From: a virus
Lineage: Duplodnaviria; Heunggongvirae; Uroviricota; Caudoviricetes; Herelleviridae
DNA: 64,000 bases
Virus record (IMG/VR): IMGVR_UViG_2706796071_000001
Strand: one strand, 5' to 3'
Shown: positions 1-64,000 of the stretch, one piece after another
Layout: each line of letters begins with the position of its first letter
How positions within the stretch are numbered: the stretch's first letter is position 1
Translations under genes and position numbers: made by a program
The notes under the pieces: generated by a model
Database searches by the model: none
What the model saw: the letters and a program-made list of their open reading frames with translations, nothing else
Told to the model about the DNA's origin: nothing

Positions 1-4
1 GGAT

Positions 5-496
5 TTGATTATAATGACAAACACAATAAAAGGATTTTTACAAACAGAAGAAGCAAGCACAGTTAAGGACGTAGCAACTCACGGAGTGCAAAGCGGAGCA
101 ATTGGCAGATTAATTTACACATCAGACGTAGTAAACTTTTTTGACCGATACGAGCAGGATATTACAGACGTTATCACTAACTACTTAGAAGGTGTTACAG
201 GCGCTCAGTATTATGACTTGTTAGACTATGAACTAATGAGTGACCTCGAGAACTATGCAAATGTAAACTTTCAACATGAAGATACTTATAGAGAAATTGA
301 ATTCGAACTAGCAGAGGGTATTGCTTCTCGATATGCAGGTTTTGACGAAGAAGATGAAGACATACAACAAGACTTAATTTTTGAAGCATTAGACTATGTT
401 GAAATGGATATTCAAGACATTGACAAAGTGCAGTTTGTTAACTTAGCAGTTGAGATTGTAGCACAGGAATTAGCAGGAGAAAGAGGAGACATCTAA
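5..496 (+). CDS. acidic hypothetical protein. TTG start right at the window edge, so it may be N-terminally truncated.
   Basis: 163-aa ORF, strongly acidic (D/E-rich). No recognisable motifs. Confidence 0.45.
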   Translation: MIIMTNTIKGFLQTEEASTVKDVATHGVQSGAIGRLIYTSDVVNFFDRYEQDITDVITNYLEGVTGAQYYDLLDYELMSDLENYANVNFQHEDTYREIEFELAEGIASRYAGFDEEDEDIQQDLIFEALDYVEMDIQDIDKVQFVNLAVEIVAQELAGERGDI

Positions 497-738
497 GACC
501 CTGCAGAAAGCACATAGAGACACACAGAGAAGCTTAACCGCTTCTCTAATACAATTAATCAGGAGATGTTGAACATGAACACAAGAAGGGTAAACAAAGC
601 GTTAAACGAAGCAGTTAGATTATTAGACAAGCAAATAGCAGACACACAGAAAACAATGCAGGAGTTAAATAACCAACAGATAAGAGCTAAGCAGGAGCTA
701 ATGACATTAGTTGATACTATGACTGGTGATGATGAGTA

Positions 739-1008
739 ATGAACATTAGAGAGGTTCATAATGTCGTTAAGAGTGCAAAGAGCCAACTCCTGCAGGAGCA
801 GAATAATATTAATAATGTAATAATAGATGACTACATCACAGAGGAGCTTCACAGACGCACACAGAGAAGCGGGACAATACAGATGAACAATAACACCGCT
901 TCATATAGTAATGGCTCATATGGTAGCTTAGAAGAGCTTAGAGAAGCTTATGACCTATCTTCATTATCTACTGGTGAGATTAAAGAGCTGATAAAAACAT
1001 TTGTTTAA
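739..1008 (+). CDS. hypothetical protein
   Basis: 89-aa ORF on the same strand as its neighbours. No motifs. Confidence 0.3.
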   Translation: MNIREVHNVVKSAKSQLLQEQNNINNVIIDDYITEELHRRTQRSGTIQMNNNTASYSNGSYGSLEELREAYDLSSLSTGEIKELIKTFV

Positions 1009-1083
1009 ATTCTTTTATCAAAACGCTTTACAATCTTTTAGTTTGTATGATATAATGAACTTAACAAATTAAAAGAAAAGGAA

Positions 1084-1314
1084 ATGATGAACATGATGGA
1101 TATTCAAGAAAGAAAAGAAGAATTGAAAGTATTATTATTTAACTTAGCAATAGAGAAGAACAAAGCAACTGATGAGACACTAAGAAGTGTATTAGAAGAA
1201 GCTCATCAAGAGGTAGCAAATCAATTAAGAAAAGTAAGAAAAGAAATTGAAATTTTAGTCGAAGAAAAAGAAAGAGAATTTTGGAACGATTTAGAATTTA
1301 ATGGTTTAGACTAA
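1084..1314 (+). CDS. hypothetical coiled-coil protein
   Basis: 76-aa ORF with an RBS-like 'aaaaggaaatg' upstream. An intrinsic terminator follows immediately. Confidence 0.45.
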   Translation: MMNMMDIQERKEELKVLLFNLAIEKNKATDETLRSVLEEAHQEVANQLRKVRKEIEILVEEKEREFWNDLEFNGLD

Positions 1315-1345
1315 GAGGGAATAAAATCCCTCTTTTATTTTTATC
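1314..1345 (+). terminator. rho-independent terminator
   Basis: Hairpin agaggga-ataaaa-tccctct followed by a T-rich run. Confidence 0.6.
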
Positions 1346-1469
1346 CTATTATATAATTTTTTTATATTATACGGGGGCAGGGGTAAAATGCCACTCAATG
1401 GGGTGGGTCTATATACCCCTATGGTCTACCCAGGTACTTATTTTTTGGGGAAAATTATGAAAATAAATA

Positions 1470-1600
1470 TTTAAAAGTCAACACCTAAAATATAGAACGT
1501 AAGTCAACACCCTATATTAAAAGTCAACATTATAACCCCTCCCTGTAAGTCAATAATTTATAGTACAAATAGACAACCTCTAAATATAAAGTCAACATAT
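1470..1600. repeat. five direct iteron-like repeats, (A/G)AAGTCAACA(C/T), spaced about 22-42 bp apart
   Basis: Copies read aaagtcaacacc, gtaagtcaacacc, aaagtcaacatt, gtaagtcaataat and aaagtcaacata. They lie between two convergent terminators, and a G-tract-rich segment (1370-1440) sits upstream. Confidence 0.6.
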
Positions 1601-1605
1601 CTAAA

Positions 1606-1638
1606 ATAAAAAAAAAAGAGAGGGAGTTAACTCCCCTC
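1606..1638 (-). terminator. rho-independent terminator for the leftward gene 1642-1932
   Basis: Plus-strand A12 followed by hairpin gagagggagtt/aactcccctc. On the minus strand this reads as a hairpin followed by a U-run. Confidence 0.6.
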
Positions 1639-1641
1639 CAA

Positions 1642-1932
1642 CTAGTTCAATACTCTTCTGTTATTTAACTCCTGCTCAACTGTATTCAAGTGTTCCCAAA
1701 CCTCAATCCAATTTACTCTTGAGTCATCATAATAAAGGTGAAAATCTTGAGGATTTTCTAAATAACAATCTAACTCGTCATAGTATAAAACATCAAAAGG
1801 TATAGTATCTAAACCTAGTTGTATCTTTAGTATATCTTTATATCCTAATTGTTTATTTCCACAGTAAGCTGTATGTTCTAATCTCTCTTCTAATTTATTA
1901 AATAATGTTTGTACGCCTTGTAATTCATTCAT
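1642..1932 (-). CDS. hypothetical protein
   Basis: 96-aa ORF. The RBS aggaggtaatac lies upstream on the minus strand. Confidence 0.5.
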   Translation of the reverse strand: MNELQGVQTLFNKLEERLEHTAYCGNKQLGYKDILKIQLGLDTIPFDVLYYDELDCYLENPQDFHLYYDDSRVNWIEVWEHLNTVEQELNNRRVLN

Positions 1933-2035
1933 AATGTATTACCTCCTAAGTTATTATATACTTAGTATAAAGGATATTAATTAGAATGTCAACCCTTATT
2001 ATACATAAAAAAAGAAGGAAATTAAATCCCTTTTC

Positions 2036-2272
2036 TTAGGTATTATTAACAACCTCTAATTCATGTATAGTAATCATATCCATTCCATAGAAATCTCTTG
2101 GGTCTCCTTTAATGAACTCTTGCTCTCCTCTATGGTTTGTTTCCTCTTTATAACCTTCTTCTTTAATACGTTTAATTAAGTTCTCCTTATCTGTGTATAT
2201 CTTATCTTCTCTAAAATGGAAGTTATCTTCATAAGGTTCACAATTATCATGTTCTACTTGGTATAGTTTCAT
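2036..2272 (-). CDS. hypothetical protein
   Basis: 78-aa ORF. Its start is translationally coupled to the upstream gene (atg overlapping a stop). Confidence 0.5.
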   Translation of the reverse strand: MKLYQVEHDNCEPYEDNFHFREDKIYTDKENLIKRIKEEGYKEETNHRGEQEFIKGDPRDFYGMDMITIHELEVVNNT

Positions 2273-2273
2273 A

Positions 2274-2759
2274 TTACTTATTCTCCTTGATTTCTTTTAG
2301 ATAGTTTTCATAATAAGCTCTTGATTCTTGTGTTAACTTTTCTCTTTCTTCTCTAGACCATTGTAATGCTCCCCAAAATTTTTCATAATTTTCTTTTGAT
2401 AAGTCACCTAATGGACTGCCCTTAGGTAAGTCTTTAGTAGCTTCTTTCCATTTCTTATCTCTTTCTTTTTTAATTTCATCTAGTTTTTCTTGATTACCTT
2501 TAAATATGACTCTTGGTTTGGATAGTAAGAATTCTAGTATTTCTTCATCTGTAAATACCTTTGCATAACTATCTTTCCATGTAGTATCTTCATAAGAGTG
2601 TTTACCTGTATCTTCTAATTCTTTTAACGCCAATTTTGAGTAACCTTTTGCATCTATAAGCCCTCTAGTATACATACTTGCAGGGTCTAAGAATTTTATT
2701 TGGTTCTCATAATTAATAATACTTGTTTCGAATTTAAGTTTGGCTTGTTCTTTGTTCAT
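2274..2759 (-). CDS. hypothetical protein
   Basis: 161-aa ORF. RBS ggaggattaagtATG. Confidence 0.55.
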   Translation of the reverse strand: MNKEQAKLKFETSIINYENQIKFLDPASMYTRGLIDAKGYSKLALKELEDTGKHSYEDTTWKDSYAKVFTDEEILEFLLSKPRVIFKGNQEKLDEIKKERDKKWKEATKDLPKGSPLGDLSKENYEKFWGALQWSREEREKLTQESRAYYENYLKEIKENK

Positions 2760-2771
2760 ACTTAATCCTCC

Positions 2772-3179
2772 TTATACATTTACACTCATGATTAAGTAAA
2801 AGTCATAGAATTTACCTTCATATTGTTCTACATTGTATATATGAGACATTAATCTATAATAATATTCTGCATCATGTGTACCTTTAAACGTTTTTTCATT
2901 AAACTCATTTTTCATTAGATTAACTAACTTGTCTTTAGTTAGTACGAATACGCCTTCACACCATTCTTCAAACTCATCATAATATGTCTCTGCGTCTCTT
3001 AAGAGTAAGTCCATAAAATATCCTGGTTTTCTAAAGTCATCTTCAAAGTTAAATCCTTTATAATAATTCTTTTCTAATATATGTCTATACCTAGCGTTAT
3101 TAATAAAGTGCTGTAAGCCTTTCTGTTCCACTTTTCTATTACTTAATGTCACACCGATTACTTCAAAGTCTAATCCCAT
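2772..3179 (-). CDS. hypothetical protein
   Basis: 135-aa ORF in a tightly packed leftward operon. Confidence 0.55.
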   Translation of the reverse strand: MGLDFEVIGVTLSNRKVEQKGLQHFINNARYRHILEKNYYKGFNFEDDFRKPGYFMDLLLRDAETYYDEFEEWCEGVFVLTKDKLVNLMKNEFNEKTFKGTHDAEYYYRLMSHIYNVEQYEGKFYDFYLIMSVNV

Positions 3180-3610
3180 TATTTTTCCTCCTCTTCATAA
3201 GACCACGTACCATATTCTGCATTATAGTGTGCTGTATCTGCACCTTCATCTTCATATTCTACACTATACCATGCATCCTCCTCTGTTTCTGCATCTATAT
3301 ATCTTACCTCTTCTGTAGTAATAGTACGTTTTACTTTGTATCTCTTCAACTGTTTTTCCTCCTTTATATTTTCCTCTAGTATTTGTTTTAATGTCTGACA
3401 GTCTTTTTGGTCTAGAGTATCCCAACTCTCTAAATTTTGTAATTGGTATAGTAACTCATTTACAATTTCATCGAAGGCTTCTGCTTTTTTATATACTTCT
3501 TCTAGTTCTGTTTCTGCTAATTTTCTATTCCTTTTAATTTGTTCTGCTTTAGCTACTAAGATATGGGCTTTATTCATTTCCTCTATAATAAAGTTTTTAT
3601 AGTTTTCCAT
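3179..3610 (-). CDS. hypothetical acidic coiled-coil protein
   Basis: 143-aa ORF with an E-rich C-terminus. RBS gggagggataaataATG. Confidence 0.55.
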   Translation of the reverse strand: MENYKNFIIEEMNKAHILVAKAEQIKRNRKLAETELEEVYKKAEAFDEIVNELLYQLQNLESWDTLDQKDCQTLKQILEENIKEEKQLKRYKVKRTITTEEVRYIDAETEEDAWYSVEYEDEGADTAHYNAEYGTWSYEEEEK

Positions 3611-3612
3611 TA

Positions 3613-3804
3613 TTATTTATCCCTCCTATTTTCTATCCGTTGTTTTATCTCTTCTCTATTGCGGTGGTGCTCCTTACTCATTTCTTTACGTTCCTTATTT
3701 GTTAACCTTATCCTATAAACAAGGTAGTTAATGTATAAGGTGCCGGCTGACCATAGTAGCAAGAATGATATTAGATAAGTCCATGAGATACTAATTTCTA
3801 TCAT
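3613..3804 (-). CDS. small membrane protein
   Basis: 63 aa. Hydrophobic N-terminal segment followed by a basic tail. Confidence 0.4.
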   Translation of the reverse strand: MIEISISWTYLISFLLLWSAGTLYINYLVYRIRLTNKERKEMSKEHHRNREEIKQRIENRRDK

Positions 3805-4286
3805 TGTGAGTCCTCCTTATATTCTTTATAGCTTTTGATGGCTATTTTACAAATACCTCTATTTACAGCAACAAATACTATAAATGATAATAGTGTTATA
3901 ACTGCTCTTACATCTCCTGTAAAAGGTAATGATTGAAAGAGCAAATAGCTTTCTAAAACACTAATAGCTGTAATAATAGTTAGATATAATATAGATAGTA
4001 AGTAATCCTTTAATCTTAGTTTAACAAATGGTTTTTTGTGCTCATCTGTTCTTACAATACCATATAAAATTATAAACCACATAACAGGTACTAACTGTAT
4101 AATAAAATCATTGTCTACATTTAATGCGTGTAGAGCGTAAATAATAACTGCAGGAATACCTATAATGAATGCTAGAAATACAGAAAATATAATTAACATT
4201 ATAGGAAGGGCTACAAGAAAACCTAGACCTTGTTTTGAATACTCTAATGTGTTTTTACCTAGGAACTTAAAAAATGTTTTATTCAT
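3801..4286 (-). CDS. integral membrane protein
   Basis: 161 aa with about four predicted transmembrane segments. Confidence 0.55.
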   Translation of the reverse strand: MNKTFFKFLGKNTLEYSKQGLGFLVALPIMLIIFSVFLAFIIGIPAVIIYALHALNVDNDFIIQLVPVMWFIILYGIVRTDEHKKPFVKLRLKDYLLSILYLTIITAISVLESYLLFQSLPFTGDVRAVITLLSFIVFVAVNRGICKIAIKSYKEYKEDSQ

Positions 4287-4710
4287 CTTCTTCCTCCCTG
4301 GAATTACTTTCTGTAATTGTAATTTCTAACATATTATTGTAATAATCATTCTTTTGATTGATATTATAGTTATCATTGTATTCATTAAAGTCTACATAAA
4401 TATATTCATTTGCGTCATTTTCATAAATAATATCTATAGCTGTAATATCTGAATATGCTGTAATCATTTCATAAGCGTTCGTATTATCAGGATAAGCAAA
4501 ACCAACTTGAGGTATTTCCATAGGCTTATCAATAAGAATACCGAAATAAGTACAGTGACGTGTTCGACTTATACTTGAAGTCCCTTTATATGTACCATAG
4601 TAATCTATACCTTCTGTAATACCTGATATATGGAACCTGCTTACGTCTTTAGGCTCTAATCTTACAACATCGCAATTCTCTAATACTAAATCAATATATT
4701 TGATATTCAT
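4279..4710 (-). CDS. hypothetical protein
   Basis: 143-aa ORF. RBS aaaggagagttaaaATG. Confidence 0.5.
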   Translation of the reverse strand: MNIKYIDLVLENCDVVRLEPKDVSRFHISGITEGIDYYGTYKGTSSISRTRHCTYFGILIDKPMEIPQVGFAYPDNTNAYEMITAYSDITAIDIIYENDANEYIYVDFNEYNDNYNINQKNDYYNNMLEITITESNSREEEDE

Positions 4711-4723
4711 TTTAACTCTCCTT

Positions 4724-5266
4724 TTATATTAATAATTTTTTCCATTCTTTATCAACCTTTTTAAGTTCTTTTTTATTATAGTCCCCGTCTTTAGTTACTA
4801 CAGTGTTCCATTGGAACTTTTGTAATAAGCTAAAATTATTTATAATCCATATATTACTTTTACTATAATACATATTGTCTTCAAATCTTATATCTTTTTC
4901 TATAAAATATTTATATATTTTATATCTTCTTTCATCTGCACCTGATATTTTAATAATTTCATTAGTATTTAATTGAGTGGATAACTGGAAGATAACATCT
5001 TTTACTTTCAATAGGTCTTTAACATTACCTCTGCCTACATGGTCATTATAGTAATCATATTTAACTTTTTTCTTTTGTTTTCTATCATTAACTACAATGA
5101 ATATATTATATACGATATAAGCTTTAAAATGGGTATAGGTAGTAGGTGCTTCTGAATCATCACATTCTTTTCTTAGGTCTGTACATTGTATTTTTAACGT
5201 AATATTATTTGATATGTTAACTACAGTAGAACCCTCATGTTTTTTATTGAGATTTATCTTATCCAT
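4724..5266 (-). CDS. hypothetical protein
   Basis: 180-aa ORF. Confidence 0.5.
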   Translation of the reverse strand: MDKINLNKKHEGSTVVNISNNITLKIQCTDLRKECDDSEAPTTYTHFKAYIVYNIFIVVNDRKQKKKVKYDYYNDHVGRGNVKDLLKVKDVIFQLSTQLNTNEIIKISGADERRYKIYKYFIEKDIRFEDNMYYSKSNIWIINNFSLLQKFQWNTVVTKDGDYNKKELKKVDKEWKKLLI

Positions 5267-5277
5267 TTTATAATTAC

Positions 5278-5766
5278 CTACTTATTGTAGATACAATGTA
5301 CTCGAACATCTTCCATTACTTTGCCTAATAGATTCTGACCTTTCCAGTTACTTTGCTCTAATATTTTAGGGTCACTTGCTTTAAGACCTACTCCCCATAT
5401 TCTATCATAAGGTGAAGCTTCTACGAAATCTTTACGTACATCTGTGTCTAATATTCTTTGCTTTAGGTGTGTAGTCATAAATTTATCTTTAACTACTTCT
5501 ACCATAATATCATATCTTACTTTATTCCACTGTTCTTCATTAAAATTACGAACTTTACGACCTAAACTTTTAGCATGGTTTGGGTTCTTAGCATTTAGTA
5601 TTTCACCTGCTATTTGAAAGTCATTAAAGTATCTTGCTTTACGCCACATAAAGGCTTGCTCTGAGTTATTAAATGTTCTTCCTTGGTGTTTAAACTTTAT
5701 AGGGTAGAAATTAGAATAAATATCCTCTTTACCCCAAAACATAATATATTCCCTTGTTTCTCTCAT
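5278..5766 (-). CDS. NADAR / YbiA-like (DUF1768) domain protein
   Basis: Family signature present: FWGKEDIYSNFYP ... NNSEQAFMWRKARYF ... AKSLGRKV ... ASPYDRIWGVGL. Confidence 0.6.
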   Translation of the reverse strand: MRETREYIMFWGKEDIYSNFYPIKFKHQGRTFNNSEQAFMWRKARYFNDFQIAGEILNAKNPNHAKSLGRKVRNFNEEQWNKVRYDIMVEVVKDKFMTTHLKQRILDTDVRKDFVEASPYDRIWGVGLKASDPKILEQSNWKGQNLLGKVMEDVRVHCIYNK

Positions 5767-5778
5767 AATATTTCTCCT

Positions 5779-6177
5779 TTAATTCCATAGTGATGGTAAT
5801 ACAATTTTAAAATTATCTAATATTTTACTTTGTACCTGTTCAAGCTCATAATATTTATCCATATCAAAATCATCCATTTCTTTATGATAATATTTTATTA
5901 AGCTTAAAATATGTTTTATCATATCTATTTGTGTTCTTTCTTTGCCGTCTACATCTACAAAAGTATGGTATTCCATATCCACATGGTTACTACTCTCTAC
6001 AAATGCGTTTAAGTCAGCGTATAACTGAATAAAGAAGGACATGTCATAATTCCAATACTTAGGTTCATTTCTACCTAGTTTTTTCTTCATTTTCTTATAT
6101 TTTTTATTCTTTTTTAGCCCAAAAACTTCTTTTTCAAAGTCATTCAATTTAAGACCTTTAAAATATTTTTTCTTCAT
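5779..6177 (-). CDS. hypothetical protein
   Basis: 132-aa ORF overlapping the upstream stop. Confidence 0.5.
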   Translation of the reverse strand: MKKKYFKGLKLNDFEKEVFGLKKNKKYKKMKKKLGRNEPKYWNYDMSFFIQLYADLNAFVESSNHVDMEYHTFVDVDGKERTQIDMIKHILSLIKYYHKEMDDFDMDKYYELEQVQSKILDNFKIVLPSLWN

Positions 6178-6881
6178 TTCTTAACCTCCAATTTAATAAA
6201 TGGAAAATCAATGTCTCTAAATACTGCGCCGACATCACACATTAACATGTCTCCATTAATTTCTACTTCTCCACTGTCAGTTGGTGTATGACCACATACA
6301 TAGGTAAAACCATCTTTTCTAGGTTGAAAGTCTCTTGACCATATTAATTGGTCAATTGTTTGTTCTTCTACAGGCTTCCAACTAACCCCGCCTGAATGAG
6401 AGAATATATACTTGTCTTCTTTATAGTACTTTCTACAATTAACCATAAGTATTTTAAATTTTCTATAGTCGTCTGATTCTTTAAGTTTCTTTAGTTCACT
6501 TTTAATAAAATCATAATTACTTCTTAGGTTTTCTTCTACACTACTATACTTTAAAGTTACCGTACTCACACCGTAAGAGTTAAGTGTTTCTATACAATAT
6601 CTTGAGAGCCATTCAATATCATAGATACTTAATCGGTCTACGTTTTCCATAACATTATAAAACTCATCATCATGGTTCCCTAACAGAGTTACTACATTAT
6701 CATCATTAGACATTAAATCAAATATATAGTTAACAACGTCTTTTGACCTTTTACCTCTATCTACATAATCCCCTAAAAATACTATTGTTTCTTTAGGTTT
6801 TCTTTCATTGTTTATTTTATCCATAATTGTTAATAATTTTTGGTATTCTCCATGAATATCGGGAACAACGTATATAGCCAT
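6174..6881 (-). CDS. Ser/Thr protein phosphatase (calcineurin-like metallophosphoesterase)
   Basis: Motifs DIHG, GDYVDRG and GNHD. RBS aggagg 7 nt upstream of the ATG. Confidence 0.8.
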   Translation of the reverse strand: MAIYVVPDIHGEYQKLLTIMDKINNERKPKETIVFLGDYVDRGKRSKDVVNYIFDLMSNDDNVVTLLGNHDDEFYNVMENVDRLSIYDIEWLSRYCIETLNSYGVSTVTLKYSSVEENLRSNYDFIKSELKKLKESDDYRKFKILMVNCRKYYKEDKYIFSHSGGVSWKPVEEQTIDQLIWSRDFQPRKDGFTYVCGHTPTDSGEVEINGDMLMCDVGAVFRDIDFPFIKLEVKK

Positions 6882-6908
6882 CTAATCTCCTCCTTATTGT
6901 ATATAACT

Positions 6909-6937
6909 ATCTTACCATACTTAGTAAAAAAAGTCAA
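6909..6937 (-). promoter_or_regulatory. sigma-A-type promoter for the phosphatase operon
   Basis: Minus-strand reading gives TTGACT, a 17-nt spacer, then TAAGAT. Confidence 0.5.
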
Positions 6938-6968
6938 TAAAAAAACACCTATTAATTTAATAGGTGTT
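6935..6968 (-). terminator. rho-independent terminator downstream of gene 6981-7535
   Basis: Hairpin aacacctattaatttaataggtgtt, with the U-run on the minus strand. Confidence 0.55.
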
Positions 6969-6980
6969 TATCATTTAATG

Positions 6981-7535
6981 TTATTTTAAAGTATCATTAC
7001 CATGTGCTAATTTTTTATCATCTATTGCATGGTCATTATAAATATATTTAACCTCTATATACTGGTCTTCACTTTTCAGTGCATCTACTATAGAAGCATT
7101 ATTAGTTATTGAGCTTGTTCTAGGGTAAGTAAATTTTTGACCGTCAGATAAAATAATAGTAACATCAACTTCAAAGTTAACAGGTAGTCTGTATCCATAA
7201 TCTTCCAAATAATTAATAAAGTTATTAAGAGAAAATGGTTTATACTTGCCATCTAAGGTATAGTCAATATATTCATTTAATGCATTAGTAAGTTCTGATT
7301 CTGTTAACTCCATTGTATCATAATCTTTTTCGTTATAGAATACTACAACATTAGGTTGTTCTATACTAGAATCTCCGTCTTTATACTTAGATATAAAAAA
7401 TCCAATATTTCCTTTATGCTCTAAATAATCTGCTTTCATAATTTTAAATACTTCTTCTGCTATAGGTTTTGCTAATAGTGTTACCCATTCACCTTTTTCT
7501 GCGTCATAAACACTAGGTAGTACGTTTACCATCAT
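6981..7535 (-). CDS. hypothetical protein
   Basis: 184-aa ORF. Confidence 0.5.
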   Translation of the reverse strand: MMVNVLPSVYDAEKGEWVTLLAKPIAEEVFKIMKADYLEHKGNIGFFISKYKDGDSSIEQPNVVVFYNEKDYDTMELTESELTNALNEYIDYTLDGKYKPFSLNNFINYLEDYGYRLPVNFEVDVTIILSDGQKFTYPRTSSITNNASIVDALKSEDQYIEVKYIYNDHAIDDKKLAHGNDTLK

Positions 7536-7550
7536 TTAAATCTCCTCTTC

Positions 7551-7868
7551 TTAATTTATTGGTTTAAACCACAATTTACTCTTATCACTTGGTTCTGTTT
7601 CACTAACTACGAAAGAGTTAGAATCAATGTTTAAAGTATTAAAAACAATTTCTTGTTTGTCTTCATTACTTTTTGTTGTAAATTCGGGAACATCTGTTAA
7701 TATAGACTCTTTACCATTAATAGTCCATGATATTTTAAAAGACCCTTGGCTATACACTGTATTCGGTGTCAGTTTTTCAATTATAATTTTAGCGGATGCA
7801 CCTGTAATTTTTTCTGAAGATTTTAATAATTTACCTTTGGAATCATATAAGTTTAATGTTCTCTCCAC
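7551..7868 (-). CDS. hypothetical protein (GTG start)
   Basis: 105-aa ORF. RBS aaaggagata 8 nt upstream of the GTG. Confidence 0.5.
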   Translation of the reverse strand: MERTLNLYDSKGKLLKSSEKITGASAKIIIEKLTPNTVYSQGSFKISWTINGKESILTDVPEFTTKSNEDKQEIVFNTLNIDSNSFVVSETEPSDKSKLWFKPIN

Positions 7869-7905
7869 AAATTTTATCTCCTTTACTATATTTTGTACAA
7901 TTAAT

Positions 7906-7936
7906 ATAACAAAAAAACACCTATTAGTTTAAATAG
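7906..7936 (-). terminator. rho-independent terminator ending the tRNA/ncRNA transcription unit
   Basis: Hairpin acacctattagtttaaataggtgt followed by a U7 run on the minus strand. Confidence 0.55.
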
Positions 7937-7939
7937 GTG

Positions 7940-8500
7940 TCCGACAGAGCTCCCGTACTTAGATTACGGTTAATAATATTTTACGACAATTATATGAGAC
8001 CCTCTGTCGTTGAAACTCTTGTCACTGCGTTATTCCACAAGATATTTTAGAAGGTAGCTTGTGGAAGAAGATTGTTTTTAAAGGTACAATTAGCGTTTTT
8101 AAGCCTATTCGATACCCAGGACACTATGTCCGTACTAACTATTACGTCAATAAAGGTTCTACGGTCTCAATTACCTACTCTTTATTGTTAAAACTAAAAT
8201 TAAGCTTGAGTGCTCTAGAAGCCAAAATCAATTAATTAACTATAGATACGGAATGGAGGGGCACTACCATCCGGAGTCTACGGTCAGATACAAAGCCTCT
8301 GCCGGGCAACATACGGTATCTCTCGTACATCAGGTTGACTAGACCTTTAGAGTTTTTCACTCCTTCTCTTATAACCAGTAACTTAAGAGAAATAGGTTTT
8401 ACTTAGTAGATATGAAACAATAAATCCACATACAATATTAAATCATAGTCAAGTGATTGCACATATGTCTAACACCTATAAGTTTTTTGCTAGCCTGGTA
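7940..8500 (-). ncRNA. candidate structured noncoding RNA of about 500 nt, co-transcribed with the tRNAs
   Basis: No ORF of 60 codons or more. GC is clearly higher than in the flanks. There are many local inverted repeats (acgaca/tgtcgt, ttccacaag/cttgtggaa, ggaca/tgtcc) and a repeated 'tctacggtc'. It is bounded by an upstream promoter and a downstream terminator on the minus strand. Confidence 0.35.
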
Positions 8501-8502
8501 TA

Positions 8503-8574
8503 TGGACTCTGCAGGATTCGAACCTACAGTCAAACCGTTATGAGCGGTTGGCTTTACCTTTAAGCTAAGAGTCC
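8503..8574 (-). tRNA. tRNA-Met (anticodon CAT)
   Basis: Folds by eye. Acceptor stem GGACTCT/AGAGTCC, T-arm GGTTCGAATCC, anticodon loop CTCATAA. Confidence 0.8.
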
Positions 8575-8581
8575 TAGAAAT

Positions 8582-8647
8582 ATCCTGAGAGAGGACTCGA
8601 ACCTCAACGACTAGGTAGCTACATCTAGCCAATGCCATTACTCAGGA
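8582..8647 (-). tRNA. tRNA-like element. The cloverleaf is non-canonical; it may be tRNA-Trp or a degenerate tRNA.
   Basis: Acceptor-like stem TCCTGAG/CTCAGGA and T-arm GAGGTTCGAGTCCTC are present. It is only 66 nt, and I could not fold a canonical D or anticodon arm. Confidence 0.35.
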
Positions 8648-8828
8648 TTGCTAGTAACGCTAAATAGAATTATAACGTTACCGTAGACCTTTTCTACGCT
8701 TGGTAGATAGGTAAAATATAATGATTTCAAAATACCCATATAGTCAGGCTCCTACTCTCATTATAAGGTTAAAAAGGCTAACTGTGTTTAGCATTATATA
8801 AGAGGCTTTAGTTAACTACTATACTAAT

Positions 8829-8857
8829 AATATACCATAAATTATACTTAATGTCAA
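8829..8857 (-). promoter_or_regulatory. sigma-A-type promoter driving the tRNA/ncRNA unit
   Basis: Minus-strand reading gives AAATTAACTTGACA, a 17-nt spacer, then TATATT. Confidence 0.5.
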
Positions 8858-9402
8858 GTTAATTTATCAATTGAATCTATAATTTTTGATGTGCTACGTA
8901 TATCCGCCTCTTTACTATGTTTAAGGAGATATTTTAATTTCATTAAAAAAGAATTTTTTTCTTTTTCTATAATATCTTCTTTATCCTCATATTCTGAAAA
9001 CATAATGAATTCTATACCTATACTATTTCTATTATGTGAAAACATATTTATAGAAAAAGGTGAATCAAAATTTTTATCATCTTTATTAATACTAAAGTCT
9101 TCAGTAACCTGTAAGTCATTTATTTCAGATATTTCAAAGTAACCATTAACTCTTTTAAGTTCAATATAACTATTGTATCTAAAGTAACGTTGTTCTTCTA
9201 TTAACTTCTCTTTTGTTATATAAGGATATTCATTTATGAATATAGGATTACTTGTTCCATAGTTATCTCTAATATATTCTGCATCCTCTAGGGAATCAGT
9301 ATAACCTAAAATTTCATAACTTGTTGTATACACTGTATCTTCTTCCCACAAGTCATAGTCCATTTCCTCTATTTCTTCTTCTAATATATAAATTTTTTTC
9401 AT
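8854..9402 (-). CDS. hypothetical acidic protein
   Basis: 182-aa ORF. Confidence 0.5.
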   Translation of the reverse strand: MKKIYILEEEIEEMDYDLWEEDTVYTTSYEILGYTDSLEDAEYIRDNYGTSNPIFINEYPYITKEKLIEEQRYFRYNSYIELKRVNGYFEISEINDLQVTEDFSINKDDKNFDSPFSINMFSHNRNSIGIEFIMFSEYEDKEDIIEKEKNSFLMKLKYLLKHSKEADIRSTSKIIDSIDKLT

Positions 9403-9405
9403 ATA

Positions 9406-9624
9406 TTACTCCCAAACCCCGATAAGATTTTTAAGCTTAGCTATAACCTCTTCTTCTGTTTGATAAGAAAATACCCCTGTAATATGTTCATAGTTACCTA
9501 CAATTTCATAATCTTGTGTACCATGTTTATCTACTAAGTATGAGTTATTCATAACATTTAAACTATCTTCTGAGTAACTAAAATTTATGTTATAGTCTAC
9601 TAAAAAATTAATAATATTTTTCAT
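9406..9624 (-). CDS. hypothetical protein
   Basis: 72-aa ORF. RBS gggagtaatatATG. Confidence 0.45.
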   Translation of the reverse strand: MKNIINFLVDYNINFSYSEDSLNVMNNSYLVDKHGTQDYEIVGNYEHITGVFSYQTEEEVIAKLKNLIGVWE

Positions 9625-9819
9625 TTACATAACCTCTCCTATCGGGTATTGTCCTAGCATTCTTGTTCCATTTTCATTATAAAAAGTATATTCTACTACA
9701 ATAATATTCATCATATCTACATATATAGCTTCTATATACGGTGTAATATTTTCCTCTTCTTGTATGTGCTTACCTATGATATCATATAATAATTCTGAGT
9801 GTATTCTTTTATCTCTCAT
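9625..9819 (-). CDS. hypothetical protein
   Basis: 64-aa ORF, translationally coupled to its neighbour. Confidence 0.45.
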   Translation of the reverse strand: MRDKRIHSELLYDIIGKHIQEEENITPYIEAIYVDMMNIIVVEYTFYNENGTRMLGQYPIGEVM

Positions 9820-10546
9820 TATAGACCTCCGTAAGGAATGCTACAGTTTTGTCTTTCAAAGATTTTTCTACTAATTCCATAGCATCTTTATAGTGTTTGA
9901 TATTAGATTCATTAGACTTAAGTTTATCTTTTACTTCTTGAATTAGAGGTTCTACTTTATTAACCAAATCTTTTTTCTTTTCAATACTTACATTACTTCT
10001 CTTGTTATCTAATACTTCTTTTGGCATATACTTAACTTTTGCAAAGTCTTTATAGCTAACATTTAAGTTATCTAAATCATCTAATAAATCATTATAATAT
10101 TCTAAATGATTATAGAATGTGTAAAACTTAACAAGGTCTTTACCTGTTAGCTCTTCTTTTTTTAGTATATTATTGATATTACCAATAACAGAATATGCTA
10201 TAGGCTTAAAATTAGCCCTAACATAAGTTAAAAATATAAAATCATCATAAAACAAGTCTAAAACAGTTTTATTGAATCTAGTATTTTTAGCTTGCTCTAA
10301 TTGAGCACATAAATTAAGGACATTATCAAACCCACTCTTTAATACCAAAGAGATAAATCTTTCCACTGCATAGTACCTAGATACTTCAGTATGTTTGCTT
10401 GCTTTTTCACTATTTCTAAAAATAGTATCTGATAAAGGTTGAACTACTAAACTCATATAATCTTTATCTGAATATTCATCCGATGTTCCTTGATAAGTAC
10501 TTCCAAATTCTATTGTAGATAATAAAAAACTTTTTTCTAAATTCAT
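9809..10546 (-). CDS. nucleotidyltransferase-fold protein (minimal NTase motif plus a helical C-terminal domain)
   Basis: N-terminus FGSTYQGTSDEYSDKDYMSLVV fits the Pol-beta NTase pattern G-S-x(9)-D-x-D. RBS aggaggatgttataATG. Confidence 0.5.
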   Translation of the reverse strand: MNLEKSFLLSTIEFGSTYQGTSDEYSDKDYMSLVVQPLSDTIFRNSEKASKHTEVSRYYAVERFISLVLKSGFDNVLNLCAQLEQAKNTRFNKTVLDLFYDDFIFLTYVRANFKPIAYSVIGNINNILKKEELTGKDLVKFYTFYNHLEYYNDLLDDLDNLNVSYKDFAKVKYMPKEVLDNKRSNVSIEKKKDLVNKVEPLIQEVKDKLKSNESNIKHYKDAMELVEKSLKDKTVAFLTEVYNER

Positions 10547-10608
10547 TATAACATCCTCCTTTTACTTGTTATTATAATACTAACACATATGTTTATTAAT
10601 GTCAAACA

Positions 10609-10713
10609 TTAAATATCTTCTGTTGTGTCAACTTCATCTTGTCTATACTTAAAGTATTCATAAATTTTAAATAGTATAACTCCTAGTGTTATTAATCCTA
10701 AAATATATTTCAT
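10609..10713 (-). CDS. small hydrophobic peptide (34 aa)
   Basis: Strong RBS taaggaggattgttATG. Sequence MKYILGLITLGVILFKIYEYFKYRQDEVDTTEDI. It is below the ORF-track cutoff. Confidence 0.35.
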   Translation of the reverse strand: MKYILGLITLGVILFKIYEYFKYRQDEVDTTEDI

Positions 10714-10734
10714 AACAATCCTCCTTAAAAGTAT

Positions 10735-10971
10735 TTATCCTTCCCATCCTGATAAAGCATCCATAGCCATATCATACTCTTCTTCATTTTTAGTTCTTAT
10801 AATTTTCTCTATTTCTTTTTTTGCTTGTTTAGAGTTCATAAAATCAATATCTACTGTATCTAAATTTGTATAATCAATATTTTCTCTAATAAAGTTCTTT
10901 TGACTTGGTGTTATAGAATTAACTCGTACGTTTTCGTGATTTAAAAATTGATAGAAGTCCATACTATTCAC
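10735..10971 (-). CDS. hypothetical protein
   Basis: 78-aa ORF overlapping the upstream gene. Confidence 0.45.
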   Translation of the reverse strand: MNSMDFYQFLNHENVRVNSITPSQKNFIRENIDYTNLDTVDIDFMNSKQAKKEIEKIIRTKNEEEYDMAMDALSGWEG

Positions 10972-11353
10972 CTTCTTTTAAACAGTCTGCCATATCTTTT
11001 AAAGTATTAAGTACATATTTCAAATCTCTATAATAACTATCAGAAAAACTAATAACAGCATACGGTGTCATATCACTATAGTGCGCACAATCAAAACCTA
11101 ATACTCTATAGTCACCTTCATGTTCATCATATGTTATACCTCCATGAGAACAATCTTCTATACTATTAAACTGTTCTTTGGTTATATTCGTAGGCACATT
11201 AATATAACCATTTAGATGTCCTGAATGAGGGTGACGTTTAACAGTTAGGTTTATTCCCTTATAATCTATATTTAAGGTTAAGTCCTCTCCTAATATATTA
11301 TCCTCTTTATCTATAATTTCCATAATATGCTCCGGCGCTTTTCCAAACATCAT
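10964..11353 (-). CDS. hypothetical protein with a possible metal-binding His/Cys cluster
   Basis: 129 aa. Contains HPHSGH ... CSHGG ... GFDCAHYSD. RBS aggaggaattatgATG. Confidence 0.5.
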   Translation of the reverse strand: MMFGKAPEHIMEIIDKEDNILGEDLTLNIDYKGINLTVKRHPHSGHLNGYINVPTNITKEQFNSIEDCSHGGITYDEHEGDYRVLGFDCAHYSDMTPYAVISFSDSYYRDLKYVLNTLKDMADCLKEGE

Positions 11354-11409
11354 AATTCCTCCTTTTTATTTATACTTTTACTATACACTACTTTTTCTAT
11401 TTTGTCAAC

Positions 11410-11438
11410 AAAAAAAGGCTACTAATTAAAGTAGCCTA
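11410..11438 (-). terminator. rho-independent terminator
   Basis: Plus-strand A7 followed by hairpin aggctactaattaaagtagcct, giving a U-run on the minus strand. Confidence 0.5.
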
Positions 11439-11446
11439 AGAATTAA

Positions 11447-11620
11447 TTATTTAGCGTTATATTTCCATTGCCAATAACCATTTTTCTGTGAGAACTCAAA
11501 GTGAAAACCGTCATAGTCAAATTCAATATTATAGTCTCCATCTTGAAGTGGTTTTGAATTTAGTACAGGACTATTACTCTTTGCCAATTCTGCTAGAAAC
11601 TCATGATTTACTTTTTCCAT
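11447..11620 (-). CDS. small hypothetical protein (57 aa)
   Basis: RBS aggaggaataaaccctATG. Sequence MEKVNHEFLAELAKSN...YWQWKYNAK. Below the ORF-track cutoff. Confidence 0.35.
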   Translation of the reverse strand: MEKVNHEFLAELAKSNSPVLNSKPLQDGDYNIEFDYDGFHFEFSQKNGYWQWKYNAK

Positions 11621-11660
11621 AGGGTTTATTCCTCCTAATTATTCTTACAGTACTAATATA

Positions 11661-12143
11661 TCACAGGTCTTTTTCTAGGTCGTTTTTAAATTTCTCCTCA
11701 TAAGAGCTAGCATAAGTTACTTCATAACCTATTACCTTAGTATAATCTATGCAAAGTAATTTATAATTGGACTTTATTTTAATATCCTCTGATTGTTCTA
11801 TTTTATTGATAACTTCATTTAGCTCATCCGAAGAGTAATGTTCATTATCAACTTTTATTGTTTTTCCTTGGGTATAGACATCAATTTCTTGTATCATCAT
11901 TTCATCCTTTTGATTATTCATTATTTGATTATAAGTTTCTAAGTCATCAATGTTATTTGTGTCTGAACCTTTTACTAACCATTCTCCTCTCTTCTTAAGG
12001 AGGTCATCAAACTTCTCATGCTCTTTAATTATCTTCTCTACTTCACTTGGTATTAGAACAGCTCTAGCGTAATTTATATGCCACATAGACATATTATCAA
12101 CAAGATAATTAACCATTCTTATAAGTTCCTTCTCATTTGCCAT
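11661..12143 (-). CDS. hypothetical protein
   Basis: 160-aa ORF. RBS aggaggttggtatATG. Confidence 0.5.
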   Translation of the reverse strand: MANEKELIRMVNYLVDNMSMWHINYARAVLIPSEVEKIIKEHEKFDDLLKKRGEWLVKGSDTNNIDDLETYNQIMNNQKDEMMIQEIDVYTQGKTIKVDNEHYSSDELNEVINKIEQSEDIKIKSNYKLLCIDYTKVIGYEVTYASSYEEKFKNDLEKDL

Positions 12144-12192
12144 ATACCAACCTCCTTATATCTAATACTAATATAAGAGAAAAGCAGACTTA

Positions 12193-12735
12193 TTAAAAGT
12201 CTGCTTCTGTACCTAATTCTAATCTTCTATTTTTCATATGAGGAATCATTTTTCTATCTCCTGTTAATAGAGATAATTCTCTAGCTTTTTCTTTAGATAA
12301 TGTTAATAGTCCATTATAATTATCTACTTTCTTATTATATTCCATAATTAAGCGCTCTAGCTCATATGATATATCTTCTAGTTCTCCTGATTTAACTCCA
12401 AGTAACTTTCTATACATATCATAATCTTCAGAAAGACTTTCTACTTTATTTTTAGATACAGAATCATAAACTGCTTGTAAATTACCTTCTTCAATAAGTT
12501 TAAAGTTATGTTCACCTATGATTAATTCTTCCTCAGAAGAATCAAGCGTTACTAATCCACTTGTATTACCTGTAAAGTCACCTTTATAATCTACAACAAT
12601 ACCTTCAGTTACTTTGTCACCTAATTCAATAGTCCCATCTTCATTTTCTTTAAATTTATGAGCATCATATACTTCTACTTTGTCACCTAATCTCAAATCT
12701 TGAGTTAAGTTATGTTTACCAATAATTCTATCCAT
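12193..12735 (-). CDS. hypothetical protein
   Basis: 180-aa ORF, translationally coupled to the upstream gene. Confidence 0.5.
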   Translation of the reverse strand: MDRIIGKHNLTQDLRLGDKVEVYDAHKFKENEDGTIELGDKVTEGIVVDYKGDFTGNTSGLVTLDSSEEELIIGEHNFKLIEEGNLQAVYDSVSKNKVESLSEDYDMYRKLLGVKSGELEDISYELERLIMEYNKKVDNYNGLLTLSKEKARELSLLTGDRKMIPHMKNRRLELGTEADF

Positions 12736-13265
12736 TACTCAATCTCTCCTTTATTAATAGGGTCTTGTGTTAAGAACATTTCTAGATTCTCTTTTGTAAT
12801 AGGTAACCAAAAATATTTACTTTCCGGAATTGTAATTGTATAGAAATCCTCATCTTTGTTAACTTTAATATTAACATCTGTAAACTCATCCTGCATTAAC
12901 CAATGAGTTACAGTTAAGTTATATGAACCATCACTAACATAACCTAAATCAATATCATGTCTAAAAGCTAAATCTTCTAAGTGCTCTAATAAGTCATTCT
13001 TCTCATTTTGTTCTTCTTCTGTATTATTTTTAATTGGATTAATTAACTCTGTGCAAACGATATCATACAACTCACCATCTGTAACCTCATAATTCTTTTC
13101 TATTAACACATCTTGTATTTTATTAATTGAGTTTGTAACTACTGCTCCATATTCTTCTTCTGTAAAATTACATTTATCTAAATCAACATCTGTAATTAAT
13201 TCTGCAATCCATTTATTTAAAATTGATACCGCCATTGTTCTAGAAATAATACTATCATATACCAT
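12735..13265 (-). CDS. hypothetical protein
   Basis: 176-aa ORF. RBS aaggagattaaataaATATG. Confidence 0.5.
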   Translation of the reverse strand: MVYDSIISRTMAVSILNKWIAELITDVDLDKCNFTEEEYGAVVTNSINKIQDVLIEKNYEVTDGELYDIVCTELINPIKNNTEEEQNEKNDLLEHLEDLAFRHDIDLGYVSDGSYNLTVTHWLMQDEFTDVNIKVNKDEDFYTITIPESKYFWLPITKENLEMFLTQDPINKGEIE

Positions 13266-13434
13266 ATTTATTTAATCTCCTTGTTTAGGTGAATGTGGTC
13301 TTCTAATGAAAAATCAAAAGGCGCTACACCATTTCTTTTATTGCTTGTTTCTTTTTTAAGTATAACACAAGTTAGTGAAAAAGTCAAGATAGTTACTACA
13401 ACTATTGATAGAAGTTTAATTAGGTTCTTCATAA

Positions 13435-13722
13435 TTATTCTAACTCCTTAAGTTTATTTTTTATTTTATCTTTGTCATAATTGTATTGTTTTTCCGTTTC
13501 TTTGTTTTCATCATCTTCTTTTTTAGCATCTATTTCTCTGTATTTAGCTTCTTCTACCTTACTGCCATCTTTCTTATTAGGTTCAGATTTATCTAAATAT
13601 GAATTAGGTTTATTTTTACCATTGTAATTTTTACTTTTATTTTTTAAAAATAACCAAAGTATTATCATTATAATAAGTAAGATGATGATGCTCAATACTA
13701 CAGCCCAAATATTATTAGTCAT
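13435..13722 (-). CDS. membrane-anchored Lys/Glu-rich protein
   Basis: 95 aa with an N-terminal transmembrane helix and a charged tail. Confidence 0.5.
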   Translation of the reverse strand: MTNNIWAVVLSIIILLIIMIILWLFLKNKSKNYNGKNKPNSYLDKSEPNKKDGSKVEEAKYREIDAKKEDDENKETEKQYNYDKDKIKNKLKELE

Positions 13723-14567
13723 TATAGTCTACCTCCAAATAGTTTTTTTATAGCTTTTAAGTTTTCTGATGACTCATTGTTTATATGAATACCTGTACTT
13801 GAATCGAAAATAACAGCATTATCAAGTAAGTGTTCTTTAAGTTCATTTTCATAACTTCCTTTACCTACTACACTACCATAACCATCATGTGTTAAATCAG
13901 TCATATCAGATTCAACTTCTAATACTCTAAACGATACTCTACGTAAAAATGATGGGTTTACTAAGTAAAAGGATGATTTAAAAACATTTAATCTTTGATA
14001 AGAATGTTTTATATTAACAACAAACCCAGTAAGTTTATCATTATAACTTGAGTTTGATAACTTACCTAAATATAAATTTATACTATACCCTTTTGTTTCT
14101 AAAGTTTGTATAGCACTAAGCAGTATAGCTCCTCTATAAGCAAGATTCTCAGGGTCTTCCATCCAACTTATACTAGAATTATAGAATACATCAATAACTT
14201 TCTTCTCTGCTTTAACTCTCTGTTGAGACATCATAGAATTAGGTAAACCTTTTATAGCGTTAGGTACATGAGGTTGATAACCTTCAGGAGCCACAACTGG
14301 TTTTCTTTTTACAGATTTATCCATTCTGAATAATGCATCTGTCATCTTTTTAAGCTTAACAACCATATCATAGGATTCTCTATCTCCTTTAACCATTAAG
14401 TTATAAGCTTCATTAAAGCTATGAGTACCTGTAAAGTCATAGCTACCTGTATCTGATGAATTGTCCCTACCTGAAACTCTATTCTTTTTTAAAGCAGAAA
14501 AGAAATCAGGTAGACCATCATATTTAATTACATTTAATTCTGAGTTATCTATTAATCGTCTACCCAT
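13722..14567 (-). CDS. hypothetical protein, apparently co-operonic with the AAA ATPase
   Basis: 281-aa ORF. RBS aggaggaaaaaacaATG. It sits directly downstream of the ATPase gene. Confidence 0.55.
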   Translation of the reverse strand: MGRRLIDNSELNVIKYDGLPDFFSALKKNRVSGRDNSSDTGSYDFTGTHSFNEAYNLMVKGDRESYDMVVKLKKMTDALFRMDKSVKRKPVVAPEGYQPHVPNAIKGLPNSMMSQQRVKAEKKVIDVFYNSSISWMEDPENLAYRGAILLSAIQTLETKGYSINLYLGKLSNSSYNDKLTGFVVNIKHSYQRLNVFKSSFYLVNPSFLRRVSFRVLEVESDMTDLTHDGYGSVVGKGSYENELKEHLLDNAVIFDSSTGIHINNESSENLKAIKKLFGGRL

Positions 14568-14579
14568 TGTTTTTTCCTC

Positions 14580-15698
14580 CTATTCTAATCCTAGTTTATC
14601 CATGATAGTGTCAAAGTCCATTGAATCACTAGATGGACTTTGAGTTTTTCTTGGTTCTTGTTTAGGTTCTTGTTTAATACCTAAAAGATTTTTTGTTGCT
14701 TCTGTGTATCTGTTATCTTCAGGTAAAGAGCTAATAAATTGATTAATTTCATCTTTAGGTACAGACTTGAAGATGATACTTTCTACAACAAACTCATCGT
14801 CCATTACTCCATCTAATTTACTTCCATTAATAATTGCACGCATTGAAAAGACATAAGGTAATCCTTTTTCATCGTTCTCATATCTTAATTTTTGTACAAA
14901 GTTTACTAAATCCTCATTACTTGATAGTTGGTGTTCTACCTTATTATCATAATCAAATTCAACTTGAGCAAAACGGTCTAATGTAGCTCCATCCAGTTGC
15001 TGTCTTCCTACATAAATGTGGTCTGCCCCAGTTCCCATAGTATTACCTGCTGATACTACTCTAAAGTCTTCATGTGCTGTCACACGACCAATAGGGAAGT
15101 CAAAGTATTTATTTGCAATAGCTGAGTTAAGAATTAGTAATACTTCAGGGATAGATGCATCCATCTCATCTAGGAAGAATAATCCTCCATTTGTAAATGC
15201 TTTATAAAACTGAGTTTCATGAAACTTACCATTTGCGTCAATAAATCCTGTTAATTTAAATTCTTGAGTGATTGCATTACTGAAATAGAAATCTAAGTCT
15301 AGAGCTTCTGCTACTTGCTCTAATACATGGTTCTTGCCTGAACCTGCTCCACCTTTTAAAAACACTGGAATATTTTGATTAACTAGTTTTAATATATCTT
15401 GATATCTATAATGGAAGATTCCTGAGATATCTTTAATTGTTTTACCTTCTTGTTGTAATTCAATCTTAACTGGTAGATTATTAAGTTGCTCCTCTACATA
15501 TTCTTCAATTTGTTTTTTAACATCAGTAATAATTATTTCTCTACTCTCAGTTCCTGCTTTCTCTACAATTGCATCTACAATTGCTTGTTCATAAGGGTTA
15601 GAGTTTTTCTCTCCTAGTTTATCTGCTAAGTCTTTCGTTGTCTGCATTTGTTGTTCTACTAATCTCTCTAATCTTTCAATAGTATCTTGCTTTGCCAT
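14580..15698 (-). CDS. AAA+ ATPase (MoxR-like). The start is revised to the internal ATG, MAKQDTIERLE.
   Basis: Walker A reads VFLKGGAGSGKNHV and Walker B reads LFFLDEMD. The longer track ORF (to 15743) would swallow the promoter. An RBS aaaggagaatgataaat precedes the ATG at 15698. Confidence 0.7.
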   Translation of the reverse strand: MAKQDTIERLERLVEQQMQTTKDLADKLGEKNSNPYEQAIVDAIVEKAGTESREIIITDVKKQIEEYVEEQLNNLPVKIELQQEGKTIKDISGIFHYRYQDILKLVNQNIPVFLKGGAGSGKNHVLEQVAEALDLDFYFSNAITQEFKLTGFIDANGKFHETQFYKAFTNGGLFFLDEMDASIPEVLLILNSAIANKYFDFPIGRVTAHEDFRVVSAGNTMGTGADHIYVGRQQLDGATLDRFAQVEFDYDNKVEHQLSSNEDLVNFVQKLRYENDEKGLPYVFSMRAIINGSKLDGVMDDEFVVESIIFKSVPKDEINQFISSLPEDNRYTEATKNLLGIKQEPKQEPRKTQSPSSDSMDFDTIMDKLGLE

Positions 15699-15731
15699 AT
15701 TTATCATTCTCCTTTGATTTGTTATACATTT

Positions 15732-15760
15732 ATTATAATACAAGTATTTTCATTTGTCAA
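15732..15760 (-). promoter_or_regulatory. consensus sigma-A promoter (TTGACA-17-TATAAT)
   Basis: rc 15732-15760 reads TTGACAaatgaaaatacttgtatTATAAT. Confidence 0.65.
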
Positions 15761-15850
15761 CAACTTTCTAAAACTTTTTTAGTTGCTAATAAAAAAATTA
15801 CCTTACACCTATAACTTAACATAGGGTAAGGTAATTGTCAACACTTTTAA

Positions 15851-16192
15851 CTAAAAATACATTAATTTAAAAAAATCATCTATATCTTTAGCACCATGTG
15901 TATCCATATCATACATAAACATACAATTATATGTATGTTTATTCACTATTTCTAGCATATTGTGCATAGAAGTTGCATTATTGAATTCCTCTAAATCAAT
16001 AGTTATTGTAAGTTCTTGACCTTCATAAAGTATGTTTGCTATATAGTATGTTTTAACTCCTTCCATTGTTCCGTGGGAAGTTTCATTATGATTAAGAACT
16101 TCTATACCTAATGAAGGTAAATAATCTGAAAAATAGTATTTGCAGAAATATATAAAATTGTCTGTTCTTTTAGACACGAGTACTATCCCCAT
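15851..16192 (-). CDS. hypothetical protein
   Basis: 113-aa ORF. Confidence 0.45.
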   Translation of the reverse strand: MGIVLVSKRTDNFIYFCKYYFSDYLPSLGIEVLNHNETSHGTMEGVKTYYIANILYEGQELTITIDLEEFNNATSMHNMLEIVNKHTYNCMFMYDMDTHGAKDIDDFFKLMYF

Positions 16193-16586
16193 ATTTTATA
16201 TTTCTTTCTAATCTTACATAATATGTTTTAATCTTTTGAACTTCTTTGTCTACTGCATCTTTTCTTCCTAATCTTGTAGTATATTTTACAATATTAAATA
16301 TCATAGAATCAACAAAACCGTCATAAGAAAAGTGCTCTTCTAGAAAAGAAATAACATCCTTACTACCTTTATAGTGCTCAGGTAAATGTGCATGTACTTG
16401 TATATTATAGTAGTCTTCTAAAAGACCTATACTTTCACCAAGACTAGATAAAGCATAACCTAAATCATTGGAATCATTAGACCATTCTTTAGATACTGAT
16501 AACGCATCTTCTATAATTGTTATTTTTAATTTATCTAAGTAATCTTCTACTTGAGCTTGTGTTTTCATAAATTCTTTTGCGTTCAT
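16170..16586 (-). CDS. hypothetical protein
   Basis: 138-aa ORF. RBS aggagggtattaaATG. Confidence 0.5.
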   Translation of the reverse strand: MNAKEFMKTQAQVEDYLDKLKITIIEDALSVSKEWSNDSNDLGYALSSLGESIGLLEDYYNIQVHAHLPEHYKGSKDVISFLEEHFSYDGFVDSMIFNIVKYTTRLGRKDAVDKEVQKIKTYYVRLERNIKYGDSTRV

Positions 16587-16717
16587 TTAATACCCTCCTA
16601 AATTATATAAAAAAACACCCTGCTTGGATACAAGCAAGGTGAAAAAGGAAAGATATTATGGAAGTGTACTATCTAAGTACACCTCATAATATAACAGTTT
16701 TCCTTGCTAGTTATTAC

Positions 16718-17020
16718 TTATTTTTTAAGGTCTTCTTCTTTAACAAACACTCCGTTAATAAGCTTACCTTTCCTGTCTTTTATCTCATCATAAGCCATAT
16801 CAATACACTCTTCAATATCTATATCTAATTGTAAACATAGTACTGTTAATACTACAAAAATATCTCCTACACTATCTCGTGTTACATGGTCATTACTTTT
16901 AGCAATACCTGAAGCTAATTCTCCTGCTTCTTCTAATAACTTTAACATTTGACCTTCAGGTTTACCTGTTTGTAAATTTCTATCTTTTGCCCATTGCTTA
17001 ATAAGTTCTACTTTTTCCAT
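16718..17020 (-). CDS. mazG: MazG-like nucleoside triphosphate pyrophosphohydrolase
   Basis: MazG-like core LLEEAGELASGI ... GDIFVVLTVLC ... DIEE. Confidence 0.7.
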   Translation of the reverse strand: MEKVELIKQWAKDRNLQTGKPEGQMLKLLEEAGELASGIAKSNDHVTRDSVGDIFVVLTVLCLQLDIDIEECIDMAYDEIKDRKGKLINGVFVKEEDLKK

Positions 17021-17208
17021 TATTCTATATCTCCTTTAATTTCTGTATCTTTTATAATTAGATTATCAGAATCACTTATTACAGTTAAATTATCTTCGAC
17101 TAATTCATGTAGGTTATTAGTAATATCTTCTTCATACCTATAACCTACACGAACATAAGCTTTCACCCTGACATCTATATTAACATAATCTTCTTGGAAT
17201 TTTTCCAT
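17020..17208 (-). CDS. hypothetical small protein
   Basis: 62 aa. RBS aaaggaagttagaaATG. A consensus promoter lies directly upstream. Confidence 0.45.
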   Translation of the reverse strand: MEKFQEDYVNIDVRVKAYVRVGYRYEEDITNNLHELVEDNLTVISDSDNLIIKDTEIKGDIE

Positions 17209-17222
17209 TTCTAACTTCCTTT

Positions 17223-17251
17223 ATTATACCATATTGTTATACTTTTGTCAA
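17223..17251 (-). promoter_or_regulatory. consensus sigma-A promoter
   Basis: rc reads TTGACAaaagtataacaatatggTATAAT. Confidence 0.65.
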
Positions 17252-17412
17252 TTAATCTGAGTAGTTTCCTTTGGCAAGTTGATACTTTTTGTGTAATTCT
17301 TCATATAATTCTCTCATACCTTCATAGTTTCTCATATCATCTTCCAAGAAACTAAGATAATCTAATAATACTTTTACATCTTCAGGCTCTAAAGTTATAA
17401 CTGGTTTGACCA

Positions 17413-19464
17413 TCAAGCAACCTCCTTAAATTCTTCTTTATTTATTTTCTTAATATCTTTTTCTAATGCTTCTTTTAGTTCATTAGGTAATTTATATGCA
17501 TCAATTGATTGTTGTTGTCCTAACACATAACCATTATCTGTAATACGTATTTCAACTGTAAACCATGAATTATCTAAATCTTCTTCTAATCTTGCTAATA
17601 ATATTAAACAGCTATTCTTTAGAATTCTATTAGCATATCCTCCAACACAATGAGATAACATTCTACCTTCATCTTTTAATTTACTTACAGTATCTGCAGG
17701 AAGGAATTTTACTTTTCTACCATCTTTTAATTTATAAGTTTTATCAATTATTTTTTCTAACTTATTATCATACTTAGCTTTAAGTTCTGCATCATCTAAT
17801 TGTTGTTGAATGGATTGTTTTTCATCTGTAACTATATCATGCTCTAGCTTCAGTGAAAAAGGCGTTAAGTTAACACTCTCTAATGTTCTATACCCTTCTC
17901 TGATTAGTATTGATAAATCCTGTAAATAGTCAAGGTAATATCTATCTAGTGCATATCCTGTTATACGTTGTCTGTCTTGAGCATCTACATCTAAATAGTG
18001 CGTCATCTTTTTGTAGTTAGCAAAAGATATAGATAATATTTGATTTACAATAGGTTTAACTTTTAAAGCATCAGTAACATCTCTTGAATCTCGAACCATT
18101 AAAAAAGTATCATCAAATAATTGGTGTAAATTAACCTCATTGTGTAAATGATTATAGTACTTATATAGAGTATTAGCAAATCTTAAGTAATTGCCTTGCT
18201 CAAATTTATTTAAAGTTAGTAATTTTTTATAAGTCTGTTTTGTAAGATTGAAAGCTTCATGAACTTTCCATTTAGGATTTTTAGGTATATGAAATAGTAA
18301 TGCATTTCTTTCAAATAACCCAAATTCCTCTAAGTTATTTATTTTATCAATATTTTTAACAATATCTGTTAAAGTTGTTAAGTAATTAGAAGTTGAATTT
18401 TCTCCTATAAAAATCCTATATTTGTCTCCTCTATAATTTATATGACCATAAACATCTATATTATCCGGACACCAACTAGAAAAATCAAAATTATGGTGTT
18501 CTAATGTTTGTTCTATTATCTTTATTATAACCCCTCTATTTAAGTTAGGTTGTGAGTAATTTTTTAAAATAACATTTAATAAAACAGATAATGTCAATTC
18601 ATTTTTATATTCACTTTTACTTATATCATCTTTATACAAATTTAAAGTTAGTTCTTTATTAACAAGGCTATCTGTTAAGAAAACTTTAACCTCCCCTGTT
18701 TTAACATCAAATGAACTTTTATTTTCTAAAACCCATTTATTACCCATATTATGTTTATCTCTGATATGTCTAACTTTAAGACCAAAAGATGAATTATTCT
18801 CAGTACCTGGATGCATGTACCAAGCACTGCTATACAATGAATCTGACATTTCCTTATAATACTTACTAGAACTTTTTTCTGTATCTTCATTCATATAAGA
18901 AGTAATAGATGATTTTATTAAACCATACTTACCTTGGTCTAGAATATCCATAATATCATCATTTAAACTCTCTACTACTTCCTTATACTCATCTAATTGT
19001 CTAGCTCCATACCCCCATAATCGGGTTTCATTTTCTAATTCTTTAATTTTTTCTTCTACATAACCTTTAGATTTTATTTGTCTTCTGCTCTTACTACCAT
19101 ATAAAGGAAATTCTTTTCTTTCTTCTCTACTTGATTCAATATATTCTTTGTAATTTCTTCCTTTATTTTCTCCAATTACACCTTCAACTAATTTTTCAAC
19201 TGTTTCATAAGGGTTACCTGTAAAGTTTGTTACTTCTTTATTACCACATAGTGCCAAGAATAAATGTATTTCTGTAGCAGTATCAAAACTAAATATGTTA
19301 TGAATATCTCTAAATAGTTCCTTAGAGCCTAAGTTAATTATATTATTTTTCTTCTTCTTAAGGAATACATCTTCTTCTCCTATGTAGATACATCCTTTAT
19401 TAACTTTAGGTAAATTAATAATTTCTTGTTCTGTTAATCCTTTTTGTTTATATGTTATTGCCAT
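17413..19464 (-). CDS. large early protein of unknown function (683 aa)
   Basis: Long ORF with RBS aaggagtgattttaaATG. The C-terminal segment FLPADTVSKLKDEGRMLSHCVGGYANRIL looks motif-like, but I cannot assign it to a family. Confidence 0.6.
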   Translation of the reverse strand: MAITYKQKGLTEQEIINLPKVNKGCIYIGEEDVFLKKKKNNIINLGSKELFRDIHNIFSFDTATEIHLFLALCGNKEVTNFTGNPYETVEKLVEGVIGENKGRNYKEYIESSREERKEFPLYGSKSRRQIKSKGYVEEKIKELENETRLWGYGARQLDEYKEVVESLNDDIMDILDQGKYGLIKSSITSYMNEDTEKSSSKYYKEMSDSLYSSAWYMHPGTENNSSFGLKVRHIRDKHNMGNKWVLENKSSFDVKTGEVKVFLTDSLVNKELTLNLYKDDISKSEYKNELTLSVLLNVILKNYSQPNLNRGVIIKIIEQTLEHHNFDFSSWCPDNIDVYGHINYRGDKYRIFIGENSTSNYLTTLTDIVKNIDKINNLEEFGLFERNALLFHIPKNPKWKVHEAFNLTKQTYKKLLTLNKFEQGNYLRFANTLYKYYNHLHNEVNLHQLFDDTFLMVRDSRDVTDALKVKPIVNQILSISFANYKKMTHYLDVDAQDRQRITGYALDRYYLDYLQDLSILIREGYRTLESVNLTPFSLKLEHDIVTDEKQSIQQQLDDAELKAKYDNKLEKIIDKTYKLKDGRKVKFLPADTVSKLKDEGRMLSHCVGGYANRILKNSCLILLARLEEDLDNSWFTVEIRITDNGYVLGQQQSIDAYKLPNELKEALEKDIKKINKEEFKEVA

Positions 19465-19494
19465 TTAAAATCACTCCTTATTTGTTATGTACTA

Positions 19495-19523
19495 ATCATA
19501 TCATAGTAAGTCATATTTGTCAA
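19495..19523 (-). promoter_or_regulatory. sigma-A promoter for gene 17413-19464
   Basis: rc reads TTGACAaatatgacttactatgaTATGAT. Confidence 0.6.
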
Positions 19524-19555
19524 CAAAAAAAAGAAGAACTTTTTAAAGTTCTTCT
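19524..19555 (-). terminator. rho-independent terminator overlapping the 3' end of gene 19543-19806
   Basis: Plus-strand A8 followed by hairpin agaagaactttttaaagttcttct. Confidence 0.45.
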
Positions 19556-19806
19556 AAATGAGTTTCGTATATAACCTTTTGAATTTTATTTAGTGGTTCT
19601 AAATCTAAATTCCTAATAAGTTTTTCGTATTTTCTTGAGTTCTTGAAGTTAATAGTATTAGGCATAGCAAGAGCTTCATCAACGTCTTTAGTATAGCTTA
19701 CAACATCTGAATAGATATCTACTTCTTTTACATATAGACCTTGAGTTAAACTTCTAAATATTACCTCATTACGTGCTATAACTTCTTCTTTTTTTTCTAT
19801 GCTCAT
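19543..19806 (-). CDS. hypothetical protein
   Basis: 87-aa ORF. RBS ccaggaggtttataaATG. Confidence 0.45.
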   Translation of the reverse strand: MSIEKKEEVIARNEVIFRSLTQGLYVKEVDIYSDVVSYTKDVDEALAMPNTINFKNSRKYEKLIRNLDLEPLNKIQKVIYETHLEEL

Positions 19807-20002
19807 TTATAAACCTCCTGGTCTATTCTACACAAACAAGTACGTACTCTAAATTAGTTAAAGAAACTGACTTAATATTGTTTAATTCTTGTAATTTCTT
19901 AATTTCCACATCATAGTTCTTACTTATAGTCCATAATGTCTCTCCTGCTCTTACTTTGTGATAATATTTATTTCCCTCTTTAATAAGGTCATTCAATATT
20001 AC

Positions 20003-20581
20003 CTACCTCCTTGAGTAATAATTAGCTTGTAGATAACATATAAGTATAAGAACAAAGTTTACAAATTCAGTAGCTATAATATGAACATAGGTATGTGTTA
20101 AAACCATACTTGCAATTAATGAAGCTAATCCTAATCCAATAATAAGGAATAGAAATCTGTTTGTCCCTTCTGAACTTTTAGTTTTATAGAATGTTGTTAT
20201 CTGAGTTACATACGCAAGGATAATAGTAATAGTTGCTACAGTTTGTGTTAAGGCTGTAAAGTCACTTAATAAAAATAGTAACAATGAGAACACAATAATA
20301 AAAGGTATAGAGAAATAATCCTTTTTTCTATATGAAGCTACTAATAAGCAAACAATACCTAGAGTTAAATTAAGACCGACTGAGACTACTTGAAACATTG
20401 TAGCATCAGTTAATAGTAAATTGTAAAAACTGATACCTACTGTAGCTACAATTAAATACCAAAAATAACTACTAACACCTTTAACACTATCCGATTTAAC
20501 TAAAGCTATTAGACCTGGTATATAACCTACTGTAACTAATATAGCATATAATATACTCAAGTAATGTGATAAATTATCCAT
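20003..20581 (-). CDS. multi-pass membrane protein, possibly a PnuC-like nucleoside transporter
   Basis: 192 aa with about six transmembrane segments. The size and topology resemble PnuC/PQ-loop carriers. It sits next to nucleoside-metabolism genes. The family call is weak. Confidence 0.35.
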   Translation of the reverse strand: MDNLSHYLSILYAILVTVGYIPGLIALVKSDSVKGVSSYFWYLIVATVGISFYNLLLTDATMFQVVSVGLNLTLGIVCLLVASYRKKDYFSIPFIIVFSLLLFLLSDFTALTQTVATITIILAYVTQITTFYKTKSSEGTNRFLFLIIGLGLASLIASMVLTHTYVHIIATEFVNFVLILICYLQANYYSRR

Positions 20582-21173
20582 CTTGTTCTCCTAATTTTTC
20601 TAATCTTTCTAAAACTTCTTCCCAAGAGATAAATCCTTCTCCGTCTGTTAATTCCAAAACCATACCATAAACAAATTGATTTGTACTAAATTCAGCTCTG
20701 TCCGGGTCGTCATAACCTTTCCCATGTCCTTGACGAATATCTGAGCAATAAATTAAAACAGGTTTTTCTAATATTTTTTTAGATTCAGATGCAATTTGAT
20801 GTACATTATTATATTCTAGATGGTCATAGTGTAATTGAGATTCAATTAATGCTAAGGTTCTATCTGCTTGATGTTTCATACCTAATAAAATACCGAGTTC
20901 TGCAATTGTTCCTAGCCCTTCATTAAGAATATCAAACACAAATATATCTGAGTCTTGCATAGCTTTAAAGTCATTGTTTAAAATGCGCTCTGCTAAACCA
21001 GTTTGTTCTGCATTAGCTTTATCATTAATTGATTTATCTTTATGAGGGCTATAAGGAGTAACTCCTACAATACCTTCTACTTGTTTATGTTGTTTGTCTC
21101 TATATTCTACCATTGCATCATTTAAAATATGTCCACCCATATAAATTACTTTGTCTTTAATATAATTAACCAT
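20574..21173 (-). CDS. nucleoside 2-deoxyribosyltransferase-like protein
   Basis: VIYMGGHILND ... GTIAELGILLGM ... KPVLIY pattern typical of the NDT/Rcl fold. Confidence 0.6.
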   Translation of the reverse strand: MVNYIKDKVIYMGGHILNDAMVEYRDKQHKQVEGIVGVTPYSPHKDKSINDKANAEQTGLAERILNNDFKAMQDSDIFVFDILNEGLGTIAELGILLGMKHQADRTLALIESQLHYDHLEYNNVHQIASESKKILEKPVLIYCSDIRQGHGKGYDDPDRAEFSTNQFVYGMVLELTDGEGFISWEEVLERLEKLGEQDG

Positions 21174-22059
21174 TTATAGTATCTCCTTTTTCTTCTAGAA
21201 TACCTCTTAAAACGTGTGGCATCTTTTTCTTAATCTGTTTTTCTATAATTTTCATCATATTTTCTTTTTCTTCTTCCATGATATCATCAACAAAATTTTG
21301 ACCTACTTGTTTCATAATTAAACCAAAATTTTCTAATTCTAAATCATCTTCAGTTAATCTATTCTCTTCTATAGCTCTAAAAATCATTTTTTCCATTCTT
21401 GATTTTGTAATAGCATAGTCTGCTACCGAGTCATTACTTTTTATTTCTGTTTTCATTTTCTGTCTACTAAACTCTTTAAACTCTTTAGATACTAATTTAA
21501 AGTAATCATCATATTCTGATTTACCATCCAAATATTTAATTACAATACCTTCTCCAGTATTAGGTTTAACAGTCATATCTGATTTTCCTACTAAATCTTT
21601 AATTTCTTGAGTATTTAAATCATTTAAGTAAATAGAAGGTTCTACAATCATTAATGTTTTTACAGTTTTCAAACCTAATGTTTCCGCTAAGGAAAGTACT
21701 TCTGAATGAGGTAAGTAGGTTTCACTATCCTTATCGTATACATCGAATACATAAAAATCATTATAACAATCTTCTTTATAATTTACCTTATGTTTAACTA
21801 ACCATTCTCCAAATATAATAATACCTTCTAATATAGATAAATCCAACTTATCTGTCATGTTTTCATGTACCCAATTATAAAAACCATTTAATGTTTCGTT
21901 TTCATTTAATTTTTTTCTACGAGAGAAACAAACTAACTCACCATTCTCTGTAGTAAAGCTTGCGTTGCTTCCATCTAATTTTTCTTGAACTACAAAACCT
22001 CTATCTTTAAATTTGTCTAAAGATAATCCTTTATTTTTTACTTTAGTATAAGATTTCAT
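21166..22059 (-). CDS. ATP-dependent DNA/RNA ligase (nucleotidyltransferase motif I, KxDG)
   Basis: Motif I reads VQEKLDGSNASF. The 297-aa size is typical of a small ligase. Confidence 0.65.
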   Translation of the reverse strand: MKSYTKVKNKGLSLDKFKDRGFVVQEKLDGSNASFTTENGELVCFSRRKKLNENETLNGFYNWVHENMTDKLDLSILEGIIIFGEWLVKHKVNYKEDCYNDFYVFDVYDKDSETYLPHSEVLSLAETLGLKTVKTLMIVEPSIYLNDLNTQEIKDLVGKSDMTVKPNTGEGIVIKYLDGKSEYDDYFKLVSKEFKEFSRQKMKTEIKSNDSVADYAITKSRMEKMIFRAIEENRLTEDDLELENFGLIMKQVGQNFVDDIMEEEKENMMKIIEKQIKKKMPHVLRGILEEKGDTING

Positions 22060-22062
22060 TAA

Positions 22063-22287
22063 TTAGTTATCCTCCTTTGAATTATGTACTATTGAAAATA
22101 AAATAAGACTTACACTTGCTAAAAATGCTAATACCACTAAACCAGGTAAATTTAGAACTGTTGATAAAAATAAGGATACAGCGCTTATAACATAAACTAG
22201 ACCGCTTAGAAATAAAGTTAATAATACAATTGTTATAAGTTTTACCAACCAATTATTATTAATAAATACCTTAGCTAAATAATTCAT
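22063..22287 (-). CDS. small two-TM membrane protein
   Basis: 74 aa. RBS aaggaggatttttttATG. A promoter lies directly upstream. Confidence 0.45.
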   Translation of the reverse strand: MNYLAKVFINNNWLVKLITIVLLTLFLSGLVYVISAVSLFLSTVLNLPGLVVLAFLASVSLILFSIVHNSKEDN

Positions 22288-22355
22288 AAAAAAATCCTCC
22301 TTAGTTATTATAAAGTAAGTATACCATAACTAAGGAGGTTTGTCAATATATTATT

Positions 22356-23096
22356 TTACCATTTAAAATTGTCTGCGTATTGGGCTAATTTACTTCTAAA
22401 GTTAACCGTGAAATTATGGAATACCGCACCATCATAATTTTTAAAATATTCCATATAATCTCCAAAACCTGATTTACTTTCATTTTTTAAATCTATTTGT
22501 TTAAAATTACCTTCTACTATTACAGTAGAATTTTTTGTATGAACCCTTGTAAGAACTTTTTTAAGTTCACTACGTTTAAAGTTCTGTGCTTCATTTACGA
22601 TTATAGTAGCATCTCTTAGATTTCCACCTCTTAGAAATAGATGTGATATCTGAGATACCCAACAATCTCCTAATTTATCTTCTTTAACATTATCTTCCAT
22701 CATTAACATTTCAGTTATTTGTTGCTCAGGGTTCATATTAAGTTCAATAAGAGCGTCATGTAATCCCATGAAGTAAGCCATTTCTTTCTCTGTCTGATTA
22801 CCTGGTCTACTCCCTAAATCCTCTGATACTGGTGAAATTATAAATACTAGCTTTCTATTTTTATTAAGGTAATCTGCATAAGCACAAGCTACTGAGCACA
22901 TTGTTTTACCTGTACCGGCTTGACTTTCATTCCAAAGTATTTCAACATTATCATTAAAGAAATCCTCACAGAAATCTAACTGCTCAGTTGTAGCTTTTTC
23001 AAGGAAGTCATTAAATACTAGATGCTCTCCCATATTATATCTTACATTAGGATAATCCTTTAACTTAAAGTCTAACTCTTTTAGTTGTATTGCCAT
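22356..23096 (-). CDS. phoH: PhoH-like ATPase
   Basis: Walker A reads SQAGTGKTMCSV. Length and layout fit the PhoH family. Confidence 0.75.
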   Translation of the reverse strand: MAIQLKELDFKLKDYPNVRYNMGEHLVFNDFLEKATTEQLDFCEDFFNDNVEILWNESQAGTGKTMCSVACAYADYLNKNRKLVFIISPVSEDLGSRPGNQTEKEMAYFMGLHDALIELNMNPEQQITEMLMMEDNVKEDKLGDCWVSQISHLFLRGGNLRDATIIVNEAQNFKRSELKKVLTRVHTKNSTVIVEGNFKQIDLKNESKSGFGDYMEYFKNYDGAVFHNFTVNFRSKLAQYADNFKW

Positions 23097-23147
23097 ATTT
23101 TAAAGTTCCCCTATCTATAAATAGTTTTACTCTCTTTTAATATAGTA

Positions 23148-23762
23148 CTAATTACCGATATATTCACCCGTTGAGGAACAATAATTACTACAGTTACATT
23201 CAGGGTAATTTTCACAAACTTCTTCGTCTTCGTCATCAAATAAATCGTCATGATAGATACTAGAATCAAAATCTACAATACAATTTTCCCCTTTACCTTT
23301 AGATATACCTGTATAAATAACTTCATCAACCATATCCCAATCATTATCAGCTAAATAATTTACAGTATTTGATACTGAATCATTATCAGGTAAGTAGATA
23401 TCACCATCTGTAAACTTAATTAAAATGTCTCCTTGAGGTAATACATCATTAATTAAATCAATTTTTGTATCTTCTTCAATAGTAAATACAGTTCCCTCTA
23501 GCTTTTCAGGAGTAGTATGTGTTAAATGTTTAACATCTTCTCCTGATTCTTCATAAAATCCGACTGCATTCATTTCCTTGTTATACTTTGCAATAAATTT
23601 ACCATTATCACTGACTAAATATTGACTGCTTGCATTATAATCTTCTGCATCTTCTAAAGTCATAGGTGGGTTGTGGTCTTTAACATAATAACTAATTTTT
23701 CTAACATCTGTTGTTTGAATTTTCTTTCCTTCACCTTTAATTACTGAATTAATTTTTTTCAT
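23148..23762 (-). CDS. hypothetical protein with a Cys-rich C-terminus
   Basis: 204 aa. C-terminus reads CENYPECNCSNYCSSTGEY. Confidence 0.5.
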   Translation of the reverse strand: MKKINSVIKGEGKKIQTTDVRKISYYVKDHNPPMTLEDAEDYNASSQYLVSDNGKFIAKYNKEMNAVGFYEESGEDVKHLTHTTPEKLEGTVFTIEEDTKIDLINDVLPQGDILIKFTDGDIYLPDNDSVSNTVNYLADNDWDMVDEVIYTGISKGKGENCIVDFDSSIYHDDLFDDEDEEVCENYPECNCSNYCSSTGEYIGN

Positions 23763-23777
23763 AATATTTTCTCCTTT

Positions 23778-24203
23778 TTATATATCAATTGATTTTTTTG
23801 CAAGATTATCAGCGTAGTCATTCCATTTATCATTTGAGTGACTTTTTACTTTTACAAAGTTTATATCTATTACTTTTTGGTATTCTCGTATCATATTAAT
23901 ATATGTTTTACTTAGAATATTTCTTGCAGACCAAGTACCTTCATACCAATGTATTAAACCAATATAATCTATATAAACTATTGCCTGATTGTATCCTAGT
24001 TTTATAGCCTCTTCGATACCATAACAACAAGCTAATATTTCACCTGCAACATTATTATACTTTATCAATCCTGGTTTGTCAACACTTTTACTAATTTCCG
24101 CTATTATATTTCCTTCTTTACTTACTAAGACAGCACCTGAGCCTACTTTACCTTTATTATAAGATGAGCTACCGTCTGTGTATATATTTACACTATCCTG
24201 CAT
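23778..24203 (-). CDS. rnh: ribonuclease H (RNase HI). Start revised to the internal ATG, MQDSVNIYTDGS.
   Basis: YTDGS ... AE ... SHSND.WNDYADNLAK catalytic pattern. RBS tatggaggattataaatATG at 24203. Confidence 0.75.
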   Translation of the reverse strand: MQDSVNIYTDGSSSYNKGKVGSGAVLVSKEGNIIAEISKSVDKPGLIKYNNVAGEILACCYGIEEAIKLGYNQAIVYIDYIGLIHWYEGTWSARNILSKTYINMIREYQKVIDINFVKVKSHSNDKWNDYADNLAKKSIDI

Positions 24204-24384
24204 ATTTATAATCCTCCATAAATTGAGGGAATTCACAATCTGAGTATACTTCTCTGCAGAAAGATACTGAAATATAATTAAAATCAAAACATTTGAAACA
24301 GTGTTCTTGAACTTCTTTTTTGTCTTTAGCAATCACATTAAATTTAAAACCATCAGCTATTACTGTAAATACTCCTTTTTTCAT
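24193..24384 (-). CDS. small Cys-rich protein
   Basis: 63 aa. HCFKCFDFNYISVSFCREVYSDCEF. RBS ggaggtatttgttttATG. Confidence 0.4.
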   Translation of the reverse strand: MKKGVFTVIADGFKFNVIAKDKKEVQEHCFKCFDFNYISVSFCREVYSDCEFPQFMEDYKYAG

Positions 24385-24406
24385 AAAACAAATACCTCCA
24401 CTAATT

Positions 24407-25048
24407 TTATTTTAAATTAATAACTAACTCAATAAACGATTTAATAGTTTTATTTTTACCTTCATCAATATCTGAAAAGAAATTAATTAAACTATCATCT
24501 TCATCAAATAAATCTTCAACATCATCAAATTTATTTAATATGTCTGTAACACTATAACCTTCTTCTGATATATACTCATGCAAGTCTTCTCCATCCTCTG
24601 ATAGAGTTGCTTCTATCTTACCATTCTTGCTTTCAATTAAATACAAAGTATTTAATACTTTAATAGAATCCACTACTACACTGTAATTACTAATAGTAGG
24701 ATACTCTGTATAAAGTATTTCCACATTAGTATTCATATAACTATCAATTACAGAATTAACTGTGTCCCTTTTTAATTCAGATACATTATGTTTTCGTATA
24801 GTAGGGAATTCTTCGTCATATTCTACTAATTCTTTTCTATCTGTATTCAATAACTTATCTAAAGAAGACAATAATACTATTTTATATTGATTGTCCGGTA
24901 GACTATCTGTAATTTCCATAATGGTTAAAAAAGTATCTTCACCTAAAACTTTATTTATATCCTGTAGTTCAAATGAATCTACCATTTCAATAGTATCATC
25001 TATATCATCTGTAGTCATTAAAAAATTAACTAAATTATTATTCTCCAT
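24407..25048 (-). CDS. acidic hypothetical protein
   Basis: 213-aa ORF, D/E-rich. Confidence 0.5.
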   Translation of the reverse strand: MENNNLVNFLMTTDDIDDTIEMVDSFELQDINKVLGEDTFLTIMEITDSLPDNQYKIVLLSSLDKLLNTDRKELVEYDEEFPTIRKHNVSELKRDTVNSVIDSYMNTNVEILYTEYPTISNYSVVVDSIKVLNTLYLIESKNGKIEATLSEDGEDLHEYISEEGYSVTDILNKFDDVEDLFDEDDSLINFFSDIDEGKNKTIKSFIELVINLK

Positions 25049-25268
25049 CGTCTTCCTCCAATTCCTTAAATAGCTCTTTTCCTGGAGTATTTAACGCCTT
25101 CTCTAACCTCATTAAATTAGCACTTCTTGGTTTCTTTTTACCATACTCCCAATAAGATATAAGAGAGTAATGGACTCCTATCTCAGAAGCTAGGCTTCTT
25201 AATGTATGTCCTTTTTCTACTCTAATTTTTTGAAGATTTAGAGGTTTACTTTCCTTTTTTTCATCCAT
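25038..25268 (-). CDS. XRE-family helix-turn-helix transcriptional regulator
   Basis: HTH reads LRSLASEIGVHYSLISYWEYGKKKP. Confidence 0.65.
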   Translation of the reverse strand: MDEKKESKPLNLQKIRVEKGHTLRSLASEIGVHYSLISYWEYGKKKPRSANLMRLEKALNTPGKELFKELEEDDGE

Positions 25269-25270
25269 AA

Positions 25271-25498
25271 CTATTTCTCCTCTACTTTTAAAAATTTAAA
25301 ATCCTCAGATGCTTTTGCATTTTTTAGTATATACTCGTGTGATTTGTCTCTTGCCTCTGCTTTACTTTTAGCATATAACTCTATATAGAATACATGAGGT
25401 TTTTTTAAAGATGGTGATTCATATCTCCAATAAACTTTAAAAAGTAGTGTTTCTTTTTTTAGAACATTAATTCTAAACCATCTTTTAAATTTATTCAT
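25271..25498 (-). CDS. hypothetical protein
   Basis: 75-aa ORF. RBS aaggaggataatgaATG. Confidence 0.45.
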   Translation of the reverse strand: MNKFKRWFRINVLKKETLLFKVYWRYESPSLKKPHVFYIELYAKSKAEARDKSHEYILKNAKASEDFKFLKVEEK

Positions 25499-25606
25499 TC
25501 ATTATCCTCCTTTATTTATTTGTTAAACTAATTATAGCATAGTTAACTTATGAAGTCAACTATAATATACAAAAAAGACTAAGAAATTAATCTTAGTCTT
25601 AATATA

Positions 25607-26299
25607 TTAATAACTATTATGTGCGTTGTGGTATGCAAGAGCTCCTGATGTTGAACCGTAACGGTCAATCATATATTGTTTTGCACCTTTAGTTTGTTCT
25701 GCTATAGAACCCCCACTCCATGATTTACCTAATCCTTGGAATAGTCCTTGAGCTCCTGATGATGCATTAACGGCATTAGGATTCAGTGTAGATTCACGCA
25801 TAGCAATTTCAATCATTGCCTCGTCTCCACCTGCTTGTCTAATTTGTTCTGCTACAGAACCTCCTGTAGAACTAGTTGATTGTGTAGGTTGTTTAGTTTC
25901 TTTTTGAACTGGTGCTGATGTTGGTTGTACTTCTTTTTTAGTATCTTGTTTATTTTGAGTATCAAATTGCGCTTGTTGTTGGTCTACTTTTTGTTCAGGT
26001 GTTTGTTCTTCTCCTGCTAATCTAGATACTGTATTATCTACTTGAGTTGAACCTGAGTGATATTCATATCCAAAATTACCATTATAATTATAGAAATGAT
26101 AAGTAAATTCTCCGTCACTGAATGAGAAATCATAGTTACCTTCTTGAATTGGTTTTGTATTTACTTCTACTGAATTTGATTTAGCTTGTTCTGCTAACTT
26201 ATTATAATCAATTTCGTCTGCACTAGCTTCGTTTGTAGCAATACCTCCAAAAGTAATAGCCGTACCTAATGCTAATGTTGCAAAAATTGTTTTCTTCAT
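25607..26299 (-). CDS. secreted IsaA/SceD-like transglycosylase-domain protein
   Basis: Signal peptide MKKTIFATLALGTAITFGG. The C-terminal region resembles the IsaA family: AEQIRQAGGDEAMIEIAMRES ... SSGAQGLFQ. Confidence 0.6.
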   Translation of the reverse strand: MKKTIFATLALGTAITFGGIATNEASADEIDYNKLAEQAKSNSVEVNTKPIQEGNYDFSFSDGEFTYHFYNYNGNFGYEYHSGSTQVDNTVSRLAGEEQTPEQKVDQQQAQFDTQNKQDTKKEVQPTSAPVQKETKQPTQSTSSTGGSVAEQIRQAGGDEAMIEIAMRESTLNPNAVNASSGAQGLFQGLGKSWSGGSIAEQTKGAKQYMIDRYGSTSGALAYHNAHNSY

Positions 26300-26496
26300 A
26301 AATTTAAAACTCCTTAAATAATTTTTTAGAATTGTTTATTTGTAAATCGACATAAGTAATCATAACATATATCTTTAAATAACGCAAGTATAATATAGCA
26401 CTAATTAGTGTAATATTATTAAAGTTTTATTACAAACATTACAGTTATCAGATAATTAAAGACAAAAAAAAGAGAGGTATTAACCTCTCTAATTTA

Positions 26497-27291
26497 TTAT
26501 TTACCTGTTACGTCTACGATAGTTCCGTCTCCACCAATTTGAATAGGTTGTTTACCATCCCATTTTTCAATTAACTGTTGACGTAATATCTTATCAGATA
26601 AAGAAGATTCTCTAATCTCATTGGCTTTTTTATCACCATTAGCTTCTACTTCTTTTTTCTTAGCATTTTGTTCAGCAATTTGTTTATCAACTTTAGTACG
26701 TTCTAACTCTTGGTTAGCTTTAACGCGGCTGTCAATTGCTTTTTGAGTGTTCTTATCTGCTTTAGGGCTAGATAATGCAATATCCTCAATTACAAATCCT
26801 TGTTTTTCTAAGTTATCATTCAAACTATCTAAAGTGTCTTTTTTAATTTCTCCTGTCTTAACACCAAATGCATCAATTACAGAATATTTAGATACTGCCT
26901 GACGAACATTATCTTGCACACGTGAACGCAAGTATCCTTTTTCTAGTTCTTCAATATCTGCACTACCAAAACGATTAAATAAATCTACAGCTTTAGTTGC
27001 ATCTACTTTATAAGATACATCAATATCCATTTGTAAATTCTTACCATCTGAAGTTGCTACATTTAAATCTTTATATTTATGTGTTTGTGTTTTAGTTGGG
27101 TATTTGTTTACCTTGTCAAAAGGTGCTGTTAAGTGCCAACCTGGTGATTTAGTATCTTCCTTAACACCATTTACTGAGTATACAACCCCAACATGACCTT
27201 GTGGAATCTTTGTAATACACATTAATAAAATAATAAATCCTATAATTGCTAAAAATCCTAATACTCCTGAAATAACTACTGACTTTCTCAT
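26497..27291 (-). CDS. SPFH / band-7 (prohibitin/HflC-like) membrane protein
   Basis: N-terminal transmembrane segment, then a band-7 core (VGVVYSVNGV ... LNVATSDGKNLQMDIDVSYKV) and a coiled-coil tail. Confidence 0.7.
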   Translation of the reverse strand: MRKSVVISGVLGFLAIIGFIILLMCITKIPQGHVGVVYSVNGVKEDTKSPGWHLTAPFDKVNKYPTKTQTHKYKDLNVATSDGKNLQMDIDVSYKVDATKAVDLFNRFGSADIEELEKGYLRSRVQDNVRQAVSKYSVIDAFGVKTGEIKKDTLDSLNDNLEKQGFVIEDIALSSPKADKNTQKAIDSRVKANQELERTKVDKQIAEQNAKKKEVEANGDKKANEIRESSLSDKILRQQLIEKWDGKQPIQIGGDGTIVDVTGK

Positions 27292-27599
27292 TACATTTCT
27301 CCTTTTTCTATTTCTTTTATTAAACTATTTAAAGCTTTTTCCTCTTGGTCTATTTCTTGTTTATCGGCTCTAGTTACAATTGATTGTCTACGGTCATTTA
27401 AGAATTGTTTTTTATACTTTACATATTGTTCTAAACCATATTCATCTAGTGTACCTTGCCTAACTAATTCCCTGTATTGTTTTCTTATGTTACTTTTCTT
27501 TTCTTTCATTGAAAGAAAATCGAATACATAACTTATACCAAAACCTACAAGGACTAGAAAAACAATAAAAATAGCAAAATATGTTAAAAATAGTGCCAT
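27291..27599 (-). CDS. small membrane protein, co-translated with the SPFH gene
   Basis: 102 aa with an N-terminal transmembrane helix. Its stop overlaps the SPFH start (ATGA). RBS aaaggaggaattacATG. Confidence 0.45.
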   Translation of the reverse strand: MALFLTYFAIFIVFLVLVGFGISYVFDFLSMKEKKSNIRKQYRELVRQGTLDEYGLEQYVKYKKQFLNDRRQSIVTRADKQEIDQEEKALNSLIKEIEKGEM

Positions 27600-27630
27600 G
27601 TAATTCCTCCTTTATTTGATTACATATATA

Positions 27631-27659
27631 ACTATACACTATGTATTTAATTTTGTCAA
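27631..27659 (-). promoter_or_regulatory. sigma-A promoter for the SPFH operon
   Basis: rc reads TTGACAaaattaaatacatagtgTATAGT. Confidence 0.6.
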
Positions 27660-27670
27660 CACTTTTTTGC

Positions 27671-27700
27671 AAAAAAAATAGACGGATTTAAAATCCGTCT
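27671..27700 (-). terminator. rho-independent terminator after the HNH/endolysin unit
   Basis: Plus-strand A8 followed by hairpin agacggatttaaaatccgtct. Confidence 0.6.
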
Positions 27701-27711
27701 AAATTACTATT

Positions 27712-28332
27712 CTACTTGAATATTGTTATACTTTTAGTTTCTTCATACTCTTTCAACATTCTATCTCTGATATTTATTGCTTCTTTTATACTATCTACTT
27801 GATATGATTGGTACCTTATATTATTTCTTGTTATAGAAACTCTATATTTACCATTAGTTCTTTCTTGTATGTTTTTTAATCCTTCTAGTTTAGAGGGTCT
27901 ATTAACTATATTTTCACTTCTAGTAGTCCATCTACAATTTTCCGGAGAATAGTTACCATCATTATCTATTCTATCTAATTGGTATTTATCAGAAGGTCTT
28001 TTACCCATATCATATAAAAAAGATTCGAAAGAGTTTTTCCATCTATCACAAACTTCAATACCTCTTCCTCCATAATATGGATAACTGTCTTGATTTTTGT
28101 TATAGCATCTTTCTTTCATTTTTCTCCATACTGTATACTCAGGATGTTTTTTAGAACCATTACGTGATTTCATACAACCACAACTTTTATAATAGTATAA
28201 TTGACTTTTAGATAAAACTCTATCCATACCGCAATCACATAAGCATAAATATAATTTACCTTTAACCTTATCTGAACCTACATATTCTTCAACAAATAAT
28301 TTTTCTATTTTTTTACCTATAATATTTTCCAT
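27712..28332 (-). CDS. free-standing HNH homing endonuclease with an AP2-type DNA-binding domain
   Basis: C-terminal AP2-like segment YRVSITRNNIRYQSYQVDSIKEAINIRDRM (short AP2-type DNA-binding segment). The location mirrors the intron endonuclease found in the lysK gene of related phages. Confidence 0.65.
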   Translation of the reverse strand: MENIIGKKIEKLFVEEYVGSDKVKGKLYLCLCDCGMDRVLSKSQLYYYKSCGCMKSRNGSKKHPEYTVWRKMKERCYNKNQDSYPYYGGRGIEVCDRWKNSFESFLYDMGKRPSDKYQLDRIDNDGNYSPENCRWTTRSENIVNRPSKLEGLKNIQERTNGKYRVSITRNNIRYQSYQVDSIKEAINIRDRMLKEYEETKSITIFK

Positions 28333-28394
28333 AAAATCTCTCCTTTGAAAATATTATAACATATGTATAAGGGGTATTGCAACCCCTTTATTTA

Positions 28395-29885
28395 TTAACC
28401 TTTGAATACACCCCAGGCAACCCCAGGTATATGATTAGGTGGAACTCCTTGACAAGTTCTAACAGGGCAATATACTCTGTTACCATTGTAAGCATTGTAA
28501 CCTATCCAAATGTGACCTGCTTGGATACAAACTTCATCATATACAATTGTAGCGCCTGCCGGTAAGTTACCACCTATCGGAGCATTCAAGAATGGGGAAC
28601 CTATTCTAGTTATTATAGGTTGGTTACCATTAACAAACGTTGCCGATTCCGGTTTGTACCAAGTTCCGAACTGGTTCTTTTTCCAAGAACCTGTAACAGG
28701 TCTAGTTGCCGGTGTACTTGCACTACTTGTTTTACCATCTTTAACTATAGTAGAACTTGAAGTTCCTTTATCCATGTAGTTTTTAATTTGTTTAATGAAA
28801 TAATCTTTTAATTTATTCATTATTGCTTGTGATGGTCTACCTTGAGTTACAGGATTAAATCCAGTATGAAGAACCATAGAACGGTGAGGACAAGCTGTTG
28901 GAACGAATTCCATATGCAATCTTACAGTCTTACGGTTAGGAGTAAGACCCCATTCTTTAAATTTCTCTGCAGTAAATTGGAATACTGCTTGTTCGTTTTT
29001 AAGGAATTGAGCATCACTAGCACTCATTGATTGACAGACTTCAATACCTGCAAATCTAAAGTTACCTGAGTTTGCTCCTGTTCCATCCCCTGTGTGCCAA
29101 GCAATTTGATTCTTAGCATCTATTGCTTCCCATACATAACCTTCAGAGCCATAGTAATGAGCAATACCATTAGCATATCTAGCATAACCTGCATTAGCTA
29201 ATGAATTCTCGTATTGTTGTCCTGAAGAACGACCTGCATCGTTGTGTATTACCATTCCTTCAGGTTTCTTACCACGTTTATCCATTGTATAGTTAATATG
29301 GTTCTTAGAAACTTTTAGTGTTGCTTTCTTTTTAGGTGCAGGTGTTTTACTTGCACTTTTCTTAGCTGTTTCTTTTTTAACAGTAGTTCCTGCTTTTACA
29401 GGTATCTCAATAAAATGAGTTAATCCGTAATAATTATCTACACGTTTTGTAGGTTTTTTGTTAGCATAACCATTCCAGTTTTGCTCCAAAATAGTAAATG
29501 TAGAAGTATTACCGCCATCATATACAATACCTATATGACCCCACTGTTGATAACTACCGGATGTAAATACAGCAATCCAACCTTTTTTAGGTACTGTAGA
29601 AGGTTTATTTTCATGTATTTTAAATCCAGTACCATAACTTTGTTTGATTTGGTCTTTAGCATTACCCCAAGTTCTAACTTTATTATCTGTTAACCATAAT
29701 ACATAGTCTGTAATAAGGTCTTGACACTGAGCATGATAATAACCATCTGCGTCAATTGCTCCTGCTTCCATTACACCAAACGATGGGTCATAGCTTGTAG
29801 CTTTTTTAATTCTATAAGGACTGTCTACTGTACCTTTTGCATAAGCGTCTAAACGTTTATTTATTTCTGCTTGAGTCTTAGCCAT
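28395..29885 (-). CDS. lysK: endolysin: CHAP peptidase, amidase_2 and SH3b wall-binding domains
   Basis: 496-aa contiguous ORF. I recognise the N-terminus [25 protein letters not shown] as LysK-like. The CHAP Cys/His region, the amidase segment (GIAHYY, WHTGDG) and the SH3b tail are present. Confidence 0.9.
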
Positions 29886-30388
29886 TACTTAACTTCCTCC
29901 TCTGCAAATACTTTACCGTGTTCCTCGGTATCTTCTTCATCTTGAGAAGGTGCTGAACCACCATCAATCTCATCTTCGATAGCAGGTACTTCATCACTAT
30001 CATCTGTATCAGGTTCTGCATTGTTTTCGTAGTTGTCTAATTCGAAAGTGCTAGCTGTGTTTGCATTTGCTTGCCATTGAACAAATTCATTAGGGTCTTT
30101 ACTATCACGAGGTTTAATGTAGTCTGTTTGAACGATTTCACTATCTTTAAGACCTTTAGTATTATTATCAACAATAATACCTAAACCTGCTAATAATGTT
30201 AGTATAGAACCTACGATATTGACACCTTGCTCAATTTGAGCTGAATAGTCTAAACCAAAAGCACCTGTAATTTGATTAGCAAATACTGCTACCGCTGATA
30301 TAATTGCTACCCAAAATGTTTTACTCTTAGTTCTTGTGCTAAGGTTTATTCCTCCAACAACTTTAGGTTGTTTAGTTTCATTAGCCAT
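29885..30388 (-). CDS. holin
   Basis: 167 aa with two transmembrane segments and an acidic C-terminal tail. Translationally coupled to the endolysin (ATG overlapping the stop). Confidence 0.75.
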
Positions 30389-30472
30389 TAAAAAACCGAC
30401 CTTTCTATTATATTTATTTCTAACAATAATATAACAGTAGGTCGGTCATGTTTATCTATATTAATTTAACAC

Positions 30473-30658
30473 TTACTCATTAATTTGATTTAGTTTTTTG
30501 ATAACTTCAGACATTTGTTTGTTATCTAAATCTTCTAATTTAGTTTCAGGTAATAGCTCTAATTTATCCCAAACTTCTTCTTTATTAGATACTTTATTAT
30601 TAATAATTGCCTTACCAACTAAACTTTCCGTATAATATAATTGCTTTGCTGATGCCAT
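30473..30658 (-). CDS. hypothetical small protein
   Basis: 61 aa. RBS aaaaggagagatacaaATG. Confidence 0.45.
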   Translation of the reverse strand: MASAKQLYYTESLVGKAIINNKVSNKEEVWDKLELLPETKLEDLDNKQMSEVIKKLNQINE

Positions 30659-30895
30659 TTGTATCTCTCCTTTTAAATATGTAAAGTATATAGCTAGTAT
30701 CGTATCCTAGGAACAAACACTTGCGCTATATACTCAATGAAACTCTACCCTCATTCGAGGACACAGCAAACCGGTTCGTCAACCGAACATATGAATTCTC
30801 AAGTTCCATTTATGTAACACACCCTCTTTGATTTGCACAAAGACTAAGGGTTTTGGAGACCCTTGTACTACTAATTATACTAAGGGTGTTTATTA

Positions 30896-30968
30896 TGGTT
30901 TCTATTGGATTTGAACCAATGACACCTAGAGCTTCAATCTAGTGCTCTACCATCTGAGCTAAGAAACC
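30896..30968 (-). tRNA. tRNA-Phe (anticodon GAA)
   Basis: Acceptor GGTTTCT/AGAAACC. Anticodon stem-loop CTAGA-TTGAAGC-TCTAG. T-arm GGTTCAAATCC. Confidence 0.85.
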
Positions 30969-30974
30969 TTGTAA

Positions 30975-31048
30975 CGACTCATACGAGACTCGAACTCGTA
31001 CTCTCTGCCGTGACAGGGCAGTGTGTTAACCAGTTACACCAATGAGCC
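30975..31048 (-). tRNA. tRNA-Asp (anticodon GTC)
   Basis: Acceptor GGCTCAT/ATGAGTC with one G-U pair. Anticodon stem-loop CTGCC-CTGTCAC-GGCAG. T-arm GAGTTCGAGTCTC. Confidence 0.8.
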
Positions 31049-31975
31049 AAAATAAATGCTATACCCTAACCTTACCTTAATGTATAGCAGGTTTTCATAT
31101 AAGCTCGAAGCAACGATTATTACCACTCATAACAACTATATATTAAGTGAAAGGAGGTGAAATGAACAAAACGTGGTAATTGGTACTTATATAGGAAATA
31201 TGTATAATCTACAAGGAGTAAGTTATTGGTTCATAAAGGAGTGTGAACAATAAATACATGAAAGAGTGAAAGAGTGAAAGTCTACTCCTTGTAGATTCTT
31301 TTTTAATTATCAATCAAAGGAGGAAACTGATAATTGTTAATAATAAACTATAAAGAGGAAAATATTTATAGTCACATTCTGATATAATGCAACTAAATAT
31401 CCAAGCATAACCCGTCTCACGAGGAACCTACCTATAAGACCTGTTATTAAGTGAATCACTACGATTGACTCTATTAAGGAGCTACCTTAAGTCCATCTCA
31501 CGCAATTTAAAAGGGACTTACAAACCGCATAACGGTAGTAAGTTTATTAAATAATGTGATATTAACATATTAGTTAATAACTTTCACATGGTCGAAGAAA
31601 AGTAAATTTATTTGATTACCAAATTATTTTTATCAAATATAGCTCTTTTGAACCTGTAGATTTATGCTACTCATACTGATAACCTCTATTATCTAACACA
31701 TTTCTGTGCTCCAACTACAGTTAGTCGTTACAGCGTATCTTTCTAGGATTCCGCTAAGACCCTAGAAAGAAATTAAACCCTAGCCGTTATCATACTCTAC
31801 AGACCTTATAAGTAAGTACCAAGTATACCAATCGTATTTAACAATACTAATGACGACTCACCCTACCGATATATCTCCGATAGGTTTTGATTCGTTTGAT
31901 TATCTTGTACCTTATGACTACCAAATCATTATTCAGTCACTATGCTCAGATATTTAGTTGTATTATTATATATTA

Positions 31976-32004
31976 ATTATAACATATTATATACCCCTTG
32001 TCAA
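31976..32004 (-). promoter_or_regulatory. consensus sigma-A promoter driving a leader of about 920 nt followed by tRNA-Asp and tRNA-Phe
   Basis: rc reads AAATTAACTTGACAaggggtatataatatgtTATAAT. Confidence 0.6.
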
Positions 32005-32011
32005 GTTAATT

Positions 32012-32054
32012 TCAAAAAAAAATTATAGAAGTAGGTACACGTACCTACTTCTAT
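32012..32054 (-). terminator. rho-independent terminator
   Basis: Minus-strand hairpin atagaagtaggtac-gt-gtacctacttctat, then AA and a U9 run. Confidence 0.6.
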
Positions 32055-32149
32055 TTAACTTACATAAGGATGTTTACATTGTTGTTGTTTATACTGGAAA
32101 ACAATGTAAGAAAAAAAACAGTGATGTGTAAGGTATTTGTTTTATTGTT
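32055..32149 (-). ncRNA. candidate small RNA of about 135 nt, bounded by promoter B and the terminator at 32012-32054
   Basis: The consensus promoter at 32156-32184 puts the TSS near 32149. The transcript has an internal stem-loop (acattgtt...aacaatgt, 32058-32109) and a terminator hairpin. It contains no ORF; every ATG is followed at once by a stop. Confidence 0.4.
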
Positions 32150-32155
32150 AATTAC

Positions 32156-32184
32156 ATTATAGCATATACTGATACCTTTGTCAA
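32156..32184 (-). promoter_or_regulatory. consensus sigma-A promoter B. Near-duplicate of the promoter at 31976-32004.
   Basis: rc reads AAATTAACTTGACAaaggtatcagtatatgcTATAAT. Confidence 0.6.
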
Positions 32185-32210
32185 GTTAATTTAATACTTT
32201 TTTTAAAATA

Positions 32211-32429
32211 TTAGTTATCTTTTGTTAATTCTTCCTGAATAGCATCCCATCTTCTTTCTGCTTCACTACGATTATCTTCTATATGTTTTGTAGTTTTACA
32301 ACATTTGATACAGTATATATCTTTGATATGACCTTCTTCTCTTTTATTTGCTCTTTTTCTTGGTACTTTGAATACATTACCACATTCTTTACATATTAAA
32401 CTTGAGTAAAACATTTTTTGTCTTTTCAT
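32211..32429 (-). CDS. small Zn-ribbon protein
   Basis: 72 aa. CKECGN ... CIKCCK arrangement (CxxC...CxxC). RBS agaaaaggaattgattaattATG. Confidence 0.5.
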   Translation of the reverse strand: MKRQKMFYSSLICKECGNVFKVPRKRANKREEGHIKDIYCIKCCKTTKHIEDNRSEAERRWDAIQEELTKDN

Positions 32430-32468
32430 AATTAATCAATTCCTTTTCTTGTTTTATTTGATAATTTA

Positions 32469-32497
32469 ACTATATACTATATTGATAAATAAGTCAA
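32469..32497 (-). promoter_or_regulatory. sigma-A promoter for gene 32211-32429
   Basis: rc reads TTGACTtatttatcaatatagtaTATAGT. Confidence 0.5.
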
Positions 32498-32555
32498 CAG
32501 TTTTCTAAAAATAATTTAAATTATTTTGAAGAATCCTTTAATACCAAAGGTTACA

Positions 32556-32663
32556 AGAGAAAAAGTACGTATTTAGAAAATAAGGAACTCTCCTATTATA
32601 TATAATTATATTCTGATATAGTTAATTAATAATATTAAATATATAATTATAATTAATAAGGTT
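32556..32663. repeat. AT-rich direct repeat, copy 1 of 2 (about 108 bp)
   Basis: Reads aaaagtacgtatttagaaaataaggaactctcctattata ... aaatatataattataattaataaggtt. It recurs at 32744 with about 85% identity. Confidence 0.6.
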
Positions 32664-32743
32664 GGGAAAATTGGAATAGATATAATTGATACTGCTTATA
32701 GATACTCAGTATAAAAGTAAAATCCCTTAGTATCAGTACTTAC

Positions 32744-32853
32744 AGACAAAAAAGTACGTATTTAGAAAATAAGGAACTCTCCTATTATAGTTATATATAC
32801 TTATTAATTATTATTAATTACTATTTAAATATATAATTATAATTAATAAGGTT
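32744..32853. repeat. AT-rich direct repeat, copy 2 of 2
   Basis: Conserved 41-bp 5' block and 27-bp 3' block shared with copy 1. Period about 189 bp. Confidence 0.6.
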
Positions 32854-32908
32854 AAAGAGTCAACAAAAAGACAAATAAAAAAGTGACTACTTAAAGTCAC
32901 TTGTTAAT

Positions 32909-33118
32909 TTAAAAAACTATTTTAAATGATTCAATCATTCTTGGGTTAATATAAATTAAACTAGAACTAGCATCTTCAGTTGTATTAACTTTTATTGATG
33001 CTGAATCAGAACCACTAATCATATAGTCTATATCTTTTCTAGTGTAACCCTTTTCGTCAGATGATACTAAAAAATATTTAGCACCACTTAACATTGTTAT
33101 TTCAATATGTTTTGACAT
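32909..33118 (-). CDS. hypothetical protein
   Basis: 69-aa ORF. A terminator hairpin gtgact/agtcac with a U-run lies downstream at about 32880-32905. Confidence 0.45.
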   Translation of the reverse strand: MSKHIEITMLSGAKYFLVSSDEKGYTRKDIDYMISGSDSASIKVNTTEDASSSLIYINPRMIESFKIVF

Positions 33119-33130
33119 CTACAATCTCTC

Positions 33131-33463
33131 CTATGCAAATTTGTTAAAGACAAAGGATAGTATAGCACCTAGAACAAGTAAAAGAACCTTCTCAGTAGTA
33201 TCCTTCTTCCTAGTATCTTTAGTTTTTGTACTTTCAGCAAGTTCTGAAATCTTTTCATCAAGTCTTTCTAATTGGACGTAAATTGCTGATTGTTTTTCAC
33301 TATTGACAGCTACATCTTTATCTATACTAACTATCATTTTTCTTAGTTCAGCTACCTCAACTTCTAAATCTTTGAAAGTTCCTCTATCTATATAATTACC
33401 TTCTTGTATCTTAGACTTAATAGTTTCTACTTGAGAAACAAGGTTGTTTATCTCCTTATCCAA
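33131..33463 (-). CDS. coiled-coil protein with a C-terminal transmembrane anchor
   Basis: 110 aa. C-terminus LLLVLGAILSFVFNKFA. Confidence 0.5.
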   Translation of the reverse strand: MDKEINNLVSQVETIKSKIQEGNYIDRGTFKDLEVEVAELRKMIVSIDKDVAVNSEKQSAIYVQLERLDEKISELAESTKTKDTRKKDTTEKVLLLVLGAILSFVFNKFA

Positions 33464-33475
33464 CTAGAATCACCT

Positions 33476-33802
33476 CTAAGGTCTAACCGTTTCAGATTCA
33501 GAATGGATATCATAATTTTCTAAGAAATCATTGATAATCTCCATATAATTATCCGTAACGACTTTTCCGTATGATGTACTTGTATCAATTTCAAACCTAA
33601 GCTTACCAAAACTTTGGAGGTCTAATTCTTTTATTACAATATTAGGGTCATCAGAAGGAAGGTAATAATAGTCGAAGTATATAATTGAGCCATTTATTAA
33701 TACTCTGTCTATTCTATAGACGTGGAAATAGCGTCTGTCTCTTTTAAAATGGGCTAGTGCATCTTTAAACTCTAACTTAAGGATATCCTTATATTTAGTC
33801 AA
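33476..33802 (-). CDS. hypothetical protein
   Basis: 108-aa ORF. RBS aaggaggttaccactttgactaaATATG. Confidence 0.5.
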   Translation of the reverse strand: MTKYKDILKLEFKDALAHFKRDRRYFHVYRIDRVLINGSIIYFDYYYLPSDDPNIVIKELDLQSFGKLRFEIDTSTSYGKVVTDNYMEIINDFLENYDIHSESETVRP

Positions 33803-33834
33803 AGTGGTAACCTCCTTACTATTAATTTTTAAAT

Positions 33835-34101
33835 TTACTTATTTTGTGGTATAATAGTTATGATAAAGGCAGTTATTATAATTATATTAAGAATAATGAT
33901 AATAATTATTTTTTCTGAGAAAATAAGCCAAATACTAAAAACAGATAAAGCATAGATAGCTGATAGATATACTATATTAAGAGTTACCTTACTTTTATCT
34001 TCTTTATAGATAGAATAACCTAAAGACGTTGTAACACCACTAAGTATAAAATAATAGAAACAAAAAAGAGGTATAGACAGAAAAAAAGATACGATAATCA
34101 T
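33835..34101 (-). CDS. small membrane protein. First gene of the leftward block at the divergent junction.
   Basis: 88 aa, highly hydrophobic. Confidence 0.45.
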   Translation of the reverse strand: MIIVSFFLSIPLFCFYYFILSGVTTSLGYSIYKEDKSKVTLNIVYLSAIYALSVFSIWLIFSEKIIIIIILNIIIITAFIITIIPQNK

Positions 34102-34242
34102 TGTTAAACACCTATTTCTTTTTGACCTATTATTTCTAGAACTTTTAGATTACACCACTAATATAACATTAAAAGCCAGTCATAAAAGTCAATTGTTAGA
34201 TTAATAATATAATAAAAAAAAGACAATAGGAGGTTAAAGTGG

Positions 34243-34629
34243 TTGAATAATAACATAGCTATATTCATATTCAAAACACTGGTTATCATTATATTCTTAC
34301 TACTAATTTTGTCTGTTATTAATTCCTTGTCCCTTATTTACTCAATAAGACCGAGTGTAGTTATGACATACTTTATCTTTGGTGGTATTGTTTCTAATGT
34401 CGCACTTACTATAACAGATAAGTTCTTACTGAAGAAAGAAGACCCCCTACCTGAATATGTTCTTAAAAAAGTAGAGATAAATGATAAAGAAATAAGAATA
34501 ATAAAGAAAATCATAGAAAGTAACTACGGTATAACAGCAGAAGAGATAAAAGTTAGGGCTAAAGCACAAAGAAGAATAGAGGAAGATAGTAAAAAGGAAG
34601 ATTACGATGAAAACAAAGAAAGAAATTAA
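34243..34629 (+). CDS. membrane protein (TTG start). First gene of the rightward morphogenesis block.
   Basis: RBS aggagg 9 nt upstream of the TTG. N-terminal transmembrane region, then a K/E-rich tail. Confidence 0.5.
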   Translation: MNNNIAIFIFKTLVIIIFLLLILSVINSLSLIYSIRPSVVMTYFIFGGIVSNVALTITDKFLLKKEDPLPEYVLKKVEINDKEIRIIKKIIESNYGITAEEIKVRAKAQRRIEEDSKKEDYDENKERN

Positions 34630-34885
34630 AGAACAAAGGAAAGAACTTAAGGATGGTGCTACATCTGTTTCTTTAGTAAAAAAAGGAGATAAGAGAATAG
34701 CTAGCCCTAGTAGAATTTGTAGCCTATGCGGTCAGCAGTTATCGGGTATGAATTACACTAAAGGAAAAGCATTATCAAAAGTTAATCATTTTCATTTACA
34801 GTATTCTAAGTATATTTATTTTGATATTTGCGCAGATATCAACAATTGTTATAAAAATTTAAGAAAACGAGGTGAAATGGATTGA
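34607..34885 (+). CDS. hypothetical protein
   Basis: 92-aa ORF overlapping both neighbours. Confidence 0.4.
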   Translation: MKTKKEIKEQRKELKDGATSVSLVKKGDKRIASPSRICSLCGQQLSGMNYTKGKALSKVNHFHLQYSKYIYFDICADINNCYKNLRKRGEMD

Positions 34886-35292
34886 GTGCAGAAAATATTA
34901 GAGATATAATTAATAAGAAAAAGCTAGAAGAAGAAGATACAAGAAAGTATATAGCTGATGGATTTATGAATGGTATTGGTAAATTAATGTATGAATTCAA
35001 TAAAAAAGTAGATAATAAAGAAATAGAAGTTAAAGACCCTAATGATTTATATAAACTATTCGTGATATTCTCTCAAATGCAAAATATGGTCAATGAAACT
35101 TCTGAAGGTGGAGCAATACCTCAGTTATCTAGACCTCAACAGGAATTATTTGACGAGATTACAACAGAAGATAGCAATGGAGAATCTACAGTTGATTTAC
35201 AGAAGATATCAGAAATGTCAGCAGAAGATATTACAGCAATGATTTCTGAAAAGGAAAAAGTAATGAATGAGGAAAATTCAGAAACATTCTAA
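34882..35292 (+). CDS. acidic hypothetical protein immediately upstream of terL. A small-terminase role is possible but unsupported.
   Basis: 136-aa ORF. RBS aacgaggtgaaATGG. Confidence 0.45.
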   Translation: MSAENIRDIINKKKLEEEDTRKYIADGFMNGIGKLMYEFNKKVDNKEIEVKDPNDLYKLFVIFSQMQNMVNETSEGGAIPQLSRPQQELFDEITTEDSNGESTVDLQKISEMSAEDITAMISEKEKVMNEENSETF

Positions 35293-35306
35293 GGAGAAAG
35301 ATATAA

Positions 35307-35650
35307 ATGGATGGAAAAGAACTAATTAAGATAGCACAAGAAACATTTCAAACTGAAAAAATAACAAGAGAACAGATAGACCATATAATCAATATGTTAA
35401 ACCCTTCTACCTATATGCTTAAGTATCATACACTAAGAGGACACCCTATAACTTTCAGCATTCCTAATAGAGATAGAAGTAAAGCACAGGCTCATAGACC
35501 GTGGCAAACTAGGATTGTAAATGATACTCATCCTAATAAGGCTGTAATAAAATCACGTCAGTTAGGTCTTAGTGAGATGGGTGTAATGGAAATGGTTCAT
35601 TTTGCAGATATGCATAGTTATGCCAATGCAAAGTGTTTATACACATTCCC
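35307..35650 (+). CDS. terL: terminase large subunit, exon 1 (N-terminal ATPase region with Walker A)
   Basis: VIKSRQLGLSEMG resembles the T4 gp17 Walker A segment SRQLGKT. The ORF stops at 35657 where the intron begins. The exact 5' splice site is unresolved. Confidence 0.7.
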
Positions 35651-35844
35651 TAGATGACAAATTGGGGAATTAAAACTCTGTTAAACGGTCATAGGAAAAT
35701 AAAGAATATCCTGGTAAGAGAGACTAAGTCCTAACGGATAGAGTTAATACCGTGCTAAATCAACTTATAGAGTTGTAAATGCCGAACGACTAAATTTCTA
35801 GATAGCTTATTAAAAGGAATAAGTGAAAACTAGATAAGAAAGTC

Positions 35845-35873
35845 TTGACAAAAATACCAAAGTAAGTTAATAT
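35845..35873 (+). promoter_or_regulatory. sigma-A-like promoter inside the intron, driving the endonuclease ORF
   Basis: TTGACAaaaataccaaagtaagtTAATAT, followed by RBS ataggaggtggaaaacaaATG. Confidence 0.55.
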
Positions 35874-35896
35874 ATTAAATAGGAGGTGGAAAACAA

Positions 35897-36667
35897 ATGC
35901 CTAGGAAAAAAACACATGAAGAATTTGTAGAACAAGTAAAAGATATAGCAGGAAATGAATATACTGTAATAGGACATTATGAACACGCAAATCAAAAGAT
36001 AAAAATGTTTCATAACGAATGTAATGAAGAATTTGAAATAAGACCAAATAATTTCTTACAAGGTAAAAGATGCTCTGCTTGTAGAGGTAAAAGAATAAGT
36101 AAGACACAAGCTAAGTCACTTAATAAAGTTAAAAGACAATTAAAAGAGAAACATGACGGTACTATAGAGATTATAGGTGAGTACGTAAATACACATACCA
36201 AAACAGATTTTAAATGTTTAAAATGTAATCATATTTTCTCTTCAGAACCTAATTCTGTTTTAAGACTAAGTGGGTGTCCTAAATGTAAAGTTTCTAAAGG
36301 TGAAAAACTAATAGCTGAATTTCTTACAGAAAATAATATACGTTTTAAAGAACAGAAGAGATTTAAAGATTGTGTTCATAAAAGACCTTTAATATTTGAT
36401 TTCTACCTATTAGATTTGAATACTTTAATAGAATATGATGGATTACAACATAGTAAGCCAGTAGATTATTTTGGTGGTGTTAAATCTTTTGAAGACCTGA
36501 AATATAGAGATAGTTTAAAAGATGATTACGCAAAAAGAAATAATATTAGGATGGTAAGAATATCTTATAAACAGAAAGAGAAAGATATAATAGAAGAATT
36601 AGAAAGTATTTTGGGTGTGGTATCCCGTCAAGAAAGTAAAGCAGAGAACTTAACACCAAAATGTTGA
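35897..36667 (+). CDS. intron-encoded endonuclease: two tandem Cys-containing DNA-binding modules plus a C-terminal Vsr/DUF559-like nuclease domain
   Basis: The two modules each span about 55 aa (EEFVEQVKD..GNEYTVIGHYEH...CSACRG and a second copy ending CPKC). The C-terminus reads KLIAEFLTENNIRFKEQKRF...IFDFYLLD...LIEYDGLQH, the Vsr-like E-x-D-G-x-x-H pattern. Confidence 0.65.
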   Translation: MPRKKTHEEFVEQVKDIAGNEYTVIGHYEHANQKIKMFHNECNEEFEIRPNNFLQGKRCSACRGKRISKTQAKSLNKVKRQLKEKHDGTIEIIGEYVNTHTKTDFKCLKCNHIFSSEPNSVLRLSGCPKCKVSKGEKLIAEFLTENNIRFKEQKRFKDCVHKRPLIFDFYLLDLNTLIEYDGLQHSKPVDYFGGVKSFEDLKYRDSLKDDYAKRNNIRMVRISYKQKEKDIIEELESILGVVSRQESKAENLTPKC

Positions 36668-36703
36668 GTTAAGATATAGTCTAGTCCGTATATAAATATC
36701 ACG

Positions 36704-38194
36704 AAAGTGACGGTAGTAACGACAAATGAACAAATGAAGAAATTTGTTCAGTCTCGTTTGAACCCTGTATTAGAAAAAGAGTATTTTAGAGATATTGTTG
36801 ATTGGGATAAAGACTCTTTAGGTTTTAAAAAGATAAGAAACTCTAGTTTATTCTTTAGAACAAGTTCTAAAGCAAGTACTGTAGAGGGTGTGGATATTGA
36901 CTACTTATCCTTAGATGAGTATGACAGGGTAAACTTATTAGCAGAGTCATCTGCATTAGAGTCAATGTCTTCATCACCTTTTAAGATTGTGAGAAGATGG
37001 AGCACACCATCTGTACCCGGTATGGGTATACACAAATTATATCAACAATCAGACCAATGGTATTATGGTCATAGATGTCAACATTGTGATTATTTAAATG
37101 AAATGAGTTATAATGATTACAACCCTGATAATCTTGAAGAAAGTGGGAATATGTTATGTGTTAACCCTGAAGGTGTAGATGAACAGGCTAAAACAGTACA
37201 GAATGGTAGTTACCAATTTGTTTGTCAAAAATGTGGTAAACCGCTAGATAGATGGTATAATGGTGAGTGGCATTGTAAGTACCCTGAGCGTACAAAAGGT
37301 AATAAAGGGGTACGAGGATACCTAATAACACAAATGAACGCTGTATGGATTTCTGCGGATGAATTAAAAGAAAAAGAAATGAATACAGAATCTAAGCAAG
37401 CGTTTTACAATTATATTTTGGGTTATCCGTTTGAAGATGTTAAACTTAGAGTTAATGAAGAAGATGTTTATGGTAATAAATCACCTATTGCAGAAACACA
37501 ATTAATGAAACGAGATAGATATTCTCATATAGCTATTGGTATAGATTGGGGAAATACTCATTGGATAACTGTTCATGGTATGTTACCTAATGGTAAGGTA
37601 GACTTAATACGATTGTTCTCTGTTAAAAAGATGACAAGACCTGATTTAGTTGAAGCAGATTTAGAAAAAATAATTTGGGAAATATCTAAGTATGACCCTG
37701 ATATTATAATTGCAGATAATGGAGATTCAGGAAACAATGTTTTAAAACTTATTAATCACTTTGGAAAAGATAAAGTATTTGGATGTACTTATAAATCCTC
37801 CCCTAAATCTACAGGACAGTTGAGACCTGAGTTTAATGAGAACAACAATAGAGTTACAGTAGATAAATTAATGCAAAATAAAAGATACGTACAAGCACTT
37901 AAGACAAAGGATATAAGTGTTTATAGTACAGTAGATGATGATTTAAAAACTTTCTTAAAACATTGGCAAAATGTTGTTATTATGGATGAAGAAGATGAAA
38001 AAACTGGAGAAATGTATCAAGTTATTAAACGTAAAGGTGACGACCATTATGCGCAAGCAAGTGTTTATGCCTATATCGGATTAACAAGAATAAAAGAACT
38101 TCTTAAAGAAGGAAATGGTACAAGCTTTGGTTCTACATTTGTTTCTACTGATTACAATCAAGAAGGAAATAAACAATTCTACTTTGATGAATAG
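36704..38194 (+). CDS. terL: terminase large subunit, exon 2 (Walker B plus RNaseH-like nuclease domain)
   Basis: Walker B reads DIDYLSLDEYD. Nuclease motifs read HIAIGIDWGNTHWITVHG and IIADNGDSGNN. The frame is open upstream to 36680, with no ATG needed. Confidence 0.75.
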   Translation, partial: KVTVVTTNEQMKKFVQSRLNPVLEKEYFRDIVDWDKDSLGFKKIRNSSLFFRTSSKASTVEGVDIDYLSLDEYDRVNLLAESSALESMSSSPFKIVRRWSTPSVPGMGIHKLYQQSDQWYYGHRCQHCDYLNEMSYNDYNPDNLEESGNMLCVNPEGVDEQAKTVQNGSYQFVCQKCGKPLDRWYNGEWHCKYPERTKGNKGVRGYLITQMNAVWISADELKEKEMNTESKQAFYNYILGYPFEDVKLRVNEEDVYGNKSPIAETQLMKRDRYSHIAIGIDWGNTHWITVHGMLPNGKVDLIRLFSVKKMTRPDLVEADLEKIIWEISKYDPDIIIADNGDSGNNVLKLINHFGKDKVFGCTYKSSPKSTGQLRPEFNENNNRVTVDKLMQNKRYVQALKTKDISVYSTVDDDLKTFLKHWQNVVIMDEEDEKTGEMYQVIKRKGDDHYAQASVYAYIGLTRIKELLKEGNGTSFGSTFVSTDYNQEGNKQFYFDE

Positions 38195-39008
38195 AGGTGA
38201 AATAGACTTGACAGATAAATTATTTTATGGTACAATTAGTAATGAAGAAATTAATAAAAGTGTATTGAATTTGTTATTAGGTGAGGAATTATCTTTAGAC
38301 TATGTTTCTAAAAATAGTGATACCTTAGATGTTAAGTACGAACATATCTATAAATCTCTAGGATTCGATAATTTCTTTGATTGTTTTTTATATGCTAATA
38401 GAGAGCCTGAAATAGTCCATAAAGGCGGAGATAAAAATCTTGGTGGACTAAATAAAGTTAAAAGAACTGTTGTTAGAAATGGTAAAGAAATGGAAATGAC
38501 AGTTTACGAAGATGGTAATAAAGATAATGATAGTAAAGAAAAACAAGAAAGTAAAGAAGAAGTTAGTAGAAGTGCAGTAGGAGCAAAAGCTGTTTCTAAT
38601 GGTGAAGAAGGAAAGGTAAACCCTAAAAAGGTAGCAAATTCATTATCTAGTTTAAATAAAAAAGGTGCGGATATATCTCATATTAATACAAACTCATCAT
38701 TATATAAAGAGTTTGTTGATGAGAATGGTGATACACTAGGAATTACATCTTTTAAAAGAACTGAAAATGATATAATATTAGAATCTTATGCAAGTTCACC
38801 CGATTCAGATGGTGTAGGGGCTAGAGCTATTATGGAACTATTACGTTTAAGTATTAAGGAAAATAAAAATGCAGTTGTGTATGACATAGAATTGCCTGAA
38901 GCTATAGAGTATTTAAAAACTTTAGGATTTAAACCTAATAAAGATGGATACATCTTAAGAAAAAAAGATGTAAAACAATTCTTAGGTGATTATAGTGATT
39001 TTATTTAG
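38187..39008 (+). CDS. hypothetical protein, possibly with a GNAT-like C-terminal fold
   Basis: An ATG overlaps the terL stop (gATGAAtag). C-terminus reads DSDGVGARAIMELL. The start position is uncertain. Confidence 0.5.
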   Translation: MNRGEIDLTDKLFYGTISNEEINKSVLNLLLGEELSLDYVSKNSDTLDVKYEHIYKSLGFDNFFDCFLYANREPEIVHKGGDKNLGGLNKVKRTVVRNGKEMEMTVYEDGNKDNDSKEKQESKEEVSRSAVGAKAVSNGEEGKVNPKKVANSLSSLNKKGADISHINTNSSLYKEFVDENGDTLGITSFKRTENDIILESYASSPDSDGVGARAIMELLRLSIKENKNAVVYDIELPEAIEYLKTLGFKPNKDGYILRKKDVKQFLGDYSDFI

Positions 39009-39164
39009 CACTATAATCATCTATTCTATTGTATTTATCTTATACATTATATTAAAAACAATTTATGTAAAGTCTAATATGAATAGAATAGATAACACAA
39101 CTGAATTATTAAAAATATTACAGGAAGATATTGAAGGAAAGATAAAAAAGGAAGGAAGAAATAA

Positions 39165-39644
39165 ATGACTTTAGAAGAAAATAAATTAACATTAGAAGAA
39201 TCAATAACTCCACTTAGTAAAGAAGAGAAAGAGGATAGTATTAAAGAATTTAGTAGTTTATTATGTGAAATGGTAAATAGATTATACAAGTCTTACAATG
39301 TATTCAGACAAGACCCTATGGATGAAACGCAACGACTAGATGGCTCTTTAATGGTCTTTCAAAGTAGACTAAATGACCCTTTAACAGGAGATTTACATGA
39401 CAAGATGTATAAACTTGCTTTTTCAAAACGCATTGATATTTTTGAAGCTAACAAGCAATTCAGAAAAGATGTAGAATCAGGTAAAGCAATTGAGCTAGGT
39501 GATGTAGCTATTATAGATACAGCATTAAGTAATATTCTTTCAGGTAATGAGTTCCAGGGAAGTATATCATTTATGCTTAGAAAAGACTTTGAAGAAAAAG
39601 AACGAATTAGAAAAGAAGAAGAAGAGAAACTTAATAACTTATAA
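39165..39644 (+). CDS. hypothetical protein
   Basis: 159-aa ORF. RBS aaaaggaaggaagaaataaATG. Confidence 0.5.
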   Translation: MTLEENKLTLEESITPLSKEEKEDSIKEFSSLLCEMVNRLYKSYNVFRQDPMDETQRLDGSLMVFQSRLNDPLTGDLHDKMYKLAFSKRIDIFEANKQFRKDVESGKAIELGDVAIIDTALSNILSGNEFQGSISFMLRKDFEEKERIRKEEEEKLNNL

Positions 39645-39685
39645 AAGGGAAGAATTATGAGACTATATAAAATGAGGTATCATAA

Positions 39686-40936
39686 TTGAAAAAGAAACCA
39701 CAAGGAAATGAGATAATCATAACCATAATAACGGTTATGATAGCAGTATTTGTAGTCATTATGACCATATTTTTTAATAAATACCAAGATGCTAAAGAAG
39801 ATAAAGACAGGTATCAGAGATTAGTTGAGATTTATAAAAAAGCAGATGATAATGATGGTGAGACTAAAAAGAAATACGTAAAAAGATTAAATAAAGCTGA
39901 AGAAGAACTTAAAAAAGTAAAGAAAGAAACAAATTATAAAGACTATAATAAGAAGTCAAATAAAGAAAGACAAAAGGAAGATAAAGAAACTAGAGAGAAA
40001 ATATATGATGTAACTGGTGATGATGACTTAATATTAGTAAAAAATAATATTGAGTTTAGTGATAAGGTAGATAAACCTGAAATACTCATTAGTGAAGATG
40101 GAATTGGTACAATAACTGTTCCTGCAAACAGTGGTTATGAAAAACAAACAGTAGGTTCTATTATTACTAGTATATTAGGGTCTCCCTTCTTATCACCCGA
40201 TTCATCTAGTATAGACAGTTCAGGTATTATTAATAGTAATGTTTATCCAAATACAGTAGATAGTATAGTAGAAGATACAAATACTCCTATTGATAGGATA
40301 CCAACAGATAACCCTATTATAACAAACCCAGTTGAACCGACTATACCTTCCGATATATTACCTCCTATTGATAATCCGTCAGTTCCTATATTACCTGAAA
40401 ATCCTGTAGACAATAATTCAGGAAATACAGATGATACAGATAACCCAAATCCACCACCTCCAGGGTATACAGATGAAGATGGAGGTAGAGGCTCAGGTGG
40501 TGGAGGTAATGTTGAACCCTCACCAACGGAAGAACCTTCAGATAACGGTAATACAGGGGGAGGAGATTGGGAAGAAAAACCTGACCCAGGAGAAGAGCCA
40601 TCAGATAATGGTAATACAGGAGACAATGAAGGAGAGGTAACTCCTGAACCTGACCCTACACCTTCTGAGCCTGAACCTGAACCTTCTGAGCCTGAACAAC
40701 CTAATGAAAAACCTGATGAGGGTAATGGTAATGAAGAAAAACCATCAGAACCATCAGATAATCCTGATGAAAATGGAGGATGGGAAACTGAGCCTTCCGA
40801 ACCTGAAACACCTTCTGAGCCGGACGATAAGGTGGACGAAGAGGATAAAAACGAAGATACAACAGAGGATAAACAACCTACAGAACAACCGGACGATAAT
40901 AATACAGATAACGAGGATAAAACTGAAGAGGAGTAA
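39686..40936 (+). CDS. membrane-anchored protein with a long Pro/Asp/Glu-rich repetitive tail (TTG start)
   Basis: N-terminal transmembrane helix IIITIITVMIAVFVVIMTIFF. The C-terminal 200 aa is low-complexity with tandem EEPSDNGNTG and PSEPEP units. A terminator hairpin gaggagtaattactcctc follows the stop. Confidence 0.55.
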   Translation: MKKKPQGNEIIITIITVMIAVFVVIMTIFFNKYQDAKEDKDRYQRLVEIYKKADDNDGETKKKYVKRLNKAEEELKKVKKETNYKDYNKKSNKERQKEDKETREKIYDVTGDDDLILVKNNIEFSDKVDKPEILISEDGIGTITVPANSGYEKQTVGSIITSILGSPFLSPDSSSIDSSGIINSNVYPNTVDSIVEDTNTPIDRIPTDNPIITNPVEPTIPSDILPPIDNPSVPILPENPVDNNSGNTDDTDNPNPPPPGYTDEDGGRGSGGGGNVEPSPTEEPSDNGNTGGGDWEEKPDPGEEPSDNGNTGDNEGEVTPEPDPTPSEPEPEPSEPEQPNEKPDEGNGNEEKPSEPSDNPDENGGWETEPSEPETPSEPDDKVDEEDKNEDTTEDKQPTEQPDDNNTDNEDKTEEE

Positions 40937-40987
40937 TTACTCCTCTTTTTTGTTTGCTATATTAAATAAGAGATAAATATAAAAAAA

Positions 40988-41362
40988 TTGAACATTACGG
41001 TGGTGAAAACTTTGATAGGAATGAATGTTATAACGTCACTATCAGTAGTATTTACCTGTTTAAGTCTTTTAACTTTAATGATTTTTGTTCACAGTAAGTT
41101 CTCCAGTAAAAACGTTTTTGTTTTGTATGTAATTTATGCTATAATAGGTATAGGTACATACATAGTTTTAACTATGTTTCAAACAACATCTGTACTTATT
41201 AAGAATGATGTAATAGATTCCATAGAAAATACTGAACACTATATTGGATTTAATGACCCTATAATAATATTTACTATAAGTTTTATAGGAGCAATACTTG
41301 GAGGAATTTGGTACAAAATGATGAAAATTATTAAAAAGAGTAACTTTAAAGATAAAAAATAA
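40988..41362 (+). CDS. membrane protein
   Basis: 124 aa with 3-4 transmembrane segments. Confidence 0.45.
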   Translation: MNITVVKTLIGMNVITSLSVVFTCLSLLTLMIFVHSKFSSKNVFVLYVIYAIIGIGTYIVLTMFQTTSVLIKNDVIDSIENTEHYIGFNDPIIIFTISFIGAILGGIWYKMMKIIKKSNFKDKK

Positions 41363-41371
41363 AAAAAGACG

Positions 41372-41752
41372 GTGAATAGGTTGATATTCTCTAAAGATAA
41401 AAAATGGGATGAAGCAAAAGATTTCATCAAAGGACAAGGGATGCAAGATAATTGGATAGAGATTGTAGATTATTATAGACAGATAGGTGGAAAACACGTA
41501 GCTGTTTTTATTGCTTTAAACAAAGTAAAATACATGATTCTAGAAGCAACAAAAGACAATAAAGTAATATTAGTAGATAAAGATAATAATATACTATTAG
41601 AAGATTATGATATTGTTATGGAAAGTAAAAAAATGTTTTATTACATTGAAGAACCGTTCGAGGTTAAAATAAATATCCCTCAACATATTAGAGATGTAAC
41701 TTATAATAATACTGTTGTATTAACTACAGTAAGAGGGAGTAGAGGTGACTAG
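41372..41752 (+). CDS. hypothetical protein
   Basis: 126-aa ORF directly before the portal gene. Confidence 0.5.
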   Translation: MNRLIFSKDKKWDEAKDFIKGQGMQDNWIEIVDYYRQIGGKHVAVFIALNKVKYMILEATKDNKVILVDKDNNILLEDYDIVMESKKMFYYIEEPFEVKINIPQHIRDVTYNNTVVLTTVRGSRGD

Positions 41753-41755
41753 TAA

Positions 41756-43447
41756 TTGGCAGATTTATTTAAGCAATTCAGATTAGGTAAGGACTATGGT
41801 AATAATAGTACCATTGCTCAAGTTCCTATTGATGAAGGATTACAAGCTAACATTAAAAAAATAGAACAAGACAATAAAGATTACCAAGACTTAACTAAGT
41901 CTTTATACGGACAGCAACAGGCTTATGCAGAGCCATTTATAGAAATGATGGATACTAATCCTGAATTTAGAGATAAGAGAAGTTACATGAAGAATGAACA
42001 TAATTTACATGATGTTTTGAAAAAGTTTGGTAATAATCCTATTCTCAATGCTATCATACTTACACGTTCAAATCAAGTAGCTATGTATTGTCAACCTGCA
42101 AGATATTCAGAAAAAGGTTTAGGTTTTGAGGTAAGATTAAGAGACCTAGATGCAGAACCAGGTAGAAAAGAAAAAGAAGAAATGAAACGTATAGAAGATT
42201 TTATTGTTAATACAGGTAAAGATAAAGATGTAGATAGAGATTCGTTTCAAACTTTCTGTAAAAAAATTGTTAGAGATACTTATATCTATGACCAGGTTAA
42301 CTTTGAAAAAGTATTTAATAAGAACAATAAAACTAGATTAGAAAAATTTATAGCAGTAGACCCTTCTACTATTTTTTATGCAACAGATAAAAAAGGTAAA
42401 ATTATTAAGGGTGGTAAGAGATTTGTTCAAGTAGTAGATAAAAGAGTAGTAGCTAGTTTTACTTCTAGAGAATTAGCTATGGGTATAAGAAATCCTAGAA
42501 CTGAATTATCTTCTTCAGGGTACGGATTATCAGAAGTAGAGATAGCTATGAAAGAATTTATTGCCTATAATAATACTGAGTCATTTAACGATAGATTTTT
42601 CTCACATGGCGGTACTACAAGAGGTATTTTACAAATACGTTCAGACCAACAACAATCACAACATGCATTAGAGAACTTCAAGCGTGAATGGAAATCAAGT
42701 TTATCGGGTATCAATGGTTCATGGCAAATTCCAGTGGTAATGGCAGATGATATTAAATTTGTTAATATGACACCAACTGCTAATGATATGCAATTTGAGA
42801 AATGGTTAAATTATCTTATTAATATTATATCTGCTTTATATGGTATTGACCCTGCAGAAATTGGTTTCCCTAATAGAGGTGGGGCTACAGGTTCTAAAGG
42901 TGGCTCTACTCTAAATGAGGCTGACCCAGGTAAAAAACAACAACAATCTCAAAATAAAGGTTTACAACCTTTACTTAGATTTATTGAAGATTTAGTTAAT
43001 AGACATATTATATCAGAATATGGAGATAAATATACATTCCAATTCGTAGGTGGAGATACTAAGAGTGCTACAGACAAACTTAATATTCTTAAACTAGAAA
43101 CTCAAATATTTAAAACAGTTAATGAGGCTAGAGAAGAACAAGGTAAGAAACCTATTGAAGGTGGAGACATTATCTTAGATGCTTCATTCTTACAAGGAAC
43201 AGCACAATTACAACAAGATAAACAATATAATGATGGTAAACAAAAAGAACGTTTACAAATGATGATGAGTTTACTAGAAGGAGATAATGACGATTCAGAA
43301 GAAAGTCAATCAACAGACTCTAGTAATGCTGATAAAGAAATAGGAACAGATGCACAAATAAAAGGTGACGATAATGTTTACCGGACTCAAACATCTAATA
43401 AAGGTCAAGGAAGAAAAGGAGAAAAATCTTCTGACTTTAAACATTAA
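41756..43447 (+). CDS. portal protein
   Basis: 563 aa, sitting between the terminase and prohead-protease genes. RBS gaggtga. A strong terminator follows. Confidence 0.8.
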   Translation: MADLFKQFRLGKDYGNNSTIAQVPIDEGLQANIKKIEQDNKDYQDLTKSLYGQQQAYAEPFIEMMDTNPEFRDKRSYMKNEHNLHDVLKKFGNNPILNAIILTRSNQVAMYCQPARYSEKGLGFEVRLRDLDAEPGRKEKEEMKRIEDFIVNTGKDKDVDRDSFQTFCKKIVRDTYIYDQVNFEKVFNKNNKTRLEKFIAVDPSTIFYATDKKGKIIKGGKRFVQVVDKRVVASFTSRELAMGIRNPRTELSSSGYGLSEVEIAMKEFIAYNNTESFNDRFFSHGGTTRGILQIRSDQQQSQHALENFKREWKSSLSGINGSWQIPVVMADDIKFVNMTPTANDMQFEKWLNYLINIISALYGIDPAEIGFPNRGGATGSKGGSTLNEADPGKKQQQSQNKGLQPLLRFIEDLVNRHIISEYGDKYTFQFVGGDTKSATDKLNILKLETQIFKTVNEAREEQGKKPIEGGDIILDASFLQGTAQLQQDKQYNDGKQKERLQMMMSLLEGDNDDSEESQSTDSSNADKEIGTDAQIKGDDNVYRTQTSNKGQGRKGEKSSDFKH

Positions 43448-43452
43448 TTAAT

Positions 43453-43489
43453 AAGCCTAGAATAAATCTAGGCTTTGTTTATTTTTTTT
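43453..43489 (+). terminator. rho-independent terminator after the portal gene
   Basis: Hairpin aagcctagaataaatctaggctt, followed by tgtttattttttttg. Confidence 0.65.
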
Positions 43490-43640
43490 GTAATTTAATT
43501 TTGATAAAGGTAATAACTATGATATACTATATGTAATTGATATTAATACATAAAAAATATTAATATTTCACTTACAAGTTATTATTGTTATATTATTAAC
43601 GTAAAAGTAAATAAAATAACAAGTGGAGGTGTAGACACCT

Positions 43641-44414
43641 TTGGAAGAAATAAAATTTAATGCTTTTGTACCTATGGATTTGAAGAAATCTGTATCAACA
43701 GCTTCTGATACTAATGAGTATTCTATCGTTTCAGGATGGGCTAGTACTCCAAGTATGGATTTACAGAATGATATAGTTAATCCTAAAGGAATAGATATAG
43801 AGTATTTTAAGTCACAAGGGTACATTAATTATGAGCATCAAAGTGATAAAGTTGTAGGTATACCTACAGAGAATTGCTATGTGGATATAGAAAAAGGTTT
43901 ATTTATTGAAGCAAAGCTATGGAAGAATGACGAAAATGTTGTTAAGATGCTTGATTTAGCTGAGAAATTAGAAAAATCAGGTAGTGGAAGACGTTTAGGT
44001 TTTTCTATTGAAGGTGCAGTTAAAAAACGTAATATAAATGACAATCGAGTTATTGATGAAGTTATGATAACCGGAGTTGCATTAGTTAAAAACCCTGCTA
44101 ATCCTGAAGCAACATGGGAAAGCTTTATGAAATCATTTTTAACTGGTCATGGTACATCACCTGACACTCAAGTTGATGCAGGAGCTTTAAGAAAAGAAGA
44201 AATAGCATCTAGCATTACAAATTTAGCTTACGTCACTAAGATTAAAGATTTAAAAGAGTTTAATGATGTATGGAATGGCGTTGTTGAAGATTTGAGTAAA
44301 TCTAATAGTATGGGATATGAGGAATCAGTCCTTACGTTACAACTAGCTAAAGGTTTATCTCGTAAAGATGCAGAACTAGCAGTAATGGATATAAACAAAC
44401 AAAAACTAGAATAG
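43641..44414 (+). CDS. prohead protease
   Basis: 257 aa in the canonical position between portal and capsid. RBS ggaggtg. The track start is TTG; an ATG at 43658 is an alternative. Confidence 0.7.
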   Translation: MEEIKFNAFVPMDLKKSVSTASDTNEYSIVSGWASTPSMDLQNDIVNPKGIDIEYFKSQGYINYEHQSDKVVGIPTENCYVDIEKGLFIEAKLWKNDENVVKMLDLAEKLEKSGSGRRLGFSIEGAVKKRNINDNRVIDEVMITGVALVKNPANPEATWESFMKSFLTGHGTSPDTQVDAGALRKEEIASSITNLAYVTKIKDLKEFNDVWNGVVEDLSKSNSMGYEESVLTLQLAKGLSRKDAELAVMDINKQKLE

Positions 44415-44432
44415 GTAAGGAGAATACATTCT

Positions 44433-45383
44433 ATGAGTAAAGAAATGCAAAATATTTTAGAAGAGTATGATAAGTTAAATGCTCAAGAGGCAGTTTCGAA
44501 ATCTGTAGAAGATGATGAAAAGAATACAGTAGAATCTACCGAAGAGCAAGTAGCAGAAACAACTGAAGAACCTGCTAAAGAACCTGAAAAAGTATCTGAG
44601 GAAGATGCTAAAGAAGCACAAGAGCAAGGTGAAAAAGTTGAATCTGAAGAGGTAGCAGAGGGCAATGAAGATGAGGAAGTTGAAAAATCAGCTAAAGAAT
44701 CAAAAGACCCTGTAGACCAAAAAGATACTAAGACAGAAAATAAAGACAACGAGAAACGTAAAAATAAAAAAGATAAAAAAGAAGATTCTGACGATGAAGA
44801 TAAAGATACTGACGATGATAAAGATAAGAAAGAAGATAAGAAGGAAAAAACTTCTAAATCAATTTCTGATGAAGATATCACAACAGTATTTAAATCTATC
44901 TTAACATCTTTTGAAAACTTAAATAAAGAGAAAGAAAACTTTGCTACTAAAGAAGATTTAAGTGAAGTTAGTAAATCTATTAATGAGTTATCAGCAAAAA
45001 TTTCTGAAATCCAAGCTGAAGATGTTTCTAAATCAGTAGACACTGATGAAGAAGCTGTAGAAAAATCAGTAACATCTACAAACGGAGAGCAAGAAAAAGT
45101 AGAAGGTTACGTTTCTAAATCAGTAGACACTGAAGAACAAGCTGAAACTGGTGAAGCAAAATCAGAAGAAGCTGAAGAGGTACAAGAAGATAACACATTT
45201 AAAGGATTAAGTCAAGAAGAACGAACTAAGTTCATGGATTCTTACAAAGCACAAGCTAAAGACCCTAGAGCTTCTAAACATGACTTACAATCAGCTTACC
45301 AATCTTACTTGAACATTAACACTGACCCTACTAATGCATCAGAGAAAGATATTAAAACTGTAAAAGACTTTGCACAAATTTAA
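44433..45383 (+). CDS. highly acidic scaffold-like protein
   Basis: 316 aa, E/D/K-rich and coiled-coil, between the protease and major capsid genes. Confidence 0.5.
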   Translation: MSKEMQNILEEYDKLNAQEAVSKSVEDDEKNTVESTEEQVAETTEEPAKEPEKVSEEDAKEAQEQGEKVESEEVAEGNEDEEVEKSAKESKDPVDQKDTKTENKDNEKRKNKKDKKEDSDDEDKDTDDDKDKKEDKKEKTSKSISDEDITTVFKSILTSFENLNKEKENFATKEDLSEVSKSINELSAKISEIQAEDVSKSVDTDEEAVEKSVTSTNGEQEKVEGYVSKSVDTEEQAETGEAKSEEAEEVQEDNTFKGLSQEERTKFMDSYKAQAKDPRASKHDLQSAYQSYLNINTDPTNASEKDIKTVKDFAQI

Positions 45384-45498
45384 TTAATGCACAAAGTTGT
45401 GTTATATTATACGGTGTAACTAAAGAATATAAATAGGGTACATTTTACTGTACCCTACATAAAATAAAAAGAACACAAATGAAAGGTGATAAATTTAT

Positions 45499-46890
45499 AT
45501 GACTATCGAAAAGAACCTGTCAGACGTTCAACAAAAGTACGCTGACCAATTCCAAGAAGACGTAGTAAAGTCATTCCAAACTGGTTATGGAATCACTCCT
45601 GATACACAAATTGACGCAGGAGCTTTACGTAGAGAAATTTTAGATGACCAAATCACAATGTTAACATGGACTAATGAAGACTTAATCTTCTATCGTGATA
45701 TCTCACGCCGTCCCGCTCAATCTACAGTAGTAAAATACGACCAATATTTACGTCATGGTAACGTAGGTCACTCTCGTTTCGTTAAAGAAATCGGAGTAGC
45801 ACCAGTATCTGACCCAAATATCCGTCAAAAAACTGTATCAATGAAATACGTTTCTGATACTAAAAATATGTCAATTGCATCAGGTTTAGTAAATAACATT
45901 GCTGACCCATCACAAATCCTTACAGAAGATGCTATCGCAGTTGTTGCAAAAACAATTGAGTGGGCTTCATTCTACGGTGACGCTTCATTAACTTCTGAAG
46001 TTGAAGGTGAAGGTCTAGAGTTTGATGGTTTAGCTAAATTAATTGACAAAAATAACGTAATTAACGCTAAAGGTAATCAATTAACTGAGAAACACTTAAA
46101 TGAGGCGGCGGTACGTATCGGTAAAGGTTTCGGTACAGCTACAGATGCTTACATGCCTATCGGTGTACACGCAGACTTCGTTAACTCAATCTTAGGTCGT
46201 CAAATGCAATTAATGCAAGACAACAGCGGTAACGTTAACACTGGTTACAGCGTAAATGGTTTCTACTCATCTCGTGGATTCATTAAATTACATGGTTCTA
46301 CAGTAATGGAAAATGAACTAATCTTAGATGAATCATTACAACCATTACCAAATGCTCCACAACCTGCTAAAGTTACAGCTACTGTTGAAACTAAGCAAAA
46401 AGGTGCTTTTGAAAATGAAGAAGACCGTGCAGGATTATCATATAAAGTAGTAGTTAACTCAGATGACGCTCAATCAGCTCCTTCTGAAGAAGTAACAGCT
46501 ACAGTATCTAACGTAGACGATGGTGTTAAACTTTCAATTAATGTTAACGCTATGTACCAACAACAACCACAATTCGTTTCTATCTACCGTCAAGGTAAAG
46601 AAACAGGTATGTACTTCCTAATCAAACGTGTACCAGTTAAAGATGCACAAGAAGACGGAACAATCGTATTCGTAGATAAGAACGAAACATTGCCTGAAAC
46701 AGCAGACGTATTTGTTGGTGAAATGTCACCACAAGTAGTTCACTTATTCGAATTACTTCCAATGATGAAATTACCATTAGCTCAAATTAATGCTTCTATT
46801 ACATTTGCAGTATTATGGTATGGTGCATTAGCATTACGTGCTCCTAAAAAATGGGCTCGTATTAAAAACGTTCGTTATATCGCAGTTTAA
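45499..46890 (+). CDS. major capsid protein
   Basis: 463 aa with RBS gaaaggtga. The position and size match the major capsid protein of phage K-like viruses. A strong terminator follows. Confidence 0.85.
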   Translation: MTIEKNLSDVQQKYADQFQEDVVKSFQTGYGITPDTQIDAGALRREILDDQITMLTWTNEDLIFYRDISRRPAQSTVVKYDQYLRHGNVGHSRFVKEIGVAPVSDPNIRQKTVSMKYVSDTKNMSIASGLVNNIADPSQILTEDAIAVVAKTIEWASFYGDASLTSEVEGEGLEFDGLAKLIDKNNVINAKGNQLTEKHLNEAAVRIGKGFGTATDAYMPIGVHADFVNSILGRQMQLMQDNSGNVNTGYSVNGFYSSRGFIKLHGSTVMENELILDESLQPLPNAPQPAKVTATVETKQKGAFENEEDRAGLSYKVVVNSDDAQSAPSEEVTATVSNVDDGVKLSINVNAMYQQQPQFVSIYRQGKETGMYFLIKRVPVKDAQEDGTIVFVDKNETLPETADVFVGEMSPQVVHLFELLPMMKLPLAQINASITFAVLWYGALALRAPKKWARIKNVRYIAV

Positions 46891-46920
46891 TAGAATAAGA
46901 AAAACTGAATACAAGAGAAT

Positions 46921-46953
46921 AGGGATAAACTTAGGGTTTATCCCTTTTTTATT
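46921..46953 (+). terminator. rho-independent terminator after the capsid gene
   Basis: Hairpin agggataaacttagggtttatccct, followed by ttttttatt. Confidence 0.65.
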
Positions 46954-46981
46954 AAAATAAACTTGAAGGGATTTAATAAAT

Positions 46982-47278
46982 ATGTTATACTATAAGAAAC
47001 TATTAGATAAAAAAATGGCTACTGTTTATGGTACAGTGGAGATTGACAAAGATGGAGTAGTCAAAGGATTAACTAAAGAACAAGAAAAAGAATTTGCCAA
47101 TGTTCCAGGTTTTGAATTTGAAGAAGAAAAGAAAACTACTAGAAAACAATCAGCTTCTACTAGTAAAGAAGAAGAGCCTAAGGAAGAGGAAAAGAAAGCC
47201 TCTACTAGAAAAACTACAAATACTACTAGAAAATCTACAGCACGTAAAACAACAGCCAAAAAAGATGAAAATAAGTAA
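46982..47278 (+). CDS. small Lys-rich protein
   Basis: 98 aa with a basic, low-complexity C-terminus. Confidence 0.45.
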   Translation: MLYYKKLLDKKMATVYGTVEIDKDGVVKGLTKEQEKEFANVPGFEFEEEKKTTRKQSASTSKEEEPKEEEKKASTRKTTNTTRKSTARKTTAKKDENK

Positions 47279-47290
47279 AGGGTGAATTAA

Positions 47291-48199
47291 ATGGTTAACT
47301 CAATGTTTGGAGGGGACTTAGACCCTTATGAAAAATCATTAAACTATGAATATCCTTATCATCCTAGTGGTAATCCTAAACACATAGATGTAAGTGAGAT
47401 AGATAATTTAACATTAGCTGATTATGGATGGTCACCGGATGCAGTTAAAGCATATATGTTCGGTATTGTAGTTCAAAATCCTGATACAGGACAGCCTATG
47501 GGTGACGAGTTCTATAACCATATATTGGAAAGAGCGGTAGGTAAAGCTGAAAGAGCATTAGATATATCTATACTACCTGACACTCAACATGAGATGAGAG
47601 ATTATCATGAGACAGAGTTTAATAGTTACATGTTTGTACATGCTTACAGAAAACCTATATTACAGGTAGAGAACTTACAGCTACAGTTTAATGGTAGACC
47701 TATATATAAATACCCTGCTAACTGGTGGAAAGTAGAGCATCTAGCAGGACATGTTCAATTATTCCCTACAGCACTTATGCAAACAGGACAATCAATGTCA
47801 TACGATGCAGTATTCAATGGATACCCTCAATTAGCAGGTGTATACCCACCATCAGGAGCAACATTTGCACCTCAAATGATACGATTAGAATATGTATCAG
47901 GTATGCTTCCACGTAAAAAAGCAGGAAGAAATAAACCTTGGGAAATGCCTCCTGAGTTAGAACAGTTAGTTATAAAATATGCATTGAAAGAAATATACCA
48001 AGTATGGGGTAACTTAATTATTGGTGCCGGTATTGCTAATAAAACATTAGAAGTAGACGGTATTACAGAGACAATAGGTACTACTCAATCAGCTATGTAT
48101 GGTGGAGCTAGTGCTCAGATACTTCAAATAAATGAAGATATAAAAGAACTATTAGATGGTTTAAGAGCTTACTTTGGATATAATATGATAGGATTATAA
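47291..48199 (+). CDS. virion structural protein (head-tail joining region)
   Basis: 302-aa ORF in the late structural operon. Confidence 0.55.
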   Translation: MVNSMFGGDLDPYEKSLNYEYPYHPSGNPKHIDVSEIDNLTLADYGWSPDAVKAYMFGIVVQNPDTGQPMGDEFYNHILERAVGKAERALDISILPDTQHEMRDYHETEFNSYMFVHAYRKPILQVENLQLQFNGRPIYKYPANWWKVEHLAGHVQLFPTALMQTGQSMSYDAVFNGYPQLAGVYPPSGATFAPQMIRLEYVSGMLPRKKAGRNKPWEMPPELEQLVIKYALKEIYQVWGNLIIGAGIANKTLEVDGITETIGTTQSAMYGGASAQILQINEDIKELLDGLRAYFGYNMIGL

Positions 48200-48212
48200 G
48201 GAGGGTTAGAAA

Positions 48213-49091
48213 ATGGAAAAACCGTATATGATAGGAGCCAACTCTAACCCTAATATTATTAATAAGTCAACAACATATACTACTACAACACAAGCAGATG
48301 AACAAGATAAACCTAAGTATACTACTAGATTAGAGTTCGATACTATTGATATGATTAGGTTTATTAATGACCGAGGTATAAAAGTACTATGGGAAGAAGC
48401 ATATTTCTGTCCGTGCCTTAACCCTGATACAGGTCATCCTAGAGTAGATTGTCCTAGATGTCATGGTAAAGGTATTGCTTATTTACCTCCTAAAAAGACT
48501 ATAATGGCAATACAGTCTCAAGAGAAAGGAACTAACCAATTAGATATAGGAATATTAGATACAGGTACTGCAATAGGTACAACTCAATTAGAAAAGAGAA
48601 TCTCCTATAGAGATAGATTTACTGTTCCTGAGGTATTAATGCCTCAACAAATGATTTATTTTGTAAATAAAGATAGGATTAAAAAAGGTATTCCATTATA
48701 CTACGATGTAAAAGAAGTAACTTATATAGCCACTCAAGATGGTACAGTCTATGAAGAAGATTATGAAATTAAGAATAACAGATTGTATTTAAATGAAAAA
48801 TATGAGAATCATACAGTAACTTTAAAGATACTTATGACTTTAAGATATGTAGTATCAGATATACTAAAGGAAAGTCGTTATCAATATACTAAATTTAATC
48901 AACCTAAATCAAAATTTGAAAACTTACCTCAAAAATTACTTCTTAAAAGGGAAGATGTTATTGTACTACAAGACCCTTATAAAGTTAATGATGGTATAGA
49001 AGAAGACCTAGAAATTCAAGTAGATGACCCTAAAGCTTCCGCATCTAATCCTAGTAATTTAGGTGGATTCTTCGGAGGTGCATTTAAATAA
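48213..49091 (+). CDS. virion structural protein
   Basis: 292-aa ORF. RBS aaggagggttagaaaATG. Confidence 0.55.
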   Translation: MEKPYMIGANSNPNIINKSTTYTTTTQADEQDKPKYTTRLEFDTIDMIRFINDRGIKVLWEEAYFCPCLNPDTGHPRVDCPRCHGKGIAYLPPKKTIMAIQSQEKGTNQLDIGILDTGTAIGTTQLEKRISYRDRFTVPEVLMPQQMIYFVNKDRIKKGIPLYYDVKEVTYIATQDGTVYEEDYEIKNNRLYLNEKYENHTVTLKILMTLRYVVSDILKESRYQYTKFNQPKSKFENLPQKLLLKREDVIVLQDPYKVNDGIEEDLEIQVDDPKASASNPSNLGGFFGGAFK

Positions 49092-49711
49092 TGCCAGTTC
49101 ACGGAAAGAGACCTAATTTATTTAAAAATAAAAACTATAAGCAGGTAGGTAAGAGAACCATTGATGGTATGCGTTCAGAAGTTCTTGATAAGTTACAAGC
49201 AACAGCACAACAAGTAGAGAATACCAGTATTAAACGTATGCCTACTTACCTACAGGTAACAGAGAAAAAGTTAGAAAAAGAAGGAGTAGTAGACCTTAAA
49301 AAAGCTTTTGCTCACTCATCTAAAAAGAAAACTAGTAAAGATGGTGGATGGTATTTAACCGTACCAATCCGCATTAAAACTAGTAGAATGAATAACAGTA
49401 CTTACCAAGATATGAGGACTTTAAAAGTAGATAGAGGTACAGGTTCAGTTTCTAAGATAACTGATTATCTAGAAGGACGTAGAAAGAATGTAAGTCATCC
49501 TTCAATGAAACCGGAACCTATGACCCATAATATGACTAAAGTTAAAAGAGGAAAGCAATCTTCTTACTTTATATTTAGAACTGTTTCTAGTAAGTCACCT
49601 GCTAGTTCTTGGATACTTAATAGGGATAAAGTTAATGAGAATAATTTCTCTAAAACAACTCTAAAAACTGTTAAGCAATTAATGAACTGGAAGATGAAAA
49701 ATTTAAATTAA
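49091..49711 (+). CDS. virion structural protein
   Basis: 206 aa, translationally coupled (taATG). Confidence 0.5.
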   Translation: MPVHGKRPNLFKNKNYKQVGKRTIDGMRSEVLDKLQATAQQVENTSIKRMPTYLQVTEKKLEKEGVVDLKKAFAHSSKKKTSKDGGWYLTVPIRIKTSRMNNSTYQDMRTLKVDRGTGSVSKITDYLEGRRKNVSHPSMKPEPMTHNMTKVKRGKQSSYFIFRTVSSKSPASSWILNRDKVNENNFSKTTLKTVKQLMNWKMKNLN

Positions 49712-49729
49712 GAGGAGGGTCAGTATTAA

Positions 49730-50566
49730 ATGGCAATAACATCAGTTGATTCATATTTATTATCAGAAATAAAGCCTAGACTTAACACTGTGCTAGAGAA
49801 TTGTTATATTATAGATGAAGTTTTAAAAGACTTTGATTATCAAACTAGAGAGAGCTTTAAAGAAGCTTTCTGTGGTAAGAATGCACAACATGAAGTAACG
49901 GTAGGATTTAACTTCCCAAAATTTAAAAATAACTATGAAGCTCATTACTTGATACAATTAGGTCAAGGACAAGAGACAAAAAACTCTTTAGGGAGTATTC
50001 AGTCATCTTACTTTGAGGCAACAGGAGATACCTTAGTCGAATCTTCTACAGCAATAAGAGAAGATGATAAGTTAGTTTTTACTGTTTCTAAACCTATAGG
50101 AGAGTTAATAAAAGTAGAAGATATAGAGTTTGCCAAATATGATAATCTTCAAGTCGAAGGTAATAAGGTATCATTTAAGTACCAAACAAATGAAGATTAT
50201 GAGAATTATAATGCTAATATTATCTTTACTGAAAAGAAAAATGATTCTAAAGGTTTAGTAAAAGGATTCACAGTTGAAGAACAAGTAACAGTTGTAGGTC
50301 TATCATTTAATGTAGACGTTGCACGATGTTTGGATGCTGTATTAAAAATGATTTTAATATCTATGAGAGATAGTATAGAGGAGCAACAAACATTCCAATT
50401 ACAGAATTTGTCCTTTGGTGATATTGCACCAATAATAGAAGATGGTGACTCAATGATTTTTGGTAGACCAACAATTATTAAGTACACAAGTTCTCTAGAC
50501 CTGGATTATACTATTACACAAGATATTAATAAACTAACTTTTAAAGAAAGAAAGGATTGGAAGTAG
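49730..50566 (+). CDS. virion structural protein
   Basis: 278 aa. RBS aagaggagggtcagtattaaATG. Confidence 0.55.
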   Translation: MAITSVDSYLLSEIKPRLNTVLENCYIIDEVLKDFDYQTRESFKEAFCGKNAQHEVTVGFNFPKFKNNYEAHYLIQLGQGQETKNSLGSIQSSYFEATGDTLVESSTAIREDDKLVFTVSKPIGELIKVEDIEFAKYDNLQVEGNKVSFKYQTNEDYENYNANIIFTEKKNDSKGLVKGFTVEEQVTVVGLSFNVDVARCLDAVLKMILISMRDSIEEQQTFQLQNLSFGDIAPIIEDGDSMIFGRPTIIKYTSSLDLDYTITQDINKLTFKERKDWK

Positions 50567-50567
50567 G

Positions 50568-50783
50568 ATGGCTAGAAAAAAGACACCTGAAAATAACACT
50601 CCTAAATTCAATGGTTATGTTCATATAGATACATTCCTTGATACTGCAAAAACCCTTTTTAACATGAGGGATTCACAAGTAGCAGGATTTAAAGCTTATA
50701 TGGAAGGTAGTCATTATTTGTTTAGTGAGCAAGAATTCTTACCATCATTAGAGAAGTATTTAGGTAGGAAATTAGATATATAA
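50568..50783 (+). CDS. small structural-module protein
   Basis: 71 aa. RBS ggattggaagtaggATG. Confidence 0.45.
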   Translation: MARKKTPENNTPKFNGYVHIDTFLDTAKTLFNMRDSQVAGFKAYMEGSHYLFSEQEFLPSLEKYLGRKLDI

Positions 50784-50809
50784 TAACATTCAGATAAGGA
50801 GAATTAAAT

Positions 50810-52573
50810 ATGGCAGTAGAACCATTCCCAAGAAGACCTATTACCCGTCCTCATGCATCTATTGAAGTAGATACTTCAGGTATCGGTGGCTCAGCAGGTT
50901 CAAGTGAAAAAGTATTTTGCTTAATCGGTCAGGCTGAAGGCGGAGAACCAAATACAGTTTACGAATTACGTAACTATGCACAAGCTAAACGTTTATTCCG
51001 TTCAGGAGAATTGCTTGATGCAATTGAATTAGCATGGGGCTCAAACCCTAACTATACAGCAGGTAAGATTTTAGCTATGCGTATAGAAGATGCTAAACCT
51101 GCAACAGCAGAAGTTGGTGGACTAAAAGTAACTTCTAAAATATACGGTAATGTTGCTAACAACATTCAAGTAGGATTGGAAAAGAACACACTAAGTGATT
51201 CATTACGTTTAAGAGTAATATTCCAAGATGACCGTTTCAATGAGGTTTATGATAATATCGGTAATATCTTCACAATCAAGTATAAAGGAGAAGAAGCTAA
51301 CGCAACTTTTTCTGTAGAACATGATGAAGAAACTCAAAAAGCAAGTCGTTTAGTATTAAAAGTTGGAGACCAAGAAGTTAAGTCATATGATTTAACTGGT
51401 GGAGCTTATGACTATACTAATGCTATTATTACAGACATTAATCAATTACCTGATTTTGAAGCTAAATTATCACCTTTTGGAGATAAGAACTTAGAATCTA
51501 GTAAATTAGATAAAATTGAAAATGCAAATATTAAAGACAAAGCTGTATATGTTAAAGCAGTTTTCGGTGACTTAGAAAAACAAACAGCCTATAACGGTAT
51601 TGTATCTTTCGAGCAACTTAATGCAGAAGGTGAAGTACCAAGTAATGTAGAGGTTGAAGCAGGAGAAGAATCAGCTACAGTAACTGCTACTTCACCTATT
51701 AAAACTATTGAACCGTTTGAATTAACTAAGTTAAAAGGCGGTACTAACGGTGAACCACCTGCTACATGGGCAGATAAATTAGATAAATTTGCACATGAAG
51801 GCGGATACTACATTGTTCCATTATCATCTAAACAATCAGTTCATGCAGAGGTAGCTTCTTTCGTTAAAGAACGTTCTGACGCAGGAGAACCAATGAGAGC
51901 TATTGTTGGTGGAGGATTCAATGAATCTAAAGAACAATTGTTCGGTAGACAAGCATCATTATCTAATCCACGTGTATCATTAGTAGCTAACTCAGGTACT
52001 TTTGTTATGGATGATGGACGTAAAAACCATGTACCTGCTTATATGGTAGCCGTAGCTTTAGGTGGTCTTGCAAGTGGTTTAGAAATCGGTGAATCAATCA
52101 CATTCAAACCATTACGTGTAAGTTCATTAGACCAAATCTATGAATCAATAGACTTAGATGAATTAAATGAAAATGGTATTATTAGTATAGAGTTTGTTCG
52201 TAACCGTACTAATACATTCTTCAGAATCGTTGATGACGTAACTACATTCAACGATAAATCAGACCCAGTTAAGGCTGAAATGGCTGTTGGAGAAGCTAAT
52301 GACTTCTTAGTAAGTGAGCTTAAAGTTCAACTTGAAGACCAATTTATTGGTACTCGTACTATCAATACAAGTGCTTCAATTATTAAAGACTTTATTCAAT
52401 CTTACTTGGGTCGTAAGAAACGTGATAATGAAATTCAAGACTTCCCTGCTGAAGACGTACAAGTTATTGTTGAAGGTAACGAAGCAAGAATTTCAATGAC
52501 AGTTTACCCAATCAGAAGCTTCAAGAAAATCTCTGTTAGCTTGGTTTACAAGCAACAGACATTACAAGCCTAA
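50810..52573 (+). CDS. tail sheath protein
   Basis: 587 aa. RBS aaggagaattaaatATG. The size and position match the sheath of phage K-like myoviruses. Confidence 0.85.
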   Translation: MAVEPFPRRPITRPHASIEVDTSGIGGSAGSSEKVFCLIGQAEGGEPNTVYELRNYAQAKRLFRSGELLDAIELAWGSNPNYTAGKILAMRIEDAKPATAEVGGLKVTSKIYGNVANNIQVGLEKNTLSDSLRLRVIFQDDRFNEVYDNIGNIFTIKYKGEEANATFSVEHDEETQKASRLVLKVGDQEVKSYDLTGGAYDYTNAIITDINQLPDFEAKLSPFGDKNLESSKLDKIENANIKDKAVYVKAVFGDLEKQTAYNGIVSFEQLNAEGEVPSNVEVEAGEESATVTATSPIKTIEPFELTKLKGGTNGEPPATWADKLDKFAHEGGYYIVPLSSKQSVHAEVASFVKERSDAGEPMRAIVGGGFNESKEQLFGRQASLSNPRVSLVANSGTFVMDDGRKNHVPAYMVAVALGGLASGLEIGESITFKPLRVSSLDQIYESIDLDELNENGIISIEFVRNRTNTFFRIVDDVTTFNDKSDPVKAEMAVGEANDFLVSELKVQLEDQFIGTRTINTSASIIKDFIQSYLGRKKRDNEIQDFPAEDVQVIVEGNEARISMTVYPIRSFKKISVSLVYKQQTLQA

Positions 52574-52645
52574 TCTAGGTGATGGAGTACCTGGATTAGG
52601 TACTCCTATTAATATAATTTGAATACTTTAGGAGAGTGAATACAG

Positions 52646-52984
52646 ATGGCATCAGAAGCTAAACAAACCGTCCATACTGGTAATACCGTCCTACTTATGA
52701 TTAAAGGTAAACCGGTAGGAAGAGCACAATCAGCATCAGGTCAACGTGAATACGGTACAACTGGTGTATACGAAATCGGTTCTATCATGCCTCAAGAACA
52801 CGTATACTTACGTTATGAAGGTACAATTACAGTAGAACGTTTACGTATGAAAAAAGAAAACTTTGCAGATTTAGGATATGCTTCACTTGGTGAAGAAATT
52901 CTTAAGAAAGATATCATTGATATTTTAGTAGTAGATAACTTAACTAAACAAGTTATTATCTCATATCATGGTTTAACTAAATAG
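52646..52984 (+). CDS. tail tube protein, 5' exon as called. The true 3' end probably continues through two introns.
   Basis: 112-aa ORF directly after the sheath gene. RBS taggagagtgaatacagATG. Its stop codon falls inside a region homologous to the start of a second intron-like copy. Confidence 0.7.
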   Translation: MASEAKQTVHTGNTVLLMIKGKPVGRAQSASGQREYGTTGVYEIGSIMPQEHVYLRYEGTITVERLRMKKENFADLGYASLGEEILKKDIIDILVVDNLTKQVIISYHGLTK

Positions 52985-53276
52985 ACCCCTTGTACAGTGA
53001 TGTGCATTGAATAATACCTTAAATTGCTAGAACATCGTAAAGCTAACTAAACTACAACGTAACTTGAAAGAGTAAACGTGAATGTTGAGAAATCAGAAAA
53101 AATTAGTTAGATGGTATATGGTTAAATCCTAAGTACTATATAATCGACAATTAGCATCGAAGCTCTTGTAAAATGGAGAACGTTCAACGACTATAATAGG
53201 TAAGTCTTAGTTACACATTAAGATTATGGTATAGTCTAGTCCCTTTAAAATATATCGAAAGATAGGGTATAAACGG
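52985..53276 (+). other. group I intron-like element A (ORF-less, about 290 nt)
   Basis: Contains the P7/S-like core TAAGATTATGGTATAGTCTAGTCC (about 53219-53243). A second copy at 53353-53647 shares 60-80% identity at its ends and a diverged middle. It ends ...GGGTATAAACGG. Confidence 0.5.
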
Positions 53277-53352
53277 TTCAGCAAATAACTACAATGAAAC
53301 TTGGCAGACAAATGAAATTGTAACAGAAGAAATTGAGTTTAGTTACCTTTAA
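53277..53352 (+). CDS. candidate internal exon, or 3' exon, of the tail tube gene (about 24 codons)
   Basis: Frame 53278-53352 reads SANNYNETWQTNEIVTEEIEFSYL with no ATG and no RBS. It is flanked by the two intron-like elements. Its stop sits at the position homologous to the exon-1 stop. Confidence 0.35.
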
Positions 53353-53647
53353 CTAATAGAGGCTATGTTTGGTGACAAGCATAGAAAACACTTTAAATTG
53401 CGTGAAAGTCTTAAAGACTAGATAACTACAAAGTAACCTGAAAGGGTAAGCTTGAATGTTGAGAAATCAGAAAAAATATCTAGTATAGTATATGGTTAAA
53501 CCCTAAGTACAATAAAATAGATGATACGCAGGCAAGCCTACGAGAGTGGGAAGCTTCAACGACTATAATAAGTGAGTCTTAGTTACACATTAAGATTATG
53601 GTATAGTCTACTCCCTTTAAAATATATCGAAAGATAGGGTACAAAGG
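53353..53647 (+). other. group I intron-like element B (ORF-less, about 295 nt)
   Basis: Core TAAGATTATGGTATAGTCTACTCC at about 53590-53614. It ends ...GGGTACAAAGG. A short downstream coding segment (53648 to about 53674) and a strong terminator follow. Confidence 0.5.
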
Positions 53648-53686
53648 ACAGCATCAGATAAAGCTAGAACTTAAATTTCTTATTAA

Positions 53687-53718
53687 GACCTAACAATAAA
53701 AGTTAGGTCTTTTTTTAT
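53687..53718 (+). terminator. rho-independent terminator closing the sheath/tube unit
   Basis: Hairpin agacctaacaataaaagttaggtct followed by a T7 run. Confidence 0.7.
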
Positions 53719-53746
53719 TGACAATATATAAAAGTTATGGTACACT
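53718..53746 (+). promoter_or_regulatory. sigma-A-like promoter for the free-standing endonuclease gene (weak -10)
   Basis: TTGACAatatataaaagttatggTACACT. Confidence 0.4.
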
Positions 53747-53769
53747 TATGATATATTAATAATAGGAAG

Positions 53770-54783
53770 GTGATATCAATGATATATTCAGATAAAGTAT
53801 TAGGTTCTCACGGAGAACGATTAGTAGATTCAATTTTAGGTTTTAATAGTATGAAGTATAAACGAGAATATTCTTTTAAGAACAGCATAGGTACAAAACA
53901 AAGAATGGATTTTTTAGTAGAATACCAAGGAAAATTTTATTGTATTGAATACATGGGTGAGCAACATTATAGACAAGTATTTAATTTAGATTTTGATAGA
54001 ATAAAATTACTTGACAGAATTAAAAAAGAGTATTGTGATAGTAATAATATAATTTATATAGATATAAGCTATAAAAATAGAACTTTGGAGAAAGTATATC
54101 AAATTTTAAGAAACTACTTTACAGAAATTAAGAAACCTGATACAGTAGAAGTATACACTACTTCTTTAAAATTTAATGGAGATATTAATGTCTACACAAA
54201 GAATGGGCGTTACTTATATACAGGTAGTTATAATGATATTATTAATAAGTATGAGCTTACTGATAGTAATTTTTATAAATGTTTAATTGGAGAACTAAAC
54301 TCTACATCAGGATATAAATTTAGCTTAGAGGATGAAGAACAAGAATTAGAAAGAAAGACTTATGTGGAGACAAGAAGAATTAAAAAAGAAGAGAGTTTTA
54401 AGAAAGCACCAAGAAAAACAACATCAATAGCTATGTATGATTTAGATAAAAATGAAGAAACTATATTTAAATCTATTAAAGAGTGTGAAATTGAGACTGG
54501 AATAAAAGGGGTATCTTCTTACTTATATGGTAATATTGATAGACTTACTTTGAATAATAAAATGTTTAGACTAGTAGATGAAGAATACAAATATACACCT
54601 GAAGAAGCACGTAAAAGAAGCCAAAAGAAAATGATTAAAGGAACTCACATTGTTACAGGTGAAACAGTTGAGGGAACTGTTAATGAAGTAGCTAGATTAA
54701 TTAATGCATCCGCACCAAATATAAGTAAAGTTTTAAAAGGTAAAAGTAATAGTTGTAAAAAGTACAAATTTATTTACCTATAA
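53770..54783 (+). CDS. free-standing homing-endonuclease-like protein: N-terminal Vsr/DUF559-like nuclease domain plus C-terminal NUMOD-type HTH motifs
   Basis: N-terminus GERLVDSILGF...RMDFLVEYQGKFYCIEYMGEQHY aligns with the C-terminal domain of the terL intron ORF. The C-terminus has IKECEIETGIKGVSSYLYG and VNEVARLINASAPNISKVLKG, which look like NUMOD helix-turn-helix motifs. Confidence 0.6.
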   Translation: MISMIYSDKVLGSHGERLVDSILGFNSMKYKREYSFKNSIGTKQRMDFLVEYQGKFYCIEYMGEQHYRQVFNLDFDRIKLLDRIKKEYCDSNNIIYIDISYKNRTLEKVYQILRNYFTEIKKPDTVEVYTTSLKFNGDINVYTKNGRYLYTGSYNDIINKYELTDSNFYKCLIGELNSTSGYKFSLEDEEQELERKTYVETRRIKKEESFKKAPRKTTSIAMYDLDKNEETIFKSIKECEIETGIKGVSSYLYGNIDRLTLNNKMFRLVDEEYKYTPEEARKRSQKKMIKGTHIVTGETVEGTVNEVARLINASAPNISKVLKGKSNSCKKYKFIYL

Positions 54784-54963
54784 CCCTTGACCGACATCAA
54801 GGGTTATGCTACTATATAAATACAAAGGAGATGTACTAAGTGGCAAATAAAAGAAAAACAATAGGTAAAATGAGTAATACAAGGGCAACATGGAATATTA
54901 ACCCTGTAACTAAAGTTAAGAAAGATAAAACAAAATATTCTAGAAAAAATAAGCATAAAGGTA

Positions 54964-54992
54964 TTGACAAATATAATTAAATACAGTATACT
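54964..54992 (+). promoter_or_regulatory. consensus sigma-A promoter
   Basis: TTGACAaatataattaaatacagTATACT, followed by RBS aaggagg and the ATG at 55023. Confidence 0.6.
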
Positions 54993-55022
54993 AAGAGTAT
55001 AACAAATAAGGAGGAGAATTAT

Positions 55023-55481
55023 ATGGCTACATTTTGGTCAAAAAGAAGAACAACTAATAAAGACAGGCAAGTTAAAAAGCATTACACTCAAATGAGTATT
55101 TACGAAAGAAAAAAGTGTGTAGAACTATTACAAGAGACAATTACTGAAAATAGAATTATTAATTTTACACGACATAGTGCAAAAAAGGTTAAAGGTAAAC
55201 CAACAACAAATATACCTAAATTAATAGGTTTTATTTTTAAAAATAAGTTTGCCTACGAAAATATCATAGAGTACAATAACACAGATTATAATGGTAATAT
55301 TGAGAGGAGAATTGTTGTTAAACATCCTAAAGTTATAACTGTAGAAGGAAAACCTAGCTATCAGTTTTTGACAATTAGTCTTGAAGATGCTAGAGTTATT
55401 ACGGTGTGGTATAACAGTGTAGATGATACATATAGAACACTAGATTTAAATTATTATAGTAAAGACTTGACAATTCAATAA
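55023..55481 (+). CDS. hypothetical basic protein
   Basis: 152-aa ORF with its own promoter and RBS. Confidence 0.5.
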   Translation: MATFWSKRRTTNKDRQVKKHYTQMSIYERKKCVELLQETITENRIINFTRHSAKKVKGKPTTNIPKLIGFIFKNKFAYENIIEYNNTDYNGNIERRIVVKHPKVITVEGKPSYQFLTISLEDARVITVWYNSVDDTYRTLDLNYYSKDLTIQ

Positions 55482-55493
55482 GGAGGTATTATA

Positions 55494-55688
55494 ATGGGTA
55501 TAACAATAGTAAATAGTTATTTTATTCTGTCTAGCATTTTCCTCATCATATTAACCATATTAAATGGTAAGGGTACAGTTACAAGGGAATCATTAACTAT
55601 GAGTAAAATATTAGTAGTAATAACATCAATTCAATTTTTAGCATGTTTAATTATTAATGGTATTTATTGGTCACTAAAATTTATGTAG
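55494..55688 (+). CDS. small two-TM membrane protein
   Basis: 64 aa. RBS aaggaggtattataATG. Confidence 0.4.
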   Translation: MGITIVNSYFILSSIFLIILTILNGKGTVTRESLTMSKILVVITSIQFLACLIINGIYWSLKFM

Positions 55689-55707
55689 TAGAACTAGAAT
55701 AAAAGTA

Positions 55708-55736
55708 TTGACAAATTAAAACTAATAAATTATAAT
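55708..55736 (+). promoter_or_regulatory. consensus sigma-A promoter
   Basis: TTGACAaattaaaactaataaatTATAAT, followed by RBS aaaggagaag and the ATG at 55770. Confidence 0.6.
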
Positions 55737-55769
55737 AAAGGTATAACAAATTAAAGGAGAAGATATAAA

Positions 55770-56081
55770 ATGTCACAAGATAAATTAAGAGCAATTTACA
55801 CAGAAATGAAAGTAGAATTACACAAATTTCCTAAAGAGGTAGATATAACAAGTAAATCAACTGCAATTGCAATCAATCAGATTTTAGATAAATTCAAAAC
55901 ATTAACAGAACAAGCAGGAAAGATTACTAGAAAATATTTAGAAGGTCAAGAAATATTAACTATTGATTATGAGTATTATGATTCATTACAAGAATACTAT
56001 ATTTACCTACTTAGAAATAGTGAAAAGATTGAACAAAGTTTACAAGAAATTACTAAGCGTACAGGTGAATATGTAAAGTAA
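55770..56081 (+). CDS. hypothetical protein
   Basis: 103-aa ORF. Confidence 0.5.
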   Translation: MSQDKLRAIYTEMKVELHKFPKEVDITSKSTAIAINQILDKFKTLTEQAGKITRKYLEGQEILTIDYEYYDSLQEYYIYLLRNSEKIEQSLQEITKRTGEYVK

Positions 56082-56212
56082 TTTTGATTTAAAAACAAAA
56101 TATGATATACTATGTTTAAAGTAGTAAGCCTACACTAGTCCGTGTTATATTAATATTGAATCGGATAAGCGTAGGCTTTATTAATATTTAAAAAAGGAAG
56201 GTATATCATATT

Positions 56213-56671
56213 ATGGCAGAAGAAATTAAAAAGGAACAAGATGTACAAGAAACAACTAAAGAAGAAAAAAAAGATGTTAGTAAAATGACACCGGAAGAAA
56301 TAGATAAATTAAAATATCAAGACAAACAAGAAAAAGAACAAGTTATTAACAAAGTTATTAAAGGCGTTAATGATACTTGGGAAAAAGAATATAACTTTGA
56401 AGAACTAGACTTAAGATTTAAAGTTAAGATTAAATTACCTAATGCACGAGAACAAGGTAATATCTTTGCGTTACGTTCTGCTTACTTAGGTGGTATGGAT
56501 ATGTACCAAACAGACCAAGTGATTAGAGCATATCAAATGTTAGCTACCTTACAGGAAGTAGGTATTGAAGTTCCTAAGGAATTCCAAGACCCTGACGATA
56601 TTTATAACTTATATCCTTTAACTGTTATGTATGAAGATTGGTTAGGATTCTTAAACTCCTTTCGTTACTAA
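56213..56671 (+). CDS. hypothetical protein upstream of the tape measure gene (tail assembly chaperone candidate)
   Basis: 152 aa. RBS aaaaggaaggtatatcatattATG. The call rests on position only. Confidence 0.45.
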   Translation: MAEEIKKEQDVQETTKEEKKDVSKMTPEEIDKLKYQDKQEKEQVINKVIKGVNDTWEKEYNFEELDLRFKVKIKLPNAREQGNIFALRSAYLGGMDMYQTDQVIRAYQMLATLQEVGIEVPKEFQDPDDIYNLYPLTVMYEDWLGFLNSFRY

Positions 56672-56705
56672 TAGTATAGAAACATTAGATAAAGATATAG
56701 AACGA

Positions 56706-57251
56706 TTGGGCGGTATGGAATCAATTGTTAAACAACCTTTATCTAGAAATCTATGGGCTATTATGAAAGAGTTTAATGTTTTACCTACCGAGCAAAGATT
56801 TAAGGACTTAGACGATTATCAGATAGAGTTTATTATTGGGAATATGAACAGAGATGTTTATGAACATAATAAACAACTTAAACAAGCTCAAAAAGGTGGA
56901 AAATTCGATAGTCAATTTGAAGATGATGATAGTAGTTGGTGGAATGAATCTCATGAAGACTTTGACCCAGTACCTGATTTCTTAGATGCTGATGACTTAG
57001 CACAACAAATGGAAGCTAAATTATCTGATAGAGATAAGGAAGAAAGAGCTAAGAGAAACGATGCAGAGTTAAATGATGAAACAGAAGGACTTACTACACA
57101 ACATCTAGCTATGATGGAATACATCAGACAGAAACAACAAGAATTAGATGATGAAGTAGGAAATGGTAAGACTAGTGAAGATGACGCTACTATATCACAA
57201 GATAGCGTTAATAAAGCACTAGAAGACCTAGATGATGACTGGTATATGTAA
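56706..57251 (+). CDS. acidic protein upstream of the tape measure gene (tail assembly chaperone candidate)
   Basis: 181 aa with a D/E-rich C-terminus. The call rests on position only. Confidence 0.45.
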   Translation: MGGMESIVKQPLSRNLWAIMKEFNVLPTEQRFKDLDDYQIEFIIGNMNRDVYEHNKQLKQAQKGGKFDSQFEDDDSSWWNESHEDFDPVPDFLDADDLAQQMEAKLSDRDKEERAKRNDAELNDETEGLTTQHLAMMEYIRQKQQELDDEVGNGKTSEDDATISQDSVNKALEDLDDDWYM

Positions 57252-57303
57252 AGGGTGGTAGGTGATACTACCATCCTTATTTTTTTAAAATGGATGGTGA
57301 ATA

Positions 57304-60300
57304 ATGATGGCAATGAATGACGATTATAGATTGGTCTTGTCCGGTGATAGTTCGGATTTAGAGAATAGTCTAAAGGCAATAGAACTTTATATGGATTCTT
57401 TAGAGTCTAAGAATATTGATGCTCCTTTAGATAATTTCTTAAAAAAATTAAAAGTAATTGCTAAAGAAGTTAAAAATGTACAGAACGCAATGGATAAACA
57501 AGATGGTAAATCTGTTATATCTTCTAAAGACATGGATGAATCTATTAAATCCACTCAATCTGCTACAAAGAATATAAATGAATTAAAGAAAGCTTTAGAT
57601 GACCTTCAAAAAGAGAATATATCTAAAGGTATTGCACCTGACCCTGAAGTTGAAAAAGCATATGCTAAGATGGGTAAAGTTGTAGATGAAACTCAAGAAA
57701 AACTTGAGAAAATGTCTTCACAAAAAATAGGTTCTGATGCTAGTATTCAAAATAGAATTAAGGAAATGAAAACCTTAAATCAAGTAACTGAAGAATACAA
57801 TAAAATAAGTAAAGATTCTAGCGCAACTAAAGATTATACAAAACGATTAAGAGCTAATCGTAATATGACTAGAGGTTACATGGAGCGTTCAGAAGGAACA
57901 GGACGTTTGACATATGACCAAGGTGCACGAGTTAGAAGTGAACTAGGTAAAGTAAGTTCTTATGAGAGCCAAAGAAAACAAAACCAACGTAATTTGGGAC
58001 AAGCAAGAGAACAATATAGCAACTATAGAAACCAACAACAAGACTTGACTAAACGTAGAGCTAGCGGTCAAATTAATAAGGCACAATATGAACAAGAGTT
58101 AGCTTCTATTAAACAGGAAATGAAAGCTAGAGAAGAACTTATATCTAACTATGAGAAATTAGGAGCAGAACTTGATAAAACAGTTCAGTATTATAAGGGT
58201 TCAGTTCAAAAGGATTTCCAATCTAGAGACGTAGACCAACAAAGAGGAACATTTGGTAGAATGGTTCAAGAACGTTTGCCATCTATTGGTTCTCATGCTA
58301 TGATGGGTACTACAGCTATGGCTACAGGTTTATACATGAAGGGTGCCTCACTAAGTGAAACTAATAGACCTATGGTTACATCATTAGGTCAAAATTCCGA
58401 TAATATGGATATAGATTCTGTAAGAAATGCATATGGAGACTTGTCAATTGATAACAAATTAGGTTATAATAGTACTGACATGTTGAAAATGGCTACTTCA
58501 TATGAAGCATCGGTAGGACATAAAAGTGATGAGGATACAATGGCAGGAACTAAACAACTTGCTATTGGAGGACGTTCTTTAGGTATTAAAGACCAAGAAG
58601 CTTATCAAGAGTCTATGGGTCAAATAATGCATACTGGTGGAGTAAATTCTGATAACATGAAGGAAATGCAAGATGCATTCCTAGGTGGCATTAAACAATC
58701 AGGTATGGTTGGTCGTCAAGATGAACAACTTAAAGCATTAGGCTCTATAGCTGAACAATCAGGAGAAGGAAGAACTCTAACTAAAGACCAAATGAGTAAT
58801 CTTACTGCCATGCAATCTACTTTTGCAGAGTCAGGAAGTAAAGGATTACAAGGTGAACAAGGTGCCAATGCTATTAACAGTATAGACCAAGGACTTAAAA
58901 ATGGTATGAATAGTTCTTATGCTCGTATAGCAATGGGATGGGGAACGCAATACCAAGGTCTTGAAGGTGGATATGATTTACAAAAACGTATGGATGAAGG
59001 TATATCTAATCCTGAAAACTTGACAGATATGGCTGATATGGCTACTCAAATGGGTGGCAGTGAAAAAGAACAAAAATACCTATTTAATAGAAGTATGAAA
59101 GAAATAGGCGCTAACCTAACTATGGAGCAATCTGATGAAATATTTAAGGACTCTAAAGAAGGAAAACTGTCTAAAGAAGAGTTAGCTAAGAAAGCTAAGA
59201 AAATGGAAAAAGAAGGTAAAAAAGAAGGAGAAGATAACGCCACTGATTATAAAGAATCTAAATCAGGAAAAAATGACCAAAATAAATCTAAGACTGATGA
59301 TAAAGCAGAAGATACTTATGATATGGCTCAACCACTAAGAGATGCTCATAGTGCTTTAGCAGGTCTTCCTGCCCCTATATATTTAGCTATTGGTGCTATA
59401 GGAGCATTTACAGCTTCACTAATTGCATCTGCAAGTCAATTTGGAGCAGGTCACTTAATTGGTAAAGGAGCCAAAGGACTTAGAAATAAATTTGGTAGAA
59501 ATAAAGGTGGTAGCTCCGGTGGTAACCCTATGGCAGGTGGAATGCCTAGTGGTGGTGGTTCACCTAAGGGTGGAGGCTCACCTAAAGGTGGGGGCACTCG
59601 TTCTACTGGAGGAAAAATACTTGATAGCGCTAAAGGTCTTGGAGGATTCCTAGTAGGTGGTGCAGGATGGAAAGGTATGTTTGGCGGGGAGTCTAAAGGT
59701 AAAGGATTTAAACAAACATCTAAAGAAGCCTGGTCAGGTACTAGAAAAGTATTTAATAGAGATAATGGTAGAAAAGCCATGGATAAATCTAAAGATATAG
59801 CTAAAGGTACCGGTAGTGGTCTTAAAGATATCTATAATGATAGTATATTTGGTAAAGAAAGAAGACAAAACCTAGGAGAAAAAGCTAAAGGTTTTGGTGG
59901 CAAAGCTAAGGGTCTCTATGGTAAGTTTGCTGATAAGTTTGGTGACGGAGGTAAAAATGGTATCCTTTCACAATCACCAAAAGCAGGTGGAAGTGGCATA
60001 GGGAAACTTGGAAAACTTGCAGGTGGACTTGGAAAAGGAGCCGGAGTTTTAGGTGTTGCTACGTCTGCCTTATCATTAATACCTGCTTTAGCTTCCGGAG
60101 ATAGTAAAGCTATCGGCGGAGGAATAGGCTCTATGGGTGGAGGAATGGCAGGTGCATCAGCAGGAGCTTCTATAGGAGCTTTATTTGGTGGTGTAGGTGC
60201 AATACCTGGAGCTTTAATAGGCGGAGCTATAGGTTCCTTCGGAGGAGGAGCTGTTGGTGAAAAAGTCGGAGACATGGCTAAAAAAGCTAACACTAAAGAA

Positions 60301-61362
60301 GGATGGAACCTAGGATGGACTAATGGAGATAAAGATGGTAAGAATAAATTCCAAGATTCTTTATTAGGAAAACCTATATCTAAAGCATGGAGCGGTATAA
60401 CAGGTCTCTTTGATAATGACGCTGAAGCATCCGAAGAAGATAGTAAAGATAAGAAAAAAGGTGTTAAAGGCGTTAAAGGAGATACTAAGAAGAAAGAAAA
60501 AATGACAGCAGAACAACTTAGAGAAAAGAATAACCAATCTGAAACTAAGAATCTTAAAATCTATAGTGATTTACTTGACAGAGCTCAGAAAATTATTGAG
60601 AGTGCTAAAGGTATTAATATAGATGGAGGAACTTCTGATAGTGGTTCTGATAGTGGAGGCTCTGCATCTGATGTAGGTGGAGAAGGCGCAGAGAAGATGT
60701 ACAAGTTCCTTAAAGGAAAAGGACTATCTGATAATCAGGTAGGGGCTGTTATGGGTAACTTACAACAAGAATCTAATCTTGACCCTAATGCTAAGAATGC
60801 TTCTAGTGGAGCATTTGGTATTGCTCAGTGGTTAGGGGCTAGAAAAACAGGATTAGAAAACTTTGCTAAATCTAAAGGTAAAAAATCTAGTGACATGGAT
60901 GTTCAATTAGATTACCTATGGAAAGAGATGCAGTCTGATTATGAAAGCAATAATCTTAAAAATGCAGGTTGGAGCAAAGGCGGAAGCTTAGAACAGAATA
61001 CAAAAGCATTTGCTACCGGATTTGAACGTATGGGAGCAAACGAGGCTATGATGGGTACTCGTGTTAACAATGCTAAGGAATTCAAGAAGAAATACGGAGG
61101 CTCCGGTGGCGGAGGCGGTGGAGGAGCTCTATCCTCTACTTACCAAGAAGCTATGAGTAATCCTGTATTAACTACTGGTTCTAATTATAGAGGCTCTAAT
61201 GATGCTTCTAATGCTTCTACAACTAACAGAATAACAGTCAATGTTAATGTTCAAGGTGGAAATAATCCTGAAGAAACTGGAGACATTATCGGAGGAAGAA
61301 TTAGAGAAGTTCTAGATAGCAACATGGATATCTTTGCAAATGAACATAAGAGAAGTTATTAG
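57304..61362 (+). CDS. tail tape measure protein with an embedded lysozyme-like peptidoglycan hydrolase domain
   Basis: 1352 aa. Long coiled-coil N-terminal half and Gly-rich hydrophobic segments. The domain LKGKGLSDNQVGAVMGNLQQESNLDPNAKNASSGAFGIAQW resembles a phage tail lysozyme. Confidence 0.85.
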   Translation: MMAMNDDYRLVLSGDSSDLENSLKAIELYMDSLESKNIDAPLDNFLKKLKVIAKEVKNVQNAMDKQDGKSVISSKDMDESIKSTQSATKNINELKKALDDLQKENISKGIAPDPEVEKAYAKMGKVVDETQEKLEKMSSQKIGSDASIQNRIKEMKTLNQVTEEYNKISKDSSATKDYTKRLRANRNMTRGYMERSEGTGRLTYDQGARVRSELGKVSSYESQRKQNQRNLGQAREQYSNYRNQQQDLTKRRASGQINKAQYEQELASIKQEMKAREELISNYEKLGAELDKTVQYYKGSVQKDFQSRDVDQQRGTFGRMVQERLPSIGSHAMMGTTAMATGLYMKGASLSETNRPMVTSLGQNSDNMDIDSVRNAYGDLSIDNKLGYNSTDMLKMATSYEASVGHKSDEDTMAGTKQLAIGGRSLGIKDQEAYQESMGQIMHTGGVNSDNMKEMQDAFLGGIKQSGMVGRQDEQLKALGSIAEQSGEGRTLTKDQMSNLTAMQSTFAESGSKGLQGEQGANAINSIDQGLKNGMNSSYARIAMGWGTQYQGLEGGYDLQKRMDEGISNPENLTDMADMATQMGGSEKEQKYLFNRSMKEIGANLTMEQSDEIFKDSKEGKLSKEELAKKAKKMEKEGKKEGEDNATDYKESKSGKNDQNKSKTDDKAEDTYDMAQPLRDAHSALAGLPAPIYLAIGAIGAFTASLIASASQFGAGHLIGKGAKGLRNKFGRNKGGSSGGNPMAGGMPSGGGSPKGGGSPKGGGTRSTGGKILDSAKGLGGFLVGGAGWKGMFGGESKGKGFKQTSKEAWSGTRKVFNRDNGRKAMDKSKDIAKGTGSGLKDIYNDSIFGKERRQNLGEKAKGFGGKAKGLYGKFADKFGDGGKNGILSQSPKAGGSGIGKLGKLAGGLGKGAGVLGVATSALSLIPALASGDSKAIGGGIGSMGGGMAGASAGASIGALFGGVGAIPGALIGGAIGSFGGGAVGEKVGDMAKKANTKEGWNLGWTNGDKDGKNKFQDSLLGKPISKAWSGITGLFDNDAEASEEDSKDKKKGVKGVKGDTKKKEKMTAEQLREKNNQSETKNLKIYSDLLDRAQKIIESAKGINIDGGTSDSGSDSGGSASDVGGEGAEKMYKFLKGKGLSDNQVGAVMGNLQQESNLDPNAKNASSGAFGIAQWLGARKTGLENFAKSKGKKSSDMDVQLDYLWKEMQSDYESNNLKNAGWSKGGSLEQNTKAFATGFERMGANEAMMGTRVNNAKEFKKKYGGSGGGGGGGALSSTYQEAMSNPVLTTGSNYRGSNDASNASTTNRITVNVNVQGGNNPEETGDIIGGRIREVLDSNMDIFANEHKRSY

Positions 61363-61372
61363 TAATTTTGTA

Positions 61373-61401
61373 TTGACACAAGAGTAGTATCATAGTATAC
61401 T
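61373..61401 (+). promoter_or_regulatory. sigma-A promoter overlapping an inverted repeat
   Basis: TTGACAcaagagtagtatcatagTATACT. The spacer plus -10 form the palindrome agagtagtat...atactactct. Confidence 0.55.
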
Positions 61402-61434
61402 ACTCTTATACATATAAAAAATAAAAGGAAGTAT

Positions 61435-63867
61435 GTGTATATGCGTAGAATAAGAAGACCTAAGGTAAGAATAGAAATAGTTACAGATGACAATACATTT
61501 ACATTGAGATTTGAAGATACACGAGACTATAATGGTGATGAGTTTGGAGCTAAACTTTTAGGATTCCAAACTAAAAACTCTATGGAAGATGATAGTTCAG
61601 TTTTCCAAATAAATATGGCAGGAGATACTTATTGGGATAAGCTAGTTATGGCTAATGATATCATAAGAATATTTATTACACCTAATGATGACCCTAACGA
61701 TAAAGAAGGAAAACAAGAACGACTTATCCAGGTAGGTATGGTTTCTCAAGTATCAAAAGTAGGTAGCTATGGTAATGACCAAACTCAATTTAGAATAACA
61801 GGTCAATCTTTTGTAAAACCTTTTATGAAATTTGGATTAGGTGTTATTCAGGAAGTTCAAGCTGTCTTACCTGAAGTAGGTTGGCTTATTGATGGTGATG
61901 GAGATAATGAAGTAAAATTTACTGGTAGCTCAGCTCATGAAGTAATGACTGGTATTATACGTAGATTTATACCTTATATGAAATATAACTATACTGAAAA
62001 AACATATAATACAATTGATAACTATCTTGATTATGATGATTTAAGTAGTTGGGATGAGTTTGAAAAACTTACAGAAGTTTCAGCCTTTACTAATTTTGAT
62101 GGGTCATTAAAACAGTTAATGGATATGGTAACAGCTAGACCTTTTAATGAGTTATTCTTCAAAAATTCAGAAAAAACACCTGGAAAGGCTCAACTTGTAT
62201 TAAGAAAGACCCCTTTTAATCCTACTGAATGGAGAGCTTTAGATATGATTAAAGTGCCTACCGAGGATTTTATAGAAGAGGATGTAGGTAAAAGTGATGT
62301 AGAGACATATTCTATATTTACAGCAACGCCTGCAGGTATGTTGAAAGAGCTTAACGGTGATGTATTTTCTAAACCGCAATTCCATCCTGAATTAACTGAT
62401 AGATATGGTTATACCAAATTTGAAGTAGAAAATATTTATCTTAGTACAAAATCAGGTTCAGCTACTGAGGATTCAGATTCTTCAGGTGATGATAATGGTA
62501 CAGAACGAGGGACTTACTCTAAAATTATGAAAGATTTAAGTAACTATGGAAGAGATAATATATCTAAAGGTATAGATAAGTATACAAGTAAATTATCCTC
62601 AAAATATAAAAACTTAAAAAAAGCCCAAGCTAAAAAAATTATAGAGAAGTTTGTCAAAGAAGGAAAAGTAACAGAAAAAGAATATGAAAAGATAACAGGT
62701 AATAAGGTAGATGATGAATTAACATCAGATAACAGACCGAAGTTGACAAAAGATAAATTAAAGAGTATACTAAAAGAGAAGTTTAAAACACAAGATGATT
62801 TTAATAATTCTAAAAAAAGAAAAAAAGCTAAAACAGATGCACTTAAAGAATTGACAACTAAATATCGTTTTGGTAATAAGACACATGCTACAACTTTGTT
62901 AGATGAATATATTAAATACAAAGGAGAACCGCCTAATGATGAGGCTTTTGATAAATATCTTAAAGCTATTGAAGGTGTTAGTAATATAGCTACAGATACA
63001 GGTTCAGATGCAAGTGATAGTCCTTTAGTTATGTTCTCTAGAATGCTATTTAACTGGTATCATGGCAACCCTAACTTCTATGCAGGAGATATTATTGTTT
63101 TAGGAGACCCTAAGTATGACCTAGGTAAAAGATTATTTATTGAGGATAAGCAACGAGGAGACACTTGGGAGTTCTATATTGAATCGGTAGAACATAAATT
63201 CGATTATAAACAAGGGTATTACACAACTGTAGGAGTAACTAGAGGTTTAAAAGATGCTATTCTAGAAGACGGTAAAGGTAGTCCTCATAGATTTGCAGGA
63301 TTATGGAACCAATCATCAGACTTCATGGGAGGTCTTATGGGTGAAGATACTTCTAAAGAACTTAAAGAAAAAGGTGTAGCAGAGAAACAAAGTAGTGGAG
63401 ATAAAGATGGCGGTTCTGATAGTGGTGGCGCTCAAGATGGTGGCTCTTTAGATTCACTTAAAAAATATAACGGTAAACTTCCTAAGCATGACCCAAGTTT
63501 CGTTCAACCAGGTAACCGACATTACAAGTATCAGTGTACATGGTATGCTTATAATAGAAGAGGTCAATTAGGCATTCCTGTGCCTTTATGGGGGGACGCC
63601 GCCGACTGGATAGGTGGTGCTAAAGGAGCAGGTTATGGTGTAGGTAGAACACCTAAACAAGGTGCCTGTGTTATTTGGCAAAGAGGTGTTCAAGGAGGTA
63701 GTGCTCAATACGGGCATGTTGCTTTTGTTGAGAAAGTTTTAGACGGAGGTAAAAAAATATTCATCTCCGAACATAACTATGCTACCCCTAATGGATATGG
63801 TACTAGAACAATAGATATGAGTTCAGCCATAGGTAAGAATGCTCAATTCATTTACGATAAGAAATAA
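61435..63867 (+). CDS. tail-associated cell-wall hydrolase (tail lysin) with a C-terminal CHAP domain
   Basis: 810 aa. The C-terminus YKYQCTWYAYNRRGQ ... GHVAFVEKV ... SEHNY has the CHAP Cys/His arrangement. The track start is GTG; an ATG lies at 61441. Confidence 0.85.
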   Translation: MYMRRIRRPKVRIEIVTDDNTFTLRFEDTRDYNGDEFGAKLLGFQTKNSMEDDSSVFQINMAGDTYWDKLVMANDIIRIFITPNDDPNDKEGKQERLIQVGMVSQVSKVGSYGNDQTQFRITGQSFVKPFMKFGLGVIQEVQAVLPEVGWLIDGDGDNEVKFTGSSAHEVMTGIIRRFIPYMKYNYTEKTYNTIDNYLDYDDLSSWDEFEKLTEVSAFTNFDGSLKQLMDMVTARPFNELFFKNSEKTPGKAQLVLRKTPFNPTEWRALDMIKVPTEDFIEEDVGKSDVETYSIFTATPAGMLKELNGDVFSKPQFHPELTDRYGYTKFEVENIYLSTKSGSATEDSDSSGDDNGTERGTYSKIMKDLSNYGRDNISKGIDKYTSKLSSKYKNLKKAQAKKIIEKFVKEGKVTEKEYEKITGNKVDDELTSDNRPKLTKDKLKSILKEKFKTQDDFNNSKKRKKAKTDALKELTTKYRFGNKTHATTLLDEYIKYKGEPPNDEAFDKYLKAIEGVSNIATDTGSDASDSPLVMFSRMLFNWYHGNPNFYAGDIIVLGDPKYDLGKRLFIEDKQRGDTWEFYIESVEHKFDYKQGYYTTVGVTRGLKDAILEDGKGSPHRFAGLWNQSSDFMGGLMGEDTSKELKEKGVAEKQSSGDKDGGSDSGGAQDGGSLDSLKKYNGKLPKHDPSFVQPGNRHYKYQCTWYAYNRRGQLGIPVPLWGDAADWIGGAKGAGYGVGRTPKQGACVIWQRGVQGGSAQYGHVAFVEKVLDGGKKIFISEHNYATPNGYGTRTIDMSSAIGKNAQFIYDKK

Positions 63868-63890
63868 AGGAGGATAGTCTATGGCAACAG

Positions 63891-64000
63891 ATAAAGAAGC
63901 TAAAGATGTTATTGACAAGTTTATAGATAATGTATTTAATTTTGATGTATTAACTATGGAAAGAGTTAAAGAAAAAGATGAAGAAATTAAAAAAATAACT
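63891..64000 (+). CDS. 5' end of the next structural gene (partial, runs off the window)
   Basis: RBS aaggagg 7 nt upstream of the ATG at 63891. The frame is open to the window end. Confidence 0.5.

What the first reader, a model, noticed from the sequence alone, without database searches (positions are those of the whole stretch)
35897..54783. Two endonuclease genes share a Vsr/DUF559-like catalytic domain in shuffled architectures, one inside the terL intron and one free-standing beside the twin introns
The C-terminal 110 aa of the intron ORF read EKLIAEFLTENNIRFKEQKRFKD...LIFDFYLLD...LIEYDGLQH...NNIRMVRISYKQKEK. This aligns residue by residue with the N-terminal domain of ORF 53770-54783, which reads GERLVDSILGFNSMKYKREYSFKN...RMDFLVEYQGKFYCIEYMGEQHY...NNIIYIDISYKNR. 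The conserved D ... E-Y-x-G-x-Q-H pattern resembles Vsr/DUF559-type PD-(D/E)XK nucleases. I recall this fold being used by a small class of homing endonucleases.

The intron copy carries two N-terminal Cys-containing DNA-binding repeats. The free-standing copy instead carries C-terminal NUMOD-like helix-turn-helix motifs. It starts only about 120 bp after the twin intron-like elements, which fits a collaborative (trans) homing arrangement for the ORF-less introns.
Basis: partly seen in the sequence, partly recalled or inferred. Interest (0 to 1): 0.6.

Follow-up and report, generated by a model that had tools for sequence, protein, structure and literature searches.

The report
Two Vsr-like homing endonucleases, shuffled modules
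Two selfish DNA-cutting genes in a Staphylococcus phage, one inside an intron of the DNA-packaging gene and one just after the twice-interrupted tail-tube gene, share a Vsr-type nuclease module joined to different DNA-binding modules; this is real but mostly already annotated or published.

Summary
The window is Staphylococcus phage phiIPLA-RODI (Kayvirus), bases 1-64000.

**Observation: confirmed.**
- Residues 133-227 of the terL-intron ORF align with residues 13-104 of ORF 53770-54783 (BLASTP E 6e-8; profile-profile E 1e-15).
- The residues E, D, E, H, D and K are invariant across both families.
- The intron ORF has two treble-clef zinc-finger repeats. The free-standing ORF has three I-HmuI NUMOD-like modules.
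- The true start of the free-standing ORF is ATG 53779, not GTG 53770.

**The twin elements are group I introns** (52974-53275 and 53350-53647). Removing them gives a tail-tube protein identical to the intronless one.

**Trans (collaborative) homing is plausible but unproven.**
- Fifteen of 19 related loci, spread over five genera, carry a nuclease gene of this kind in the same slot. In 14 of them the tail-tube gene has introns.
- The exception, EW6, is synonymously recoded across exactly the intron-bearing stretch.

**Novelty is low.** GenBank already labels the intron ORF a VSR homing endonuclease. The tail-tube introns and their neighbouring nuclease are published for phages 812 and Twort. 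New here are the Vsr-like assignment of the free-standing gene and the extent of module permutation.

The parts
35307..35651 (+). terL exon 1 (115 codons, ends ...YTFP)
   Evidence: Alignment with the intronless terL of phage 812 breaks here. The last exon base is T.
35652..36721 (+). Group I intron in terL (1070 nt)
   Evidence: It is absent, precisely, from phage 812 terL. The exon ends in U and the intron ends in G. There are weak partial Rfam Intron_gpI hits at 35668-35795 and 36601-36704. Its 3' end is 77% identical to the 3' end of tail-tube intron 1.
35897..36667 (+). Intron-encoded endonuclease, 256 aa (GenBank AJA42030: 'group I intron VSR homing endonuclease')
35909..36289 (+). Two treble-clef zinc-finger repeats (about aa 5-66 and 73-131); putative DNA-binding modules
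   Evidence: Pfam DUF4379 at E 1.5e-7 and CapR. The repeats align with each other at E 2e-7. Each shows the same helix-strand pattern in the model. C59, C62, C107, C127 and C130 are conserved.
36290..36631 (+). Vsr-like nuclease domain of the intron ORF (aa 132-245); invariant E136, D168, E179, H185, D205, K208
36722..38194 (+). terL exon 2
   Evidence: Pfam GpA_ATPase.
52646..52973 (+). Tail-tube gene exon 1
52974..53275 (+). ORF-less group I intron 1 (302 nt)
   Evidence: Rfam RF00028 over the full model, 32.3 bits, E 1e-6. It is absent, precisely, in SAP1 and Team1.
53276..53349 (+). Tail-tube exon 2
   Evidence: The spliced product is identical to the 142-aa Team1 protein.
53350..53647 (+). 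ORF-less group I intron 2 (298 nt), 81% identical to intron 1
   Evidence: Rfam RF00028, 49.1 bits (gathering score 50), E 9e-12.
53648..53674 (+). Tail-tube exon 3 (TASDKART, stop)
53685..53718 (+). Intrinsic terminator of the tail-tube transcript
   Evidence: It is the only terminator-like site in 52500-55100. It is also present in loci without the nuclease gene.
53718..53746 (+). Promoter-like site TTGACA-17-TACACT (with TG) upstream of the free-standing ORF
   Evidence: This is a consensus match only.
53779..54783 (+). Free-standing endonuclease gene, 334 aa (GenBank 'Ioh'; RefSeq 'intron encoded nuclease')
53797..54123 (+). Vsr-like nuclease domain of the free-standing ORF (aa 7-115, counted from ATG 53779); invariant E13, D44, E57, H63, D79, K82
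54175..54777 (+). Three I-HmuI NUMOD-like DNA-binding modules (about aa 133-183, 214-265 and 283-333)
54785..54815 (+). Conserved hairpin and promoter-like element at the 3' edge of the nuclease-gene cassette
   Evidence: It is found after nuclease genes of four architectures in 9 other loci and is absent from loci without the gene. It contains TTGACC-17-TACTAT.

Best explanation
Both genes encode modular homing endonucleases. They share one catalytic module, a Vsr-like (EDxHD-type) branch of the PD-(D/E)XK fold, joined to different DNA-binding modules.

**The terL gene.** The 256-aa protein (two zinc-finger repeats followed by the nuclease) lies inside the terL group I intron. It most likely cuts intronless terL near the YTFP|TNEQ junction, so that repair copies the intron and its ORF into the cut genome. 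This is classical intron homing.

**The tail-tube gene.** The 334-aa protein (nuclease followed by three NUMOD-like modules) is a free-standing gene with its own promoter-like site. It is inserted between the tail-tube terminator and the next gene.
- It most likely cuts competing phage genomes, during co-infection, within the last ~100 nt of the tail-tube gene.
- Repair then copies the nuclease gene together with the neighbouring ORF-less introns (trans, or collaborative, homing).
- The introns, or in one phage synonymous recoding, protect the carrier genome from being cut.

**Shown:** the shared domain, the fold, the invariant residues, the intron boundaries, the gene's position, and co-occurrence across genera.

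**Inferred:** nuclease activity, the target sites, and the protective role of the introns.

**Confidence by part:** about 0.95 for the shared Vsr-like domain, about 0.85 that both are homing endonucleases, and about 0.55 for trans homing specifically. The overall figure is a compromise between these.
For: **Domain homology**
- BLASTP E 6e-8.
- hhalign E 1.1e-15.

**Fold**
- E, D, E, H, D and K are invariant in 49 sequences spanning both families.
- These residues correspond in order to I-Bth0305I E170, D196, H213, D222 and Vsr E25, D51, H69, D97 (PMC3239194).

**terL intron**
- It is excised precisely relative to phage 812.
- Homologues sit between split terminase pieces in other phages (PMC11878797).

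**Tail-tube introns**
- The spliced protein is identical to the intronless Team1 protein.
- Rfam group I hits at E 1e-6 and 9e-12.

**Linkage of introns and nuclease gene**
- In 19 loci examined (18, plus Twort), 15 carry a nuclease gene with this domain in the same intergenic slot. Fourteen of those 15 have 1-4 introns.
- The two loci with neither introns nor the gene are Team1 and JYL01.
- In phage 812 mutants the introns and the nuclease gene were lost together (PMC6445280).

**Signs of mobility**
- RODI against Silviavirus SA11: introns, exon 2, exon 3 and terminator are 94-99% identical, against 76-87% for the flanks. The high-identity patch ends at the point where the nuclease gene is inserted in RODI.

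**Target region**
- EW6 has the nuclease gene but no introns. Its tail-tube gene is about 98% identical to Team1 up to nt 312 and only 75% identical over nt 313-429, with one amino-acid change. That stretch is exactly where the introns sit in other phages.
Against: - There is no biochemical evidence of cleavage and no known target site.
- Neither window protein hits Pfam Vsr, DUF559 or DUF2726, or NCBIfam.
- A profile of the domain reaches only E 0.6 against 3hrl by sequence, and does not reach 3r3p or 1vsr.
- SA11, and probably Romulus and Remus, have both introns but no nuclease gene.
- EW6 has the nuclease gene but no introns.
- Nuclease-gene class and intron positions are only partly associated.
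- The surveyed loci were picked from BLAST lists, not sampled at random, so co-occurrence cannot be given a statistic.
- The recoded patch in EW6 could be a co-conversion tract from a divergent donor rather than selected immunity.
Confidence: 0.6

Rival explanations
1. The free-standing nuclease homes on its own ('intronless homing'). It cuts near its own insertion point and drags flanking DNA along. The introns are then independent passengers, or remnants of introns that once encoded their own nucleases (nuclease-gene turnover). They are not part of a cooperative system and do not mark the target site.
For: - SA11 has introns without the nuclease gene, and EW6 has the gene without introns.
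- Intron positions do not map one-to-one onto nuclease-gene classes.
- Turnover has been proposed as an alternative origin for such loci (PMC10448857).
- The cassette has a conserved 3' boundary element whatever the intron content.
Against: - Fourteen of 15 loci with the nuclease gene have introns within 100 nt of the gene's 3' end, in five genera.
- Recoding in EW6 is confined to the intron-bearing stretch.
- The introns and the gene were lost together in phage 812 mutants.
Confidence: 0.25
2. The free-standing gene is mainly a weapon against co-infecting phages, or a DNA-processing nuclease (marker exclusion or degradation of competitor DNA), rather than an element that promotes its own spread.
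For: - It sits next to an essential structural gene and has its own promoter-like site.
- Nuclease genes commonly flank essential phage genes (PMC10448857).
Against: - Marker exclusion and homing are two outcomes of the same cut.
- Its patchy distribution, its exchange among five genera, and the high-identity transferred patch point to mobility.
- Most kayviruses lack it (span classes), so it is dispensable.
Confidence: 0.1
3. The shared domain is catalytically inactive in one or both proteins, which then act as DNA-binding proteins or splicing helpers (maturases).
For: - There is no direct Pfam nuclease hit for either window protein.
- The two ORF-less introns lie nearby.
Against: - All candidate catalytic residues (E, D, E, H, D, K) are invariant across 49 sequences at 25% mean column identity.
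- No RNA-binding module was detected.
Confidence: 0.05

Closest known systems
I-Bth0305I and the EDxHD / Vsr-like homing endonuclease family (Dassa et al. 2009, PMC2677866; Taylor et al. 2011, PMC3239194; PDB 3R3P)
   Same: - The order of conserved acidic and histidine residues is the same.
[quoted passage not shown]
- They have a bipartite build: DNA-binding modules plus a nuclease.
   Different: - No sequence-level hit to 3R3P or Vsr was found.
- The intron ORF uses treble-clef zinc fingers rather than NUMOD helix-turn-helix repeats.
- The free-standing ORF has the reverse order, with the nuclease N-terminal as in I-TevI and I-HmuI.
- There is an extra invariant Glu on strand 3 and an extra invariant Lys on helix 2.
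- Relatives fall into Pfam DUF2726, DUF559 and DUF5889 rather than Vsr.
PHROG 559 'HNH endonuclease' proteins with a VSR signature in terL introns of Bastillevirinae (PMC11878797); KSAP7 'group I intron-associated VSR homing endonuclease'
   Same: - The intron ORF matches PHROG 559 at E 3.9e-75.
- The host gene is the same (terL).
- The build is the same: zinc fingers followed by a Vsr-like nuclease.
   Different: The phage subfamily differs (Twortvirinae). Identity to the Bacillus phage proteins is about 37-40%.
Tail-tube introns with an adjacent 'Ioh' / putative intron nuclease in kayviruses 812, A3R, 676Z, Fi200W and P4W (PMC6445280), and the three-intron orf142 of phage Twort (Landthaler & Shub 1999, as cited in PMC11878797)
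   Same: - The gene is the same, and the nuclease gene occupies the same downstream slot.
- The 812 protein shares the nuclease and NUMOD part (35% identity, E 2e-47).
- Twort ORF018 carries the same domain.
   Different: - The RODI introns lie at different sites (after nt 328 and 401/402, against 355 and 391 in 812) and are unrelated in sequence to those of 812.
- The RODI protein lacks the N-terminal NUMOD module of the 812 protein.
Collaborative (trans) homing: F-CphI with the psbA intron of cyanophage S-PM2, T3/T7-like phages, and T4 mobE with I-TevIII (PMC3984707, PMC2790892, PMC10448857)
   Same: A free-standing nuclease gene lies beside a gene that carries ORF-less group I introns.
   Different: - The nuclease family differs: Vsr-like here, against Endo VII-like or HNH.
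- Here there are several introns per gene, at 8 sites, with several nuclease architectures.
- The cleavage site is untested here.
I-HmuI (PDB 1U3E) and I-TevI
   Different: The catalytic domain is Vsr-like, not HNH or GIY-YIG.

Membership tests
EDxHD / Vsr-like homing endonucleases (prototype I-Bth0305I) | Vsr-like nuclease fold | tested here: met
   [not shown]
EDxHD / Vsr-like homing endonucleases (prototype I-Bth0305I) | Conserved composite catalytic residues E...D...x...H...D | tested here: met
   E136, D168, (E179), H185 and D205 in the intron ORF, and E13, D44, (E57), H63 and D79 in the free-standing ORF, are invariant in 49 sequences. They occur in the same order and on the same secondary-structure elements as I-Bth0305I E170, D196, N208, H213 and D222. 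The correspondence is by order and spacing. No residue-level superposition was made.
EDxHD / Vsr-like homing endonucleases (prototype I-Bth0305I) | Detectable sequence similarity to Vsr or to family members | tested here: not met
   There is no Pfam Vsr hit at E<=1. 3r3p and 1vsr do not appear in phmmer or profile searches of PDB at E<=10. The best hit is 3hrl (DUF559) at E 0.6.
EDxHD / Vsr-like homing endonucleases (prototype I-Bth0305I) | N-terminal NUMOD DNA-binding region followed by a C-terminal nuclease | tested here: not met
   The intron ORF has a C-terminal nuclease, but its DNA-binding part is zinc fingers. The free-standing ORF has an N-terminal nuclease and C-terminal NUMOD-like modules.
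EDxHD / Vsr-like homing endonucleases (prototype I-Bth0305I) | Site-specific double-strand cleavage next to the intron insertion site | not testable with these tools
   This needs a cleavage assay.
Pfam DUF2726 / DUF559 (Vsr-like branch of the PD-(D/E)XK clan) | Profile match above the curated threshold | tested here: inconclusive
   [not shown]
HNH endonucleases (RefSeq label of gp068; PHROG 559 name) | HNH / beta-beta-alpha-metal motif | tested here: not met
   There is no HNH-family Pfam hit at E<=1. The nuclease domain has the alpha-beta-beta-beta-alpha-beta fold. The label appears to be a misannotation.
Group I introns (terL intron and the twin tail-tube elements) | Rfam RF00028 match at the gathering score (50 bits) | tested here: inconclusive
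   Intron 2 scores 49.1 bits, E 9e-12. Intron 1 scores 32.3 bits, E 1e-6. The terL intron gives only partial weak hits. Nothing reaches the gathering score in the whole-window scan.
Group I introns (terL intron and the twin tail-tube elements) | Precise removal restores the uninterrupted gene; U before the 5' splice site; G as the last intron base | tested here: met
   The terL junction matches intronless phage 812. The spliced tail-tube protein is identical to that of Team1. All three introns follow T|...G|.
Group I introns (terL intron and the twin tail-tube elements) | Self-splicing in vitro or in vivo | not testable with these tools
   Both halves of TerL, and TmpA, were detected by mass spectrometry in the related phage fRuSau02 (PMC5618024). 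That phage's terL intron may differ.
Collaborative (trans) homing systems | Free-standing nuclease gene adjacent to a gene with ORF-less intron(s) | tested here: met
   The ORF starts 132 bp after intron 2 and is separated from the tail-tube gene by a terminator and a promoter-like site.
Collaborative (trans) homing systems | Nuclease gene and intron inherited together | tested here: inconclusive
   Fourteen of 15 loci with the gene have introns. One has none, and one or more loci have introns without the gene. The sample was not random. Joint loss in phage 812 mutants is on record.
Collaborative (trans) homing systems | [quoted passage not shown] | not testable with these tools
   The only hint is indirect: the recoding in EW6 is confined to nt 313-429.

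The most novel reading that the evidence does not exclude
The last ~100 nt of the Twortvirinae tail-tube gene would be an arms-race hotspot.
- A set of free-standing Vsr-like endonucleases, built by permuting one nuclease module with NUMOD-like or other DNA-binding modules, would each cut a different site in this stretch.
- ORF-less group I introns (at least 8 insertion sites, up to 4 per gene), or synonymous recoding, would serve as allele-specific immunity.
- This would be the first trans-homing system for the EDxHD family. It would also be a natural series in which target specificity can be read off from module order.
Probability: 0.35. Interest if true: 0.6.

Novelty: new member of a known kind. 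Interest (0 to 1): 0.38.

Why it matters
**Annotation.** The result corrects database labels. RefSeq calls gp068 an HNH endonuclease, and the free-standing gene is variously labelled 'Ioh', 'intron encoded nuclease' or 'HNH endonuclease'. Both are Vsr-like (EDxHD-type) enzymes.

**Evolution of homing endonucleases.** One nuclease module is found N-terminal, central or C-terminal to NUMOD-like or zinc-finger modules in closely related phages. This is a clean natural example of how these enzymes change specificity by swapping modules.

**An experimental system.** These staphylococcal phages are therapeutic candidates and are easy to grow. They offer intronless, one- to four-intron and recoded tail-tube alleles for testing whether introns act as immunity against a neighbouring nuclease.

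**Phage therapy.** Such cassettes are a source of recombination between cocktail phages.

Tried and rejected
- Searching the word-indexed protein database with the 128-aa domain alone found a single protein. The full-length queries worked.
- Rfam at gathering thresholds found no introns in the window. Rfam at the E-value threshold on 2.6 kb also missed the twin introns. Only scans of each intron alone recovered them.
- I considered that ORF 53770 might lie inside a long intron, with the 46-aa ORF at 54840 as the last tail-tube exon. I rejected this: exon 3 (53648-53674) completes a protein identical to the intronless one, and a terminator follows it.
- My spliced aligner breaks the 3'-most intron of some phages into two pieces around a spurious 3-8 nt exon, and it fails on Metroid's divergent 3' end. 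The site positions ~406-414 and the Metroid pattern are therefore approximate.
- Landthaler & Shub 1999 (PMC22036) is not held in the library.

Full report
**Identity of the window.** The window is identical in sequence and coordinates to Staphylococcus phage phiIPLA-RODI (KP027446.1 / NC_028765.1; Herelleviridae, Twortvirinae, Kayvirus), bases 1-64000. GenBank already annotates ORF 35897-36667 as 'group I intron VSR homing endonuclease'. RefSeq renames it 'HNH endonuclease'. ORF 53779-54783 is 'Ioh' in GenBank and 'intron encoded nuclease' in RefSeq.

- Both ORFs translate as quoted.
- BLASTP aligns aa 133-227 of the intron ORF with aa 13-104 of ORF 53770: 31% identity, E 6e-8.
- Profiles of the two families (57 and 7 sequences) align with 98.6% probability, E 1.1e-15, over 104 columns.
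- Both proteins hit the same PHROGs over this domain.
- A six-frame scan with a domain HMM finds only these two copies in the window.
- Minus-strand ORFs overlapping the two genes are short and have no support.
- Homologues start MIYSD, and the GTG at 53770 lies in the ribosome-binding site. The gene therefore starts at ATG 53779 (334 aa).

**What the shared domain is.**
- Neither protein hits Vsr, DUF559 or any nuclease family in Pfam or NCBIfam. Sequence searches of PDB are also negative.
- AlphaFold models are confident: pLDDT 91.5 for the intron ORF and 85.5 for the free-standing ORF. Both show an alpha-beta-beta-beta-alpha-beta-alpha core.
- Of 34 domain relatives scanned singly, 19 hit DUF2726, 12 hit DUF5889 and 10 hit DUF559.
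- Across 49 sequences of both families the invariant residues are G, E, L, D, F, E, G, H, D and K. In the intron ORF the candidate catalytic ones are E136, D168, E179, H185, D205 and K208. In the free-standing ORF they are E13, D44, E57, H63, D79 and K82.
- Their order matches the composite EDxHD residues of I-Bth0305I (E170, D196, N208, H213, D222) and of Vsr (E25, D51, H64, H69, D97) (PMC3239194). An invariant Glu at the strand-3 position was also noted for the family by Dassa et al. (PMC2677866).
- The fold and motif claims are therefore supported. Strict sequence-level membership of the I-Bth0305I family is not.

**The other modules.**
- The intron ORF has two repeats that align with each other (E 2e-7) and match the DUF4379 treble-clef zinc finger and CapR. 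The Cys pairs are conserved.

**The introns.**
- Against intronless terL of phage 812, the terL intron is 35652-36721 (1070 nt), with the protein junction YTFP|TNEQ.
- The twin elements are 52974-53275 and 53350-53647 and are 81% identical to each other. Removing them gives a 142-aa tail-tube protein identical to that of intronless phage Team1.
- Scanned alone, they match Rfam Intron_gpI at E 1e-6 and at E 9e-12 (49.1 bits; gathering score 50).
- All three introns follow a U and end in G.
- Exon 3 is followed by the only terminator-like site in the region, then by a TTGACA-17-TACACT promoter-like site, then by the ORF. The nuclease gene really is free-standing.

**Comparative survey.** I fetched 18 further tail-tube loci (RODI itself makes 19) and mapped exons with a spliced aligner and nuclease domains with the HMM.
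- Introns occupy at least eight sites between nt 328 and ~414 of the 429-nt gene, with up to four in one gene (DELF3, CIFT_MRSA32).
- Fifteen loci have a gene with this nuclease domain in the same slot. They come from Kayvirus, Silviavirus, Sepunavirus, Sciuriunavirus and Twortvirus.
- In Twort it is ORF018, directly downstream of the classical three-intron orf142 (PMC11878797 identifies orf142 as the tail-tube gene).
- Module order varies:

| Arrangement | Phages |
|---|---|
| Nuclease + NUMOD | RODI, Metroid, Koomba-kaat_1 |
| Nuclease + X | PSU5, PG-2021_16, B2-102, DELF3 |
| X + nuclease | EW6, 80B |
| X + nuclease + NUMOD | 812 |

- X is itself NUMOD-like. It is 42-46% identical whether it lies before or after the nuclease. 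Z, the N-terminal module of the SAP1-type proteins, has no Pfam match.
- A phmmer search of 1.84 billion representatives finds 1,787 proteins with the domain. It is mostly C-terminal. In about 7 of the best 150 it is N-terminal.

**Evidence bearing on mechanism.**
- Fourteen of the 15 loci with the nuclease gene have introns. Team1 and JYL01 have neither. SA11 has both RODI-type introns but no nuclease gene.
- RODI and SA11 are 94-99% identical from intron 1 to the terminator, but only 76-87% identical on either side. The patch ends where the nuclease gene is inserted in RODI. This looks like a transferred tract.
- EW6 has the nuclease gene and no introns. Its tail-tube gene is about 98% identical to Team1 up to nt 312 and 75% identical from 313 to 429, with one amino-acid change. 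That is the stretch where introns sit elsewhere.
- In the literature, phage 812 mutants lost the two introns and the adjacent nuclease gene together, and phage K lacks both (PMC6445280).
- This fits trans (collaborative) homing as defined for other phages (PMC3984707, PMC10448857).
- It does not exclude plain intronless homing with the introns as passengers. The sample was not random, and no cleavage site is known.

**The terL side.** Homologues of the intron ORF occur in 451 phage records from many genera. Several are in or beside terL. Metagenomic homologues lie between split terminase pieces. Bastillevirinae terL introns carry PHROG 559 proteins with a VSR signature (PMC11878797). This is ordinary intron homing by a known lineage.

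**Verdict.** Most elements are already annotated or published. New here are:
- the assignment of the free-standing 'Ioh' genes to the Vsr-like fold;
- the demonstration that one nuclease module is permuted with DNA-binding modules at a single locus;
- the count of intron sites;
- the recoded EW6 allele.

Interest is moderate to low.

Noticed in passing
window 54785-54815; also L003 3307, L006 3299, L007 2369, L009 2835, L010 3400, L012 3142, L014 4640, L021 2715: A conserved hairpin, CCTTGACC-N4-ATCAAGG, followed by GTTATG(C/T)TA(T/C)TAT, sits directly after the stop codon of the free-standing nuclease gene in four different protein architectures. It is missing from loci without the gene. It overlaps a promoter-like site and may restore transcription of the downstream 46-aa gene.
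   Followed up: partly
L007 (phage EW6, MT080598.1) 847-1275: This is an intronless tail-tube gene next to a nuclease gene. Nt 313-429 are 75% identical to Team1, against about 98% upstream, with only one amino-acid change. The recoded stretch is exactly the region that carries introns in other phages.
   Followed up: partly
Tail-tube loci L003-L020 and L026; window 52974-53647: At least eight group I intron insertion sites lie within nt 328-414 of a 429-nt gene. DELF3 and CIFT_MRSA32 have up to four introns. Phage 812 introns at nearby sites are unrelated in sequence to the RODI introns.
   Followed up: partly
L026 (Twort AY954970.1) 2126-3439: Twort ORF018 (437 aa) lies just downstream of the classical three-intron orf142 and carries the same nuclease domain at aa 127-235. 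The 1999 GenBank deposit AF132670 ends inside this gene.
   Followed up: partly
window 53224-53275 and 36669-36721: The last ~53 nt of tail-tube intron 1 are 77% identical to the 3' end of the terL intron. This suggests that the intron cores are related.
   Followed up: no
L004 (SA11) against window 51900-55480: A patch running from intron 1 to the terminator is 94-99% identical between a Kayvirus and a Silviavirus, while flanking genes are 76-87% identical. This is a likely horizontally transferred tract.
   Followed up: partly
window 35897-36667 (NC_028765 gp068): RefSeq labels the intron ORF 'HNH endonuclease', and PHROG 559 carries the same name. No HNH signature is detectable, and the fold is Vsr-like.
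   Followed up: yes
L023 (Logan SRR28260002 contig) 444-3632: Two zinc-finger/CapR-type genes flank a fragment of a GpA_ATPase terminase gene. The first is P0008, a 43%-identical homologue of the RODI intron ORF. This suggests a terL with several introns.
   Followed up: no
window about 33800-34250: GC and AT skew change sign near 34 kb, and gene orientation flips there (minus-strand genes before, plus-strand structural module after).
   Followed up: no
window 30818-31048 and 8503-8574, minus strand: Four tRNA genes: three in a cluster and one alone.
   Followed up: no
window 53231-53641 (query positions 632-1042): Short stretches of the intron sequence, about 95% identical, match Bacillus phages Nemo and MrBubbles. 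A separate 47-nt stretch (window 53148-53194) matches Serratia phage 2050HW. These may be conserved intron core segments.
   Followed up: no
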